From: Pseudovirgaria hyperparasitica
Taxonomy: Eukaryota
Direction: 5' to 3' (one strand)
NCBI GenBank assembly: GCA_010093815.1
Contig: ML996586.1
DNA length: 64,000 nt
In this document: positions 1 through 64,000 of the stretch, piece after piece
Layout of the letters: each line of letters starts with the position of its first letter
How positions within the stretch are numbered: the first letter of the stretch is position 1
The notes under the pieces: model-generated
What the model was told of the DNA's origin: nothing
Databases searched by the model: none
Seen by the model: only the letters and a program-made list of their open reading frames with translations
Position numbers and translations under genes: made by a program

Positions 1-2383
1 ACTCTTATAAGTACGGATATAGATAAGAGCGAGAAACTAGTTAAATATATTCCTATAGTTCTAAATCGGCTAGAGATAGAAGGGAAAAGGAATTAAGGTA
101 TACCTTTAGAGCTCTAATATTAATACCGCCCTAGCTAGTAATAGTAATAAGAATAGTCTATCTCTCTAGTAACTCTCGAACTACCCTAGCCGATAAAATA
201 AACTAACGTTCTATAATAAGACGGGACTTATTATCCCCGCTAGTTAATAGTTATAGATAAGTAGAATAGCCTATAGGCCCGTTAAATACTACCTATAAAT
301 TAAAGAGATAAGTATATCGCCTCCGCCTTAGACCTTATTATTACTAAAACTAGTATAGATAACACCTACGATAAAGTCTCCTCCACGAAGTATACCTTCT
401 AGTTTAGTAGTATATTATCTCTTTAAAGCTAGTTATCTATTTAAAGTAAGTATTTCTTCTATTACTACTAGTATATATCCCTTACTAGGCTATATAAGAA
501 CCTCTTTAGTGCCCGTTACGGCCATACTAATAAAACCTACTTATAGATATGCCTTATCTACCGGCCTCTAGTAATTACCTAGGGTACCTATACGATAATC
601 CCTAGTTATTCTTAGTTTATACTCTAAGGCGATAGTATTAGTTAAGGAAGAGGACGAGCCTAAGAAGTATTAATACGCGCCTTTAGTAATAAAGACTTTT
701 AAGGTAGCTATATTATTAAAGAAGAATTTTATAAGTATTAAAGAAATGGCTCTACTAGTACGCTAGAAAGCGTAGATAGATAATATAGCTATTCCGTATA
801 AAGTCTACTATAAGTATTACTAAGACGTAGCTAGGAAGAATAATATACTTATTAGCGTGTTCTACTTAAACCTAGTAGTAAGACTTAAAATAGTATATAA
901 GTTTAGAGATAACGTAGAGGCCCTTAAAGTTTATAAGAACTACTATATCTAGTTTACGAAGTACGCGCGGCTACCTTATCTAATAGAGGTATTAGATATA
1001 TATTATTACTAGACCCTAGAGACCCCTAAGTAAGTTATTAATATTAAAACCATCCTTAATAGTATTATATTTATAATTTAGAAGAAGAATAATAGGATAG
1101 ATAGATAACTCTTCGACGAGTAGAAACGTACTAGAAGTATTAATATTAAAGGGCTCTTCGAGCTACTTAAAATGATAATCTCTATACTTAATAAGAGTAT
1201 TCTAGAACTTATAAGGGATAAATTTAATATATATAAGTACTACTAGCGTATATTTAATAAGAAATCGAACTATAGCTAGCTACGAACTATATACCACTCC
1301 TATATTTAATAGTTTATTGGATAATATCTACTTTACTAGCTTATCTATATCGCTCTTTAGTCTAATCTTAACTACTATCTAATCTCGTACCCGTACTATA
1401 TGAAGTCCTAGAATAGGGGTAATAAGACGGGTTTTAAGTATCTTAATAACGCTATTAATTAAATCCTTAATCCTAGCGATAGATACGGGTTTAATATAAT
1501 CTAAGGGAGTATTAGTCTCGATAATAAACGAAGTAATAACTATACTATAATTATCCCCCGCTCCTATAAGTTCTTAAATAAATAGTAGTTAAAGGCTAAG
1601 CTCCGTAAGAGGGTTAATTAAAACGGTATAATTACGGCCATTAATAATAAGATCTATAATATAGATAATAAGAAACCATTTAGTCTCTTTATTCTAGTCC
1701 TCTACTAGTCCCTTAAAGTATATATCTCTAGCCTACTAATAATATATAGCGCCTAGGGTCCCGTAAAGGGTAGAAGGTATATAATACTTCTATAGTATAT
1801 TATAATTAGCCCTAATTATATAATAATAGAAGTACCTAAGATAGGTATATAGAAATAGCTTATAGTAGCTTATAGGAACTTAACTCCGGGATCTATATCT
1901 CTATTAGGGTTTTCTAATAAATATAGCGCGATTCCTTTTACCTTCCTAGCCGTAGTTTAACTCCCGAGTTTTAACGCCGTTAGTAACGTATTAGTCGGCT
2001 ATAAAAGATAGAATAGCTAGAAGGTAAAAGAAGAGGTAGCTACGTAGCTTAACGCGAGTCCTTAGTAACTTAAAGCTAAGGTAGACGCCTAGTTTAAGGA
2101 GGGCTTAAGGGTATTTATAGAGACCTTTAAGAAAATAGTAAGATAGAAAAGGTTAGTCTATAGAGATAGGTTATTCTAGAAGGAGTTTAATAAGGCGCGT
2201 GCTACTAAGCGGCTAATTAATTTTAAGAAATTTAAGCCTAACGCGGGCCTAGATAATATTAAAGAGAACTTCTATAAATAAGAGAGGCCTAACGAACTAT
2301 CTAATAAGGAGGAATCTAACCTCTCTAAGATAAGTAATACGATTCTTTAGGAGCTAGCTCGCGACCTTAAGTACTAAGATTAG
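1..2383 (+). pseudogene. Extra ORF2 of Gypsy B copy 1 (putative PhyH-like 2OG-Fe(II) dioxygenase region), RIP-inactivated
   Basis: Colinear with the minus-strand ORF2 at 22480-24860. The putative HxD site reads TAT-CTT-AAT at 1439-1447. Confidence 0.7.
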
Positions 2384-2402
2384 GCGCCTAAAAACCTACC
2401 TA

Positions 2403-2435
2403 ATTATTAGTTAAGGGCTACCCTTAACTAATAAT
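2403..2435. repeat. Shared palindrome, 15-bp arms
   Basis: ATTATTAGTTAAGGG-cta-CCCTTAACTAATAAT. Confidence 0.95.
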
Positions 2436-2581
2436 CCGGGCTAAGGTTTATCCGCGCCGAGAGGTTTACTAGATATATATTTTATTTATATTAAGGTCTT
2501 TCTTTTAGGCGTTCTTTATATAGTTTCTTATATAGTTATTATACTACTAAGGGTAGTAGTTCTATAGGCCGGGGAGGTATA

Positions 2582-2954
2582 TATAGAAGGCCGCTTCTAT
2601 AGCCCTATATATATATATCCCTAGCTCGATTATATGGCTTTATTATATATTTAAAGAGGGCGTTTCCTTACTTATTCTACTTAGCACGCTTCCCCCTAAT
2701 TACTAATATTTAACTATTTAACTTTTCCTTATGTTTATAGGCTTCTATAGGTATTAATTATTAGGCTTAGCTATTAAAGAATTAATTAAGAGTATTATAT
2801 AGACCTACCCTACTATATAAGAGAACTAATAAGAAGTTATACGTTTAAAGAGAACTTATAATACCTAGAAGAGATACTCGTGAGTTTGTCGCGACTACTA
2901 TACTAGGAAAATAACTATTTATAAAAGAGATACACGTGGCGATAGCTTACTATA
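2582..2954 (+). repeat. LTR of Gypsy B (3' LTR of copy 1)
   Basis: Reverse complement of the LTRs at 21909-22280 and 32950-33321. Confidence 0.92.
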
Positions 2955-4513
2955 ATAGTATACTTTATATTTATAAACTCTTCTAAAGAAACTTACGGAA
3001 CTATAGGAACTAGAGTCTAAGTAATATAGATATACTAATAATTATAAATCTTAGTAAGAAGATTTAAAGATTAGCTTAGATTTATATACCTTTATAATAG
3101 GAGTATTAGAATTAGTATTATCCTTACTAAACTTATAACTTTTTAGTAGGCGGGATATAGAGATCTTAGTCTTTTTACTAGAACCTATCCTAGGAATTTC
3201 TAGGTCCCTAGAGTATAGGAAGAAGTCCGAAGTAGTAATAATTTTTATACTATTTTAAAAAATAGTATATATTAGTAGAGATTAGTAAAGATTTATAAAA
3301 AATAAAGTTACCTAATAATTATAGTAACTATAGTAGTAGTAGTATCTTCTAACTTAGTATAATTAGTATTAGTTCTATACTTCTAGATATAATCCTTACT
3401 AATCTTATAGAGCTTATAGAAGGCTAACTCTAAAGTATTATAATTAGTATAATTATTCTTCTTATCTACCTTAGTTATATAAGGCCTAATATTAATCTAT
3501 ATAGAAATAAGTAAATTAGTAGAAAGTAGTATAGTATCTATATAAATACCTATAAATAGTTATACTTCTTAGTTAGATATATACTATATATTATAGAACT
3601 AGTACTACTATAAATATGAGTCTTAGGAAACTAATAATCTATATACTTTATACTTAGAAGATTATTATCTAGACTAGTAGAGGGTAGAGTTATAGCCTTT
3701 AATATATTAGTAATATAAGCTAGGCACGGATTATTTAAAGACGTAGCCTTCTTTACTAATTACTTTATAGTATTAAGGTTTCGGGAGACTATAGTACGAT
3801 TATTATAGATCTAAGTAGAATTATAATAAAGTATTATAGTTATTTAAATCCTTATATAAAACCTTATAGATCTAAGTAGAATTATAGTAAACTATTATTA
3901 ACATAGGCTATTTATATAGAAAATTAGTAAATCTATACTAATCTAAGTAAACTAATATAAAGCTATATCTATAGAGAACTAGTAGTATACCTAGTAATCT
4001 AAGAAGTTCTATAAAAAGTTATAGAGTTTTTTAAAGAAAGAAAATATTCTAAGGAAAGATTTATATATAGGACCTACCTAGACTTACCTAATTAGATTAT
4101 ATAGACGCTAGTTCTATTTAGATAATACCCTTTAGATTAATAGAACTAAGGCGTTTAAACGGTATCTATAGATATTAGTTTAGTTTAGTATAAATAGTCT
4201 ATAGAACCTAGATAATAGATATAGAATAGGGTAGAAGTATAAAGATTAATATTACTAAGGGTAGCTCTCTAAAGGAAGGGGATTATTATTAGAAATTAGC
4301 TAAAGGCTAGACTAGATCTATATATATCCGAGCCTATATAGTAAGAGATAGTATAATAGGTAGTAAGCGGTCACGTACTAGATATATTAGTATACCTCTA
4401 GATATATACTCTTTAATTACTACTAAGGGGGCTTAGTAGTAATTTATTCTATATAAGAATACACCCTATTATTCTATCTAGCTATACTACTATTAATTAA
4501 CTCTATTCTTATA
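2955..4513 (+). mobile_element. Gypsy family A, second copy: 3' region plus 3' LTR (4287-4513), interrupted on the left by Gypsy B copy 1
   Basis: Matches 43533-44515 joined to 49808-50382 without the LINE insertion. PPT AAAGGAAGGGGA precedes the LTR. Confidence 0.92.
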
Positions 4514-4722
4514 TTAGATATATTACTAAGAACTTATAATACTCTAGTTTAGTTATAGTCTAAGACTATATATATTATATAATATAGTCTATTTATAAGA
4601 CTCTACTCTATAATACTATACTCTATAAGACTCTACTCTATAATACTAATACCTTTAGAATCCTAGGAAAGTAGTTTTAAATTTAAGACTACTTATAGTC
4701 TACTAGTTATAGACTACCCTAG

Positions 4723-4758
4723 TTATTATTATTATAATTATTATTATTATTATTATTA

Positions 4759-4854
<96 letters not shown>
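4723..4854. repeat. (TTA)n microsatellite abutting an assembly gap
   Basis: Directly visible trinucleotide run. Confidence 0.97.
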
Positions 4855-5694
4855 NNNNNNNNNNNNNNNNNNNNNNNNNNNNNNNNNNNNNNNNNNNNNN
4901 NNNNNNNNNNNNNNNNNNNNNNNNNNNNNNNNNNNNNNNNNNNNNNNNNNNNNNNNNNNNNNNNNNNNNNNNNNNNNNNNNNNNNNNNNNNNNNNNNNNN
5001 NNNNNNNNNNNNNNNNNNNNNNNNNNNNNNNNNNNNNNNNNNNNNNNNNNNNNNNNNNNNNNNNNNNNNNNNNNNNNNNNNNNNNNNNNNNNNNNNNNNN
5101 NNNNNNNNNNNNNNNNNNNNNNNNNNNNNNNNNNNNNNNNNNNNNNNNNNNNNNNNNNNNNNNNNNNNNNNNNNNNNNNNNNNNNNNNNNNNNNNNNNNN
5201 NNNNNNNNNNNNNNNNNNNNNNNNNNNNNNNNNNNNNNNNNNNNNNNNNNNNNNNNNNNNNNNNNNNNNNNNNNNNNNNNNNNNNNNNNNNNNNNNNNNN
5301 NNNNNNNNNNNNNNNNNNNNNNNNNNNNNNNNNNNNNNNNNNNNNNNNNNNNNNNNNNNNNNNNNNNNNNNNNNNNNNNNNNNNNNNNNNNNNNNNNNNN
5401 NNNNNNNNNNNNNNNNNNNNNNNNNNNNNNNNNNNNNNNNNNNNNNNNNNNNNNNNNNNNNNNNNNNNNNNNNNNNNNNNNNNNNNNNNNNNNNNNNNNN
5501 NNNNNNNNNNNNNNNNNNNNNNNNNNNNNNNNNNNNNNNNNNNNNNNNNNNNNNNNNNNNNNNNNNNNNNNNNNNNNNNNNNNNNNNNNNNNNNNNNNNN
5601 NNNNNNNNNNNNNNNNNNNNNNNNNNNNNNNNNNNNNNNNNNNNNNNNNNNNNNNNNNNNNNNNNNNNNNNNNNNNNNNNNNNNNNNNNNNNNN
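4855..5694. other. Assembly gap (840 N)
   Basis: Run of N. Confidence 1.
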
Positions 5695-8600
5695 TATTCT
5701 ACTAGGAGGTCTAGTAGGCACGGAGTGCCTCTTTCTACTTATCTTAAGTCCACGACCGTATATTTTTTATAAGTTCTTAAAGGCTCTACTAGTCTAGAAG
5801 AGCGTCCGGGTTATCTCGGACTTCTTATACTACTTAGCTAGAGTCGGCTTCTATTAAGTACCTATACCGTATTTAATTCCGGCCTATATATAGAAGTACG
5901 CGGTAATATATACTAATTCGTATACGTAGCGCGGCGAAAGTATATTCTACGTTTCCTATGCGTTCCTATACTTATTATATAGTAAAGTATACTACCCTCT
6001 ATATCTAGTAGAAGTTATATATACTTATAACGTCTATCTCGCGTCGTAGTAGTACCGTATTAGTAGCTTTATATACGCCTAATATAAGACGGAGTATACG
6101 GTTCTATATAGATTTAAGCTTTATTCGCCTAGTCTATATAAGGGCTGTATACTAGTACTCGTGTCCGTACGTAAAGGCGGGCCGTACTATAGATATATAT
6201 AGCTAGCGTGCCTTATCCCGGGTGGTTCTCTATATAGAGGCTATAATCCGTTGTATAGCGGCTTCTACCCGGAGGGCCCTAGAGACGGCGTATACTACTT
6301 ATAGTCCCTATTTAAGCTTGCTATCTAGTATAACTCCGAGCGCGCGCATGCTTTATACTAGTAGTTTATTAAATGCGTCGATTCGGGGGCGTTATTCGCC
6401 TTCCCTAGTTACCTATTTCCCTTAACGATTAATAAAGTACATAAGTTAGTATTTCTCTAGGGCGAACTTTACTCCGTGGCGTTTTACCTACTAGAGGCAC
6501 CTCTCGTAGTCTTATTCTAGTCGTCTATATATTCGGTTGGTATTATTATCGATGGCTAGGAGGTATATATTATTAGCGTATCCGACTACCTCTATATACT
6601 TTATTTCTTAAAGAAGGTCTACTATAACGAAGAGGAATAGGATCGGAGAGATAGTACTCCCTTATAGGATGCTATATACCGTCTCTTTATATTCGCTCTA
6701 GTATCTAGGGATATATATCTAAGTTATTCTTCCTATAAGGAATAACTATATAAAGCGTATAATCTATTCTAGTATTCATCTTATCCGGAGGTTATGAATA
6801 AGTCTTATATAGTTTACCTTATTAAACGCTCCGGCTATATTAAGAGAGAGGAGCGATACTACCCGTCCCTATTTCTATACGGCCTAGACGACTTTAATAA
6901 TATATTAGATAGCTATTATTAGGGAGCTATCTATCTTTACCTTCTAGTTCGGAGGGAGGAGATTATATTTCTATACCGCGGTACTTATCTTCTTCGCTAT
7001 CATGGTCTCTAGTATCTTATCTAGGTAGAAGAGAAGGGCGATTAGTCTCTATCCCTTTAGGGAGTTAGGGCTCTTTTCTAGTTTCGGGAGTATAATAGTA
7101 TAGGCGACTCGGAAGCTCTAGGGGTAGTACCCCTACGTGACGTATACTTAGAATATATAAGTAATAAGCGGTAGGGTCGCTTTTATAGTACTTTTTAGGC
7201 ATCGATTTAGAATTCTATCTAGTCTAGATACTTTATTATTTAGGAGTATCTTAATAATATTAAGTATATTCTCCTCCGTAACTTCTTTAGGGATATCTAC
7301 CGTGTATAGATATTCGGCGCCGTGAACGTCTAATAGGTCTACTAGTTCCGGGAGAGGGAACATGGCCTCTCGTAGGGCCTTAGTTTTCTTAAGGCTTATG
7401 GAGTATATTCTCCCCTAATATATTAGGGAAGGTATAAGTGGCGGGGGTATCGGAGTGTCTACGCCCTTGGCCCATTTCGCTATACGCCATAGCCCTATTA
7501 CGTATCGTGTCTATTAACTAGTAATTATATACTACTATTTACGCCTTTCGTTACGGAGGACTTTATCGCGTTATTATATCGCTTCCTTCTATTCTTCCTA
7601 CGACTCGGGTATTCTTATATAGTATACGCGTATGTATAGCCTTCGGGCGTCTTATCTACTTTCCCGTACTCGAGGAATCCCCTTTACTTCCGGGGGCCGG
7701 TATATTTAGTATAGTACGTGTTTATTTCTCGCCTTCTAGTATATTTATAGGAGTATCTATACGGCCTGGTCTATGGCTAGGTCGTTAGATATATCGACTA
7801 TAGAGGGATCTAGGATCGCCGATTCTAGGTTCTTTAGGTACTTTTCCTAGTTAGTATCCTTCTATATCTATCGTCCCCGTTATTTATTCGGGGTATATAC
7901 GTTTATTATAGTTTCTATATATTTATAGTCGGAATCCGTCTATACCTAGCCTAGGCGGTAGTATTAGATCTAGTAACTAATATACTCTATAGCGAAGGTA
8001 AGGTTAAGCGTAGACCCGTCTTCGTCCTATTTATGTTTTTTCTATATAACTTATTCTATAGGTGTAAGTAGGTATAGGAAGTTATGGTAGCGGGTGCGTA
8101 GTTCCCTTACTCTAAGTTCTTCCCTAACTACGGCTAGGTCTCCCTACTATTAGTAGTAGAGGTTAAAGTCTCCTAGGAGGATATGTTACCCTAGTTCCGT
8201 GGTACCCTTAAGTATCTCGTCTAGTATAAGTATATATTATTAGTTATATATGTTATATATATATAGGGGGCCTATATCTGTTTATAGGTGTAGTATTATC
8301 CTAAGGTTATCTCGCTTAGTATACAACCATAATAAGAGTAGTATTAACCTATAAATATAGAAGAGGACTCGTCCTTCTAGTCCTAGAGGGTATATAGTAT
8401 AGTATCCGGGGTATATAGTTAGTTTACTCGTCTAGTAGTATTTATAGGGTTTCTAGATGGCGAGTATTATAGCCCTAGTCTCTTCGAGGAGCGTCGCCTA
8501 GTTCTCTCTTTTATATTATACGTTTATCTATATAATTCGGAGTATATTCTAGTCCCTTATTAGATACTAGGGAGTGTATATACCTATATACTTATTCCTT

Positions 8601-10273
8601 AGAGGCGCGACTATCCTCGCGCGGTAGCGGCTTTAACTATACCTTTTAGTCGTCCTATCGTCTTCGGGATAGTCTACTATCCCGCCTAACTACCTTCTAG
8701 AGGGGAGGTTAGGGGTATTATAGAGGAAGGGCCCGTAGTAGATATTATATTCTATAACTATCTCGCGCCTCTCGCTTTTATCGTGCGAATGTATTCTATA
8801 ACCTATTTACGTTTTATATATGTTAACGACTATAATAGATATTTCCCGTCGTAGTTTAAATACTATACTATATCCCTGTTTCTTAGTCCGTCTCCTCGCG
8901 GTTTATAAGGGCACTCCTAGATAGCGTGGTCCCTACGGTACTATCCGTACTTAGTCTTCTATAAGTACCTTTATATAGTGTGTCCATACCCTTAATAGTT
9001 AAAGTACTATATTATTACCTATATCCTATTCTATGGCTCGGCTATAAGGAGCTCTCCTTCTACTAGGAATCCCTTCTATATAATATATTATACGAGGGCG
9101 GGGTCTCGGAGCTCTATAATTATAGTAGAGTGTTTTTTCGCCGTCGTCTTAATCGCCTATGGGTTCTTCTACCACGCTTTTATAATCTTAATCCCTAGGT
9201 ATTTTCGCGTGTTAGATTATTCTATACGCGTAATATTCTCCGCTCTAATAGCCTATCCCTATACGGGTACTACGTATACTATAATTAGGTATATAGCTAC
9301 CCTAATAGACGCGCTAGAGAAGATACTATCTATTACGTTCGGATCTCGCGAGATGTTTTACTACGTAGTATTCATTATAGTAGTAAGTACTACCCTACCT
9401 AGCGTAACTTTAGTAGCTACGACGCTCGACTATATTCCTTTCTATTTATTAATCTTATTTATAATTTCCTTTAGGGATATCTATTAGACCTACGCTAGTA
9501 TATCCTTATCCTAGATTATAATACGTATACTATATACTCTATCTATAGTCCTAGTAGTCCTTAGTACGGTAGCTCCGGGTGTTACTATAATCTAAGCCCA
9601 CGTGTTAGGGCGCTTACCTTAGGATAGCTCTTCCTAGATTCTCCGTAGGCTAGCTTCTATTTAGTTAAGCCTACTACTAGGTTCCTCTCGTGGCGACTTC
9701 CTTTCTTCCTCCGTAATTTCTCTTAGATTCTAGATAAGGTCCCGGAATATATAAAGAAGGGTCTTCTTTCCCTTCTCGGCGTCTCTCTCTATACGTATTA
9801 CCTAGTATTTAATTTTATCTAGGAGGGTCTCCCCTCTCGGGGTCCCCTTAGTCTAGGTTATCTATAGCGCTTTACACCCTTAGTTAGTTCCTATATTTTA
9901 GATAGGTGTCTAGCTATCTATATTAATATCGCTATATAGCCGTTTCTACTATACTAGTAGGGGTATATCCGGCGTATACCGGGGTATTACAATACCTAAG
10001 GCCGCCATAGTTATTAGTTAAGGGTAGCCCTTAACTAATAAAAGGGGGTCGGCATATTAGCGTTTATTAGATATAGTCTATACTCGTGTTATTGAAGAGT
10101 CTTCGAGTGTATATATATAGTATCTCTATATATCGGTATCGTCGTGTATTATACGCTATACGTACGCACGTATGTCGGAGGTTATTATACTCGGTATACT
10201 CTATCGTTTAATATATGTAAATCGCTGTTTTACCCTAAATTGACTAGTTTAGTCCGTTGGGGTGTGAGAAGTT
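5695..10273 (-). mobile_element. Tad1-clade-like LINE (ORF1 with CCHC knuckles, ORF2 with APE and RT), RIP-degraded; 3' end lost in the gap
   Basis: De-RIPped minus-strand motifs: CFNCQGYGH (~8980-9010), LLGDFNLHH (~8155-8180), SDH (~7930), GIPQGS and GYADD (~6570-6680). Colinear with 45180-49793, with the same 5' end GAGAAGTT. Confidence 0.92.
10011..10041. repeat. Shared palindrome, 14-bp arms, just upstream of the putative LINE ORF1 ATG (10008)
   Basis: TTATTAGTTAAGGG-tag-CCCTTAACTAATAA. Confidence 0.95.
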
Positions 10274-10735
10274 CTCTATATATATATAGATAAAAGAAGA
10301 ATATACTAAAGTATATTTAAGTTATAGAATAGAGAGTTTCTCTAGTATAGTATAATTTAATAGATATATATTATATTAAGAGGTAAGGTTTAATACTATA
10401 ATAATTATATAGATAAAGGCATTACGTAATATAACGCTAGTCCGTGCGTGAAATTTTTTATTTTCTTTAATTTTCGCTAAGTCAAACCCGTTTGTACCCG
10501 TTCTACGCACTTCGGAGTTGTAACCTTACGGCTGAACTATGCTATCCTACCATGGTACATTATTATTCTAACTTGCCTTTAGTCGACTTATCATTACTTA
10601 AAAGACCGCTTCTTTACTTGGATCTCATATACATGTTACAGCGATTAGGTATTGCATTTCCTTCATTCTCATCGTCGTCGGAGAATCAGAGCGCCAAAAC
10701 AGTAAGGCGTAAGCCCAAGCCTACGGACGCTCAAG

Positions 10736-12842
10736 ATGGAGGCAGGCGTTGAATATCGATCACTGCCTAGCCCTATACCTTCTTTGCATACACTTAGACG
10801 CTCAGGAACTCAGTTCTCGATTCGGGCCCTCGTAGCAGGTCTGTTCGTCGGAGTTCTTGTCAACATATCCAACACATATTATGGGCTGCAAGCTGGGATT
10901 TATTTTCAGATGCCCATGATATCAGGTCTTCTAGGCTACCTTCTCTTTAAAGGATCGGAGAGGCTCTCTATCGTACCTCTAAGCCCAGGAGAGAACGTTT
11001 TGATAATAAGTGCGGCCACTGCAACGGGATGCATGCCCGTTGCTGCTCACTTTGGTGGTATCATACCCGCTCTAGAATTTGTCATTGGTCCTCAGGATGG
11101 TGGTCCTTATCATTTCTCATTTGGTCAGCTATTGATATGGGCTTTCAGTCTCGCCTTCTTCGGCATATTCTTTGCCGCAATTCTGCATAATGGTCTCATC
11201 CAAAGAGATCGTTCGCCATGGCCGGGAGCCAAGGCGACCGCCCAAATGCTCACTGTCATGCACGAGACTACCAAGCACGGAGACAATGAGGTCATTGCCA
11301 ATCCAACAGGGCAAGATCAGTATCGCAATGTATCCGGAGCTCCAAATCGTCAGTGGCAGAAGGTGGTTTCTGTACTTCTACGCTTTGGAGGAGGGTCATT
11401 CCTCCTAGTATGTACAGCCCTTGGAATATAGATCCAGACTAAAAAATGTAGACAACGGCCACGCACTTTCTCCCCTCGTTGCGTACGATACCCATTTTTG
11501 GCATGAGGGCAGCACAAAACTGGCTGTGGGACTTTGATCTCTCTGCAGGATTTATTGGCGGAGGCATCATCACTGGACCTGTGATTCCTCTACACATGCT
11601 ATGTGGTACTATTGTTGGTTGGGCTATACTATCTCCTCTGATCATGAGTAAAGGCTGGGTACATGGACCAGTGGATGACTGGGAGACTGGGAGCAGATCT
11701 TGGATCATTTGGATCAGCACATCCGCACTTGTGGCCGATGCTGCTGTAAACCTTCTGTGGTTCGTTCTAGAATCGTTACGGAAACATATACTTGACTCTC
11801 CTGTCGAAGACCGACCGGATGACAGCCAGACTCCACTCCTCCACAATTCATCCAGGGACGCACCCAGGAGACGGCAAAGAGAACACCTACCAGCAACATT
11901 GCTCTACGGTTTCAAGAGGCAAACACGACTCCTACTTGTGGCCATGTTTGTCTTGTCGATAATTATTTGTGTTATCGGAGTGCGTCTAGTCTTCGGGTCG
12001 ATCATTGGGCCACATCTCGTGGTGTTGGGGATCGCCCTTGCACTTCCTATGGCTGTAGCAGGTATACGTGCACTCGCCGAGTGTGACTGGAATCCCCAAA
12101 ACGGTTTAGGTAAGGCCCTAATGCTGTCCGTCCTATGTAATGCTGAATTTAGTGCAGTATCCCAGCTAGTCTTCGCGACTCTGGTATCAAGAGCGAATCC
12201 GAACGCGCTTGTCATCAATCTTGTGACCGCTGGAATTGCATCAGCGTGTGCAAGCCAATCTGGTGACATCGCATTCGACTTCAAACTCGGCAGTTTCCTT
12301 GACGCTAATCCTGATGCTCAGATCTATGGACACATAGCTGGCTCAATTTTTGGCACGTTCGTCGCAACAGTCTCTTACAGACTGTACACTTCGTCATATG
12401 AGGTTCCAGGTCCAGTGTTTCAGATACCAGGCTCCTATATCAGTGTCAGTACGGCAAGACTCATTCTTGGAAAGGGTCTTCCAGAAGGTGTTCCAATGTT
12501 TGCTTTGGCCTTCGGCGGTTGGTTTGCCATTAGTGCATTTCTGAAGCTACGGTTTTCGGACAGGTGGTGGAATAACGTGCTGCCCAGCGGTACAGCCTTT
12601 GCAATAGGTAAGTGCCTTGTTTCTGCTACATTCATCCGCACTATGGACACTTACAGTTATTAGGAATGGCAAATGTCCCCTCTTTTACACTTTCTCGCCT
12701 CGTAGGAGGCATAGCATGCTGGGCATATTCACGTTGGAATGCTAGGAGCGGCAATATCACTATCGCTAGTGGTGCAGGGATGATCTTGGGTGAGACAATT
12801 GGCAGCATTGCAGACCTTTGTCTCACTGCTGTCGGCGTCTGA
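10736..12842 (+). CDS. OPT oligopeptide transporter superfamily protein (YSL-like branch), multi-exon
   Basis: Motifs SNTYYGLQAG, ENVLI..AATATGCMP, WP.AKATA, D...DFK.G and many TM segments. Predicted introns 11408-11451, 12110-12157 and 12608-12663 join the ORF-track pieces in frame. Confidence 0.9.
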
Positions 12843-12971
12843 TATTCTGTCTCATCATCAGAATTAACATCATTCTCTTGCGAAGTGCAGCTGCTATACA
12901 TGCTTTTTGTATGTACATGCTTCCGCTCCACAGGTCGCACCCAGGACTTAGATCTATATCTAATTATCTAT

Positions 12972-14685
12972 CTAGAAACGTAAAAGTCTTTTGATGTTGT
13001 CAAAATTATACATGAATATGGACATGCCGATAACAGGAACAGTCGTTGCAAAATAAATCCATATGTGAAGATCTCCGGTACCAAGCTCCACAAAGTTCAT
13101 ACCGAAGATTGAACATGTGAATGTCAAGGGGATGAAAATCGTGGCCAGCACAGTCAGCTTCCGAACACGTTCTGCTTGAGTGAGCGTCCGTCGTGATTCT
13201 TCCAAGATAGAGCTATCGGCCAGGGTTCCAATACCACGTTCACACTCTAGGCTGAGGTTTTGTGCGCATGACAGAAGATAATTCAGGTCAATGAACAGCC
13301 TAGTTCCAGACTTTTCGGCGACTGGAGAATGAGAACAAGGCCAATTCATGTTTTTGCGATTCTCCAGTGTCCGTAATATTTGGGCTAACCGTTGTATGTG
13401 TGACGTAAGAACAGTCTTGATGTACCTCAGATTGAGTAGAGAACTGGCATTATATCTTCCTAGTCCCTCTTGGCCGATGAAGGAAAGTTCATGCTCTATG
13501 CGGCTCTGCAGTAGGTTCAAGCACTGGGACTCTGATGCTGCGGCGAACTGAAACAGCTCGCTCAGTGCATACAGTGCGTCCTTGCGAGCCACCTCAAGGT
13601 CCAACCCATATCCATATTGTATTGGAATCATGCAAATATTCTGCGCAGCTCTCCATTCGTCATTCGGTTCATTCGGTTTTGCTATAGGCTTCCGAAAAGT
13701 GTTCGTCCGAGGAAGGGTGGTCATGGATGGAGCCGAGAAGTTTTCGTGTCGAACATTCGTGGCATGTTCAACATCTTGATGCACAATGACAGGATAGAAA
13801 TATGTCTCCCACGGTCGCGAGCCAGGGCGCGGACACCAAGGCCCGTTGGTGCACTTGGATAGATCTCTGCCACTGTCTAGCCATACAACTGCTCGCCACG
13901 ACGTATGAGATTGGTTGATCTCGATCGATATGGTCTGTTCCAGCACATATTCTTGCTCGCTCACCAGGTAGCAGTTCCGGATAATTGAATCAGCGACTTT
14001 CGCCTCACTCCGAAGCTTTTGAAAGTATCTGGTAAGTCCTTCTGCCTCAATTTCTCGGGCAGCTTCCAGATCTTCGGGCTCCGCAGAGTAGGGGTTTATG
14101 CCTCGGGAGCATATCGTCGAGATGGTTAATTGGATGATTCGTGAAGAAGTTGAAGGTAATGAAGGGAAGGAATATAAATTTCGCGGCTCTAAGTTGAACG
14201 CTCTGCCTTGCAAGTGTCGGCGAAAAAGTTCTGGCAGAATCTTATATTTCTCAGCGATTATGCGAAGCCATTGCGACGAGGCGTGTCCACGGATGAAAAC
14301 TAGGGATGTTCCATCTTGTTCAAGGGCTGTGAACTCGTTTAGCCCTTTTGTTGTGGGGTCGAAACAAGTTTGATTGCCGGTGACCAAGTCATGTACAACG
14401 GCAATACTGTCTCTAATGTCTGCCTCTACATCTCCAGGAACATAAGCGTCGCTTCCATGTCGTCCAAAGTTGGTGCTACGAAGATGACTGCTCAAACCTT
14501 CAAGATCAGGCCTTGGATACGCATGGCTCTGGCTGCATCGTTGTGATAACTGATCTAGTTCGTTCTGAAATGACCCGTGGTTGGCTGAATTCGTCGATTA
14601 TCAGCCTAAGAGATTAAGAAGCAGCTACTGTACACTTACAGGTGCGGATCGACACCGCGTCTATGTCATAAGCTTTGTTAGCCAT
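12972..14685 (-). CDS. CorA-like Mg2+ transporter domain protein
   Basis: C-terminal LTVLATIFIPLTFTCSIFGMNF (GMN motif) followed by a second TM helix. An upstream exon from ATG 14685 joins in frame via intron 14585-14639 (GTAAGT...CAG). Confidence 0.82.
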
Positions 14686-15619
14686 TTGTTCATCCTACGC
14701 CGAGTAATCTATCGCTAGAAGAGTTGAAGAATGCACTGTAAGCTTTGATTTTGGTAGCTTTAAACAAAAGCTTCACACATCTCCATGTATAAAGAGGGAA
14801 AGAAGGCAACAGGGCTACTAAGTACTCAGACTGGCCTTCAACGCGGTAGCTGGATCTCAAGGACGACTACTCATGAATGCAGAGCTGCAGTTGGCCCATG
14901 CACAGTATCCTCCCAAGGAATAAGCTCGAGCGCTCAATTCCGTGAGGCGTAGCTACGTGCGATCGCAGGACTTATTTATCGAGGCCCCCAAAGCTGAAGG
15001 AGTAGGATTGTCGCCGCCCATGCAGGATACAGCGGACATGGATGCCGACCTCGCGCGGTAGCTACCACACACGATGAGGTGATTTCATGGAACGTAACGC
15101 AAAAACGATAATGTCCTCGTACTCACGTCGTTTTCCTAGAACCTGAGTCGCTTAGCATTTTTTAATTTCACGCCTATATTCATATACCCTAACTAGATGG
15201 TTATTTTACCTCTTTACCTCTATATAAGAGTCTATATATAATAATATCTATATAGACTTATATAGTAGAGTAGAGCGATTAATTCTATATAATTTTTAAG
15301 CTCTATACTCTCTAATTTACTCTATAATAAAAGGATCTAGTTTCTTAGAGAAGAGAATAAAGGTAGTTTTTCTAGAACCTAATATAGTTTTTATATAGTT
15401 CTCTTCTAGATATTTTTTAAGATTCTTCTCTATCTCTTTAAAAGAACTTTATAATAAGAGAAAAACTATAGAGAGATAGAGATATATCTAGTTAATTATT
15501 ATATATACTTTTTAAAGCTCTTAAATACTTAGAATAGATATAAAAGTAGAAAGAGCTCTAGATATAAAGATAGAGAAGAGAATATATATACTAATACTAG
15601 TAACTTAGATTCTAGGAAA

Positions 15620-16130
15620 ATAATAGATTTATTTATCTATAGTTATAGAAAAAAGCTTAGTAGTTAATATATATAGAAAGTATAGTATAGATAAAAATTT
15701 TATCTATTACTACTATACTATACCTCTATAGCTATAAGTACTACTAGATATTAGTTCTATATAACTCTACTTAAGAATATATCTATATTCTTTTTATTAC
15801 TTTATATTATCTATACTACTATCTCTAGAAATATAGAAAATAAATAAAAATTAGAGTATATTATATAGAGAGATTCTTAGATCTAGCTAACTTAATACTT
15901 ATATCTAAAGGTACTTTAGAAGAATATAAAATATATATTAAATATCTATAGTATTCTATATTAGTTATACTAGCTTTTCTATATTATATATTCTAGTTTT
16001 AGATATTATAGAGGTATAGTATAGTAGTTATAGATAAAAACATTATTATATAATATAGTTTATATATGTACTTATATACTTAGATATTATACTAACCTTT
16101 CTTATATAAATATAGATAAACGGATTGGGC
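15620..16130. mobile_element. Heavily RIPped foldback/MITE-like relic
   Basis: 33-bp inverted repeat at 15698-15730 and 16007-16039 (1 mismatch), with weaker inverted similarity further out. Boundaries approximate. Confidence 0.5.
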
Positions 16131-16767
16131 GGGTAGCGCCTATAGGCTATAACTACGTAGCTACCCGACATGGGTTATACCGGGCCTCTATAGAATATGG
16201 CCTTAGTAATATTATAATAATAGAGGGTACTAAAACTTACTAATTACCAATGTATCTCCGCGCGCTAGTACTATATAGACTATCTATTAAAATATACTTA
16301 ATATTCCCTCTATTTTTAACTATAATACTATTTCTTAATCTTATCTATAGCTAAGTACTATAGAGGAAAGATAGCCTTATTATTATAAGGCTAATACTCC
16401 TTAAAAGGTACGCTTTTATACCCTCTAGAATAAGCGTACACCCTCTAGGATAAGCGTATACTCTTAAAAAACACCCTTAGAGCCTTCTTACGTATATATG
16501 AGTACCTATATTTAATAGTCTATAATTAGCTCTCTTAACGCGAATTATATAGTTTACTATCTACTTACTAGCTTAGAAAATAGTTAAAGAGATTAGGAAG
16601 ACTCTAGAAGATTAATAAGACTATAGTTAATCTCCTCTTATCCCTATTATAGAATCTCTATTAAAACTAGAGTTATAACGTATAGAAGAAGAAATATAAT
16701 ATTTAAGTCTCGAATAATATACTTTAGTATTCCCTTCTATATTATTTAATCGTAGTAAGACGCTATA

Positions 16768-16994
16768 TGTTAGGAATTAGCCAAAGGCTAGACCGGATCC
16801 GCACGCATCCGAGCCGATATAGTAAGAGATAGTATAATAGGCGGTAAGCGGTCACGTGCTAGTTAGATTAGTATATCTCTATGTATATACTTCTCGATTA
16901 CTACCGAGGGGGCTTGGTAGTAATTCGTTCTATATAGGAATACACCCTATTATTCTATCTAGCTATACTACTATCTATTAACCCTATTCTTATA
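16768..16994 (+). repeat. 5' LTR of Gypsy A
   Basis: Starts TGTTAGG; direct repeat with 50157-50382 and 4287-4513. Confidence 0.95.
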
Positions 16995-17952
16995 TTCGAA
17001 TTACTCCCTAAAATAGTACTATAGTTAGTATAGTATAACTAGAACTACGAAGATCGGCACGATCTACTATAGGTCTAAGTTATACTATATTAAGTAGTAG
17101 AGATCCTTATTAATTAGCGATACTTCTAGCCGTTCCTAATAGAGAGGAGATAATATCTAACCGAATTACGGAACTCTCTAACGAGGAGATAGTAGATACT
17201 CTAAGTAACCTCTAATACGGCGAAGCTAGATAATACCCTACTAAGCTACGCGAGGAATCTTAGTAAATAATCGCGGAACTATAATAGTATATTACCAACT
17301 AGACCTAAGAGATATAGGTTCTAAAGGAATAGGCTAAACGTATAGTACTTCTTACGAAATAGTAGGAACTTAAGAAGGACCTTAAAGAACTATACCGAGT
17401 AAACGTAAATCCGCGATAACCTATACCGGTTTTAGTAGAGATAACGTAGCCTACTTAAGAACCGTAATAATCTACTACGATCCCTATAACTACGCTACTA
17501 ATCTATAGTATTAGCTTACTAGGCGTGCCGAAACCTAAAGATCTAACTAGCTTTATAGGGAAGAACTAAAAGGAGTAGAAAGACTAGAAGAGAGACTATG
17601 AAAAGTACTTCCTCGATAACTCTATACTCTTCTCTACTAAAGGATAATGTATTTCCTTCGGAGAACGCTACTTAGCTTTATAATCCCGCGACTAATAGGA
17701 TAGATAGAAGGAAGTTAAACTACTATTTATAATAACCTAGGATAATCTAACTAAATTTATACTAAATATACTCGGTACTATAGAAGAACGTAAAAGGAAG
17801 GCCTTATCTAAGTTAAAAAGCGTCGTGTAACGACCAAATTAGACGCCTACTTAACTATTATAGTACTTATAGAACCTTTAGAATAATATTCCGATACTAT
17901 AAGAGAATATTTATATATTTTAGTATCGCGAAGTACTACTCCCGTTAATTAG

Positions 17953-18190
17953 TGTTAGGACGGAAACTACAATGGACCTATATAAACCATTCTAATCCAT
18001 ATAGCCACGTAGTGGCCAGAGCTAGGTTAAGTTAGCTAAGTTAAGCGAGGTTACTATATAAGTAGACCGCACAAACCGATTCCTACTCGTTAGGAATCAA
18101 CCTCGTATAAGAGTAAGATTACTCTATAAATACATTCCTATGTCTCTCTATAAACTATTAGACTACTATCCCACGTCTTTACTCTTTACA
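17953..18190 (+). repeat. 5' LTR of Gypsy C
   Basis: TG...CA ends; repeat with 37201-37438. Confidence 0.95.
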
Positions 18191-21100
18191 TTTTAATTCC
18201 TCTCTATATAGTACGACGGTAGCTTATAGAGATAGCTCCTACTACACGCTATAATACCCGTGGCACTATCTTATACGAGAGACTCTCTCCAAATCTAAAC
18301 GAAGAGAATAGTCTCCCTATGACTACCTCTACTAATAAGTATACCCTATAGGCTATCGTACTAATAACTAGTACGGTATTCCGTATAACCGTAGAAGATT
18401 ACCTAGATAATAAGAAAGGAGTCTATTATACTCCATCGCGGTCTAGTTTATACTATACTAGACCTATCCTTACTATAAGACTAGACCCTATTAATGTTAA
18501 CGAATTAATTCGTTAGAACCGACTAATATTAACCACGCCTCACGACGACGTATATACTAAGCTATATACGGAGAGGTAGCGTTAGACTTAGCTCGAGTAG
18601 TAACTTCGTGAACTCGACGAAGTGTAAGGATAAACCGCTAGACTCGAAGCCGCACTACGCGCTTTAGTACTAGTAGTAACTAATCTATACTAATATAGAC
18701 TAACTTAAGCCGAAATAGTCTAACTAAGTCTATTACTATCCTAGTTACCTTAGTCTAAGAAACTATCTTACTTTAATAGTAAAACTAGAAGGAGCTTTTA
18801 TGAATAGGCTTACTAGTATAGCCGATTCTTCCACCTATTTATAAACGATAGTAATAAGATTAGGTTCGTATAGAACTACCTAGACCTAACGCCATCTAAA
18901 CGTTAGATAGTACATCGAATTAAACACTCTAAGGATGCGTATAACTAGGACACGTTTACCAAATTCCTTCTTTAATACTTCGGCGATAGAGCCGAGCGAC
19001 GCGAATAGACTTAGAGCCATATCTTTAAGACTTAATAGCGAGAGAGATAATCCCCGTTATAACTCCTCGAATACCTCCGACCTCTTTAGAGAGAAGCTAA
19101 GGAAGATTATATAGTTCGATAATACGACGACTTTAAAAGGTCCCTTAACCCGAGTATAAAGGAACGTATCGACCTTATAACATCTATCTCTACCGACCTT
19201 TAGGTACTCGCGAATCTTATAGAACGATATTAGCGTATAATAAATAACTAACGTCGTATAGGCGCATGACTATCCCTATTAATCTAATCCGATACGAAAT
19301 CGTCTAAAGAGGACCGGTTTAGTAATAGATCGCGCGGAATACCTCGTAGACGCTACTACTCCACGAACTCGAGAAGATAAGGCCCGTACCGCGGATCTTT
19401 CCACTAGTTAATATATCGAGACGCGAGAAACGACTCGTATAAACGACCTAAAGTCACCTACTACACCTATAGTAGGATAGGCTATATAGTACCCGAGTGC
19501 CGCTTAGGGAAACTACTAAATACTAATATAGATACTAAGTTAGTTATATACTATAAGTGCTAGTAGCTAGAATATATCGCGCCTAACTACCCGGTATACG
19601 ATATAAAAAACTAACTATCTATAAGGAACCCTCGCGACTTATAGGCGTAACTAAAATAGAGGGATAACTAGCTAACTAGTATATCGAACTATAGGCTAGG
19701 CCTATCGAGGTCCCTCGTAGATAACATTAGACCGTAATACTCGATAGCGGTTTAGCTACTAATATTATATCGACTTAACAAGCACGAGAGCTTAACGTCG
19801 ATATTTAAGCACTAATAGGTACTACCTTCTATAGTATCGATAGTCCTATTAAATTGTAGGGTACCTATACTATTAAATATAGTATCTAGGATAGCGGGGG
19901 GAAGTGGAAACCCTACTACTTAACCTTTATCATAGTAGATAGTCCCTTTAATATGATCCTCGGTATACTATAGCTCGAAAAACATAACCCGAAACTAGAC
20001 TTCATCTAGAAAATAGCTGGCTGGCGCATGTACCTACTATAATGGAATCTAGTATAGCTAGTCGACGACGAATAATTCTAGAAGAACTACGAAAAGGTAA
20101 TCTCCGCTATCTATGTCCTCTTACTTACTTAAAATAGAGAGCTTAGCATTAAAGTGGACGAAAACCTACTATATTAGTATAAAATATACTAATATATCGT
20201 GTTAGCGATCGACTCGTCCGAATTACCTTAATACTAATCTACTAACCTTACTATTAACCTCGAAGACGGTTAATAACCCCTATACAGACCCATCTACCCT
20301 CTATTAGAACCCGAGCTATAGGTCCTCTAAGAATATATCGAAAAGAACCTTACGCGAGGATAGATTAGGCCTAGTATATCTCTAGCCGGAGCTCTAATCC
20401 TCTTTATAAAGAAGAAGGATAGGAGTCTCCGTCTATATATCGACTACTATAGCCTAAATAACATCACGCAAAAGAATCGTTACCTACTACCTCTTATCTC
20501 CGAGTCTATTAATAGACTAGGGCGCGCGAAGATCTTTACTAAGCTCGATCTATACGACGTCTACTACCGCCTATATATTAAGAAGAGCGATAAGTAGAAA
20601 ACGGCGTTTAGAACCCGTTATAGATACTTCGAGTATATAGTAGTCCCTTTTAGACTAACTAACGCGCTAGGAACCTTCTAAGCGTACATTAATAACGCGC
20701 TAGTAGGCCTACTCGACACGACGTGCATCGTATACCTTAATAACATCCTTATCTTCTCTAATAATAAAGAAGAACACATCTAGCACATACGCGTAGTCCT
20801 AGATAGACTAGAAAAACATAAGCTATATATTAAGCTATCTAAATACGAGTTCCACTAGGACTATATTAACTTCCTTAGCTTCGTTATTACTAATTAAGGT
20901 ATAACTATAGAAAGGGATAGAGTCGCTACTATCGTGGACTAGCCTAAACTAAAATTAGTTTAAGATATACGTGTCTTCATTAGATTCGCTAATTACTACT
21001 AAAAATTCGTTAAGTATTTCTCCCGGCTAGTAGCACCGCTTAACGCGCGTACTACTACCATAGATTTATCTATTACGGTCTACGGTAGATAGAAATAGCG

Positions 21101-21908
21101 TAATATTAAATCGTAGCCTATAGAATTATTAGAAGGCGAAAGGGCCTCCTTCGAGAAAATCAAAGAGGCATTTATAACTACCCTATTGCTAGTATACTTC
21201 GATCTAACTAAACCTATCCGCGTCGAAACTAACGCGTTAGAATTTATAATCTTAGGCATTCTCTCCTAGCCTAGACTAACTAAGTCTAAAAAGGTCTAAT
21301 GGTATCTAGTTACGTTCTTCTTACGCAAAATAGTCGATATTAAGACTAGATATACTATCTATAACTAAGAGCTACTAGTAATAGTAGAGTTATTTAAATA
21401 GTAGCGATATTATCTTAAAGGTACCATATATAACGTCGAGTTACTAACTAATTACTATAACTTAAAGAGGTTTATAAGCACGACGGTTTTAAACCGTTAA
21501 TAGGTCTAATAGACTAAGTAGCTTACGAACTTTCACTTTATAATCTACTATTAATCTAGAAGTATAAACCTAGCTAATAGGATATTAAGAAGACCTAACT
21601 ATAAAGAAGGCGCCTAGGATTATAGTAGCTATAGGGTTCTAGAGTAGCTATAGGCCTAACTCTTAAGGACAAGGTTAGATTTTAAGTTATTAGGCGATTA
21701 GCGAGATACTAACGTTAATACTAGTAATCGAATCTCTAAGACCGAAGCCGGTAACTAAAGACGCGGTACCGAAGTCCCTAGTAGGCCGTTTATTAGCGCT
21801 ATCGGGAAGGGCGATAATGCCCGGCGTAAATATCTAATTAACCTCGCCTAGTTAATCGTGGATCTATAGAAGATAGACCCGATAGTTTTAAAGTTATATA
21901 AAATATAG

Positions 21909-22280
21909 TGTAATGAGCCATCGCCAAGTATGTCCCTTTTTATAAATGGCTATGTTCTTAGTATAGTAGTCGCGACGAACTCACAAGTATCTCTCCTAGG
22001 TATTATGAGTTCTCTTTGAACGCACGACTTCTTATTAGTTCTCTTTTATAATAGGACGGGTCTATACAATACTCTTAATCAATTTATTAATAGCTAAGCC
22101 TAATAATTAATACCCATAGAGGCCCATGAACGTAAGGAAAGGTTAAATCGTCGAATATTCGTGATGGGGGAAGCGTGCCGAGCAGAATGACCAAGGAAAA
22201 CGCCCTCCTTAAATATATAATGAGCCATGTAATCGAGCCAGGGACATATACATGTGGGGCTGTAGGAGCGGCCTTCCATA
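21909..22280 (-). repeat. 3' LTR of Gypsy B copy 2
   Basis: Direct repeat with 32950-33321. Confidence 0.96.
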
Positions 22281-22426
22281 TATACCTCCCCGGCCTATAG
22301 AACTACTACCCTTAGTAGTGTAGTAACCGTATAAGAAACCGTGTGAAGAACGCCTAAAAGAAAGACCTTAATACGAATAAAATGCGCCCCTAGTAAACCT
22401 CTTAGCGCGGGTAAACCTTAGCCCGG

Positions 22427-22459
22427 ATTATTAGTTAAGGGCAGCCCTTAACTAATAAT
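22427..22459. repeat. Shared palindrome, 15-bp arms
   Basis: ATTATTAGTTAAGGG-cag-CCCTTAACTAATAAT. Confidence 0.95.
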
Positions 22460-22479
22460 TAGGTAGGTTTTTAGGCGCC

Positions 22480-25412
22480 TAATCTTAGTACTCGAGGTCG
22501 CGAGCCAGCTCCTAAAGAATCGTGTCGCTTATCTTAGAGAGGTTAGATTCCTCCTCGTCGGATAGTTCGTTAGACCTCTCTTATCTATAGAAGTTCTCTT
22601 TAATGTTATCTAGGCCCGCGTCGGGCTCGAATTTCTTAAAATTAATTGGCCGCTTAGCGGCGCGCGCCTCGTTAAATTCCTTCTAGAACGACCTATCCCC
22701 ATAGACTAGCCTTTCCTACCTTACTATTTTCTTAAAGGTCTCCACGAATACCCTCGAGCCCTCCTTGAACTAGGCGTCTACCTTGGCTTTAAGTTATTAA
22801 GGACTTACGTTAAGCCACGTAGCTGCCTCTTCTTTTACCTCCTAGCTGTCCTATCTTTTATAGCCGACTAATGCGTTACTAACGGCGTTAAAACTCGGGA
22901 GTTAAACTACGGCTGGGAAGGCAAAAGGAATCGCGCTGTATTTATTAGAAAATCCTAACGGAGACGTAGGTCCTAGAGTTAAATTCCTGTGAGCTGCTGC
23001 GAGTTATTCCTATATGCCTATTTTAGGCACTTCCATTATTATGTGATTAGGGCTAATCGCGATATACTATGGAAGCATCGTACGTCTTCTACCCTTTACG
23101 GGACCCTAGGCGCCGTGCATTATTAGTGGGCTAGAGATGCGTACTTTAAGGGACTGGTAGGGGACCGGGACGAAGGGACCAAATCGTTTCCTATCGTCCG
23201 TATTATAGATCTTATCGTTAATAGCCGTGATTATATCGTTTCGATTAACCCCCTCGCGGAGCTTGGCCTTTAACTACTATTCGTTTAAGAACTTATAGGA
23301 GCGGGGAACGATTATGGTGTAGTCGTCACTTCGTTCGTCGTCGAGACTAATGCTCCCCTAGATTATGTTAAACCCGTGTCTATCGCTAGGATCGAGGATT
23401 CGATTAATGGCGTTATCGAGATACTTAAAACCCGTCTTATCGCCCCTATTCTAGGACTTCGCATAGTACGGGTACGAGATTAGATGGTAGTTAAGATCGG
23501 GCCGAAGAGCGATATAGGTGAGCTAGTAAAGTAGGTATTACCTAATAAACTATTAGATATAGGAGTAGTATGTAGTTCGTAGCCAGCCGTAGTTCGATTT
23601 CTTATTAAATATGCGCTAGTAGTACTTATATATATTAAATTCATCCCTCGCGAGCTCTAGGATGCTCTTATTAAGTATAGAGGTCGTCTTTTTAAGTGGC
23701 TCGAAGAGCCCTTTAATATTAATACTTCCGGTACGTTCCTACTCGTCGAAGAGTTACCTACCTATTCTACCGTCCTCCTTCTAAATTATAAATGCGATAC
23801 TAGTAAGGATGGTTTTAATATTAATAACTTGCTTTGGGGTCTCTAGGGCCTAGTAACGATAGATACCTAATGCCTCTATCGGATAAGGTGGCCGCGCGTA
23901 CTTCGCGAACTAGGTATAGCGGTCCTTATAAACTTTAAGGGCCCCTACGTTATCTCTAAACTTATATACTATTTTAAGTCTCGCTACTAGGTTTAAGTAG
24001 GACACGCTAACGAGTATATTATTCTTTCTAGCCACGTCTTAGTAATACTTATAGTAGACTTTATACGGAACAGCCATGTTACCTATCTACGCTTTCTAGC
24101 GCACTAGTAGGGCTATTCCCTTAATGCTCGTGAAATTCTTCTTTAATAATATAGCTGCCTTAAAAGTCTTCGTTACTAAAGGCGCGCATTAATACTTCTT
24201 AGGCTCGTCCTCTTCCTCGACTAATACTATTATCTTAGGGTGCGAACTAAGAATAACCGGGGATTATCGTATAGGCGCCCCTGGTAATTACTAAGGGCCG
24301 GTAGATAAGGCACGTCCGCGAGTAGGTTTTATCGGCGTGGCCGTAACGGGCACTAAAGACGTTCTCGCATGGCCCGGTAAGGGATGTTTACTAGTAGTAG
24401 TAGGAGGAATGCTTACTTCGAACGGACGACTAGCTTCGAAGAGACGACGTACTACTAAACTAGGAGGCGTACTTCGTAGAGGGGACTTCACCGCGGGCGT
24501 TACCTATACTAGTTTTAGCGACGGTAAGGTCTAAGGCGGAGGCGATACACTTATCTCTTTGATTTATAGGTAGTATTTAACGGGCCTATGAACCATTCTA
24601 CTTATCCGTGACTATTAACTAGCGGAGATAATAAGTCCCGTCTCATTATAGAACGTTAGTTTATTTTATCGGCTAGGGTAGTTCGAGAGTTACTAGAGAG
24701 ATAGACCGTCCTTATTACTATCGCTAGCTAGGGCGGTATCGATATTAGAGCTCTAAAGATATACCTTAATTCCCCTTCCCTTCTATCCCTAGCCGATTTA
24801 GAACTATAGAGATACGTTTAATTAGTTTCTCGCTCTCGCCCATGTTCGCACTCGTAAGAGCGCTACTAGCTTTTCTATAAAGTTCTATGTTTACTAGAGC
24901 TATCCGAGGGCGGATTAGAGTAACTAGCCGTCGTTATTAGGGAGGTCTTTTCGCTAGTTTTATAGGATCGTATTTTTGGCTTTTAGGATACGGGAGTTAG
25001 TATCTCTTCCACGACGAATTATCTCATAGACTTCTTTCGGAATAGAGGAGTTAATCTTTACCTTACTATACCCTATTACGGCTCCTACTTCCTAGAAGAG
25101 GTTAACTATACTACTTAAGAGCTATTCTATAAGGCTGGTGATGTGAAGGAGATTATTAAACGTGTCTAGAATATAGTCCTATCGCTCTTACGGGTTCTAG
25201 ATAGCGATGATTCGGTTAATAGTAGACTTATTTATTTCCGTAGCTTCTATAGCCTATCCGTGCGGAGTAGTAGATGGCCTTAATACCACGATAGCCGTCG
25301 ATGGCCCTGCTTTAGCACTCACGACTCTTAACTAGGACCGCGTCTATCTTATTAGTACTTAATAATCTTATAACTCTTTATGGGTAGGCGTTTTCTTCTT
25401 CGGCGGGGCTAT
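22480..25412 (-). pseudogene. Gypsy B extra ORF2 (~980 codons): basic N-terminus, S/P/T-rich linker, PhyH-like 2OG-Fe(II) dioxygenase-type domain
   Basis: One frame with only TAA/TAG stops; includes ORF-track 24291-24491. Motifs: F-K-[Y<H]-L-D (23415-23429), I-[Q]-GSISLDDE, IVPRS[Y<H], M-H-G (CAC at 23115-23117), RRRTMLP. Putative start ATA(<ATG)-APPKKK at 25412. The 3' end is approximate. Confidence 0.75.
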
Positions 25413-28400
25413 TATTATTATTAGTTCTATCGGTAAGTTACGTTCTAAGGAGAGGTAGTTTAAGCGAGGCGGAAGTGGAGGAGGAGGTTTTATTAATTAA
25501 GGAGGTATGGAGAGGTATAAGAGGGAAGAGTTATATACTATCTTAAGTTCTCTTTTTTATGCCTCCTCGAATACCGGGTATATGGTGATTTTTATGAATG
25601 ATCCTTACTAACGGCCGTAGGCCCGTATACGTGTCGAATCTGTGAATGAATATATACTAGGTATATAGGAAATCTATAAATAAATGTGTCTACCGGGTAT
25701 ATAGCGGAATCTATAAATAAATAGATACCGGGTATATTCTTATCCTCATGAGACTTCCTATAAGTATCTTTTTCTCTTATACCTCCTCCTTCTTTTCTTC
25801 CTTATTAGTTTCTAACGGGGCCCGTTCCATAGTAACGAAATAGGCCTTCGATGGGTGGGCTTCGATTACACGACCGGTTTTAATGTATGGTAGGTGGAAT
25901 TTCGCGTAAACGCTATTATGTCTTCTTTCGAGCATTGCTTACTTTAATAATAGGTTTTATCATTTTATAGTAATGATAGGGTTTATTATTCTCTTTCGAT
26001 GATGGAGTTTATCGTCATGAGACTACTTTTATAAGTATCCCTTCCCTCCTTAAAAAAACTTCTGTCCCCTAGAAGGAGATGTCGATTCTAGGGAAACATA
26101 AATATTCCTCTCTATTAAAGCCTTACAGAGTAGGAATTACCACTTCTACCTGGGTTCGTATAGTGTCGTCGAGGTGTTCCGTGAGTTATTTATAATAGTT
26201 TTCCTTATCGCTACTCTCCTTATTTTCCTTGGTAATTCTTCTAATTAGTGGTCGCGAGGGCTTATCGTGACTCTCGTTACTCGCATTTCTCATGAAATAT
26301 TTCTTTAACCTGTGGCTAGGAAACGTCCCTCTAAGCATGGCTCTATTAAGCTCCGCGAGCTTGTAAGTATAATTAAACACGGACTAGATTCTATATGGCC
26401 CCCTCTAATGCTACCTTAGCTTCCGCCCTATATCCTTCTATTACTACGAGTCGTATAGGAGGATAATCGTGTCGACTAGTAACGACTCTTAACGAAGGTG
26501 ATAGTTGTTATTCCATGCCTCTCTCGATTCCTTACGCGTTCGTGTCGCGTGGGCATGGGCCTCCTTAAGATCCTCGGATCTTCTCTTAAGTTATCTAGCT
26601 CGAAGAGCGAGTAAGTCGGATGTCGATCGCACCTTGTCCTAAGGGAGCATTCGGAGCGACTCGAATTCGACTTCGATAGGCATGATTGGTTTATGGCTAA
26701 GCACGAGGTATACGGTACTATACCCTATACTAGTACGTGTCGTTATTCTATCTACCTAGACGACCGCATGGAGGTAGTCGGGCTAGTTCTTGAATCTACT
26801 ATTAGTTATCTTCGCAAGAGCATTAGCGAGTAGTATAAAACTTCTCTTAATAATCCTATTTACTCGGGGATTATACGCAGACGTAACCTTCTAATAAATT
26901 CTATAGAGTTAGAGGAGCTCCTCTATAGCACCCATATTTTCTCTACTACCGTTATAGGTAATTTTAGGAATAATTCTATATCTATAGATTACGTTCTTAA
27001 AGAGGAACTTTACGACGACTATGGACGTGGCCGCCGTACATGCCTCCGCCTTAGTCTATCCGCTTAGCTATTCTCGTATAGATACCACTTTACTATACTC
27101 TATAGAAGGTGGTAGTACCGTTACGTCCAAGTGCATTCTTTACTAAAGAATAGGCGTTATAACGTGGTAGAGCCCTTTATTAAGACCTCCGAGGAGCTTG
27201 CTTCGTTATTAATATTTATTATAGATTTTTACGTACTATCGCACGTCTCTACGTATATCTATCTACTAATACTTATCCTTAATCCTTCTAAGGGTCCCTT
27301 TGCTACCTCTATAATCTATCTCGTTATAAGTAGTAGTAATTATACGCGCCCTAGTATTCGGATCCTTAATTACTCGTATGTGTTAGCGATGCCTATCTCC
27401 TCTCCACTAGAGTATTTAGTTATACACGAGGAACTTTAGGTAGTTAGTTATAAAGGCCTTATACGCTCGGTCGGTTAGGTTAGTTAGCCTCTCGAGTATA
27501 GTAAGATACTTCGTAATCCTCTACTATTTATCGCTATATTCATCTATTAAGGGAGACTTAATGGCGGTATAGTCGAGTATCCCTATCGTGTAATCTCTTC
27601 TACTAATGGGCTTGATTAACGACGTCTCTAGCACGTCTATACATAGAGCCATGTCCACGAACTCGTCTAGGTTAAAGGTAGGGACGTCTGGTGGTTCTTC
27701 TTCTTCGTGTATCCGTAAGATACTATCGGCGACTACGTTACGCTTTCTAGGTACGTGCCTAACTATGAAGTTCTATAGCTAAATCCACGCGAGCCACCTA
27801 GTAACGAGCGCCCCTAGTAAGTTAGTTACGGTGCGGTTGATTTAAGCGACTAGAGTATTCGCGTCTATTTCTATAATAAAGTGCGTGCCATAGAGGTATT
27901 ACCGGAACTTCTATAACGCGTGGAGGAGGGCTCGGTACTCTAGTTTCACGGTGTCGTAGTTTCTCTTAGCTTTTAACCACATTCCTCTATTATACCGCGA
28001 TAGCTAACGTTTATAATCCTCGTTCTCCTACATTAACGTAGCCCTCCACCTAACGTTACTAGAGTCTACTACTAGGATTATGTCTCCCGTACCTATCCCG
28101 TACCGTAACGTTATTAGTGCGGGAGCAGTGGTTAGAGCTATCTTTAGCGCGTCCATCGAGGTCTACTCCTTGGCTATCTACTACTAGGCCGATTCATTCT
28201 TTAATAGTATAAATAGCGGCGATGCGATAACAGCGTACCCGGGGATCCATATCCGGAAATATATATAAACGCCAAGGAAGGCTCGCACATTCGTCGTGTT
28301 TTTACAGGGTTTCTAGTCCCTAATAGTAGTAACCTTTTTATTACTCGGTCGCCTCCCTTCAATGCCGTAGACGTATCCTATAACGTTAGCGGCTTTAATA

Positions 28401-29701
28401 TACTACTAAGTCTTCTTGCTACTTAGGGCGTATCCGGCGCGCTCTATATCCGCGAGAACCTTATCTACGTTAATTAAATGTTCTAGGATATACCTACGAA
28501 TTCTAGGCAGGGCCTCCTTAGAGTTATATTTCGTCATAGGTCCTTTAATACCTAAGTCATCTAGGAATAGTAGAGCCCTCTCCGGGATGTGTTCTTATAT
28601 GATAGTTAATATGATTCTAACGAACTAAGCTACTAAATTAGTGGCCCCTTAAGGTAATATTATCCCGTGTAGCAATCCTAGGGGCGTTATAAACCCCGTT
28701 AAGTCTCGGTAATGCTCTACTAATGGAATCTAATCGTATTCTAAGAAGAAGTCGGTAAACGTTAAGACGGCCATCCCCGTGAAGTACTCCGAGAATTCTT
28801 TATATAAGGGCGGCGTGGCCGCATCACGAATGGTAACTCGGTTAATTTCTATCGCCAAATTAATTAACCTATAATCTCGTTCCTTATTAGCTTCCTTCTT
28901 CTTTTCCATAAGAAAATAGGCGTTTCGATAAGGACCACTATAGGGCTCGAGCCTTCCGCTATTAAGACGCTCTTTTAGGATCGTGAGTACCTTTCTATGA
29001 AGGGCTCTAGGAATATTAAAGTTCTTAGTCTACCATGCCTTATGTTCTACCGTTCGGATCTCCTGCGGAGGTGCCACCTCTTCGTTAAATTTGCCAAGGT
29101 ATAAGAATTCCTATGCTAGTGCTTCCTCGCGATATAATAAGATTGTATATAGTAACTTGAGTTCCGCGGGACGTAGCTCTATTCCAATCTTTAGCTAACT
29201 TATATGTAGAGGCGTTAGACGTGTTTCTAGCGGGATAGTTGCCCTTTAAGGCTCTATCAGCCTATTAAACGCGTTAAGGCCTAGGTGGACGGCCGGAAGA
29301 AGTGTCTACCGTGCGATTGCTCGTTCACGCTAGTCTAGATACCCTAATAGATTCCTAGGGACCTTTCGGTGGGCTTCGGAGTCATCCATAGGGTGTACTT
29401 TAACTCCCTTTCTTTTATATATGGTAGCTATACTAAATCCCTTTAATACCCCGGATGAATACCGTCTTTGGAGGCTGGTAGAGCCTGCTATAAGCCATTC
29501 TATTATCGTGCCTTATTTATATGCGAAGGTAGCGTACCTTACCGCCGTAACTAGGGCGGCTAAGTCATCTTTTCTCGATAACCGAGTAACATTTTCAGGC
29601 CGGATTTTCTCGGAAAGCAACTCTATATGACTCATTTCTATATCTGTATAAAAATATATCCTATCCCCTTCGTTAGTGGGTTTACCGGACCCCATTTAGT
29701 G

Positions 29702-29740
29702 CGGATTATTAGTTAAGGGTAGCCCTTAACTAATAATCCG
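29702..29740. repeat. Shared palindrome, 18-bp arms, inside Gypsy B pol between protease and RT
   Basis: CGGATTATTAGTTAAGGG-tag-CCCTTAACTAATAATCCG. Confidence 0.95.
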
Positions 29741-32417
29741 GCTTAACTCCGGCTTCTAGCGACATGCTCCGCTATATAGTTAGTCTCTAGCCACGGAGTT
29801 ACCCTCCTTCTCTAAGACTAGAATATACTCGTCCGGACTGGTTTCGAAGGTTATACGTTCTTATCTATATACGGAGTAGACTATTAAGAGTACTTGCCTA
29901 GAGGCTGACCTCTACACCGTAAGTGAGGCCTGCCTAGTATATGGCTCCCCTAGGATAAGGTCATGATTAAGTTCGCTGTATACGAATATCGAAGTGGCCG
30001 TAACGATCCGACCTATGCGGATAGGGCATTACTATACTATTCCTACGAATGGAGTGCTATACTAAGTAGCGCTAACTAAACTCGAGTTCTTTATATATGG
30101 TAGAAGCGAAGATATCGCTAGCCTAAGACGCCTTATAGTATCTAGTCGAATACTATTTACCTGCGCGCTACTATCGAATAGTACTATACTAGTCGCCCTT
30201 TTAGAACTAACTTCCACGGGGTACCTCGGACACTCGGCTACTAGCCTTACTATCCCTTCTTTAAGCTAATTAATATCTTATTACGTGATGGCCGTCCCCG
30301 TGGTATAGAGGGGTACTAATATATTAAGTTTATTTATCTCGGGAGCCATGGCATGGTCGTTTCTTCCTTTCTTCTCGGCTCTCTCCTCTTAAGCCTTATA
30401 GACCTCTCTAGCCATGAAGTTAGGGGCGCCCTTCTTAAATACCGTATAACGTAAGTTACTATTAAGGCTTAATAGTTCGCTAATAGTAATATTCATGGTT
30501 GTCCCTAGAACGCGCACTAGCCATGCTTCGCTAGCTTCTATGCTTAGCCGCTATCCCTCGCGTAGATAGTTATTAAGCTTAACGCCTCGGATACGTGCCT
30601 TTTAACTAGGATTTAGGCCATCCCCTTCATCTATCTTATCCTTAGGCGCCGTTAGCTCTTATTTAGACGTTCCCTAGTCGCTACTCTTCTTACTATCCTC
30701 CTATTCCTCGATAATTCTTATATACTACCCTTCACGCATTCCGCGGAGATAGGCGATCTTTCTTTCCTTAGTATAATTAGGTATACTCTTCGTAATCCCC
30801 CTTCTAGATATTACGAGTATAGCGGGCTCTTCTAGAGCTATCTCCTCGCGGATATATCTATTACTAGCTACGTCGAAGCGTTCGTGGAATTCTATATATC
30901 TATCTTTCTTACTCTCGGGCGACGTGACTTCTTCTTCCGAATCGCTGTCCGCCAAGGCCTAGTAGGGATCCTTTATAGGTTTTATACTAATACTATATAC
31001 CGGCACTCCCTATAAAGCGTTAATGTTTACTATAGACGTGGAAACCTTCACTCCCCCTCCGTACTAGCTTAGGCCGTTTTAAACCGTTACTATATAGTTC
31101 CGGATAGCTTATAGGGTAGCTTATAGCCCTACTAAGGAGGGTAGTAATAGGATTTCTTCTCCGTTCGCCCCGAAACGCCCTCGGAATACTCGTACCCCGT
31201 TAATATTTAGTAATCCGTCTCTAATATATCCTACTATCTCCGGATATCTATATATTAGATAATCTCCTCCGCACGTGATGTATATGATCGGTCTTCGAGG
31301 CCTATTCTAGGCTATAACGCCTCCTTAGGAGTCTCGGGTGGAGACGTATTCTCTATTCTATGTATAATTCTATGGATAAACTTGCGTTAGTTCCATGGGT
31401 ATACCTCGTGCTTAGGGGTATGTTAAAAGATTTAGCCTTCGCGCCTATTAGTTAATAATGGCCGAAAGTAGCTTAGGTTCATACTTCTTAAGGGATAAGA
31501 ATAAGGGATTAGAGGTAAAGTAGGACTTTATCTTAATTAACGTAAGGTCTAGTTTACTAAATCTCTCTACTATCTCGTTAAACTTATCCGATTCTAGCGC
31601 GACGTATACTTCGACTAGAGAGGGGTGGCTAAATTTATTAGTTCTTCTTTCTTTATGTGACTGCTCTTCTAAGCTGGTCTTCTTACTCCCTATCTTTGAT
31701 TTATAGTATATGGCTATGGCTAGCTCTTGTGCGGCTAAGTGCTTGTTAATACGAGCTAGTTCCTTAAGTACTCTAGCCTTTCGTGATACGAAGCCATAGA
31801 TAATTACCTAGTTATAACTATGTGCTTCCATCGTGAGTTGATATTTCTCTATAGCCCGAGCCTTAAGACTATTAGGCAGCCCTTCTAGGAAGAGCTCTAT
31901 TTGCGAATACGAGCTTAGGCTTTCTTTAGCCGTAAGTTTCTCCGTAATAATACGATACTAGGAGTAGTATATAGGGAGAGAGTAGGATGGGTCTACTTTA
32001 ACCATTTCCACGTATTTTCGGATAAAGTGGATGGTGCCTTCCTTGAGGGCGGAGTTAAATAGAGAGAATTCCTTTAATAATTCTTCACGTAGTATGGCCC
32101 ACTACTATTTCTAAAACCTACCTATTCCTTTAATGGTAGGACGGAGATAGTCCTCGTAGTATAACGGTAGAGAGGTTATCTTCTTATTAGGCGGAACTTC
32201 GTAGTTTATATATATGTCCTTATACTTCCGAAGGAAGGCCGTAATGTTTATTCCTTTAAAGCGCTCGGGGGCTAGGGTAGATAGAGGTACCATCCTTCCT
32301 TGTCGCGCAAATGCTACGAAGAAGTCAAGTATCTCTCTACGAGTTACTAGGTCGTTTTAAGCTCCTATCGTACCATTACTAGTAGTAGGTGTGCTAGTGG
32401 AGACGCTGGGGGTAAGG

Positions 32418-32445
32418 TTATTAGTTAAGGGATTGCCTTAACTAA
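32418..32445. repeat. Degenerate shared palindrome in the Gypsy B gag N-terminal region
   Basis: TTAGTTAAGG-gattg-CCTTAACTAA. Confidence 0.85.
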
Positions 32446-32929
32446 AGGTTGGCCCAATGCGTCTACCTATAACACCTATCATCCCTTCTCCATGTTAATT
32501 AATCCCTTTATAAGGTAAACTATTACTATCGTCTTCATCGATATAAGGTTTACGGTATTCTACTTATGTTATTATCTTCGTGTAAGGCGTTCCTAAAGTG
32601 GTATACTCGTGTGGCCGTGTTTATAAATAACAGCTATAGTAGTACTAAACGGGTTGTATTTGTCGTTTTTGAACTCTTCTTTGCTGCTTTATCTAGCCCT
32701 GTTTTATATCCCATTCCCCTAAGACATTTTCGAGTCGCGCTATCACCCGTGTTAGTATGCGTATGCTTTTTGCGGCTACTTTTAAGAGGCTAGCCCCTAG
32801 CGACTCCGGACTCCCTGTTTTCTAGACTCGTGGCTTCGATCTAGTAAGTCTAGACTACCTTATTAGGCACGCTATATACTTCCCCTAAGCTAGTTTCGGA
32901 GTCCTAATCTCCCCCTATAAGTTTACGGT

Positions 32930-32945
32930 CCGGGTACGACCTCCA
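32930..32945 (-). promoter_or_regulatory. Primer-binding site of Gypsy B, probably tRNA-Gln
   Basis: TGGAGGTCGTACCCGG starts 4 nt after the 5' LTR. Its complement CCGGGTACGACCT-CCA resembles the fungal tRNA-Gln 3' end as recalled, not searched. Confidence 0.7.
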
Positions 32946-32949
32946 AAAT

Positions 32950-33321
32950 TATAATAAGCTATCGCCAAGTATGTCCCTTTTTATAAATGGCTGTGTTCTT
33001 AGTATAGTAGTCGCGACGAACTTACAAGTATCTCTCCTAGGTATTATGAGTTCTCTTTGAACGCACGACTTCTTATTAGTTCTCTTTTACGATAGGACGG
33101 GTCTATACAATACTCTTAATCAATTTATTAATAGCTAAGCCTAATAATCAATACCTATTGAGGCCCATGAACGTAAGGAAAGGTCGAATCGTCGAATATT
33201 CGTGATGGGGGAAGCGTGCCGAGCAGAATGACCAAGGAAAACGCCCTCCTTAAATATACAATGAGCCATGTGATCGAGCTAGGGACACATACATGTAGGG
33301 CTATAGGAGCGGCCTTCTACA
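32950..33321 (-). repeat. 5' LTR of Gypsy B copy 2
   Basis: Direct repeat with 21909-22280; flanked by ATAG. Confidence 0.96.
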
Positions 33322-35299
33322 ATAGTAAGATAGGTTATTACGGACTAAAGTAGACTATAAGTAGACCTTCGTGGACGGCTTACTTTACTATAATAGAAAG
33401 TACTATATACTAATAGATAACGCGCAATTTAACGTAGTTAGCTAATACTATAACGCTAACCTAGTAGAATACTTTAGATATATACGTACCCTAAGCTTAA
33501 TTCGTTAGTACTATTTTTAGGAAGATATACCTAAGTACGTCGAAGAATAGATAGCTACTTATCCAATTTATTAAAGAACGAAGGCCCCTAGGCACAAGCC
33601 ATATAGGAATTTACAGCCTCTTTCAGCCCCCCTCTTTATATAGAAAGATATTACTATAAACTTTATAGTTAACTTATCTCTAAGCGAGATACTTAGAATA
33701 AGTTATAATTCTATTCTTATTATCGTAGATAGACTTATAAAGATATCTAGGTATATCCCGGTATAGAAGACGATTACATCCAAAGAACTAGCGTAGGTGT
33801 TCTAGAACGAGATTATTAAGGTCTATGGTATACTAAAAAGGATCGTTACGGACTAAGGAAGTACCGTTACATCTAAATTCTAGACGTTATTCTATAAAAT
33901 AGTAAGTATAAATAGAAACATATCTATAGTATTTTATCCTTAGACGGATAGCTAGATAGAGCGATAGAACTAGACGCTTGAGGCCTATCTACGCGTATTC
34001 TATAATTTCGAGTAGAACGACTAGGCCTCCCTACTAAGTATAGTAGAGTTCGTATATAATAATAGTCGTTATAGCACGATAGGTATTATACCTTTCTAGG
34101 CGAACCTCGGACGTAGTCTAAGGATAGGTTTTAAGCCTTAGATAGTCTAATTTAATTAAATAATAGACGTGAACGTCCACGCTTAGGAATTAGCGATTAA
34201 AATCTTCGAAACCGCACGTAACTATTACGCTATAATCTAATAAGTAAACGACTCGTATATAAAGTACTATAATAGATTAGCTAAGGATTAGACGTATAAG
34301 GAGGGCGACAAGGTCCTTCTTAACGTCCGCGATATACGAACGTCGCGAGTAAATAAGAAGCTCGATTATAAAATGGCTAGTCCCTTCCGAATTAAACGTT
34401 ATATCGGTATAAGAGTCTACGAGCTCGACTTAGGAAGTAATATAAGAATCCATAACGTGTTCCACGTCTTACTACTTAAAAGATTTCAACCTAACGTATA
34501 TAGCCGTACGAACGTGTAGTTACACTCTATTATACCCTAAGATAGACTAGACGTGTTCGAAGTAGACTATATTATCGAACATAGGATCGATAAAGACGGT
34601 ATTTAGAAATATAGAATCCGTTAGAAGGACTATACTAAGGACGAGGACACCTAGGAACCAGCGGTATACATCTTAAGTTCTATAATGGCTGCGTATAAGC
34701 AAAAGATATAGAATAGCGTATTATTAATATAAGTATAGCGACGTCGCGGTCGTTATAAAAAGAAGAAGGATACCGTAGAGAACGAAGTACTAAACTAGGA
34801 AATCTAGACGCGCACTAGGAAAACTCTATATAGCAGCCCTATAATTCAAGCGTCGCATGGTTACTAGACGTGAAAAAAGCGTAAATAACCATTTTAGAAA
34901 CGTGACGCGACATACTATAATAGAATAACATAGAAGAGTCTAGAATAGACTAACATGGACTATTATATACAAGAAAAACATAGGACTAAGAACCTAAAAA
35001 AAGGTACCCTACCATAGAATTAAACTCTTAATACGAAATATAAAAGGTTAGAGTATCTAAACTAATAACTACTAGGCTACTAGTTCGGGTACTCTAATGG
35101 AATTTATAGAGATAAACCAATTTATATACGGTGCCTACACTTAGGTAACTCAAGGAAAATTAGAATATAGAAACCGATAGTTATAAGCTAAGCAAGCGCA
35201 TATATAATATCGTTAAGTTAAGAATTAAATTACTAGAAACTAGCCGACGGGTATCTAAACGGTCTAAAAAGGACTAAAATGGATAAAAGCTAGGTAAAC

Positions 35300-36721
35300 A
35301 GAGCTGGCGTGTACCACCCATAGTAGATCTAGAACACATAGAGCTAGACATAGAGCTAACACATAGAGCCAGGCACAGAGCCAAACCCATAGAGCTAGAA
35401 CCATAGAGCTACTCCTCTATCTTATTATCCATCCTAACCTCTAGTATAGTTCTCTCTAACCGCATGATATGGCGGCGGAGGACGACGACCTTAGCCTCTA
35501 GAGTAATAACCTAATCCGTTAGAGCCTAGAGGGAAGAGCCTTAAGCGCCGGAGCGTAGCGACTAGGTCCAAAGTTAGCTAACACGATCTAGAATAATCTA
35601 GAAGGGAATATATACCCTCTTATAAGGCGACTTAGAGGGAGAAATAGTAGACCTCTTATAAGATCTATTAGTAGCGCGAGACGGATAGAGGGGGATAGAG
35701 CGAATCCTCTCTACGGCCTCTATAGCTAGAATAGACTCTCTAGAATAGACTACCTAGGCGCTAGGGATCTCGCGGCGGCTAGAAAAATTAATAGGTGTTA
35801 AAAACAATTAACGTACTCGTAACTTATACTTTAATAACCTCTAGGAAGAGCTTATAGCGCTCCCTAAACTCCCTCTATATAGTAGGTAGGCGGCTATAAG
35901 GACCCCTAAGGGTCTCGCGGACGCGAAGGTCGTTATATACATCTTATATACGCATAGGAACCTAAGAATGTATTAGCGTGGACTACTTTAGATTATACTA
36001 GATTAAGATAGTCTATTATACTCACCTATAGATAAGTCTTACTAGTTACGGTATAGTGGCGGTAGCGGGTAGGTAGAGTAAAGATAGGGTATATAGGCCC
36101 GTCGCGGTTAGTAGAGTAGTAGCTAATGCTAGAGTTAGAGCGAAAGAGATATTTAGAGCCGGCCGCATGGCCCTTAATATACTTATAGTATATTAAACTA
36201 TAGTTCGCCGTTTTTCTATAGCGTAAACCGTAACCACGTTTAGTATCCTCGGCGACCTAGGCCTTATTATTAGTAGGCTAGGGTTTAGAGCGAATATTAA
36301 GGTCCTAAAAGGACCTAGAGCGACTAAATCGGTCCATATTAGACCGGAAGGAAGAGCGGTAAGGCGGTGGCGTAGGTAAGCGCGAGGGCTCGCGATCATC
36401 GTCTATAACGAGATCTTCTTTATCCTCTAGAGAAGGTAGAGTAGACGGCGTGCGCTTTAGAGCGAGAGGAGAACCTACGACTACTTCATCCATAAGTTTA
36501 GTACTAGAATTACCTAGATTAGAGCGACTAGTAGCCACATTAGTAGTAGAGGTAGTAGTAGTAGTAGCCCTAGCTACTCTCTTCTCTGACTTAGAGCGCG
36601 CCTTTATACTACCGCGATAGATAGACTTCTTAGCCGGCGTGGCCGGGGAGAAGGCGATACCTTTAGAGCGAGTCTTACGAGAGGAGGAGGCAGGCTTAGA
36701 GATAGAACTAGTATTAGATAT
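35300..36721 (-). pseudogene. Antisense intron-containing accessory gene in the 3' region of Gypsy C (putative Cys-rich/Zn-binding)
   Basis: Long frame including ORF-track 36305-36538. Y-x2-Y-x6-Y-L-stop precedes intron 35962-36025 (GTGAGT...GCTAAT...TTAG). Likely upstream intron 36722-36910 (GTAAGT...GCTAAC...TAG). 3' end approximate. Confidence 0.65.
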
Positions 36722-37200
36722 CTATATATATATGTTAGCTAGAGATCTAAGGAAGGAATATTCGTCCACCCTTAACGGCGATTAATAAAGCTAAATCAGT
36801 AACCGTAATAACGCGAATAGGTCATATAGGACCGGTTCTAATAAGAATAGACCACTATAGACCCTTCTAAACCTAAACTAGAGAAGATAGTATATAAATT
36901 AACGACTTACCTTAAGAGCGAGGTAGATATACTAGAGAATAAAATTAAAGGCAAGCGAAGCTAAATATATACTCGACCAAAGTAGCGATCACGTGTTCTA
37001 GGTAGTAGCTATAAAGTAAGGGATAAGCGCGTACATGAACTAGTAAAAGTAAACTAGAATCTCGAGTTCACCTATATTAAGGATGGTTATAACGTTATAG
37101 GAACTTAGTTAGGGATATATAGATATATAATAGATTATAGAGACTTAGGATTATATATACTTAAATGCTTCGGGGCGAAGCATAAAAAGAAGAAGGATAT

Positions 37201-37438
37201 TATTAGGACGGGAACCATAATAGACCTATATAGACTATTCTAATCCATGTAGCCACGTAGTGGCCAGAGCTAGGTTAAGTTAGCTAAGTTAAGCGAGGTT
37301 ACTATATAAGTGGACCGTATAAACCGATTCCTACTCGTTAGGAATCAACCTCGTATAAGAGTAAGATTACTCTACAAATACATTTCTATGTCTCTCTATG
37401 AACTGTTAGACTACTATCCTACGTCTTTACTCTTTACA
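37201..37438 (+). repeat. 3' LTR of Gypsy C
   Basis: Preceded by purine tract AAAAAGAAGAAGGA; followed by TSD ATTAG. Confidence 0.95.
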
Positions 37439-39523
37439 ATTAGAGAAAGACTAGAGATAGTACTATTAAGTTTTAACTACCTATATAAATTAGAGGAGAA
37501 AGCTAATAAACACTACCGCATCCTTAAGGAACGCGGATCTCTAGGTAAATCTAATAAACCTAGAACCGGTTAGAAGCGAGGTCGATTAAATACGTTCGAT
37601 TAAGAGTAACCTTAATACGATTAGCGCTAGAAGAGCGTAAATTAAAGTAAATATACGCTAAGAGGATACTAATCTAGTCACGGTAGTAACTCTTAGCGTA
37701 GAAAAGGATAAGGCATAGGCTTAAATGCCACGCCTATCGTAAAATAGTAGAACTATAGCGCACTAACGTACTATAAGTATAGTAAGAAGGGATATATCTC
37801 CCCGAACTATAAGAATCTAAAAAAAGAATAGACTATTACGCGAGACCTAACCGCGTTTTTAGCTAAATTATATATACTTAGGAGGAGCTATAGAGGCTTT
37901 CTACGAGTAAGGACCTAATTCTACTAAAAGTATCATTACCTATAGTAAATAGTACTAAAACTATAAAGCCCTCGTAGATACTAGCGTAGAAGATAACTAT
38001 ATCTTACTAATCCTCGTAAAAGAGTATAGATTATCGTATAACCTTAGTAAAGTTAGCTGAACTATCGTAGTTAATAGCTATAAGATTAGAACTCTAGGTA
38101 AAACTATAATAAACTACGAAGTTCATAATTTAGAGATAATAAAATAGTATATAACTAATAAGTTCGTCGTTACTAATATCGGATAATAGAATATAATTCT
38201 AGGAATACCTTAGCTAAAACGCCTAAACCTAATCCTTAACTTTTAGAAGAAGATATTAACGTTCCGTCGGCATCGTGGTAGATTATACTAGTAAATTATA
38301 ACTATTAGTAAGGAAGCATGGAACCTCGCTATACGGACCCGATCGTTACTAATTTACCTTATATCGCTATTAACCATCGACGAAGACGACGATAGTAACC
38401 CTAATTAGAGTAGAGATATACTATCTAATACGTATTCGTAGTATGCGGATATATTTTCGGTAGGAGACGTATCGCTTCTCCCTAATCATAGACTATATAA
38501 GCTAAAGATTAAGCTCGAAGAGGGAGTAGACATCTCTTATAGTCTACTCTATCTACTTTTAAGGCTTAAACTCGAAGTTCTTTATAAATATATTAAAGAG
38601 TTCCTTAGAAGGGGTTAGATACATCGAAGCACGTTATTAGCCGGCGCGCCTATTCTCTTCGTAAAGAAGAAAGATAGTAGCTTATACCTTTACGTTAACT
38701 ATTAGGTATTAAATATAGTAACTAAGAAGAATCGGCATCTATTACTACTAGTTAGTAAATCTTTAGACTAATTAACGAAGGCATAGTACTTTATAAAGCT
38801 AGACTTACGAGATACTTATTATCGACTCCGAATTCATCACGGAGATAAGTAGAAGACTATATTTTAGACTAGATATAGCTACTTTAAGTATACTATTATA
38901 CCGTTTAGACTAATAAATATACTAGGAGCGTTTTAAGGCTATATTAATACTATACTAGTAGAACTACTTAACGTGATCTATGTCGTTTACCTTAATAATA
39001 TCCTAATTTACTCCGATAGCATAGAAGAGCATATAGAATATATTAAATCCGTGCTAAATCGGCTAAGGTAACATAAGCTTTACGTAAAATTATTCAAATG
39101 TAAGTTCTACCAACGAGAAGTTAGGTTCCTTGGCTTTATTATAACATATAGCGGCCTAAAAATAGAGCTAGAGCGTGTAAAGACTATCATGGAATGGCTA
39201 GAACCTACTACCGTACGTTAAATTAGGACGTTTATAGGGTTTATAAACTATTACCATAAGTTTATTATAGGTTTCTCGCGAATTACGGCGCTACTTAATA
39301 AGCTTACTAAGAACGGCGGTAATATATCTATAGGTAGGCGAGCGTAGCGTAAAGCGGAGTTAATTAAAATATAGTTAACGCCGGAAGCGCGAGATGCATT
39401 CTAATCGTTAAAGAATTACTTTATAACTACGCCGATTCTTAGATATTTTAATCCTAAAAGATATATTTAGGTTAAGATAGACGCATTAGAATTCATAATT
39501 ACTAGAATTATTAGTTAACTATA

Positions 39524-41034
39524 ATAATAATAATAATAATATTGTATAACTAGGTAGAGTAGTACTCTATAGGCCTATGCCTCCTCTAGTCTAAGCCACT
39601 ATATAAGAAGAAACCCCATAGGGAAAAACTTCCTTATGTCTATAACTACATCTCGTGGAACCTCTGTTTCGTCTTAAGTATACAGCCATAGGGTACGCCT
39701 ATTAGCCTATAGCCTATGTTACCATTGTTTTACCCTTAGGCAGCACGTGTAGGTACGGAGGTTATTAGTCAAGGGCTGCCCTCGACTAATAATCGGGGTT
39801 TGCCTAGGGTTCTTCTAGTATATGTCGGGCCTCTAGTTCGAAGTCGGATAACTCCTATAGGTTCGACGTGCCCTATACCATTAGACTCTACTCCTGTTTT
39901 CGCCTTATCTTATCCCCTTTAGACTTATACCTCCGGCTCTACTAGAAGAGGGGCACGACGCCTTATCTAGCTAGGAAACTACGAGGTTTACTCCTTAAAC
40001 TCATATTACTAGCGTGCGTGCCTAGCGACACGTTCTATCTCTTTATAAATCGATACGCGCATCCGTTCTCTCGGGCTATATAGTAGTCTCCCCGGCTAGG
40101 ACGTGATCCCGCCTACTTCTAGGTATACTAAAGGTTAGAGCCTATTAAAGGGGTGAGGTCCTTAGAGCTAGTAGTTACTACTATATACCACGCCCCGCCT
40201 TTAAGCATGGCTACTATCTAGTTTCACGTTATCTATGAGGATCTCTCCATGATAGGCCGACCGTGTCTTATAGGCGAGCATCCTTTAAATCCTATACATA
40301 TATACTCGCGTGACGCGCCTAGGCAACTTAAGTATCCTCTATCTACTAACCCGACTTATTTCTACTACTTTTTAATGGGTCCCTATAGCCGCCTCTTGCC
40401 TATGTCCGTGTACTATTATCTATGTATACTAGCGCCCTACCTCCTACGGTAGACTATAACATCTCTCGTACACGGGAGCCGCTCTATCTATCCTAGACCT
40501 AAGCGGTATCCCGTATCGAGTGAAAGGTCTTAATAGAGTCGCGCTACTAGTGGTCGCGCTAGGCGTCTTAATAAACGTAGTTTAATACTATAGGAGAGTT
40601 AGCCTTAATAAGTTCATCCGCGGTAGTTTATAGTTACCCTCAACGTGATTTCTCGCTAATCCTTATGTACCTAGAGCCATTTAAGCCTCGAGGTGTCCTA
40701 TCGCGCTACTAGGACTTCCGCTTTCTCTACCCACATGGTAAGGTAGATTCAGGCCTACTTTCAATATAGTAGTAGCGCGTTAGGTGGTTTTCTTATCCCG
40801 GTATTCTCGTGGACTCCTCTTAACGCGTTAATTAAGAATAGGATAGAAGTATATACTATTCTAGCTGGTTTATTACGGTGTGGTCCCTATAGAGTAACGC
40901 GTCGCGAAAACTCTATAACCACCTATCTAGCGACGACGAGGTCGCCATTAACGCCGCTCCGAATCTCTTACTACCTCCGAAGAGGCATTGCCTAGCTACG
41001 ACGACGTGGACGCGGTTCGTGAGACTTCGTAGCC
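39524..41034 (-). mobile_element. Non-autonomous chimeric retroposon: ~1-kb non-coding head plus LINE 3' end and tail, inserted in the RNase H of Gypsy A
   Basis: 13-bp TSD TTAGTTAACTATA (39511-39523 and 41035-41047). 39524-39830 matches the LINE 3' end 44516-44785; 39982-41034 is homologous to 56786-57791. Confidence 0.9.
39762..39792. repeat. Shared palindrome in LINE-derived 3' UTR, least RIPped full copy
   Basis: TTATTAGTCAAGGG-ctg-CCCTCGACTAATAA. Confidence 0.92.
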
Positions 41035-43416
41035 TTAGTTAACTATATAAAGATACGAAAGATAAGGTATAATAGTACCCGGTTACCTTCTTTTCCCATA
41101 AAATAGCGGATATAGAGACGCGTTATAATACGCATGACTAGGAACTACTTATAATTATTAAGAGTTTTAAATATTAGCGATATTATCTAGAGGGTTCTAT
41201 ATATTAGATCGAATTATTATCGGACCATGTAAATCTACGTTACTTTATATTAACTAAGATACTTAATTACCGATAAGTATATTAGGCTAAGTAGATATTA
41301 ATATCTAACTTTAAAATCTTATATAAAGCCGAAAGAGAGAATAAGGTAGATCCCCTATTAAGGCGTAAAGATTATAAGAAATCGTTATAGATTAAGGTAG
41401 ATAGTTAGTATACTTTAGACTATGCTATGCTTAAGATATTATAAGACTAATTATCTAGTAGAGTACCGGAAGCTAGAACACTTTCGGTAACTCTCCGCGG
41501 GAAATAGAGCGGGTATTAAGTAATTAAAACTAACGTCTAAGAATTAGACTAAATTCTTAAAGACTTAATTAAATCTATCTAAAGTTCTAATGCATTAGTA
41601 AAGAATATTATAGATATATAGGAATGTGCCGTAGACTAGCTATGGTTATTAAGGTGGGAACGCCGATTAGACGCGATCTACTTCTAGAACTATCTCTACG
41701 TGCCGGAAGGTGGCCTATAAATTACTATCTTAAGAGAATAGTATAATTACGCGTTAGTAGAATACTTCGGCGTTACGAGAATAACTAAATTAATCTAAAG
41801 AATATATAACTAGCTAGGTCTTTATAAATATATAAAAGAATACGTAAAGACATGTAACGTCTATTAGTATACTAAAGTATATAGGCACTTACCATATAGC
41901 GAATTAAGGCTATTACCTATACCGAAAGAGGTATAGAAGGAACTATTAATAGATTTCATTACCGATCTACTACTAAGTAAGTATTTTAGTACTATTTATA
42001 ATAGCTTACTTATAGTTCTAGATAGATTTACGAAGATATCGTACTATATTCCTATAAGGAAGATAATCTAAGTACCGGATCTTATAGATGTGCTCCTCTG
42101 TAAGGTAATTAGACTCTATAGTATACCGAACGGTATAGTTTCGGATAGAGGTCCGTAGATAACGTCTAAATTCTAGAAAGACTTCTACTATACGCTAGGA
42201 ATCAAGCGGAAACTTAGTACTATATTCTATCTATAAATAGATAGGTAGACGGAACGGTAGAATTAGATAATTAAGGCGTATCTACGTACGTATTATAACT
42301 ACGAGTAGAATAACTAGGTAAGGCTAGTATATATTACGGAATTCGCGTATAATAATAGTCGATATACGTTAACCTACGTAAGTCTATTCGAAGCGAACTT
42401 CGGTCGTAACTATAATATATAGTTTATCGGAACTTAGTTTAAAGCTATATAGCTAAACGTTAAAGCGACGGAAATTACTATAGAACTATTCTAAACGTAG
42501 AGAAGCGTTAGAAAGCTACTATAGAATACTATAGATTATAGTAAATCTTACCACGATAGGCGAAGAAAGCCTATAATCTTTAGCGTTAGAGATAAAGTTC
42601 TACTAAATAGTAGGAATATTCGGAATATTAGGCCTAAGAAGAAGCTTAACTATATAATGATAGGTCCCTTTAAGGTTACTTATGTAATTAATAACTAAGC
42701 GTACGAGTTAAAGCTTCCTCTAACTCTAAAGATATATAATATATTCTATATTACGCTTCTTAAACCATTTCATGCCTTATTACTACCGGATTATTCCGAA
42801 TAGTAGATATATAAAGTAGTTATATAAGAAGGTATAGACATCTACGAAGTTAACTAAATACTTAGCTAATAACGTACCGAAGATAGTACATGGTTATATA
42901 AAATTCGCTAGAAAGGCTATAGTCCGGACGAAGATATATAGGAACCTATAATAAATATTAGTAAAGTAGCGATATTAGTATATAAGTAATAATTAATAAA
43001 GGAAGTCGATAATCTATATAGAGATGCTCCGAAGCACGGCGAATCTATATATTTTAGTATAGTTTAGCGTTAAGGGCGACCCCCGAAAAGAAGAAAGGTA
43101 AAAGTTAATAAGAATTAATAAGAAATTAATAAAGACTTCTTAGGAAATTCCTTTAAAATTCCGAATCTAGGAACTTAGAAAATTAAAGTTAGGAAAAATA
43201 CCTCTAAGTAGGCATGTAATATAAATCGGTATAGATTAGTAGAAATTACTAAAGAAAAGAAGATATTATTAAAGAAAGATAAAATTATAGACTAAAGAAA
43301 AGAGATCCGTAAAGATCTATATAAATCTACCTAGAAAAAGCTAAAAACGCTAGATAAAGAAATAGAGTAGTACCGATTAGTATAAATCTAAACTAATTAA
43401 GGGCGAGCGGGGGGAG

Positions 43417-44370
43417 CCGGACTAATTACTATAATAAGCGGATCTAATTCCTTCCGCTATACACGGGTTAGTAAAGTATAGAGCTATATAATATAAGTTT
43501 CTAGCCTTTCGTAGCGACGCTACGAAACCTATATAGCGTACTTTATATTTATAAACTCTTCTAAAGAAACTTACGGAACTATAGGAGCCGGGGCCTAAGT
43601 AATATAGACGCGCTAAGAATTATAAATCTTAGTAAGAAGATTTAAAGATTAGCTTAGATTTATATACCTTAGTAATAGGAGTATTAGAATCGGTATTATC
43701 CTTACTAAACTTATAACTTTTTAGTAGACGGGATATAGAGATCTTAGCTTTTTTACTAGAACCTATCCTAGGAATCTCTAGGTCCCTAGAGTATAGGAAG
43801 AAGTCCGAAGTGGTAATAATTTTTATATTATTTTAAAAAATAATATATATTAGTAGAGATTAGCAAAGATTTATAGAAAATAATATTACCTAGTAATCGT
43901 AGTAACTATAGCGGTAGTAGTATCTTCTAACTTAGTACGATTAGTATTATCCCGGTACTTCTAGGTATAATCTATACCGATCTTACGAAGCTCGTAGAAG
44001 GCTAACTCTAAAGTATTATAATTAGCACGATTATTCTCCTTATCTACCTTAGATATACGAGGCCTAATATCGATCTATATAGAAATAAGTAAATTAGTAG
44101 AAAGCGGTATAGTATCTATATAAATACCTATAAATAGTTACGCTTCTTGGTTAGATATATACCGTATATTATAGAACTAGTACTACCGTATATACGCGCC
44201 TTAGGGAACTAATAATCTATATACTTTATACTTAGAAGGTCGTTATCCGGGCTAGTAGGGGGTATAGTTATAGCCTTCGCTATATTAGTAATATAAGCTA
44301 GGCATGGATTATTCGAAGGCGTAGCCTTCCTTACTAATTACTTTATAGCGTTAAGGTTTCGGGATACTAT
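43417..44370 (-). pseudogene. Antisense intron-containing accessory gene in the 3' region of Gypsy A (putative Cys-rich/Zn-binding)
   Basis: P-C-L-A-Y (TGC at 44302-44304), then Y-G-I-Y-L-T-K-K-R-N-Y-L-stop directly before intron 44075-44127 (GT...ACTAAT...TAG). Second copy at ~2960-3790. Ends approximate. Confidence 0.6.
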
Positions 44371-44515
44371 AATATAATTATTATAGATCTAAGTAGATTT
44401 ATAACGAAGTGTTATAGCTATTTAAATCTTTATATAAAACCTTATAGATCTAAGTAGAATTATAGCGAATTATTATTATTATAGACTATTTATATAGAAA
44501 ATTAGTAAATCTATA

Positions 44516-47500
44516 ATAATAATAATAATATTATATAACTAGGTAGAGTAGTACTCTATAGGCCTATGCCTCCTCTAGTCTAAGCTACTATATAAGAAGA
44601 AACCCAAGAGAGGAAAACTTCCTTATGTCGATAATTACATCTCGTTAAACCTTTGTTTCTTCTTAAGTATATAGCTATAGGGTACACCTATTAGCCTACG
44701 GCCTATATTACCGTTATTTTACCCTTAGGTAGCACGTGTAGGTACGGAGGTTATTAGTTAAGGGGTTCTTCCGGCATATGCCGGGTTTCCTCTAATGTAT
44801 ACTAGGTTTCTTCCGGTATATATTTCCGGGTCTACTAGAATTAGAGGAGTAGTAGGTATATAATCATCTACCGGGCGACGTCCTTAGGGTACTTATTAAG
44901 CCATTATATAATATCGGAGGTTCTTATTATATAGATAAGCTTCTACCTTTACGTGTGAAGATCGGGGTATATTATAAGATAGTGGCGTATTATACCTCTC
45001 CGGCCGCACGTCTTATACTATAGAGATACGTCGGGGACGCCTCTCTTATAGAGGTAGTATAGAAGTTCTATAGCGCCCGTTCGGGCTTAGAGGAGTATAG
45101 ATGCCTAGGCCTTTATAAGCCGTTTATATATCTATTTACTCGGCTCCTTCTATGGTCCTTAGATCTACTCTAGATACCTATTCTACTAGGAGGCCTACTA
45201 GGCCCGGAGTATCTCTTTCTACTTATCTTAGATCTATAACTATATACTTCGTCCGAGCTCTTAAAGGCTCTATTAGTCTAGAAGGGTATCTAGGTTATCC
45301 TTAATCTCTTATACTACTTAGTTCGAGTCTATTTCTATCGGGCACTTATACCATAGTCGAGTCCGGCCTATATATAAGAGTACTTAGTAGTATATACTAA
45401 CTCGCGCGTGTAGCGCGGCGAAGGTATATTCTATATTTTCTACACGTTTCTATGCTTATTATTTAGTAAAGTATACTACTCTCTATATCTAGTAGAAGTT
45501 ATATATACTTATAACGTCTATCTCGCGTCGTAGTAGCACCGTGTTAGTAGCTTTATATACGCCTAATATAAGACGGAGTATACGGTTCTATATAGATTCG
45601 AGCTTTATTCGCCTAGTCTATATAAGGGCCGTGTGCTAGTACTCGTGTCCGTACATAAAGGCGGGTCGTACTATAGATATATATAGCTAGCGTGCCTTAT
45701 CCTAGGCGGTTCCCTACGTAGAGGCCGTAATCCGGTATATAGCGGCTTCTATCTAGAGGGCCCTAGAAACGGCGTATGCTACCTATGGTCCCTATTTAAG
45801 CTTATTATCGATTATAACGCCGAGTGTGTATATACTTTATATTGGCGGTTCGTTAAAGGCGTCTATTCTAGGGCGTCACTCGCCTTCCCTAGTAGCCCAT
45901 TTCCTACGGCGGTTAATAAAGTACATGAGTTAGTACTTTTCGGGGGCGAACTTTACTCTATGGCGCTTTACCTATTAGACGTATCTCCCGTAGTCTTATT
46001 CGAGTCGTCTATATGTTTAGCTAGTATTATTATCGATAGCTAGAAGGTATATATCGTCTACGTATCCTACTATCTCTATATATTATATTCTCTAGAGGAG
46101 GTCTATAGTAAAGAAGAGGAAGAGAATCGGGGAGATAGTACTTCCTTATAGAATGCCGTAAGCCGTCTTCTCGTACTTACTTCGATATCTAGGGATGTAT
46201 ATCTAGGTAACTCTTTCGGCAAGGAAGGACTATATAAACCGCGTAATCCACGCGGGTATACGCCTCTTCCGTAAGTTATAGATAAGTCTCGTGTAGTTTA
46301 CTTTATTAAATACGCCGGCCATGTCGAGGGAGAGTAGCGTTACTACACGTCCCTACTTCTATACGGTCTAGACGACTTTGAGGATATATTAGATAGCGGT
46401 AATTAGAGAGCTTCTAGCCTTCGCCTTCTGGTTTACTAGGAGGAGGTTATATTCCTATACTACGGCGCTTATCTTCTTTACGATTATAGTCTCTAGTATC
46501 TTCCCGAGATAGAAGAGGAGGGCGATTAGCCTCTATCCTTTTAGGGAGCTAGGGTTCTTCCCTAGTTTCGGGAGTATAATAGTATAGGCGGCCCGGAAGC
46601 TTTGGGGGTGGTATCCGTTCTTAATATATACTTAAAATATATAACTAATGAGCGGTAGGGTAGCTGGTATAGTGCGTTTAAGGTACCTATTTAGTATTCT
46701 ATCCGGTCCGGGTACCTTATTATTCGGGAGTACTTTAACGGCGTTAAGTATATCCTCCTTAGTAACCTCTTAGGGGATATTAATTACGTCTAGATATTTA
46801 GTATTATTAATATCTAATAGGTCTACTAGCTCCGGGAGGGGGAATATAACTTTACGTAAGATCTCCGTCTTCTCCGGGCTTATAGAGTATATTCTCTCTT
46901 AGTATATTAGGGGAGGTATTAGTGGCGGCGGTATCGGCGCGTCTACACCCTTAGCCTACTTTACCATGCACTATAGCCCTACGGCTTACCGTGTGTGTTT
47001 ATCGGTAATTATATACTATTATTTTCGTCGTTTATTACGGAGGGCCCTATCACGATATCGCACTACTTCCTTCTACTCTTCCCACGCCTCGGTCGTCCGG
47101 ATATAGTATACACGTGTATATAGTCTACGGGTATCTCTTCTATACTCTCGTATTTAAGGTATACCCCTTGCTTCTAGGGGTCTATACGTTTAGTATAGCA
47201 CGTGTTTATCTCTTATAGCTTAGTATACTTAAAGGAGGACTTACACGGCCTTGTCTATGGCTAGGCCGTTGGATACGTTAACTATAGAGGGGTCTAGAAT
47301 CGCCGATTCTAGGTCCTCTAGATATTTATCCTAATTAGTATCCTTCTATAGCTATTTCCCACGTTATTTATTAAGAGTGGAGACGTCTATTACGGTTTCT
47401 ATATATTCATGGTCGGAGTCCGTCTATATCCGGCTCGGGCGGTAGTACTATACTCTATAGCTAATATGCTTGGTGGCAAGGGTGAGGTCGAGCGTAGACC

Positions 47501-49793
47501 CGTCCTCGTCCTATTTATATTTCCTCTAGGTAATCTACCCCATAGGTATAAGGAGGTATAGAAAGTTATAGCACCGTGTATATAGTTCCCTTACTCTAAG
47601 TTCTTCTCTCGCGACGGCTAGGCCTCCCTACTACCTATGGTAGAGATTAAAGTCGCCTAGGAGGATATATTATCCCGGCGTTGTGGTGCCCTCGAGTATA
47701 TCGTCTAGTATAAGCGATTACTATTAATTATAGATGTTATAGATATGGAGAGGCCCTATACTTATCTAGAGATATAGTATTATCTAGAGGTTATTACGTT
47801 CGGTATAAGACCATTCTAAGAGCGGGATCGACTTATATATATAAAACATGACTCTCCTATCCGGGCCCGTAGGGTGGATAGTATAGTATCCTAGGTGTAT
47901 TATTAGCTTATTAGTTTAGTAGTGTTTATATAGTTCCTAGATAGCTATTATTACGGCTCCTGTCTCTTCTAGGAGCGTCGCTTGGTTTTCTCATTTATGT
48001 TATACGTTCGCCTATATAATAATAAGTATATCTTATACCCTTATTAGGTACTAGGGAAAGTTCGAGTCTATATATTAGTGGCGCTAAGGCGTGATTATCC
48101 TCGCGCGGTAGCGGCTTTAAGTATACCCCGGGGTTAGCCTATCTTTCTCTATATAGTATACTATTACGCGTTATCCTCTCCCCTTCGGGGGGTGGTTACT
48201 AGATTCATAAGTAAAGTTAGGGATAGCGGCGAGGGTAGCGAGGGCCTTATAGCTTGGTATATCTACCTCGCCTCTCTTATCTTTATCGCGTTAATATATT
48301 CTACGACCTACTTACGTTTCATATACGTTACCGACTAGGATAGGTATTTCCCGTCGTAGTTAGAGTACTTAGCGGTGTCCCTATCTCGCGTCTCGTTACT
48401 CTACGTCTTATAAGGGTATTCCTTAGTATTATAGCCCTATTTATACTACCTATAGGCGGTCTTCTAAGAGCACCTCTGCCTAGTATACCTATATCCTTAA
48501 TAGTTAAAGCATTACGTTATTACCTATGCCCTATCCTATAGTTCCGCCGTGAGTAGCTCTCCTTTAGCTAGAAAGCCCTCCTATATTATTCTATAGGCGA
48601 GAGCGGGGTCCCTAAGCTCTACTATTATAGTAGAGTACTTTTTTAATTTTATCTTGATCCCTTAGACGTTCTTCTACCACGCCTTCGCGATCTTAATCCC
48701 GGGGTACTTCGGTTTGTTAGATCGCTCTATTCGCTCGATATTATCTTCTCTAATAACGTGTCCTTAGATAGGGACGGTATATACCTATATTAGGTACATG
48801 GTTACGCGGATAGACGCGCTAGAGAAGATGTTATTAATCACGTTCGGGTCGCGCGAGATAGTCTACTAGGCCGTGTTAGTAGTAGTAGTTAGTACTATAC
48901 CTCCTAGGGTGAGTTTGGCGGCCACTATATTTAACTATATCCCTTTCTATTTATTAATCTTATTTATAATATCCTTTAGAGACGCTTACTAGACTTATAC
49001 GAGTACTTCTTTATTCTAGATAGCGACTTATATACTATATACCCCGTCCGTAGGTACCCTTAGTATTTTAGCTAATATAGCTATTCCGCTTATAGGTGCG
49101 GCGACCTATACCTACGTGCTAGGGCGTTTTCCCTAGGTAAGGCCCTCCTAGATCCTCTATAGGCTGGCCTCTATACGATCTAGTCTAGATTCTAGGTCTA
49201 GTTCCGGCGCCTATTTTACTCCTATAGTAAGCTCCCTAATATTCCGGACGAGGTTCCGGAAGATACTAAGGAGGGCCGTTTCTCCCTTCTTAACTTCCCC
49301 TTCTATACGTGCTACCTAGTAGTTAATCTTATCCGGGAGGGTCTCCCCGGGTAGAGTCCCCTCTATCTCTATTATCTATAGCGTTATACGCCCTTGGTTA
49401 TTCGTCGTTTATTAGACGGGGGTTTAATCATCCTAGGATATACCGCTATATGGCCGTTTCTACCGTACTAGTGTTAGGGGTATACCTAGTAGAAGCCGAG
49501 GTACGTCGGTACCTAAGGCCGCTATAATTATTAGTAAAGGGCTACCCGTAACTAATAAAAGGGGGTTAGCGTATTAGCGTTTATTAGAGATAGTCTATAC
49601 TCGTATCATCGAAGAGCCTTCGAGCGTATATATATAGCGTCTCTATACGTCGGTATCGTTATATACTATATACTATACGTACGTACGTGTATTGGAGGTT
49701 GTTATACTCGGTATACTCTATCGTTTGATGTATGTAGATCGCTATATTACCCCGAATTGACTAGTTTGGTCCGTTAGGGTATGAGAAGTTTTT
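44516..49793 (-). mobile_element. Full-length Tad1-clade-like LINE inserted in the 3' region of Gypsy A
   Basis: 14-bp TSD TTAGTAAATCTATA (44502-44515 and 49794-49807); empty site visible at ~3924-3937. Short (TAT)n tail on the element strand; ORF1 knuckles, APE and RT motifs as in 5695-10273. Confidence 0.95.
49528..49558. repeat. Shared palindrome (2 mismatches) upstream of LINE ORF1
   Basis: TTATTAGTAAAGGG-cta-CCCGTAACTAATAA. Confidence 0.88.
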
Positions 49794-50156
49794 TTAGTAA
49801 ATCTATACTAATCTAAGTAAATCGATATAAAGTTATATCTATAGAGAACTAGTAATATACCTAGTAATCTAAGAAATTCTATAAAAAGTTATAGAGTTTT
49901 TTAAAGAAAGGAAATATTCTAAGGAAAGATTTATATATAGGATCTATCTAGGCTTACGTAATTAAGTCACGTAGACACTAGTCCTATTTAGGTAATACTC
50001 CTTGGATTAATAGAACTAAGGCGTTTAAACGGTATCTATAGATATTAGTTTGGTTCGGTATAAACGGTCTATAGAATCTAAATAATAGGTACGGAACGGG
50101 GTAGAAGTATAAAGATTAATATCACTAAGGGTAGCTCTCTAAAGGAAGGGGATTAT

Positions 50157-50382
50157 TATTAGGAATTAACCGAAGGCTAGACTAGATCTATATATATCTA
50201 AGCCGATATAGTAAGAGATGGCGTGATAGGCAGTAAGTGGTCACGTGCTAGTTAGATTAGTATACCTCTAATATATACTCCTTGATTACTACCGAGGGGG
50301 CTTGGTAGTAATTCGTTCTATATAGGAATACACCCCATTGTTCTATCTAGCTATACTACTATCTATTAACCCTATTCTTACA
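50157..50382 (+). repeat. 3' LTR of Gypsy A
   Basis: Follows PPT AAAGGAAGGGGA, ends CA, followed by TSD CTATA. Confidence 0.95.
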
Positions 50383-51835
50383 CTATAAATAGAGATAGAT
50401 AAAGTCTATTTTAAAATATAACCTTAAAGAGAGACGTATATAGAGTGAAAAGTATTAGAATTAGGGTCTTAAGCTATTTAAATATAGGGTCTATATAGAT
50501 AAGGCTTATATAGACCCTATAGAGTACTAAACTAGGTAGATATTATATAAGTAAAAGATAGCTAAGGAGCCTTAAAATCTTTAGTATAAGCCTAATAGAT
50601 AAGACTAGAAATACTACATCGTAAGCTACGTCTCCTAGTTCTATAAAGGAGACCTTATCTTCTATAATAATAAGTAAGTTAAAGTAAGAAGGCCTTAAAA
50701 ATTAGGTAAACCACAATGCCGTAAGAATAAGACTTAGGTTTAATATAAGGCTAGAGTCCTATCCTAGTAGAATTAATATAAGTATAAGGTTATCTATAAG
50801 CTAAAGGGTAATAGAATAATAATAGAGTACTATATTTTAAAGATACTATCTATTTATATAAAGTAGGTAAAGGCCCTTAAGGCCTAGTACTCTTATACTT
50901 TTTAGCTAGTTAAAGATAGAGATCCTTTATATAGGAAGCCTAGAAAAGGTAGTAAGATAGGGAAAACTAATCTAGCTATAGAGGCTAGACTTAAAGAGAG
51001 AATATAAGTTAATTACTACTATATATAGAGTTCTAATCTAAATCCTATAGAAGTCTATTAGGCTATATTAAAGTAGAGATTAAGGAAAAGGATATAGTAG
51101 AATAATAAGAAGCTAAAGTAGTATATTTTAGATATCTAGAATAGTATTATACTCGAGGAAATTTATACCCGGATCTCTAACTTACTAAGATAATATTAGT
51201 ATCTAGTAAAATATAGTAGAGGGTGCATTTATAGCTATAGCTAGTAATCTATTAATAAATTAACGTTTTTTAAGTATATTCTAGTGATGCGGCCTGTGCG
51301 CGGAGACACATCGGTGATCGGTGAGTTTTGGTACCCCCTGTTGCAAGTGTGGCGACATATGAACATGATTGGTAGATTATACATCCACTACCCAGACTAC
51401 AATAGCCTTGTCCCAAGGCAGCCACTTGCCCACTCAAGTCTGTGGAAGGGAAGGCGATGGCGCTTAGCCAAGGCTTCCAGGTTAAACCGAGTCCGCCCCG
51501 GCGGATGCATGGCACAGATGAGAGGCTATCGGACTTAAGATACTGATGGTTAGATGAAACTCCACGCTCTTAATTAACGACTTGACTAGAGTCGAGGTCT
51601 GGGGAAAGGAAGGGCATGGACTGAAATCTGTGGGTATCTAGAAAGGTCTACGCTTCTATCGACGTGCGAGAAGCATCGAATATTTAGAGCCAAATTCTTT
51701 GAAGAGAATGTTGAATGTGGGTTTCCTGCGACCTTCTCACTGCGCCGAACCGCGGAATGGCTCCCCTTCAACACACCATGTAGCGTCCGTTAAGATTGAA
51801 CGGGACGCCGCCGGATGAGCGTTGTTATTTCATCT

Positions 51836-54087
51836 TTAGTACATTGTGGGACCAGTCTTGAGCTGTTGTGGGAAATTTCCTGCGAGCATCCCCTTTCCTA
51901 CCAATTCGGTGATAATCAGATCTGTCCCTGAGGCGTACTATTAGCGATGAATGCGAAGAATGTCCAAAGAATGATTTACCTGGAGCCCCGATCACTGAGG
52001 CTCCAATAGGAAGACGTTCCTCCCTTTGTGTCACGACCGAGTCAAAAGGGATATCTCCGACTGTGTACAAATCAGCACAACAATGGGCCTCTATATGAGA
52101 AGACCTGCTTACGTAAAGTCGTAAACTCAGGGGCGCGGAGGATTGGTGACATGCATAGAGATGCGTATCCGCTCAATACGTAGTAGGGACTGCAGGACAT
52201 GAGCAAGGTCCTCGCTTGAAGACACTGGCGATGATAGACTTACGGCAACGGAGCGTCACGATAGCTCGGCTGGCCAACCTCGATGGGAAAGATCATGATT
52301 GTTATGGTACTGGTGTCACTAGCCTTGAATACCTCCTCGAGTAGCCATTTACGGTATATCTCTGACCGACGCCAGTAAAAGTTGCGTTCTTCCAAGGTAA
52401 TAGATTTGGCAATGTCCCTGATATAAAAATGTCAGCGTCGGAAAACCAAGGACCGAGAAACCAGCAAACTTACCACTGCCACTGCATTGCTCTGTGTATA
52501 AAAGGTGGCTTGCCATGCTTCTTTGTGAAATCATTTCTGAAGCCTTCCAGATCGTAGTACCCATCGTAATAGTAGGGGTAGCTTCCAGTCTGGACCATGG
52601 TAAATAAGAGCTAATGGTTGTTCATGAAAGGCGTCATACCAGCTTGAGATATTCCGCAATGTCGGTATTATCTTGCCCAGGAGTATTGTCAGGACAGGTA
52701 TTTTTCCACAATTGGGCCAAGGAGATTTTAGTCCTTTGTACATCCAATGCTTTCTCCAATCCACTAGTGAACTTGTCAATCAAGTCTGTCTGTGCTGCAT
52801 TGACGGTTGGTAAGTAGTCCTCCGGCCAAAGAATGCACACATGCTGCTGAGTAGACGGCATTCGAAGTAGAGGACTATGTCCATACCAGACTTTTATGAA
52901 GTCAGAGAATTTGGTTTGGTCTCGGCCAAAGAAGACAGGCATATCGAATTTGCTTTTGTTATAACAATGTTAACGTAATTAGCTTACATAACACGTCTTT
53001 ATGCTTACCTGAACTGTCCAATAACTCCATTCGTGTTCATGATGCCAGTAGAAGGTCTGATCGAGAAACAGCCGTTGTAATGTGCAGGCTTTCGGCCGCT
53101 GCCATTTGTATCCGACCCGAGTGAAAAGTCAAGCCAATCATACGAACCTATTCCAGCAGCACTACCATGGCTGGAACCAGATGGTACCTGGTACCCGTCT
53201 GCACGTGGATTGAATGGTGCTGTGAATTCGACGGCTTCAAGTGGCTCTTCCCGCATGATCATGGCTTGCAACTTTACTTTACCGACTACAATGGCGCCTG
53301 CATCTATCAAGACCTGCAGACAAACTGCATTTTGCTCTGCAGGTGGGTATAGATCTATCCAAGACCTATTACAGAGCGTAGTCTTGTGGCCTGCAATGTC
53401 AATATTGTCTTTGACAGAGATTCGAGCTCCGTCCAACGGCTTCTCTTTGGATGGCCGGAAATAGGAACGAGGAGGAACTATCACACGTCCATCAATACCT
53501 GCTGTGGGAGCATCGAGGACATCTAATGTATGTAGTTGTTAACAGTTGATGACAAGCCTGCTTCAAACAGAACTTATCTTTCCATATCATCCTTTGACGG
53601 CTTGAACGTGGTCATGAAGGTAGCATTGAAGTCGCGATATATCCTCCATGGTGCATAAGTCTGTTTATGCGCAAACACGTAGGGACCACATGCGACTCGA
53701 GAGGTTGCATTCCCTCTCACACATGTCCACGTCTTGGTTTTCCATGCGTCAAGTTCCTCTATGGCATCGTCGGTGACATCTAGTTCACTCTCGTCGCCGC
53801 CATAGAATACAACATTACGACAGAACTCTGGCTGAAATATGTCATCTTTGTCGAGGACGTTTTCTCTGAAGTCCCGCAAGTTCTTTCTGGACACCTTCTG
53901 GCCGGACGTGACTAAATACACGACAGCGAGTGAAGGGCCATCAGCGAGGAAGTCAAGGAAGTTCTGAGCAGTTAGGTCGTCAACTTCATGTTACAAGGCG
54001 CCGTACCTCTTTGTGGGCAAGCAAGAAATACTCGATAGATCCGACCTGGATCTTCAGTTCCTGATCCATTTCCACAGTGGCTGACAT
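51836..54087 (-). CDS. Amidase signature family protein, multi-exon
   Basis: G.RISVKDNID (catalytic Lys), PSGSSHGSAAG, LGSDTNGSGRKPA. Several GT-AG introns link the ORF-track pieces. Start ATG 54087 and stop 51836 inferred from splice sites. Confidence 0.85.
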
Positions 54088-54785
54088 TGTCAGACTGCTC
54101 AAGCTTGTCGACGCGTGTGTTAGAACAGGGCGGATTCCGCGACAAGGCCGACGCATTGCGATATTTACCTACAGATCTGGAGCGCAGAAGGTGTGAGATT
54201 CCCGGTTGTGTGCAGGAGACATCGTTGGGTAGCAGCAACGGACGGCCCATGAACTAAGCCACGCTAGTAGGGTTTACGATCTATGATAGGTCACTAGTAC
54301 ACAGAGTCTCGGGCACCAGGATAGCGAGCAACACCACAGGATTAGGCACCGGAGCGGGAGCGCGGGGCCGTGGCCTGGCTGGCCGGCCAAGAATCGAGAT
54401 AATTAGCCTTCAAACTTCTCAGCCTGCCATTCATCCTTGCCCAGTTCTTCATCCTGTTACTTGCCAGCAACATGCATGATGGAGGGCCATGCATCATGAC
54501 TACGTGGCATCTGACCGACCCTTGGTCCTTGACCGGCGATTGCATGCAATGCATGCTGTCTCGTCACTTGTGCTCACAAACGGGCCAGGATGACCAGCCG
54601 GCAGGAAAATGATAGCAGTAGGGCTTAGGCAGCCATTGAAGCTTTCCCATTTGTCTTGAGCCGGCAGTTTGTGGAACGACATATGCTACAAGGCTCTGCA
54701 TGAGCAGCCACCAGCCTCTATCCAATATTGTTGTTACCATAAACTCTAAGGGCTGCTTGTTCATAGCGAACGCTTAGTGACCACA

Positions 54786-55991
54786 ATGCCGACCGCACCA
54801 CACGCCTTCCAAGAAGCAGAAATACATGCAGATCAAGGTAATGTAACCCATAATTTATTTGCGCAAGTAATCTGTATGAATTATCCAATACTAACAAATA
54901 TCAGCCGGTCTGATGTACTTTCTGGAAAGAAGCGATACTTGGAAGACTATCAAACCGTACAACTTCCACTATTTCCCTAAAGAGAATTTTCCCGTTCATA
55001 ACATTGAGCGCGCCCTGCACATTGTCAATATTAAGAGCATGAGACCTCTTATGTCATCACTGACTATGAAGAAAGAAGGATTCCAGGTTCATAGCATAGC
55101 TACAATTATGGGGTATGAAGATTTCAGAAAAAAGGACAAAGTCGAGGATATCTACATGAGAGAGCTTGAGAGCTATTTCAGAACCACACTTCCAGGTGCT
55201 AAGTACGTGCGAAGTTTAGATTTCCAGGTATTTATCACTATCCCTCCCGCGACCATCGTTCTGAGGCGTCTTCAGTTGCGACAGCGAGATGTCAATTTCC
55301 CCATAGCAGGAGGTGTACCATGGCAAAAGCCTCAGCCAAGCCTCCTCACGCACGTTGGTGAGCCATTGAATTACTTAGCTATGAGACGTCTTCCGATTAA
55401 TCTACTCGTTACCAGACGTCACACTCGATAGTGCGAAGAAAATCATCAGAGAAATTTACGAGGACCAGGTTGCTTCAGAGATTCTTGAATCGCGATTTCA
55501 AGTCATAACGTTCGTTATATGTACCGTATGAAGTCAGTGGACACTAGCTGAGCAGGTAACATAGAGTTTGGCGTCCTCTCCGAGTGCCAGTCCGGGACTG
55601 GCCACTGGCCATCTGTGATGCGTCAACGGTAGACCAGAACGATTTTGTCGATACGGATGTGATCTACCCGAGCTACATCGCGGAGAACCGGATGCTTCAC
55701 TACAATAGTGAACAGCAATGGTATTGGCTACCAGACCAGAAAAAGGACGAAGTATTAGTCTTCAAAGCAATTGACACCGATGATGCGATAAGTTCACGTA
55801 TGGTCATGCTACCCACTAGGAACATGAACACTGACATCGTAGCTTGTCCTCACGGAGCTTTCCAGCTCACTGGTAGAGCTGACAACTCACAACCCCGAGA
55901 AAGTATCGATATCAGGCTTCTCGTCATGTACGCAGACATAGAGTACCCAGACGGGAAGTTCTCAACAAACGCTGTAACAGCTACGTACTAG
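54786..55991 (+). CDS. AsaB/CmcJ/NvfI-family protein (probable Fe/2OG oxygenase), multi-exon
   Basis: KPY, GFQV, HV|D split by an intron, VWRPL..PV.DWPLAICDA, CPHGAF and PRESIDIR motifs. Confidence 0.8.
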
Positions 55992-56234
55992 CCGCAGGCC
56001 TCACGAGTATTAGGACCCATTGCATTACCACTTTCATATCGTAGCAATATTGTTCATTGTTTGTATTTACAAATGAAGTTCATCCTCCTAGAACGGTTGA
56101 CAACGAACGAACACATTTACCCCTCCCCTCCTAAGGCAAGAATATTTGCGACCTCAGATCGATATTAGCTCCTAACCTCGAAATAGACCGCCGCCTCTAC
56201 TTACGATCATCAGGGTCCTTCATGTTCCTCGTAC

Positions 56235-56420
56235 TCATTCTTGGTGCTTGTATTGGTCGGCCTTCGTGTCGCGATCAACCGGTTTGCTGACAGATGCACC
56301 CGAGCCTCCACCTGGAGAGTTGGCACGAAGGTTGCGTTCGCTGAGATCAGGATTGTCAGCTTCCTCAAGGGAAGACAAAGCCTTCCAGGGCTGAATCTTA
56401 GGAGTATTTTCAGACGGCAT
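56235..56420 (-). CDS. Possible 61-aa hydrophilic small protein
   Basis: ATG in a CAAAATG context in unRIPped intergenic DNA; no recognisable domain. Confidence 0.3.
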   Translation of the reverse strand: MPSENTPKIQPWKALSSLEEADNPDLSERNLRANSPGGGSGASVSKPVDRDTKADQYKHQE

Positions 56421-56785
56421 TTTGTAGTATGTGTTGAGTAAACAATTTTCTTGTTGACGAGGAATAGCTTTGTCGCAGTATGATCTGTCTTGGAAGGCGG
56501 CAGGTGAGAAGGCTGGGACTCGTGACTATTTATCAAACATGCCTGATGACTTCAACATACAAGGCAAATTCGCCAAGCCTGCATGATGAGGGGTAGTTAA
56601 CCCGGTAGAGCATACAATTCATCGGTCTGTCCCAGTTGCATGAGACTCTTGGCACTCCGATGTTCAGTCCTGCCGCGTATATTCTGAATTATTATGAGAG
56701 CGACATTGGTACTATTGTAAGCATTTAATCGCATATTGCCAATGTTTATCGCTGTACCGTCCTAATAATTATATACAAGTGAGTA

Positions 56786-59011
56786 GGCTGCAACGTCTCA
56801 CGAAACGCATCCACGTCGAGGTTCGGAGTGGCGTTGATGCCGACCTTATCGTCGCTGGGTGGCTAGGTGCAAGCTTTGCGACGTGTCACTCTAGTAGACC
56901 ACCCACGATAAACCAGCTAGGACCTTATGCGCATACACCCTGCTCTCGATTGACGCGCTAAGAGGAGTTTACGAGAATATCGAAAGCAGGCCGGATCCTA
57001 CCTAGCCGTCTAGGTAGATGAAGCGGAAGTCCTAGTAGCGCGACAGGGCACCTTAAGGCTGAATGGCTCTAAGAACGTAAGGATCAGCGAGAAATCACAT
57101 CGAGGGCAACTATAACTACTACTAACGAACTTGTTAAGGCTAATTCTCCTATAGTATTACTACGTTTATTAAGCCATCTAGCGCGCCTACTAGTAGCACG
57201 TCTCTAGTAAGACCTTTCGCTCGAAACGTTACACTAGGGAAGAGGCAGAGCCATATCCATGGCTATCACGTACGGGAGATATTATAGTCTACCGTGGGAG
57301 GTAGGACGGTGGAGCACACAGTCAATGGAACAGAACCAGGTAAGGGGAGTTTACAGGCCATCATTAAGAGCAGCGGACACAAGTCGGGTTAGTAGGCAAG
57401 CGGAGCCTAAGTCGCCTAGGCATGGGATCCAAATGCTTCTCTGTCTACAAGACACGGTCGGCCTATCGTAGAGAGATCCTCATAGACAACACGAAACTAA
57501 AGGATCAGAGACAACAGGCTGAGCCTCCTGAAAAATAAAGGGATCAGGCAGGTCTATCTATATAGTCTAGAGGCGGGGCGTGGTACGTGGTAGTGACTGC
57601 TGGCTCCGAGGACCTCACCCCTTCATCAGGCTGTGACCCTTGGTGTACCTAGAAGCAGGTAGGATCAAGTCTCGGCCGGAGAGACTACCACGTGGCCTGA
57701 AAGGACGCATGCGCGTGTCGATTCATGAACAGATAGAACCCATCGCATTAGGTGGGCACACTGGTGACATGAGTTTAAGGAGCAAATCTCGCGTTTACTG
57801 GGCTGAGAGAGGTTTGGCTCCGCCTAACTCAGAGGAAGACCCCCTAGGTCTGAAATCCAGTTCAGGGCTTGGATGGACATACAAGCAGCTCGAACCTGAG
57901 CGCCACTCGTGGTGAAACGGAGGCAAGGCAAGATTGGAAGCAAAGTGAAAACCAAAGCCGCCTGCCGCAATGGCTAAAAGGGAAATGGGATAAGAAAGCA
58001 GATATATATAAAGCACTGACCAACTTCCTCCACATGAAGAAGGTGCCTGAAATACTCCCGTTGTGCGAAGACTGCGGCGAGCTGGGCACTGTGCGCCATT
58101 ACCTTACTTTCTGCCAGAAACTAGAAGGCCCGCGGCGACAATTAGCACACGATACCCCCACGACTAAGGGGGTGTTTGAGACCTCAGGTCGATTTTTGAC
58201 CTCCAGAATAACCTTATTTTTAAGCGTTAAGACGGCGTCCGGCCACACTAAATCCATAGTTTCTCTTAGGTTTACCGAAGTTTTGGCGAAATCGAATAGA
58301 TTCGAGTTTTCTTACGGGCGAAAAATACTTGCTGCTCGAAAAAGGTCGATTTTGACCTCCGACTATACTCTAAAAAGTTAGATTAAGCCACCCCGTCGAC
58401 CGGTTCTCTTAGTGCCGCTTAGTGTATATACCCTGGTCATCAGCTCGGGTTTTAAGCTGGAGGTGGGATACGATTTTAAACACTCGGCGGAAAAATGGGA
58501 ATTAGAGGTCAAAAAGGTCAAAAAACGACCTTCACCTGAGGTTTCAAACACCCCCTAATTCGTGTGTATGGCTAAACTCCTTTCCTAGGGCGGTGACCAT
58601 CTAGATGCTCCGTAACCTCCCTCTTCAGCAATACGAGTAGGCACGCCAACATATGCCCGGAATAATCACTGGGCCGATCGTGGATAGTAGCTCAAGGCCG
58701 GCCCTTGAATTACCCAGGACGCGTCCTCTAGACCCTACTGCTCTACCCTAGCACGCTCAAGCTGATCACGTCTCCTTGAGACATAAGCGCCTACTCGCGC
58801 TGCCTACGGGCAACTTTGGTCGATAGTGTCGCGAAAAGTGTCGGAAAATAGTATGGTTGCATGTTCTGCAATACTTAAGCAGTGCGATTTTTTGCCTGTG
58901 AGCCTTAGGGGCTTATTAGGCCTTCTCTTATATAATAGCTTAGACTAGACGAGGTGATATCGCCTGTAGGGGTAACCCTGCCTAGTAATCCATTTCATTA
59001 TTACTATTACA
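56786..59011 (+). mobile_element. Chimeric retroposon: same ~1-kb head plus 5'-truncated LINE (ORF2 C-terminal Zn finger, 3' UTR, tail), only lightly RIPped
   Basis: The 5' end GGCTGCAACGTCTCACGAA matches the 5' end of 39524-41034. CEDCGELGTVRHYLTFC at ~58063-58113. 3' terminus TAGCTTAGACTAGA...GCCTAGT resembles the LINE end; ATTATTACTATTAC tail. No TSD found. Confidence 0.82.
58168..58555. mobile_element. PIF/Harbinger (Tourist-like) MITE, 388 bp
   Basis: 22-bp TIR GGGGGTGTTTGA(G/A)ACCTCAGGT with 1 mismatch; TAA on both sides (58165-58167 and 58556-58558). Confidence 0.9.
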
Positions 59012-60085
59012 GAAGCCATCAGAACAGTAGTATTTCGATTAAAGCGCGGCACAAATCGCCTCGCGTTCAGCTTGCGTCTCTTTTCGAACCAATTGAGCTT
59101 CAAAGATATCTTTTCCGCGACCCTTGAGCTTTGGATCTACCACGACTGCTGCAGCGACTTAAGCGGCGATAGAAGCAGCTATTCCGGGCGCAGAAGGCGC
59201 TGGCGCCAGTAAATTTCGTACTACAGTGCTTGGTGACGGCGTAGGTGACTTGGGATTTGATTCCCGTGCCGTAGTAGCCTTTCTAGCAGTCGGATGAACC
59301 TAACAGTCGACAAAGTCTTCGAATTGGATCTACACTGGCTCGTCTGGATTCTTCTTCGCAAAGCTATGAACCTCATCAACAATCGCGAGAATCCGAGACC
59401 ACGATACAAGCGACCAGTCAAGCACAGTATCACCTCTGATTCCGCGCTTCCCTCCAACACCTAGCCAAGCCGAGAAGGTACACTTTTGGAATGACCAGAT
59501 GTAGCCAACGATGTTTTCACCAATACGCTTATGAACTTCGTCTTCATAGTCATCAGGTTCAAAACGTCCACGCATGGAGGTAGGCAGGCTATCTTCATCG
59601 ATCTTCTTGTTGGCAACGTGGAGTTTCCATTTCGGAAAGACAGCCCAGTTCTGCGCCGGTGTCTCCTCCGCATCGTTATCCTCTTCAGCTTCAACTTCAG
59701 CTTCTATAACTTCAGCTTCTATAACTTCAGCTTCTATAACTTCAGCTTCTATAACTTCAGCTTCTATAACTTCAGCTGCGACTTCAGTTTCAGACTCTAC
59801 GATACTCGGGAGGTTTGCGCGCGCGGCGGAGGGGAAGAGGGTACATCGGACGGGTTACTCGCGATATTCACTCGGGAGGGCGGAATTATGAACTGGCCAG
59901 GCCTCCGACGCGATTTCTTCTTCACGGCGACTCCAAGAGCTTTATTGGCGTCGTCTGCCTGCTTTCTAGCCGTGGGGCGACGCTGACGAGGCCCTGTGGA
60001 AGGAGGAGATGGCTCCGTGGTATGGTCTGCGCCGAAAGCCACATTTTTTCGGCTTTTTTGGCTTCTGTGCGGCTTTTGGAGGCAT
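59012..60085 (-). pseudogene. Degenerate gene of unknown function (MPPKAAQKPKK start, EVIEA repeats), ending at the retroposon boundary
   Basis: ORF-track pieces 59797-60042 and 59330-59575 link only via two frameshifts, followed by in-frame TAG/TAA stops. Confidence 0.55.
59693..59777. repeat. 15-bp tandem repeat AACTTCAGCTTCTAT, about 5.7 units
   Basis: Directly visible; encodes (IEAEV)n on the minus strand. Confidence 0.97.
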
Positions 60086-60569
60086 ACTAAGCGAGATAAA
60101 ACACCAGAAAAATATTTGAGATAGCCAAAGACAGCTAAATGTAAGCCTTCAGGCGGTATTAAGGGCAGCAGCGAGGTATGTGGAGTGTAATGTACGACAA
60201 TGCCGTCCCAATACTAATTTACTATGTACTCGGCATGGCTGAACATCGGAGTGCCAAGAGTCTCATCCATTCAATGTAACCCGGGACAGGCGGATAATTA
60301 GTGCCCTAAAAGAGACCCTGCTCCCCTTCTTACTCGGTAATATAAACGCTGCAGTGTCCAGAGTATGTATCAAGTCATGGCTGGCTATGATACGTGGGTT
60401 TGATGCCTACTGGTCGTTGACTGTTCATACTAGTGTCTTACACATCTTCTCACCTGATAAGACCCATGTATTGGAGCCTTTGTATGATGTCTCCCGCTCC
60501 CGCAGTGCCTTTCTGATCCTTGTGGCAATTATCGGACTGAAACATCCTAAGCAAACTGAGGGCTCATTT

Positions 60570-63500
60570 ATGATGGTGCGTCAGCGGAAAAGCACAGGGC
60601 TCTCCAGTACCACATTTCGCCCGACCAGCCCGAGGCCATCGTCCCTTACTCTCAACAATGTCATACAACTACGTCCTCGTGACCCAGTAACAATCGAAAC
60701 AAGGTCAGCACGGTGTCGATAGCTATCGCGGAATCTTCTTCTTACTCTCAATAGTGTTATTGCTGTTCCGGGCTACGGCACCCCCTCGATCAAGAAATGG
60801 AAGGTCAACGACGAGCTTAGACGAGCGGCGACAGGAGTACCATCAATATCAACACTGCACATATTCGTTCATCACCCATCGTATGATCTTGGTAGCGATG
60901 AGTTCTCATGGGATCAGTTTCTGAAAACTGGCAATGATCTCGCCGAGGATGTTGCAGCTCTCGCTGTGGAGGTATTTTGCACATAATAAAAGAGCGTGAC
61001 GTTGATGCTGACCCGATGCAGCATCCACATAGGTCTATTATTTTCATTGGTCACTGTCTTGGAGGAGTGCTACTGAAGCAGGTACGTGGCAAAGTCTAGC
61101 AGGTCTGTGTTATCTAACTTGATGGCCAGGCTCTGGCATTAGTCAACCAAAACCTACATGATTTTCGCTTTAGGTCACTCCTCGAATGCGTGTCTGGCAT
61201 TGTTTTCTTGGGAACACCGCATTCTAGCGTCAACGATAGGGATACATTGATTCGCCATAATGAGATTTTATACAATTGCGCTAAAATTGCTCTACATAGA
61301 GGCTCCGAGCGACTTCCACCCCACGACGTAACCCTTCTTTCTAATCTGGCCCAGAAATTTGAACAGCTCGCCAATATACCTGTCTTGTCAGTGTACGAGC
61401 AGAGTCAAATGCGATCACAAGTTCAGAAGATCTTCGGAGGCAAAAAGAAAGTAGGTTGTGCCGATACCAACCTCTATGCCCCCTACGCATGAAATTTGCT
61501 CACAGCTGGCGCAGAATATTGTAGTCGATGAACAATTGGCAAGCATACGTTCGCAGACAGAGCGACTTCTAGGCGTTGCTCTTCCTCACAACGAATTGTG
61601 CCAGTTTTCACTGCTCAAGGACGATCAGTACTCTGCAGAAGATTTCCTACGATCAATATTCAAGACTTTAGATGGTACAAAATCACTCATAGAAGAACCA
61701 TAATGATCTGCTGACAACAGCCATAGAAAATCTAAAGCTGTCCACCGGACAGAGTACTCCCACCTTGGAGCCTCTAAATACCCACGATCCGCTCAATCCG
61801 CTCAATTTAGGATCCGTGGATATAGAACAAGAGATTAAAGCTTCTCGTCTCGCCTCTGAGGAGGAGCGTATTATTCAAAAGGAGCTGTCACGTCGAGCAT
61901 CCAAACTGTCTCTGCATTCTTCCCTCGTCTCAACTGCGGCTGAAAGGTTGCTGGAGACTCGAAAAGCACGCCTTCCATGCTTTAGTCTTGCCCAATATCT
62001 TCCAAATCCGAATTTCATCGGGCGTGAGAACATTTTAAAAGCCATCGACGATGCCTTGTTACCGTCAGAATCTTCCGGCTCACCCACGGGCTCCAACATT
62101 CGATATTATGCGTTGTGCGGAATGGGAGGAATAGGCAAGACAGATGTTGCTGTTGAGTTTGCGTTCTCGCGAAGAAAAAGATTCGGGGCGGTGTTCTGGC
62201 TAGAGGCCGGAGGTATATCCCAGATTGCTGCAGATTTTGGTCGAGTAGCGGAGCAGCTTGGCCTTACTACCTTCGAAGAAGGGATAGACTTGGGTACAAG
62301 CAAAGAGCTTGTATCTGCATGGCTCGAGAATCCCACGAGTGAAGTCAATGCACCGGGAGAGGTCAAAAATGAATCCTGGCTTCTGATATTCGACAATGCA
62401 GATAACCTGGACGTCATCGCAGACTACCTACCCCATAGGGGCAATGGCTCCATTCTGATCACAACGCGTGATCCTGAAGGTAAGCACTACTACGATACCG
62501 GTTCTGGATTTGATGTAGAGCCTCTATCATCGACTGAGGCCGCTAATCTTCTCTGTAAGTTGACGATCCGTGCGGAGACCGCAGAGACAGAAGACGAGCA
62601 GGAAGCTTCCGTAGAAGTTGCAAAAACATTAGACGGTCTTCCTCTGGCAATGACACAGATGGCAGGCTTTATCAGACGTCGACATTTGTCCCTGAGAGAA
62701 TTTGTGGATCTTTATGCAAACGATGCACGTTATGCTGAAATTCACGGCGTAAGCAACTCACTGCTGGACCATCGATACGGATTCACCCTCGCCACTGCGT
62801 ACAATTTCCGAGAACTTGAAACGCCAACAATGGACATGCTCAAAGCCTTGGCGTTCTTGAATCCAGACCGTATTCGGGAGCAGATATTCCAGCACGCTTT
62901 CAAGGCAAAAGACGGCAAAAAGTACAGCTGGTCGAGTCCTCCAGCGTACGAGAAGGCTCGATTTGAACTCATTTCCTCGTCGATCATCAAGAGAAATATC
63001 AACAGAAAAGAGCTTTGGATTCACCGCATCATTCAAGCCGAAGTTCGCGCTCGTATGGACGAGAATGATCGATACGAGACTTTCAAAGCTGTGATGGCTC
63101 TTCTGGTTTCACTGTGGCCACCCGGAAACCTTAGTAGCCAAGCGAGTAGACGTTGGGATCTTTGTGAAGATCTACTGCCACATTTAGAGCGCCTTTATCA
63201 AATATACACGGAGAACGCAGAAGCATGGTCTGGCTTCGACATAGATACCACTCTGCCTACACTCATGAACGAGGCTGGAATGTAAGCACTCGTTAAGCTC
63301 GGTTGGGTACCGAAATTACTAACAGAGACATCAGCTACTGCCACGAGAGAGGATTCTCCCATGAAGGCAAAGTTTATATGAATTTGGCATTTGATCTATG
63401 CAAGAGCGCCAATATTACACAGCAACCGTTGTTAGGTGACATGCATCTTACAATGACAGCATTGACCAACGAAACCAACGACGCTCAAGGCTGCCTTGAG

Positions 63501-64000
63501 CATAATATACACTGTCTCGCAATGCGTAAAGCTGAAGCAGAAAAAAATGGTAATCCAGATCTGAGACTTGCATTCGCCCATAGCCAGATGGGCATTGCTT
63601 ATATGATGGTTAAGAAGCCAGCAAGAGCAATAGAGTTCTTCAAGCAGTCAATTGCACTCCTCGAAGCCCTGGAAGTAGATCCTGACGAGTTTGGATTCCC
63701 TGTGTGCAATCTCGGCTGTGGCTACTGGGTACAGGGCCAACTTGAAGAAGCAGATAAGACGTTGACGGATCTAATCAAACAAAGAGAAGAGCTATGGGGG
63801 AAACTTGATAGCGTGTCTTATAAGTAAGTATGGTTCCAAGGCCTGAAGAGAAACAGCCGTTGATTCATTTAGGACTGGACGGGCATTACAGGCATTGGGG
63901 AACGTCAAAGCAGACAAAGCACGTGCACAAGAAAGAAATGGACTTACGCAAGAAGCGCAGTCACTTTGGCAAGAATCTTTCGTAATCCATTCTGATTGTC
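60570..64000 (+). CDS. Fungal NLR-like protein: SesB-like alpha/beta-hydrolase, NB-ARC, TPR (3' end outside the window)
   Basis: IIFIGHCLGG and GIVFLGTPH hydrolase motifs; Walker A GMGGIGKT, Walker B WLLIFDNAD, GLPLA; TPR-like helices at 63330-63830. Introns such as 61675-61720 keep the frame. Confidence 0.9.

Follow-up and report, generated by a model that had tools for sequence, protein, structure and literature searches.

A perfect 31-bp palindrome common to a Ty3/Gypsy retrotransposon and a LINE of Pseudovirgaria hyperparasitica: a candidate portable hairpin module

This locus raises the question of why one palindrome of about 31 bp recurs in retroelements of two unrelated superfamilies. 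Hairpin signals are already known within single retroelement families. If an identical hairpin marks ORF boundaries in an LTR element as well as in a LINE, this would be evidence that unrelated retroelements trade cis-signals or need a common factor. A shared hairpin would then offer a way to study how fungal retroelements cross-mobilise, are packaged or escape silencing.

The survey covered one window, the whole stretch of 64,000 nt that was analysed. The pattern scan of the window showed six matches to TTATTAGTTAAGGG-N3-CCCTTAACTAATAA at ≤3 mismatches: four with 0 mismatches (2404, 10011, 22428 and 29706), one with 2 mismatches (49528) and one with 3 (39762). No match to the full pattern was obtained in any of 100 dinucleotide shuffles, and the recurrence, which the original prediction had described, is far beyond chance. 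The predicted sites are real, but the starts given as 2403, 22427 and 29702 were early by 1–4 bases because additional flanking bases pair too. The site at 32418 is a degenerate copy and not the full pattern (24/28 specified positions match by eye). Because the centre GGGC-W-GCCC is itself palindromic, the unit has no spacer and is a perfect odd palindrome of 31 bp. A RIP-tolerant half-site scan of the window (≤1 substitution) gave 11 plus-strand matches, namely eight sites and three others (635, 25490 and 47364) that have no partner arm. The same scan found no half-site match in the host genes of the window, in line with the original prediction, which had noted none there. Rfam covariance models gave 0 matches at E up to 1 in the whole window.

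The elements that carry the palindrome are as follows.
21909..33321, minus strand: Gypsy B, a Ty3/Gypsy element of 11.4 kb, nested inside another Gypsy
22431..24578, minus strand: ORF2 of Gypsy B, about 700 codons, RIP-damaged, homologue of PhyH-like 2OG-Fe(II) dioxygenases
44514..49792, minus strand: full-length LINE of 5.28 kb with a 12-bp TSD (TTAGTAAATCTA); empty site at about 3923-3934
39522..41035, minus strand: 5'-truncated LINE copy with an 11-bp TSD (TTAGTTAACTA) and a (TTA)n tail
5695..10273, minus strand: second LINE copy, 75% identical, its 3' part masked by an N run (4855-5694)
56818..59013, plus strand: un-RIPped relative of the LINE 3' region, 67–77% identical to 39525-40967

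The earlier labels of these elements stand. Gypsy B is a Ty3/Gypsy LTR retrotransposon by its direct LTRs, TSD and RT-RNase H-integrase order. Its LTRs (21909-22276 and 32952-33321) are 95% identical, with TG..CA ends, an ATAG repeat as a short TSD and an RT_RNaseH match inside the element. Among the relatives listed, RNase H and integrase zinc-binding domains were found in 10/10, RVT_1 in 9/10 and rve in 6/10. A partial Gypsy B copy at 2-2970 (plus sense) is the reverse complement of 21896-24860 at 85.7%. The second element is a non-LTR retrotransposon (LINE), as indicated by a reverse transcriptase (RVT_1) without LTRs, TSDs, truncation, a tail and CCHC knuckles in ORF1 (read from the translation).

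The copies of the palindrome are distributed over these elements as follows.
2404..2434: copy A1, in the partial Gypsy B copy, about 150 nt ahead of the 3' LTR, 0 mismatches
22428..22458: copy A2, in the full Gypsy B, 151 nt ahead of the 3' LTR, with the ORF2 stop within an arm
29706..29736: copy B, at the Gypsy B protease/RT junction, in frame with gag-pol
32418..32448: copy E, degenerate, in Gypsy B, 503 nt past the 5' LTR and close to the gag start
10011..10041: copy C1, in the second LINE copy, 232 nt from the 5' end
49528..49558: copy C2, in the full-length LINE at the place equivalent to C1, 2 mismatches
39762..39792: copy D, in the 5'-truncated LINE, 240 nt from the 3' end
44751..44764: D', a half copy within the full-length LINE's 3' tail
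58692..58708, plus strand: related hairpin with a 6-bp stem, in the un-RIPped diverged LINE tail at a roughly orthologous place

Self-BLAST showed that 2404/22428, 10011/49528 and 39762/44751 are paralogous positions. There are therefore five independent sites and not eight; a single Ty3/Gypsy element accounts for three of them and a single LINE family for the other two. The predicted half-site at 44751 was confirmed; its left arm is intact, and it is without 33 bases that copy D has. Copy D is the least RIPped copy, with the arms GTCAAGGG / GTCGAGGG. The core TCAAGG-N5-CCTTGA is present at 58692-58708, as had been noticed (1 match vs. 0.01 expected). MAFFT aligned this core some 15 columns away from the 39762 palindrome, in a diverged version of the same LINE tail. 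The two tails differ by about 30%, and by eye the 17-base core is 14/17 identical to the palindrome and carries one U-A to G-C double change. In the proposed pre-RIP consensus, TCAAGG is borne out by 39762 and 58692, but the C of the outer TCAG is kept in no copy.

Outside its centre, the palindrome as it now stands is free of CpA. RIP thus cannot touch it there, and its perfection in RIPped copies is no sign of selection. Comparison of paralogues showed the palindrome to be no better conserved than the flanking sequence, and RIP-type changes were found at the centre of paralogous copies. That all 28 arm bases are nearly identical in two superfamilies speaks for recent copying and not for constraint alone. 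The search for motifs in RIPped genomes calls for the same caution, since a CpA-free sequence stays perfect by mutational immunity and not by selection.

BLAST showed that the sequence common to different contexts is limited to 31–42 bp, and at copy B the palindrome extends to 51 bp. The shared length (31, 41 and 51 bp) varies about a fixed centre. In 45 comparisons the flanks of different sites showed no extended homology (z ≤ 3.9), and the four alignments that were inspected all lay away from the edge of the palindrome. The unit thus does not derive from a single larger insertion; such an origin had been named as fatal to the original prediction.

Each copy forms the tip of a longer, site-specific imperfect foldback of about 60–115 nt. 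The tip has a stem of 14–15 bp and a loop of 1–3 nt, whereas the lower stems differ in sequence from site to site. Pairing at copy B reaches 18 bp (29702-29740), and copy E has a 10-bp stem within a foldback of about 85 nt. The flanks pair with each other more than at 3000–4000 random positions drawn from all TE sequence, not only from UTRs. For the five independent sites, Fisher p was 2e-5 to 4e-4 on the plus strand, 4.5e-5 to 1.8e-3 on the minus strand and 1e-5 to 8e-4 with DNA parameters; without copy E it was 0.001–0.055. No strand asymmetry favouring the sense RNA was seen, and the antisense strand pairs slightly better because of T-rich composition. Any two copies of the palindrome are mutually complementary.

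All palindrome sites lie at ORF boundaries or in UTRs. The LINE 5' copy has an in-frame stop inside its arm, and the ATG of LINE ORF1 follows copy C1 2 nt on (10008-10006, minus strand). Copy A2 straddles the ORF2 stop. At the protease/RT junction, the gag-protease ORFs of six listed relatives end at most about 45 residues from the stretch matched to copy B, and the pol ORFs of other relatives start only after it. The palindrome has one stop-free phase, and copies E and B sit in that phase.

Contigs from sequencing runs X1, X2 and X3 were compared with the locus. In run X1, 49,423 contig pieces were compared with 22300-42299; among the 12 indel rows and 15 joints listed, out of at least 26 and 17, none removes the palindrome at A, B or E, which weakly supports its fixation at these sites. 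Contigs of X1 and X2, two runs of one sample, join a palindrome to the flank of copy D. A contig of a third run (X3, from a second sample and study) matches up to the final base of copy D. It continues for 30 letters that by eye are the reverse complement of 9981-10010 save five C-for-T differences. This shows that there is a LINE 5' region that carries the palindrome and is less RIPped.

Our preferred reading, to which we give somewhat less than an even chance, is that the 31-bp unit is a portable nucleic-acid hairpin module used by both retroelements. Of the three options in the original prediction (a binding site of a dimeric protein, a hairpin signal in RNA and a tiny mobile motif), the hairpin is favoured since the palindrome is continuous through its centre and unrelated flanks pair at each site, neither of which a duplex protein site needs. 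We infer that the active founders of both families, one Ty3/Gypsy and one LINE, already had these foldbacks. The positions of the unit are confined to stretches under low coding constraint and to points of translation start, translation stop or domain change. The hairpin would act in the single-stranded nucleic acid of the elements (RNA or cDNA) as a recognition module for one trans-acting factor common to both. Candidate factors include a zinc-knuckle chaperone, a packaging protein and a translation factor. The unit may have spread between the families by recombination or template switching. A bolder proposal, which we consider rather improbable, is that a hairpin cassette exchanged between the LTR retrotransposon and the LINE is the docking site of one factor for both, either a zinc-knuckle RNA chaperone from one of the elements or the 2OG-Fe(II) dioxygenase borne by the Gypsy. 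If true, one family could hitch-hike on the other or share its protection. Since any two copies are mutually complementary, such a cassette could bring about pairing between the two ends (5' and 3') of a single RNA or connect RNAs of both families.

A tiny mobile palindrome without effect, akin to bacterial REP or fungal mitochondrial GC-cluster palindromes, that entered active retroelements several times and survived only at tolerant positions, is unlikely but deserves the most weight after the hairpin module. It would account for the identical 31 bp in five unrelated contexts, the variation of the shared length about a fixed centre, and the placement of every copy in a UTR, linker or ORF end, with both copies in translated regions using the sole open phase. 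However, no direct target-site duplication flanks any of seven copies, whose flanks are instead inverted complements. The conserved centre and differing outer parts are the reverse of a MITE, which has conserved TIRs and a variable interior. No empty site was seen among the indel rows and joints listed, and the window's ~16 kb of host DNA contain no copy, although such an absence is expected about 1 time in 10 by chance. The flank pairing would require preferential insertion into hairpin tips, and five insertions in two active founders imply a very high rate. Even less credible is an effect of the integration machinery of the LINE, with the palindrome as its by-product or target; we regard this as very unlikely. 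The palindrome arm does resemble LINE insertion sites: the arm 12-mer ATTATTAGTTAA occurs four times in the window, three times in palindromes and once where the 5'-truncated LINE inserted (39507). The target there, TAGTTAACTA, is a palindrome as well, and both TSDs begin with TTAGT and finish with CTA. Yet only two insertions are readable, outside the palindrome ATTAGT...ACTAAT pairs (4) show no excess over direct pairs (3 and 5), no LINE was seen inserted in a palindrome, and the GC-rich core is unaccounted for.

That the palindrome serves as duplex DNA to bind a dimeric protein, such as an ORF2-encoded anti-silencing factor, is decidedly improbable, though somewhat less so than the integration effect. 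The two-fold symmetry fits such a site, and ORF2 is a genuine gene whose homologues match at E = 5e-77. PhyH was found in 3/9 relatives scanned, and ORF2 aligns across that region; it has an oxygenase-type motif HxD...H whose first H reads Y in the RIPped copy. Transposon-borne dioxygenases have also been published (PMC12730594, PMC9289625). A continuous 31-bp palindrome with pairing flanks nevertheless exceeds the need of a dimer. Pfam searches of all six frames of the element detected no domain for DNA binding where ORF2 lies, nor did a scan of nine of its relatives, the LINE has the motif but no ORF2-like ORF, and the copies are single and dispersed, not in arrays. The suggested link of ORF2 to a VANC-like system is thus unsupported. 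Chance, convergence by RIP, or an assembly or adapter artefact is refuted for practical purposes. RIP does drive C/T differences to a common end state and so inflates identity between copies, but the shuffles gave no match, paralogous copies show RIP-type differences at the centre, and contigs of X1 and X2 join a palindrome to the flank of copy D while a contig of X3 runs up to its last base, as described above.

Several known systems resemble the present case in part. Bacterial REP/REPIN sequences, fungal mitochondrial GC clusters and PstI palindromes each place one short palindrome in many unrelated contexts. These are prokaryotic or organellar, whereas the present palindrome is nuclear and all copies seen are inside retroelements. 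The VANC/VANDAL anti-silencing system of Arabidopsis uses motif arrays in the family that encodes the binding factor. It shares with the present case a short motif repeated inside a transposon, but here the hairpins are single and also occur in a LINE, and ORF2 is dioxygenase-like. Retroviruses and Ty elements have palindromic dimerisation, packaging or cyclisation signals in leader or trailer RNA. Those signals are likewise self-complementary, as any two copies here can pair, and they are family-specific; we know of none common to an LTR element and a LINE.

'Stringent' LINEs have 3' UTR stem-loops in common with their SINEs (PMC5135761). Copy D likewise places a stem-loop in the 3' UTR of a LINE, and an unrelated retroposon has it too. 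The differences are that it lies 240 nt from the 3' end and does not adjoin the tail repeat, that the palindrome is also in the 5' UTR, and that the partner is an autonomous LTR element. GalEa Copia elements carry a Conserved Hairpin Site (CHS), likewise a hairpin in ascomycete LTR retrotransposons. It adjoins the 5' LTR in place of the primer binding site, whereas the nearest palindrome copy (E) is 503 nt off. The CHS has a loop of 12–41 nt and occurs in Copia only, in contrast to a perfect 31-bp palindrome at several internal Gypsy sites and in a LINE. Only the 6-mer ATTAGT/ACTAAT is common to the CHS and the outer stem of the palindrome, and it occurs 73 and 61 times in the window. The CHS also has RIP-type variants, CTGATCAGT / CTAATTAGT (the 9-mers CHSeq1/CHSeq2), and an 'extended CHS' of 33–62 bp is conserved in more than one family of a single species.

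A pattern scan of the window for TTATTAGTTAAGGG-N3-CCCTTAACTAATAA showed no mismatches at 2404, 10011, 22428 and 29706, two at 49528 and three at 39762. None of 100 dinucleotide-preserving shuffles contained any match, against these six at no more than three mismatches, and the palindrome reported in the original prediction is therefore real. The predicted sites exist, but three of their starts had been placed 1–4 bases too early, where the adjoining bases also pair. The copy at 32418 is degenerate: by eye, it agrees with the pattern at 24 of the 28 specified positions. At 44751 the left arm alone is kept, as expected of a half-site, and 33 bases of 39762 are missing there. The related core TCAAGG-N5-CCTTGA is present at 58692–58708 (1 match versus 0.01 expected). 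A RIP-tolerant half-site scan of the window found no further palindromic site and none in the host genes, from which the motif had been said to be absent. Self-BLAST showed that 2404/22428, 10011/49528 and 39762/44751 are paralogous position pairs, leaving five independent sites (A, B, E, C and D). These sites and the elements around them are as follows.

Palindrome sites and main features of the window
2404 and 22428: site A, 151 nt before the 3′ LTR of Gypsy B, containing the ORF2 stop
29706: site B, between protease and RT of Gypsy B
32418: site E, 503 nt after the 5′ LTR of Gypsy B, close to the gag frame start
10011 and 49528: site C, ending 2 nt before the LINE ORF1 ATG, with an in-frame stop in the arm, four codons upstream
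39762: site D, 240 nt from the LINE 3′ end
21909–33321, minus strand: Gypsy B, LTRs 95% identical, TG..CA ends, short ATAG repeat at the flanks
22431–24578, minus strand: ORF2 of Gypsy B, third ORF, downstream of pol, RIP-damaged
44514–49792, minus strand: full LINE copy, 12-bp duplication TTAGTAAATCTA at both flanks, empty site at approximately 3923–3934
39522–41035: 5′-truncated LINE copy, 11-bp duplication TTAGTTAACTA and (TTA)n tail
12972–14597: CorA gene, 99% identical to a Pseudovirgaria hyperparasitica protein, which marks the window as fungal

The centre of the palindrome is GGGC-W-GCCC. The palindrome therefore runs through its own middle and is a perfect odd palindrome rather than two half-sites with a spacer. 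The sequence common to different contexts was 31–42 bp by BLAST; the palindrome reaches 51 bp at B and is lengthened on one side only at A. The 200-bp flanks were compared 45 times by RIP-aware local alignment, with z values of at most 3.9, and of the four alignments that were inspected none fell at the edge of the palindrome. We also looked for the case raised in the original prediction, that the motif is a piece of a larger insertion. The short shared length and the unrelated flanks ruled out a fragment of one larger shared insertion.

The Gypsy and LINE labels were borne out. Gypsy B has LTRs and an RT_RNaseH match, and among its ten relatives listed, RNase H and integrase zinc-binding domains were found in all ten, RVT_1 in nine and rve in six. 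The LINE has RVT_1 on the minus strand, target site duplications, a tail and an ORF1 with CCHC knuckles, the frame of which, knuckles included, is unchanged in both copies over approximately 600 codons. The empty site at approximately 3923–3934 proves that the 3′ tail with the half copy of D and the 5′ region with C are parts of one element. In the first LINE copy, an N run of 840 at 4855–5694 hides the 3′ part, and with it the place at which another tail palindrome would be expected. Gypsy B is nested in an older Gypsy (RT at 20364 and RNase H at 21117 before it, integrase SH3 at 34292 after it). A second copy of the older family (SH3 at 42525) is interrupted by the 5′-truncated LINE. The nested TE stretches are 17000–21908, 33322–35000 and 38800–43500. 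Host genes beside the repeat island are an NB-ARC/DUF7779 protein followed by TPR repeats (NLR-like; 61693–63827, plus strand) and an amidase fragment (53005–53535, minus strand). A palindrome of another kind with a 12–13 bp stem, ATTACTAC..GGGGGC..GTAGTAAT, lies at 4415–4444, ~16896 and ~50285; the three copies of another repeat (3924–4522 = 49794–50391 = 16770–17005) all retain it.

No copy of the 31-bp palindrome is located inside a conserved domain. Sites E and B lie in the gag-pol frame, in the sole stop-free phase of the palindrome. All 25 matches of a representative search with the site B query cover the protease part only (residues 2–144), and six of them are proteins of 616–1143 residues that end within approximately 45 residues of the matched stretch. 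The ten pol relatives listed all align only from query residue 355 or later, the palindrome being residues 272–282; both sets of alignments leave these residues uncovered, and an insertion at B is not readable from them. Since these six proteins end soon after the protease match and the pol relatives align only past the palindrome, B lies at the gag-protease/pol ORF boundary of the relatives. The older Gypsy has an AT-only palindrome with a 12-bp stem and ATTAGT/ACTAAT arms at 20170–20196, approximately 200 nt upstream of its RT, which is roughly the position of copy B in Gypsy B.

Although flanks of different sites are unrelated in sequence, the left and right flank of every site pair with one another, so that the palindrome caps a foldback of approximately 60–115 nt. 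The five independent sites were compared with 3000–4000 random TE positions with the same 31-nt gap, and Fisher p values were obtained against this background of TE sequence of all kinds, in which UTRs were not singled out. With RNA parameters, p was 2e-5 to 4e-4 on the plus strand (15–40 nt flanks) and 4.5e-5 to 1.8e-3 on the minus strand (20–30 nt flanks). DNA parameters gave 1e-5 to 8e-4 on the minus strand (20–30 nt flanks), and removal of site E gave 0.001 to 0.055 on this strand with either parameter set. A strand comparison of the foldbacks did not find stronger pairing in the sense than in the antisense strand, an outcome that is a composition effect.

The repeats of the window bear a strong RIP signature, the (CpA+TpG)/(ApC+GpT) ratio being 0.08–0.48 near the sites versus about 1.35 in host genes. 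In the present-day palindrome, CpA and TpG occur only in the centre, and the paralogues differ exactly there (CAG, TAG, CTA, CTG). Most differences between paralogues are transitions. Between paralogues the palindrome is not clearly better conserved than its flanks: the two A copies differ at 1 of 31 positions (flanks 12–14%) and the two C copies at 5 of 31 (flanks 15–31%). Lacking CpA and TpG except in the centre, and without clear extra conservation, the perfect palindrome in dead copies reflects RIP immunity, not selection. Half of the predicted pre-RIP consensus is supported: its TCAAGG is seen in copy D and at 58692, but the C of its outer TCAG is kept in no copy. As a rough estimate from RIP indices, the loss of all these C's would occur in ~2 of 100 cases if the sites were CpA and hit independently. 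A reading of the core as a TTAA duplication (piggyBac-like) was rejected, since TCAA/TCGA stands there in the least RIPped copy.

The un-RIPped LINE tail is 67–77% identical to 39525–40967 and carries a related hairpin close to where D lies. By eye, its 17-base core matches D at 14 of 17 positions, the outer arms resemble each other only in part, and one stem pair is altered on both sides, from U-A to G-C. A related hairpin in a diverged tail indicates that the LINE-tail hairpin predates the split of these subfamilies. Pfam gave no match on 12 plus-strand ORFs of 53081–58378, so the un-RIPped copy is without a recognisable RT. In the ESM Atlas, the LINE-tail ORF gave unnamed clusters and one with RNase_H in 14% of its members.

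Contigs of four sequencing runs (X1–X4) were matched to 22300–42299 at 80% likeness. X1 alone gave 49,423 matching pieces, indicating that the element families are very abundant. Of 26 indel rows and 17 joints, 12 and 15 were listed, some differences being left out of the count, and none of those listed takes the palindrome away from site A, B or E, which weakly suggests that it is fixed at these sites. On its right side the LINE-tail palindrome has an indel-prone flank: every one of the four runs has contigs with a 27-base skip there (39801 to 39829), and the half copy (44765) has 33 bases fewer than D. In X3, the match of one contig stops with the final base of D, and its next 30 letters are, by eye, the reverse complement of 9981–10010 bar five C-for-T, showing that a less RIPped LINE 5′ region with the palindrome and then the ORF1 start exists. 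Contigs of X3 and X4 that cover the LINE 3′ region 40188–41035 do so at <90% likeness and have G/C at positions that are A/T in the window, so the genome has less RIPped copies of the LINE elsewhere.

Stop-codon density shows that the frame of ORF2 downstream of pol is coding. Its translation, with stops as X, matched 13 proteins in other ascomycetes (best E = 5e-77, ~32% identity); the homologues are 824–911 aa long. Three of nine relatives scanned passed the threshold of Pfam PhyH (2OG-Fe(II) dioxygenase). ORF2 aligns over the PhyH region (HxD...H), with YLD where a relative has HVD, a RIP-type change, and retains the distal H and the RRT motif. By homology, ORF2 is a putative PhyH-like 2OG-Fe(II) dioxygenase, not a known DNA-binding protein. 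In their accessible text, published reports place transposon-borne dioxygenases in fungal DNA transposons and orchid Gypsy elements (PMC12730594, PMC9289625). A limited literature search found none described in an ascomycete Gypsy.

A nucleic-acid hairpin fits the analysis better than a protein-binding site in duplex DNA. We speculate, tentatively but ahead of other readings, that a portable hairpin module is used by both retroelements. One factor would recognise it in both families, and it may have passed between them by recombination or template switching, with several copies per element probably already in the founders. These multiple copies speak for such a module, as do lower stems that keep pairing though their sequence changes, the old hairpin at an orthologous LINE site, and copies at start, stop and domain junctions. 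A neutral mobile palindrome is less probable and in our view doubtful. It accounts for the identity between copies and the tolerant positions, but leaves the pairing flanks, the absence of target duplications and the many insertions needed into active founders unaccounted for.

A duplex DNA site for a protein, whether or not this is encoded by ORF2, appears improbable: nothing specific supports it, or the ORF2 link that had been proposed by analogy to VANC/VANDAL, and ORF2 is dioxygenase-like. Less probable still is that the palindrome is connected with the machinery by which the LINE integrates. The target of the 5′-truncated LINE (39507–39521, 41036–41046; duplication TTAGTTAACTA) is itself palindromic and includes the 12-mer ATTATTAGTTAA, which equals the palindrome arm, and the duplication TTAGTAAATCTA (3923–3934) of the other LINE starts and ends like TTAGTTAACTA. 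However, generic ATTAGT...ACTAAT pairs (‘empty targets’) are not enriched over direct pairs.

Rfam gave no match, and the RIP-tolerant full pattern had 0 matches in metagenome contigs, prokaryote genomes and viral contigs. A looser 21-base core had two metagenome matches, in GC-rich contigs with unrelated flanks, approximately the number estimated by chance. The literature search did not find the motif described. The palindrome, real and of well-defined anatomy, may be a retroelement hairpin signal of an unusual kind. The nearest case in the published text available is the fungal GalEa Copia Conserved Hairpin Site, the extended form of which is 33–62 bp and common to families within a species (PMC5445492). 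The text supplements of that paper contain no match to the palindrome core. As described there, the GalEa site differs from the palindrome in place, form and host elements, with no LINE carrier. LINE 3′ stem-loops that also occur in SINEs, as far as the accessible text describes them, are similar in spirit to the palindrome (PMC5135761).

Follow-up and report, generated by a model that had tools for sequence, protein, structure and literature searches.

Do the chromoviruses buried in this part of the Pseudovirgaria hyperparasitica genome carry an additional gene on the strand opposite pol? The window (the whole 64,000-nt stretch of contig ML996586.1 that was analysed) is a nest of RIP-killed retroelements, two of which, Gypsy C and Gypsy A, are chromoviruses. 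In both, the spacer between chromodomain and 3′ LTR is unusually long (2.4 kb in Gypsy C, 1.5 kb in Gypsy A). An earlier note had read into these spacers two related antisense genes, each with a Cys motif followed by an intron at the same position. The explanation we favour, at slightly better than even chances, is that the Gypsy C spacer is the wreck of an extra gene, most likely opposite pol, and that a metagenomic relative, L001, shows its possible kind.

Two degraded chromoviruses and their 3′ spacers

Gypsy C retains Pfam matches to SH3_Tf2-1 (E=2.9e-13) and Chromo (E=6.7e-5), and is split by a nested LTR element, X, whose reverse transcriptase lies on the minus strand at 28984-27701. The 2.4-kb spacer holds a 25-nt × 3 tandem repeat (35333-35411). 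The parts of Gypsy C are:

17950-37441, whole element, RIP-degraded
17950..18193, plus strand, 5′ LTR, 93% identical to 37198-37441
20223..21494, plus strand, reverse transcriptase/RNase H of pol, RIP-degraded (tblastn to P0001 aa 591-986 and L001 pol aa 249-651)
21911..33317, minus strand, nested element X (LTRs 21911-22276 and 32952-33317, 95% identical)
33524..34702, plus strand, integrase, SH3 and chromodomain (tblastn to L001 pol aa 819-1179)
34755..34772, plus strand, purine tract ATAAAAAGAAGAAGGATA, copy 1, in the pol tail right after the chromodomain, 18/18 identical to 37182-37199
34773..37181, no strand, pol-to-3′ LTR spacer, unique within the window
37182..37199, plus strand, polypurine tract, copy 2 of the 18-mer, immediately upstream of the 3′ LTR
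37198..37441, plus strand, 3′ LTR, paired with the 5′ LTR at 17950..18193

Gypsy A is interrupted within pol. We regard 39501-41075 as an insert because the flanking matches, 38415..39500 and 41076 onward, are contiguous in pol coordinates; within it, 39973-40967 is 68% identical to 57799-56818. A 61-nt tandem repeat (44380-44513) lies near the end of the spacer, which has a second copy, A2, elsewhere in the window. A2 differs from the first copy, A1, in 115 of 1011 aligned columns, 93 of them transitions, mostly CG in A2 versus TA in A1. The parts are:

about 38415-44770, whole element, RIP-degraded
38415..39500, plus strand, reverse transcriptase, matching L001 pol aa 228-574
39501..41075, plus strand, 1.6-kb insert in pol, opening with an A-type LTR copy (39524-39785)
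41076..42971, plus strand, RNase H, integrase and chromodomain, with tblastn matches to aa 588-653 and 756-1177 of L001 pol
42991..44512, no strand, pol-to-3′ LTR spacer, 1.5 kb
44513..44770, plus strand, 3′ LTR (core), 91% identical to 39524-39775
2950..3960, plus strand, second copy of the 3′ spacer (A2), 89% identical to 43529-44538

A neighbouring NLR gene has its best named matches in lichen-fungus MAGs, Apiospora and Fusarium, at ~55% identity.

The tyrosine motif and the intron-like signals

The strings reported by the earlier note are present. On the minus strand, the Gypsy C string is Y-R-H-Y-T-V-T-S-K-T-Y-L-TAG at 36064-36026, with GTGAGT beginning at 36025, and the Gypsy A string is Y-G-I-Y-L-T-K-K-R-N-Y-L-TAG at 44166-44128, with GTATTT beginning at 44127; both sites lie opposite pol, 3′ of the chromodomain and 5′ of the 3′ LTR. 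The second A copy reads Y-S-I-Y-L-T-K-K-Y-N-Y-L-TAG and then GTATTT (minus strand, 3588-3550), and a TGC codon is retained in both A copies (minus strand, 44304-44302 and 3726-3724, first bases 44304 and 3726).

Tyr, Leu and stops account for 6.7%, 11.7% and 7.6%, respectively, of six-frame codons in the window. Across the 127,996 six-frame codon positions, Y..Y.{6}YL* turns up five times, with two unrelated matches among them (at 16028 and 8959), and the looser Y..Y.{6}Y turns up 99 times. When the last 13 residues of A were scored along the RIP-degraded part of the window, 59 of 103,918 positions did at least as well as C, and therefore about one chance match of such quality is expected in the Gypsy C spacer. 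Extending the motif from 13 residues to 20 or to 30 lowers the A/C score. Aligned locally, the last 101 codons gave a score of 33, matched or beaten by 465 of 2000 shuffles, and the spliced versions gave 38 (492 of 2000); blastn and tblastx between the two spacers returned only noise. The idea of one putative Cys motif in two elements gained no support from these comparisons: the match is within chance, and the putative proteins do not align beyond 13 residues. A common motif and a common intron position alone add almost no support, and the claim that both are the same remains unproven.

Each motif is followed, as the earlier note had described, by a putative branch point and an acceptor 53-64 nt from the donor:

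35962..36025, minus strand, Gypsy C intron-like signal of 64 nt, with GTGAGT, GCTAAT (35977-35972) and TTAG (AG at 35963-35962)
44075..44127, minus strand, Gypsy A intron-like signal of 53 nt, with GTATTT, CTAAT (44097-44093) and TAG (AG at 44076-44075)

The Gypsy C signal is canonical, its splicing putative; the Gypsy A donor is weak, its +5 position not being G. Of 8636 stop triplets, 98 precede a loose GT..CTRAY..YAG signal. A strict GTRNGT-type signal follows only two of them, that of Gypsy C being one, and there are 20 such signals, this one included, in 104 kb of single strand.

Reading Tyr codons back to Cys by reversing RIP (TAY from TGY) holds in pol of these elements, but His and Arg are further sources of Tyr codons here. 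In pol alignments to intact L001, Cys has become Tyr in 5 of 10 cases, Trp a stop in 17 of 28 and His Tyr in 17 of 58, and the C-x2-C of the Gypsy A integrase now reads C-x2-Y. In candidate exon 2 of A1, a Tyr codon (TAT, against CGT in A2) comes from Arg and gives a false C-x2-C-like Y-x2-Y. No six-position [Y/C] zinc-cluster pattern was found in either spacer. Two points speak against the split Zn-cluster-like domain that had been proposed: no second Cys half was found in A or C, whether the frame is spliced or read straight through, and the cluster of L001 is unsplit.

The Gypsy C frame and an intact relative

The candidate exons, all on the minus strand, are:

36026..36721, minus strand, candidate exon 1 of Gypsy C, about 230 codons, predicted protein S/T/R/K-rich
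35686..35961, minus strand, candidate exon 2 of Gypsy C, phase 0, weakly supported
43877..44074, minus strand, candidate exon 2 of Gypsy A, 66 codons interrupted by 2 stops, modestly coding-like in periodicity

In the Gypsy C spacer, 138 consecutive minus-strand codons (36721-36308) are free of stops, the longest such run of the spacer. Its length was reached by none of 500 block-wise dinucleotide shuffles of the spacer and by one of 500 when shuffling was limited to 36000-36900, and in RIP-degraded DNA it is exceeded only by a LINE antisense run of 162 codons. Candidate exon 1 opens with ATA at 36721, right after a TAG; this could be a RIP-altered ATG, ATG to ATA being a canonical RIP change. 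Past the 138 codons come three internal stops, the terminal TAG (36028-36026) at the motif and then the intron signal. From 36772 to 36026, 5 of the frame's 249 codons are stops; in RIP-degraded pol frames the share is 3.7-6.9%. RIP-invariant purine/pyrimidine codon periodicity is strong in this register over about 35900-36800, at 8-12 bits per 240 nt (window-wide 90th and 97.5th percentiles, 7.2 and 9.9 bits). Of the 92 codons read in candidate exon 2, 6 are stops; its purine/pyrimidine score is near zero, and no C-x2-C lies near its start.

The pol-trained purine/pyrimidine model gives this register 25.1 bits on the plus strand versus 12.0 on the minus strand, the model being biased towards purine-rich strands and misjudging one to two of seven known cases. 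The plus frame in this register is broken by about 10 stops over 301 codons, is rich in Arg, Gly and Val as shadows typically are, and has no Pfam match. Antisense shadows of real genes also run long here, reaching 162 and 118 codons on the plus strand opposite the LINE ORF.

In Gypsy A the longest stop-free run is not unusual, being reached by 118 of 500 shuffles. The candidate frames of both its exons outscore the other five under the purine/pyrimidine model (3.5 and 6.5 bits), and the same stretch in A1 reaches 9.6 bits, near the window-wide 97.5th percentile; its exon 2 likewise has no C-x2-C near the start.

Searches with the Gypsy C minus-strand frame found no match among 1.84 billion protein representatives, none of the 1049 candidates of a word search scoring, no credible Pfam match, no relative in the metagenome search and no usable match in the ESM Atlas, where the recognition score was low (1064). 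L001 was found only via the integrase SH3 stretch of Gypsy C (45% identity); it is a single relative, and only about 33% identical to the degraded pol. It is an intact chromovirus, with gag and a pol comprising PR, RT, RH, INT, SH3 and Chromo. Between its chromodomain and 3′ LTR, just inside the LTR and overlapping the pol tail, lies an antisense ORF (7049-6429, Met at 6995) of 188 aa, with a Ser-rich N-terminus and a complete C-x2-C-x6-C-x8-C-x2-C-x6-C that no intron interrupts. Its Pfam Zn_clus (PF00172) match, E=0.0059 at 17.1 bits, falls under the 21-bit cut-off. In the AF2 model each C-x2-C pair has a short predicted helix, and residues 77-167 form another helix, most of it with pLDDT >90. 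Of the 26 listed Foldseek matches of this model with E<=10, nearly all are Zn2Cys6 DNA-binding domains, those listed including Hap1, Pho7, Ppr1, Leu3, Gal4, Put3 and AlcR with E-values of 0.23 or worse. In the ESM Atlas the protein has a recognition score of 2873, the nearest clusters being Ascomycota hypothetical proteins of 142-214 aa (0.93-0.95). The L001 antisense gene is very probably real. A T-x4-[KR]-T-C-like spacing is common to Gypsy C and L001; tblastn of the L001 protein against the window gave only noise, between 15 and 57 of 60 shuffled queries, according to frame, did at least as well in a RIP-aware Smith-Waterman comparison, and neither the Gypsy A nor the Gypsy C putative protein aligns with it.

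Competing readings and known antisense genes

That neither element had an antisense gene is a substantial possibility, although we place it below even. On this view RIP, by flooding all frames with TAY, TTA/CTA and TAG/TAA, would have produced the Tyr motif, its stop and the following GT by chance, and the Gypsy C frame would be a codon-aligned shadow, cast either by an extra ORF on the sense strand or by a captured coding fragment between the two polypurine-tract copies. The exact 18-nt repeat does bracket the spacer as for an acquired insert, the purine/pyrimidine model prefers the plus strand by 13 bits, and the codon shares, the chance-level motif, the frequent loose intron signals, the false Y-x2-Y of A1, the long LINE shadows and the empty homology searches all fit. 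Yet the plus frame itself resembles a shadow in stops and composition and is equally without a Pfam match, whereas the minus frame begins, right behind a stop, with an ATG-derivable codon and runs up to a strict intron signal, one of just two that follow a stop, and intact L001 has its antisense gene in the equivalent spacer. We lean, by a little, towards Gypsy C having once carried a real antisense gene. The accessory gene of the earlier note is in this way partly supported for Gypsy C, by open frame, intron signal and L001, but weak for Gypsy A, with its ordinary openness and poor donor.

That the Gypsy C gene was of the Zn-cluster type, with the Tyr motif as its remnant, is doubtful, and the same for Gypsy A is improbable. 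Very unlikely is the full proposal, in which the antisense genes of A and C are homologous and a phase-0 intron splits the Zn cluster at the same place, two codons past the third Cys. In its favour, both elements show Y-x2-Y-x6-Y-L-TAG then GT with identical spacing, antisense in the same spacer, pol bears out the conversion of Cys to Tyr, the candidate frames of A score best of six, Gypsy C shares the T-x4-[KR]-T-C-like spacing with L001, and A has K-K-R between motif positions 2 and 3, where we take basic residues to be usual in Zn2Cys6 clusters. Against this, the A/C alignment ends at 13 residues, a match of that quality is expected about once by chance, the second Cys half is absent after both introns, the A donor is poor and the A frames are not unusually open, and the cluster is unsplit in L001, the one intact relative.

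The L001 protein resembles Gal4-type Zn(II)2Cys6 factors (Gal4, Hap1, Ppr1, Put3, Leu3, Pho7, AlcR) in its six-Cys spacing and in the predicted two short C-x2-C helices followed by a long one. Unlike them it has only 188 aa and no fungal-specific regulatory middle domain, and it sits inside a retrotransposon; the window's own copies hold at most half of the pattern, as Tyr. HBZ of HTLV-1, a bZIP protein made from a spliced transcript that starts in the 3′ LTR, is likewise a small DNA-binding or dimerising regulator encoded antisense beside the 3′ LTR, where introns are possible as the strand differs from that of the genomic RNA, but it belongs to a human retrovirus and is bZIP rather than Zn2Cys6; the resemblance is functional only and implies no relatedness. 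HBZ is cited with nuclear localisation in an excerpt of PMC11963269.

According to excerpts of PMC11963269 and PMC7264820, the plant Ty3/Gypsy elements Grande, RIRE2 and Retand have antisense additional ORFs, a long pol-to-3′ LTR spacer with tandem repeats, and an antisense product proposed to bind DNA and regulate the element; these are non-chromovirus lineages with a different domain, TRP28 (PF04195), and no Zn2Cys6 cluster. Antisense genes in fungal chromoviruses are already known. Excerpts of PMC7264820, PMC8365987 and PMC4227169 place brtn antisense between pol and 3′ LTR of the chromovirus Boty, and brtn is attributed to Boty-like chromoviruses of Botrytis cinerea and Sclerotinia (Zhao et al. 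2011, Virology 417:248, as cited in parts of PMC7264820, PMC8365987, PMC4227169 and PMC5987419). As here, the carrier is a fungal Ty3/Gypsy element with a chromodomain and an extra opposite-strand gene in that position. The present host, to judge by the NLR matches, is no close relative of Botrytis, and the Gypsy C frame, with no relative among the 1.84 billion representatives, is at best very distant from brtn.

If the Gypsy C spacer is indeed the wreck of an antisense gene, that gene would have had an exon 1 of about 230 codons (36721-36026), the canonical 64-nt intron and a short, ill-preserved exon 2. An intron on the antisense strand survives retrotransposition because it is never removed from the sense genomic RNA. 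L001 would exemplify such a gene, with its 188-aa antisense protein of Gal4-type Zn2Cys6 cluster and predicted long helix. An antisense transcript starting in or near the 3′ LTR would make such a protein, which may bind DNA, probably as a dimer, and tune transcription of the element or of its host.

Element maps of the repeat nest

Bases 1–52,000 of the window are a RIP-degraded retroelement nest in a filamentous ascomycete: the DNA is AT-rich, TpA/ApT indices range from 1.3 to 4.6, and CpA and TpG are scarce. The nest encloses an un-degraded island and is adjoined, from 52 kb onward, by normal host genes. The best named relatives of the NLR-type gene (~55% identity) come from lichen-fungus MAGs, Apiospora and Fusarium.

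Features of the window (positions; strand where given)
2950–3960: second copy of the Gypsy A spacer, 89% identical to 43529–44538
~10400–14600: un-degraded island inside the RIP-degraded nest, GC 0.44–0.52
10706–11428, plus: island open frame, 241 aa
11452–12660, plus: island open frame, 403 aa
12975–14597, minus: island open frame, 541 aa
17950–37441, plus: Gypsy C, with 244-bp LTRs 93% identical
20223–21494, plus: Gypsy C RT (tblastn)
21911–33317, minus: nested LTR element within Gypsy C
33524–34702, plus: Gypsy C integrase, SH3 and chromodomain (Pfam SH3_Tf2-1 and Chromo; tblastn)
38415–39500, plus: Gypsy A RT
39501–41075: 1.6-kb insert in Gypsy A pol, with an A-type LTR copy at its start
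41076–42971, plus: Gypsy A RNase H, integrase and chromodomain
44513–44770: Gypsy A 3′ LTR, preceded by a 1.5-kb spacer
45179–49790, minus: LINE with endonuclease and RT domains, right of Gypsy A; copy at 5695–10273
53005–53538, minus: amidase exon (fragment)
61693–63827: NLR-type gene (NB-ARC, DUF7779, TPR)

Gypsy C and Gypsy A (hereafter C and A) are both chromoviruses, with the order RT, RNase H, integrase, a chromodomain ending pol, and LTRs, an LTR pair in C and a 3′ LTR in A. The RT, RNase H and integrase of A aligned with the intact pol of L001, a metagenomic chromovirus contig, as far as amino acid 1177, which lies inside the L001 Chromo domain (aa 1136–1186). Between chromodomain and 3′ LTR, each element has a spacer. 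That of C, whose 3′ LTR begins at 37198, spans 2.4 kb, is single-copy within the window, and is flanked by two exact copies of an 18-nt purine tract, at 34755–34772 (pol tail) and 37182–37199 (the polypurine tract bordering the 3′ LTR). Two readings of the duplicated tract are an additional priming site of the central type and a scar left when the spacer was acquired.

The two copies of the A spacer, A1 (43529–44538) and A2 (2950–3960), differ at 115 of 1011 aligned columns, and 93 of these differences are transitions, mostly CG versus TA, which suggests that CpG sites were hit by two C-to-T changes, besides the usual CpA targets. A stretch at 51022–51263 with weak similarity to the A spacer was discarded on alignment. 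Spacer and LINE follow each other in the same order twice (2950–10273, with an N gap at 4855–5694, and 43529–49790); this order suggests that a composite was segmentally duplicated, as opposed to being inserted twice independently. Both LINE copies are RIP-degraded and 75% identical. Further along, a GC-rich, little-degraded fragment at 56818–59013 (minus) is 68% identical to 39973–40967 of the insert in A pol and includes an LTR-like piece matching 39525–39608 and 44510–44597; no pol was detected beside it. Both spacers contain tandem repeats, 25 nt × 3 in C (35333–35411) and 61 nt × 2.2 in A (44380–44513), the latter directly upstream of the A 3′ LTR. Spacer repeats of this kind are also present in plant Retand.

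The spacer motif and the candidate genes

An earlier note had reported that both spacers carry, on the strand opposite pol, the sequence Y-x2-Y-x6-Y-L-TAG followed by GT, and had read it as the RIP-altered cysteines of a conserved accessory gene whose zinc-cluster-like domain is interrupted by an intron. All quoted strings were found at the claimed position and strand; in A the motif lies at 44166, between the chromodomain (~42971) and the LTR (44513). Likewise present are the GT after the TAG, a branch-like CTAAT and an acceptor AG, for an intron-like length of 64 nt (C) or 53 nt (A); both A copies retain the TGC codon. Taken literally, the observation holds; statistically it is unremarkable. 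Pattern counts, alignment scores and shuffles all place the shared motif at the level of coincidence. Six-frame codon usage in the window is 6.7% Tyr, 11.7% Leu and 7.6% stop, and the exact pattern Y..Y.{6}YL* occurs five times in six-frame translation, two of them at unrelated sites. The 13 residues of C and A score 19 (BLOSUM62, ungapped), a value equalled or beaten at 59 of 103,918 positions of degraded DNA, so that about one such match is expected in the C spacer. Extending the ungapped comparison lowers the score, to 11 at 20 residues and −6 at 30. Nor do the two putative proteins align beyond chance: the gapped local score of the last 101 codons was reached by 465 of 2000 shuffles and that of the spliced versions by 492 of 2000. 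Comparing the two spacers with blastn and tblastx returned noise only, and the motif pair was absent from the hits.

Fungal introns typically have a GTRNGT donor, a CTRAY branch site, a YAG acceptor and a length of ~50–70 nt. The putative C intron fits all four (GTGAGT, CTAAT, TAG, 64 nt). The A donor, GTATTT, is weak, lacking G at +5, and this intron fits the loose pattern only. Loose splice signals are common, following 98 of 8636 stop triplets; strict signals of the C type (GTGAGT-type) are rare: 104 kb of single strand contains 20 of them, and only two of the 8636 stop triplets directly precede one. An intron position shared by C and A is unproven. The sequencing runs listed as containing the queried stretch were two DNA runs from a single study, with no RNA run among them.

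The evidence for a former gene is stronger in C than in A. The minus strand of the C spacer contains a 138-codon stop-free run (36721–36308), located between the chromodomain end at 34702 and the LTR start at 37198. When the spacer was shuffled 500 times, block-wise and with dinucleotides preserved, no run of this length arose; one of 500 shuffles gave such a run when 36000–36900 was shuffled alone. The run opens with ATA immediately after a TAG, and its frame continues through three further stops to the motif, where a canonical intron signal follows the closing TAG (TAG|GTGAGT). Overall the frame has 5 stops in 249 codons; stops make up 3.7–6.9% of the degraded pol frames. A purine/pyrimidine codon model, which is blind to RIP transitions, showed strong periodicity in the register of this frame over ~35900–36800. 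In the frame following the putative intron (exon 2), 6 of 92 codons are stops, and there is no coding signal.

Such a run could also be the shadow of a gene on the other strand. Antisense shadow frames can indeed be the longest open frames in RIP-degraded DNA, as shown by the plus-strand runs of 162 and 118 codons opposite the LINE ORF. A pol-trained model preferred the plus strand in the C register (25.1 versus 12.0 bits), but this model is biased towards purine-rich strands, and, when applied to seven regions whose strand is known, it misassigned the LINE endonuclease domain and scored a LINE shadow run as a near tie. Homology searches with the C frame were empty (word-based protein search and full HMMER search), gave nothing in Pfam beyond a 10-bit Hamartin match (E = 0.29) and no usable match in the Atlas, and confirmed none of 584 pattern matches in a metagenome scan. 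A protein search based on pol itself found only three distant proteins, at 25–30% identity. On balance, we lean slightly towards a former minus-strand gene in C. The claim of an antisense gene is partly supported for C and weak for A. In the A spacer no open run exceeds 67 codons, a length that 118 of 500 shuffles also attained. Both candidate exon frames of A rank first among the six frames in the periodicity model, but by only a few bits, and the motif common to both A copies is found in what are copies of one sequence.

We checked the reversal of RIP by aligning the degraded pol frames of the window to the intact L001 pol. Of ten L001 Cys residues, five read Tyr in the window and one was kept as Cys; 17 of 28 Trp had become stops and 17 of 58 His had become Tyr. 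The C-x2-C of the A integrase now reads C-x2-Y. Within the motif itself the A copies have CGT (Arg) and TAT (Tyr) at the matching codon, and the same difference recurs in A exon 2, where it creates a spurious Y-x2-Y in copy A1 only. Given the His-to-Tyr alignments and the CGT/TAT copies, a Tyr in the window could derive from Tyr, Cys, His or Arg. The logic by which Tyr had been read back to Cys is therefore sound but ambiguous. Applied to the Zn(II)2Cys6 domain (Pfam PF00172), C and A have the first three positions only, every one Tyr. With Cys or Tyr accepted at each position, the six-position pattern C-x2-C-x6-C-x5-12-C-x2-C-x6-8-C was found in no single frame of either spacer, no C-x2-C occurs near the start of either exon-2 frame, and Pfam Zn_clus (gathering score 21 bits) matched no window frame at E ≤ 10.

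A probable antisense zinc-cluster gene in the intact relative L001

L001, a contig of 7452 nt and ~50% GC, came from a scan of metagenomes that used 74 stop-free residues of the C integrase SH3 domain as query. It is an intact chromovirus: gag has a CCHC knuckle, pol includes protease, RT, RNase H, integrase, SH3 and chromodomain, and its 123-nt terminal repeat could represent collapsed LTRs. Opposite pol, the interval from the chromodomain to a purine tract at 7052–7066 holds a 206-codon open frame; this tract is probably the polypurine tract bordering the 3′ LTR. The coding sequence is as follows.

6995–6432, minus: L001 antisense ORF, 188 aa, with Met at 6995

This ORF overlaps the part of pol encoding its disordered C-terminal tail (pol stop at 6790). 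The protein has a Ser-rich N-terminus, the sequence C-x2-C-x6-C-x8-C-x2-C-x6-C, which satisfies the six-Cys Zn(II)2Cys6 spacing, and a long helical region. It matched Pfam Zn_clus at E = 0.0059 and 17.1 bits, under the 21-bit cut-off. In the Zn2Cys6 fold a pair of short helices surrounds two zinc ions, and a coiled-coil helix for dimerisation often comes next. The AlphaFold2 model has short helices at the C-x2-C pairs (H43–47 and H62–67) and a 90-residue helix (H77–167) with pLDDT above 90 over most of its length. Nearly all of the Foldseek matches listed were Zn2Cys6 DNA-binding domains, all with E of at least 0.23. The nearest ESM Atlas clusters were Ascomycota hypothetical proteins of similar length (scores 0.93–0.95), and a PDB sequence search gave coiled-coil noise alone (E of at least 0.45). 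Scans of viral contigs with the antisense protein and with the integrase–chromodomain part of L001 were empty, and a scan of the L001 LTR region for CGG/CCG sites gave no clear pattern.

The kind of gene that the earlier note had inferred thus probably exists intact, in the predicted place, in L001, the sole intact relative obtained and a single contig. The second half of the cluster is absent in C and A, and the proposed splitting of the cluster by an intron does not hold in L001, whose cluster is unsplit and intron-free. The pol of L001 shares only ~33% identity with the degraded versions in C and A. The L001 antisense protein had no detectable similarity to minus-strand frames of the window by tblastn or RIP-aware scans, and the score of a RIP-aware Smith-Waterman comparison with the window was not above that of shuffles. 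One such scan, with the first half-cluster of L001, proved too permissive, as at least 15 positions outscore the C and A sites; its best-looking match, Y-T-E-Y-N-N-L-R-H-T-C at 10204/49721, is in the LINE and not in a chromovirus. By eye only, the N-termini of C and L001 are alike in a start codon, a Ser-rich stretch and S-K-P, a likeness absent from the tblastn output.

Antisense genes in chromoviruses

Plant Gypsy lineages are known to carry antisense genes in the interval from pol to the 3′ LTR, according to passages of PMC11963269 and PMC7264820. The fungal precedent is brtn in the chromovirus Boty, as it appears in passages citing it (PMC7264820, PMC8365987, PMC4227169, PMC5987419). These aORF-3R genes (Boty brtn, Grande, RIRE2, Retand) lie inside the element, downstream of pol and upstream of the 3′ LTR, a placement matched by the candidate ORF of C, the motif of A and the antisense ORF of L001. 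The account of brtn is reportedly that of Zhao et al. 2011. None of the papers searched connects Zn2Cys6 proteins with antisense ORFs of retrotransposons, and in the survey "LTR Retrotransposons in Fungi" (PMC3248453) the words "antisense" and "zinc" occur nowhere. As brtn was compared through these citing passages, the L001-type protein is not claimed as new.

The argument that an antisense intron would survive retrotransposition is sound; antisense-intron indicator cassettes rest on this behaviour. The earlier interpretation as a whole is partly supported, being plausible for C and weak for A. It is possible, if rather unlikely, that a group of ascomycete chromoviruses encodes an antisense mini Gal4-type transcription factor (Zn2Cys6 plus a dimerising helix) in the internal region right next to the 3′ LTR, with C, and perhaps A, being RIP-killed members in which an intron was gained within the cluster and could persist only because the gene is on the non-genomic strand. 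Such a factor would be the retrotransposon counterpart of HBZ, the antisense regulator of HTLV-1.

For annotation, these data indicate that RIP readily makes Cys-like Tyr motifs, stops and splice-like signals, and that a long open frame in such degraded sequence may be the shadow of a gene on the opposite strand. Since the copies in the window are dead, their value is as a lead to an intact family, and the most useful outcome is the lead to the intact antisense Gal4-like gene of L001. Antisense genes of LTR retrotransposons are known; their functions are not. If the reading is true, a chromovirus-borne Zn2Cys6 protein would have a predictable activity, sequence-specific DNA binding, and would allow a direct test of control of LTR transcription or of interference with host zinc-cluster regulators.

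Follow-up and report, generated by a model that had tools for sequence, protein, structure and literature searches.

A ~1.1-kb non-coding sequence, present twice in the 64-kb stretch of fungal DNA analysed here (the window), is most readily understood as the 5′ module of a composite, non-autonomous, MINE/WEIRD-like retroelement mobilised by LINEs. We give this reading, in which the module (the head) is a conserved structured RNA, a probability of roughly 0.7. Elements of the MINE/WEIRD type are known; new here are their presence in a further ascomycete and in metagenome contigs of fungal origin, and their joining to different LINE partners. Comparison of the heads suggests that their fold is common to at least four lineages, which we call A, B, M1 and M2.

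Head copies and LINE tails in the window

A BLASTN search of the window with head copy A recovered copy B over 974 of 1053 columns (E = 1e-108), and neither BLASTN nor a profile HMM built from 15 heads found a third head-like sequence in the window. The preliminary description of this DNA had both copies beginning at the same point with a common motif, which proved exact to the base, and the two blocks that it quoted as near-identical are identical in A and B. Of the 988 columns that MAFFT aligned between the copies, 733 are identical (74%), 178 differ by a transition and 77 by a transversion. Sixteen indels separate the copies, and four of these reach 21 nt or more, namely the A-only insertion listed in Table 1 and the B-only segments 41002-40968, 40804-40768 and 40316-40296. 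The C(UUCG)G hairpin GCCTCTTCGGAGGT does lie within the first of these B-only segments, as had been described, and is confined to the B lineage. While the starts of the heads were given correctly, their ends had been placed too early, at 57791 and 39982; conservation runs further, through a helix at 57803-57832 in A and 39970-39941 in B, and the HMM aligns 56787-57849 in A and 41033-39929 in B. Among the 178 transitions, about 117 consist of C>T or G>A changes in B with a CpA/TpG bias, and the (CpA+TpG)/(ApC+GpT) ratio of copy B is 0.38, indicating that much of the divergence between A and B is due to RIP.

No coding signal was detected in the heads, which argues against a decayed protein-coding region. 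Stop codons number 11-40 per frame in heads A and B, the longest stop-to-stop frames are 77 aa (A) and 82 aa (B), so that the copies indeed have no long ORF in common, and no ORF exceeds 113 aa in eight heads. Pfam gave no match in the three sense frames of elements A and B (stops read as X).

Different LINE 3′ ends follow the two heads, as had been claimed. The tail of copy A has the expected ~0.8 kb of LINE once a 388-bp MITE is set aside, and includes the ORF2 Cys-His motif; that of copy B has ~0.27-0.4 kb. The Cys-His region matches the corresponding part of the window LINE with 36.7% identity over 30 aa (E = 5e-4, tblastx), and the A tail shares 77% identity over its last 88 nt with the 3′ ends lying at 39525-39608 and at 44510-44597. 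For copy B, the LINE assignment covers the last ~270 nt of the tail and stops short of its first ~135 nt. Element B is bounded by a target-site duplication (TSD), and no TSD of at least 9 nt was found around element A. Alignment of the region beyond helix 17 gave no exact head/tail junction in A or B. Summed contig depth over the MITE exceeds that of its flanks in DNA runs.

Table 1 Features of the two elements and the donor LINE family (positions in the window)
Feature	Position	Strand	Remarks
Head copy A	56786..57845	+	Non-coding; GC 0.52; RIP mutation not visible; 3′ limit uncertain by tens of bases
Hairpin CTACCTAG-CCGT-CTAGGTAG	56998..57017	+	Helix 4 of central domain
Structured 3′ domain, head A	57349..57832	+	17 consensus helices
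19-nt block AAGACACGGTCGGCCTATC	57449..57467	+	Identical in A and B; served as metagenome search word
A-only 53-nt insertion	57502..57554	+	In loop closed by helices H6/H7
H8/H9	57582-57593 with 57685-57697	+	Close multi-branch junction holding H10-H14
H15	57720-57727 with 57768-57775	+	Consensus structure
H17	57803-57811 with 57824-57832	+	Covarying helix
Copy A tail, part 1	57846..58167	+	5′-truncated LINE; ORF2 C-terminal Cys-His motif at 58016-58105
MITE inside copy A tail	58168..58555		388 bp; ~40-bp terminal inverted repeats; TAA target duplication
Copy A tail, part 2	58559..59013	+	LINE 3′ UTR; ends in degenerate (ATT)n run
Head copy B	39930..41034	-	RIP-mutated; three lineage-specific inserts
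Copy B tail	39524..39929	-	Last ~270 nt (39796-39524) are window LINE 3′ end, 91% identity, (ATT)n end
Element B 5′ TSD TATAGTTAACTAA	41035..41047	-	13 bp; partner at 39523-39511
Element B 3′ TSD	39511..39523	-	13 bp; partner at 41035-41047
Full-length LINE	44539..49793	-	RIP-mutated; endonuclease and RT; donor family of copy B tail

Related heads in metagenome contigs and their junctions

Metagenome contigs were scanned with the 19-mer AAGACACGGTCGGCCTATC, whose invariance among the loci fetched is by construction. Twelve of the 15 loci contain heads, 13 copies in all; the remaining three (L003, L005 and L014) match over only 22-30 nt and were set aside as chance matches. A scan with the 23-mer AAGCGGAAGTCCTAGTAGCGCGA gave no match. 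The 13 metagenome heads form two subfamilies, M1 and M2, and are followed by differing sequences, either LINE 3′ pieces of ~450-1930 nt or, once, another head in truncated form. All five M1 heads stop at the same final base, after which come five different sequences: a 1260-nt LINE 3′ piece in L006 and one of 1004 nt in L007, a tail of 450 nt in L015, a 5′-truncated M2 head with 65 nt and (ATT)n in L008, and a sequence without assigned identity in L004. In L010, RVT_1 is represented by its C-terminal half (E = 1.2e-6), which appears within ~160 nt of the head, on a ~1.9-kb LINE piece that starts inside the RT. At the other end, the four M1 copies with 5′ flank have a common start, and the starting motif of A and B is found in L002 and L012, two composites with one common junction and different flanks. 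At the site of the A-only 53-nt insertion, L008b and L011 carry another insert. Like B, L008b and others are RIP-mutated, and loose ends of other contigs resemble an unmutated form of B.

Eight elements with 5′ flank were examined for TSDs. Convincing duplications of 13-15 nt were found in three, B (13), L007 (14) and L015 (15), the last two being complete composites; three others have 9-mers only, which are likely due to chance, and two, A included, have none. The L007 insertion splits another repeat, which is intact in L015. The composites have the (ATT)n terminus of the LINEs, and their tails are variable-length 3′ fragments of different LINE families. The proposal that heads were joined repeatedly to LINE 3′ ends is thus borne out by a constant head 5′ end, different LINE pieces behind it, and TSDs around composites.

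LINE 5′ UTRs can be long and structured and can carry internal promoters, and a TCTCAC-like short motif is common to the start of the head and that of the window LINE. The head might accordingly belong to an autonomous LINE as its normal 5′ UTR or 5′ region, in which case the elements would be internally deleted LINEs. The full-length LINE of the window (Pfam RVT_1, 2.1e-14; Exo_endo_phos_2, 1.9e-7) speaks against this, since a second copy at 5695-10273 has its 5′ end at the same base and the 5′ region of this one LINE family has no similarity to the head by BLASTN; the head is therefore not the normal 5′ UTR of that LINE. In addition, the junctions lie at very different LINE positions, one of them inside the RT domain, heads are joined to no fewer than three different LINE 3′ ends, and the partners of the five M1 heads, which all stop at one base, include another head. 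We consider a LINE 5′ region very unlikely.

Covariation and the conserved RNA fold

The two copies of the window alone were insufficient to support the large structured RNA that the preliminary description had proposed. The folding energy of copy A gave no signal against dinucleotide shuffles in either sense (z = -0.35; 6 of 20 shuffles fold at least as well) or antisense (z = -1.40), and between A and B alone pairing is retained in 0.43 of the changed pairs of the MFE structure, against 0.47 of random pairs. Conserved helices with compensatory changes became apparent with the 13 related heads. RNAalifold predicts 82 pairs in the 3′ domain (14 sequences) and 27 in the central domain (11 sequences), ~109 in total, and we claim structure for these two parts of the head. 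The 5′-most ~250 nt, for which we claim none, align poorly between subfamilies, the first ~35 nt being common to A, B and M2.

In the 3′ domain, 95.8% of 1145 cells are paired. Changes on both sides of a pair were compared with shuffles and slid pairs rather than by phylogeny-aware statistics, and, the sequences representing ~4-6 independent lineages, many of the compensatory changes counted are single events common to a subfamily: on this basis, 37 pairs and 146 cells of the 3′ domain are changed on both sides, against 25.9 and 57.1 in within-pair shuffles (0 of 500 reach the observed values) and 6-14 pairs in slid controls. Forty column-shuffled alignments folded with RNAalifold gave 11.9±4.1 such pairs (maximum 21) and a consensus energy of -23.6±3.5, compared with -61.7 observed. 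In the central domain, 14 pairs are changed on both sides, against 1.7±2.1 in 60 column shuffles (maximum 7). Covariation, whose absence had been named as refuting the proposal, is well above that of column-shuffled alignments in both domains. Moreover, G-U cells outnumber A-C cells by 189:31 in the 3′ domain and 45:7 in the central domain, and six representatives gave a fold z of -9.05 in sense (0 of 60) and -6.26 in antisense. When folds predicted from single sequences were judged in other subfamilies, double-compensated pairs were more numerous than among random canonical pairs in 14 out of 15 comparisons, and nine of the 15 fell in the 5% tail. The overall fraction of changed pairs staying paired exceeded the null in just two of these 15, indicating that any one predicted fold is conserved only in part.

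Helix 4 of the central domain reads CUACC/GGUAG in A and B, CUGGC/GCCAG in M2 and GCUAGC/GCUAGU in M1, with both sides changed in three of its five pairs. It corresponds to the first of the CTACC..GGTAG hairpins that had been pointed out in the window; these do occur twice in both copies, and the first covaries across subfamilies, while the second (~57290-57306) belongs to A and B only, lies outside the consensus, and is neither supported nor excluded. The long-range ACTATAA/TTATAGT pair is conserved only between A and B and is absent from the consensus structure, so that it too is neither supported nor excluded. In copy A, a 37-nt deletion removes one strand of a helix that is conserved in B, M1 and M2.

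Apparent covariation could also be produced by RIP, which acts on CpA and its complement TpG, so that the arms of an inverted repeat change in step; RNAalifold would pick such pairs, and the head would be unconstrained spacer DNA. The RIP mutation of B, L008b and others is in keeping with such an artefact, as are the unremarkable folding energy of the single sequence, the differences between copies in H8/H9, which are mainly CG<->TA changes, and the transition-only double changes (26 of 41 in the 3′ domain and 7 of 14 in the central domain), which RIP can mimic in inverted repeats. However, 22 pairs, 15 of 82 in the 3′ domain and 7 of 27 in the central domain, have exchanged purine and pyrimidine with pairing kept, and these are not attributable to RIP because RIP cannot swap the purine and pyrimidine sides. 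Column shuffles preserve the mutation patterns of the columns, yet they yield 3.0±1.9 swap pairs against the 15 of the 3′ domain and much weaker energies. Furthermore, the long-range nested, multi-branch layout with indels confined to loops is as for a folded RNA. An artefact of RIP is the least probable reading that we weighed.

The stretch of copy A is contained in sequencing runs listed in four rows from two studies, none of them as RNA. In two DNA runs, summed contig depth, which is not a copy number, is 971-8404 over 57006-57675 against 283-323 in the flanks, indicating that the head is multi-copy. In two runs of unrecorded kind from one sample, contigs skip 48-63-nt GT..AG / CT..AC segments, as cDNA would. 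These cDNA-like contigs match copy A with no other letters over 56787-57077 and 57139-58020, and they run on without a break through the start of the head (56780-57076) and through its junction with the tail (57139-58020). Copy A is present in samples S1 and S2 alike. A transcribed locus with strong coverage lies ~70 bp away from it.

HDV-like ribozymes are present at the 5′ ends of some LINEs. The precise ends of the head and the conserved multi-helix fold adjoining its 3′ junction would likewise suit a self-cleaving ribozyme that is, or lies within, the head and cuts out its 5′ or 3′ end. The comparison with Rfam that had been proposed gave nothing in favour of this: in Rfam 15, whose ribozyme families include HDV-like, hammerhead and twister, no model matched at E ≤ 1 either 56000-59500 or six loci (33,968 bases). 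No motif of a catalytic core came to light, and the cDNA-like contigs run uncut across both boundaries, making a self-cleaving head improbable. Telomerase RNA was considered and rejected: no telomere-template-like run was seen in the heads by eye, and the element is multi-copy. Part of the 19-mer, searched in literature text, matched only an unrelated PRRSV paper.

A conserved fold with compensatory changes, a precise 5′ end and, in M1, a precise 3′ end would equally be expected if the head were a host housekeeping non-coding RNA and its copies dead retro-pseudogenes left by jumps of the LINE reverse transcriptase, the fold serving the host rather than mobility. The mechanism of formation would be the same, and the authors of the MINE paper argue this way for WEIRD, reading it as a cellular RNA copied onto a LINE, comparable to mammalian U6-L1 chimeras (PMC2104539). 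Against a host RNA stand the two deeply diverged head lineages within one genome (M1 and M2 on contig L008; A and B in one window) and the multiple copies of every lineage. Heads are also joined to different LINE families, with at least one composite (L002/L012) spread as a unit. No solo head gene was seen in the 64 kb and 15 loci, and no Rfam family matches. A host RNA thus seems unlikely, though less so than the other alternatives above.

Relation to known composite elements

MINE is reportedly a WEIRD-MGL chimeric retroelement of Magnaporthe grisea/oryzae, said to have been described by Fudal et al. in 2005. According to Gogvadze et al. 2007 (PMC2104539), where the MINE records EF585235-EF585237 are named, WEIRD was reported without relatives in other genomes and without known structure, and MINE inactivated ACE1 in Magnaporthe. 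The same paper describes several features that recur here: a full-length non-coding head of ~1.1 kb joined at many sites to 5′-truncated LINE 3′ parts; TSDs of 10-20 bp (here 13-15 bp in 3 of 8 elements); some junctions common to two copies (here L002/L012); a tripartite chimera (here head-head-tail in L008); and transcription of composites, with the solo head not seen (here cDNA-like contigs from runs of unrecorded kind) (PMC2104539). The present elements differ in belonging to another, RIP-active ascomycete and in their LINE families. Their head family spans several genomes and has a conserved fold, whereas WEIRD was reported without either (PMC2104539). Three published WEIRD/MINE primers (PMC3978060) had no match at ≤5 mismatches in 15 heads, primer matching being a weak test.

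Mammalian U6-L1 and snRNA-L1 chimeric retrogenes resemble these composites in that a structured RNA is copied in full and joined by template switching to a 5′-truncated LINE, with TSDs. Their head, however, is a known host RNA that measures ~100 nt and has a solo gene, whereas the heads described here are ~1.1 kb, match no known family and occur as several diverged multi-copy lineages. SINEs (CORE, V and Deu superfamilies) and SVA are also non-coding, are mobilised by LINEs in trans via a LINE-like 3′ tail, and have modules conserved across species. Unlike SINEs, the present elements lack a pol III head of the tRNA, 7SL or 5S type (no Rfam match at E ≤ 1), are ~10 times as long (head of 1.05-1.2 kb against 100-500 bp), and vary in their LINE junction from copy to copy. 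The HDV-like ribozymes of R2, RTE and L1Tc provide another case of non-LTR elements whose 5′ end bears a structured RNA, but those elements are autonomous, the ribozymes measure ~70-200 nt, and the heads do not match their Rfam models.

From the anatomy of the composites, a LINE reverse transcriptase would begin target-primed reverse transcription on LINE RNA, copy part of it, and then switch template to the 3′ end of the head RNA and copy this to its 5′ end. Some composites would then spread as units via the LINE tail, as the single junction with different flanks in L002/L012 suggests. Selection on the RNA may keep the fold for one step of this hitch-hiking, candidate steps being binding of the LINE RNP, offering or defining a 3′ end for the template switch, stability, or transcription. 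We tentatively raise a further possibility, which we hold to be considerably less certain than a LINE-mobilised 5′ module: the heads may be a new class of large ascomycete structured RNA (~1.1 kb, at least 100 conserved base pairs) that parasitises LINEs, its fold recruiting the LINE reverse-transcription complex and presenting its own 3′ end for template switching. Such an RNA may define its own ends, perhaps catalytically, and WEIRD would be a diverged member.

Until now, MINE/WEIRD was a curiosity of a single species, its 1.1-kb RNA having no known relatives or function and always being found fused to a LINE. Our data provide the first comparative evidence that the head is a folded RNA on which selection acts. 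Elements of this kind insert in genes or close to them, as in the inactivation of ACE1 by MINE (PMC2104539). With a covariance model of the head, this element class could be annotated in the genomes of fungi, in which it probably passes for an unknown repeat. The nature of the WEIRD-like RNA thereby becomes testable, and the helices are direct targets for compensatory mutagenesis.

Two non-coding heads joined to different LINE tails

The window carries genes of a filamentous ascomycete (OPT, CorA-like, amidase and NB-ARC/TPR) and RIP-like AT-rich repeat blocks; the Atlas clusters closest to it belong to Ascomycota. As the preliminary description had proposed, two stretches, the non-coding heads A and B, are true homologues that start at the same first base (BLASTN E 1e-108); no third head was found in the window by BLASTN or a profile HMM. 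Their 3' ends were placed only to within tens of bases. Across 988 aligned columns the heads are 74% identical; 178 columns differ by a transition and 77 by a transversion, and the alignment has 16 indels. RIP has mutated copy B, in which 117 of the transitions are C>T or G>A with a CpA/TpG bias (RIP index 0.38); in copy A (GC 0.52) RIP mutation is not visible. The described lack of a shared long ORF was borne out: the longest open frame is 77 aa in A and 82 aa in B, the frames hold 11-40 stops each, and the three sense frames of both elements, with stops read as X, gave no Pfam match.

The two LINE tails are indeed different. Over its final ~270 nt the B tail shares 91% identity with the 3' terminus of the full-length LINE of the window, and element B has an (ATT)n terminus and a flanking 13-nt repeat, TATAGTTAACTAA. 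The A tail contains the C-terminal Cys-His motif of LINE ORF2 and a 3' UTR whose terminal 88 nt are only 77% identical to that LINE, indicating that it derives from another LINE family of this kind; no target site duplication (TSD) was found for element A. In the one LINE family compared, the alternative that the head is the normal 5' UTR of an autonomous LINE did not hold, as the LINE 5' end, fixed by two copies at 49790 and 10273, is unrelated to the head. A short TCTCAC-like word is common to the head start (56795-56801, ..CGTCTCACGAA..) and the LINE start (49780 / 10270, ..CTTCTCACACC..); it may be due to chance or be an initiator-like element.

Features of the window around the two composites
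Feature	Coordinates	Strand	Remarks
Head A	56786-~57845	+	
Head B	41034-~39930	-	
Full-length LINE	44539-49793	-	RIP-mutated; endonuclease and RT domains; target duplication about 10-12 nt (GATTTACTAA)
Second copy of full-length LINE	5695-10273		
~1.6-kb repeat, interrupted by full-length LINE	43529-50391		
~1.6-kb repeat, uninterrupted	2950-4522		
N run (assembly gap)	4855-5694		adjoins second LINE copy; explains six-frame 'ORFs' and 12% GC there
MITE	58168-58555		388 bp, in LINE tail of A; ~40-bp terminal inverted repeats (GGGGGTGTTTGA...); TAA target duplication
Intron-like skipped segment in head A	57077-57138		62 nt
Transcribed upstream locus	55843-56780		very strongly covered; ends ~70 bp upstream of head A
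Intron in upstream locus	56151-56202	- type	52 nt
GT..AG joint	56717-56779	+ type	63 nt; one run

Head subfamilies in metagenome contigs

A 23-mer had no match in a scan of metagenome contigs, and the 19-mer AAGACACGGTCGGCCTATC retrieved 15 loci; because it was used to fetch them, its invariance among them is uninformative. Heads are present in 12 of these loci (13 copies in total), and the remaining three are chance word matches. The copies form two subfamilies, M1 (L004, L006, L007, L008a, L001 and L015) and M2 (L002, L012, L010, L008b, L009, L011 and L013), and since contig L008 carries one head of each (L008a and L008b), both exist in one genome. Islands of conservation run across the entire head, and the initial ~35 nt are common to M2, A and B. 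In the central head (57128-57145; columns ~490-600 of the whole-head alignment) A and B each carry two copies of a short GAACTTGTTAAGG-like motif and M2 as many as four, and M1 has there a different, GCGACGTTAATC-like unit repeated ~4 times; these units could be protein-binding sites.

Five M1 heads share an identical last base and have five different downstream sequences. The head is followed by LINE 3' pieces of 1260 nt in L006 and 1004 nt in L007, by a 450-nt tail in L015, and by one sequence without assigned identity in L004. The L007 and L015 composites have TSDs of 14 and 15 nt, and the former lies within a further repeat, of which L015 has an uninterrupted copy. L008 (oriented 2300-4540) is a tripartite chimera of a full M1 head, an M2 head without its first ~260 nt, and 65 nt followed by (ATT)n, with an inverted LINE 3' end lying tail-to-tail beside it. 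In L010, a 5'-truncated M2 head runs directly into the C-terminal half of an RT domain. L002 and L012 have the head, the junction and ~250 nt of tail in common but different flanks, indicating that at least one composite spread as a unit. The LINE 3' ends at these loci are unlike both window LINEs, and thus the head is not tied to a single LINE family.

A conserved helix core in the head

The preliminary description had proposed a large structured RNA. From the window alone, copy A folded no better than shuffles (z -0.35), and changed pairs in the MFE structure of A or B stayed paired at a rate no higher than that of random pairs; double compensations showed only a slight excess (14 against 8.4 and 15 against 7.9). 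With the relatives, in contrast, covariation rose above column-shuffle controls in both the 3' and the central domain, by statistics that ignore phylogeny among sequences representing about 4-6 independent lineages. For the 3' domain, 14 sequences were aligned (L013, whose contig ends early, was left out), and RNAalifold gave 82 pairs in 17 helices (H1-H17), with 95.8% of 1145 cells paired. Both sides had changed in 37 pairs, against 25.9 in within-pair shuffles (0/500 reached the observed value) and 6-14 with slid partners, and in 146 cells, against 57.1 in within-pair shuffles (again 0/500). Since these controls are biased toward a structure taken from the same alignment, the full procedure was rerun on 40 column-shuffled alignments that preserved each column's across-sequence pattern, which yielded 11.9±4.1 such pairs (maximum 21), 3.0±1.9 purine/pyrimidine swaps against 15 observed, and a consensus energy of -23.6±3.5 against -61.7. 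In the central domain (11 sequences containing it), 14 of 27 pairs had changed on both sides, against 1.7±2.1 in 60 column shuffles. Six representatives of the 3' domain gave z -9.05 in sense and -6.26 in antisense, and the 5' and central parts together gave -5.67.

RIP could mimic such changes, because it hits CpA and its complement TpG, so that both arms of an inverted repeat can change together. Transitions alone account for 33 of 55 double-changed pairs; the other 22 are purine/pyrimidine swaps, which RIP cannot produce. G-U cells outnumber A-C cells 6:1, which fits a sense-strand RNA, though the choice of structure had itself been made on this strand.

Single-sequence structures, when scored in other subfamilies, contained roughly double the expected number of double-compensated pairs in 14 of 15 comparisons, and 9 of the 15 fell in the 5% tail, yet the overall kept fraction of changed pairs was above the null in only 2 of 15, indicating that a helix core is conserved and not a whole MFE fold. 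Large indels are confined to loops; the loop closed by H6/H7 holds the 53-nt insert of A as well as those of L008b and L011. Among the hairpins described earlier, the one at 56998-57017 (the first CTACC..GGTAG) corresponds to central helix 4, with covariation between CUACC/GGUAG, CUGGC/GCCAG and GCUAGC/GCUAGU; the C(UUCG)G hairpin proved restricted to the B lineage. The helix strand pairing with the conserved TAGCGCG block is present in B, M1 and M2 and was lost from A by a 37-nt deletion. This comparative evidence supports the proposal that the head is a structured RNA, with a conserved helix core.

Transcription, likeness to MINE and spread

In two DNA runs containing the window, summed contig depth, which is not copy number, was 971-8404 over head positions 57006-57675 and 283-323 in the flanks, which points to further head copies in this organism; 87 and 147 contigs matched, at ≥80% likeness, a 4-kb stretch that includes the MITE. 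Depth over the MITE was several times that of its flanks, and loose contig ends were similar to an unmutated form of copy B. Another two runs, which are of unrecorded kind and come from a single other sample, were taken as cDNA-like by their contig gaps, in which 48-63-nt GT..AG or CT..AC segments are skipped. Their contigs matched copy A letter for letter at 56787-57077 and 57139-58020, the second span crossing the head-tail boundary. We infer that composite A is transcribed; the contigs are uninformative on starts, ends and strand.

One cDNA-like contig (run X3) skips the 62-nt segment in head A, which has textbook fungal intron signals (GTAAGG ... TACTAAC ... AG), and an unspliced contig exists too; since the signals are not kept in B, M1 or M2, this splicing is probably incidental. 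The upstream locus has no minus-strand ORF >61 aa, and the GT..AG joint connects it with a site that lies 6 nt upstream of head A, which suggests read-through or antisense transcripts entering element A. Downstream, cDNA-like contigs (58538-59722) have a 48-nt GT..AG gap joining the MITE right end to the LINE 3' UTR, and they continue beyond the element A 3' end (59013) to 59722 at a depth above the head's; element A may contribute to, or overlap with, a transcription unit downstream of it.

In the Magnaporthe chimeric retroelement MINE, a full-length copy of WEIRD (1.1 kb, non-coding) is joined at 28 different sites to pieces of the MGL LINE that measure 230-5461 nt, with TSDs of 10-20 bp; junctions are occasionally common to copies, one chimera is tripartite, and chimeras are transcribed (PMC2104539). 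The composite architecture here matches it in the non-coding head with LINE pieces, the 13-15-nt TSDs, the common L002/L012 junction and the tripartite L008. Three WEIRD/MINE primers published in PMC3978060 had no match at ≤5 mismatches in any of the 15 heads, indicating that these elements are not the M. oryzae element itself. Among the papers listed by full-text searches for other fungal cases and for non-autonomous LINE-dependent elements, only the Magnaporthe ones were relevant, which does not establish absence from print.

Given this MINE-like anatomy, template switching is the best-supported mechanism: during target-primed reverse transcription, the template would switch from LINE RNA to the 3' end of head RNA, and in some cases the composite would then spread through its LINE tail. 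Nothing supports the ribozyme reading offered earlier, as Rfam gave no match at E≤1 for the copy A region or for six of the metagenome loci, and the cDNA-like contigs, from runs of unrecorded kind, are unbroken over both head ends. New here is that the heads form a family common to several genomes and have a conserved fold, which implies selection on the RNA. An origin from a host RNA is possible; because diverged, multi-copy head lineages exist within one genome, we favour selection on the head RNA for hitch-hiking.
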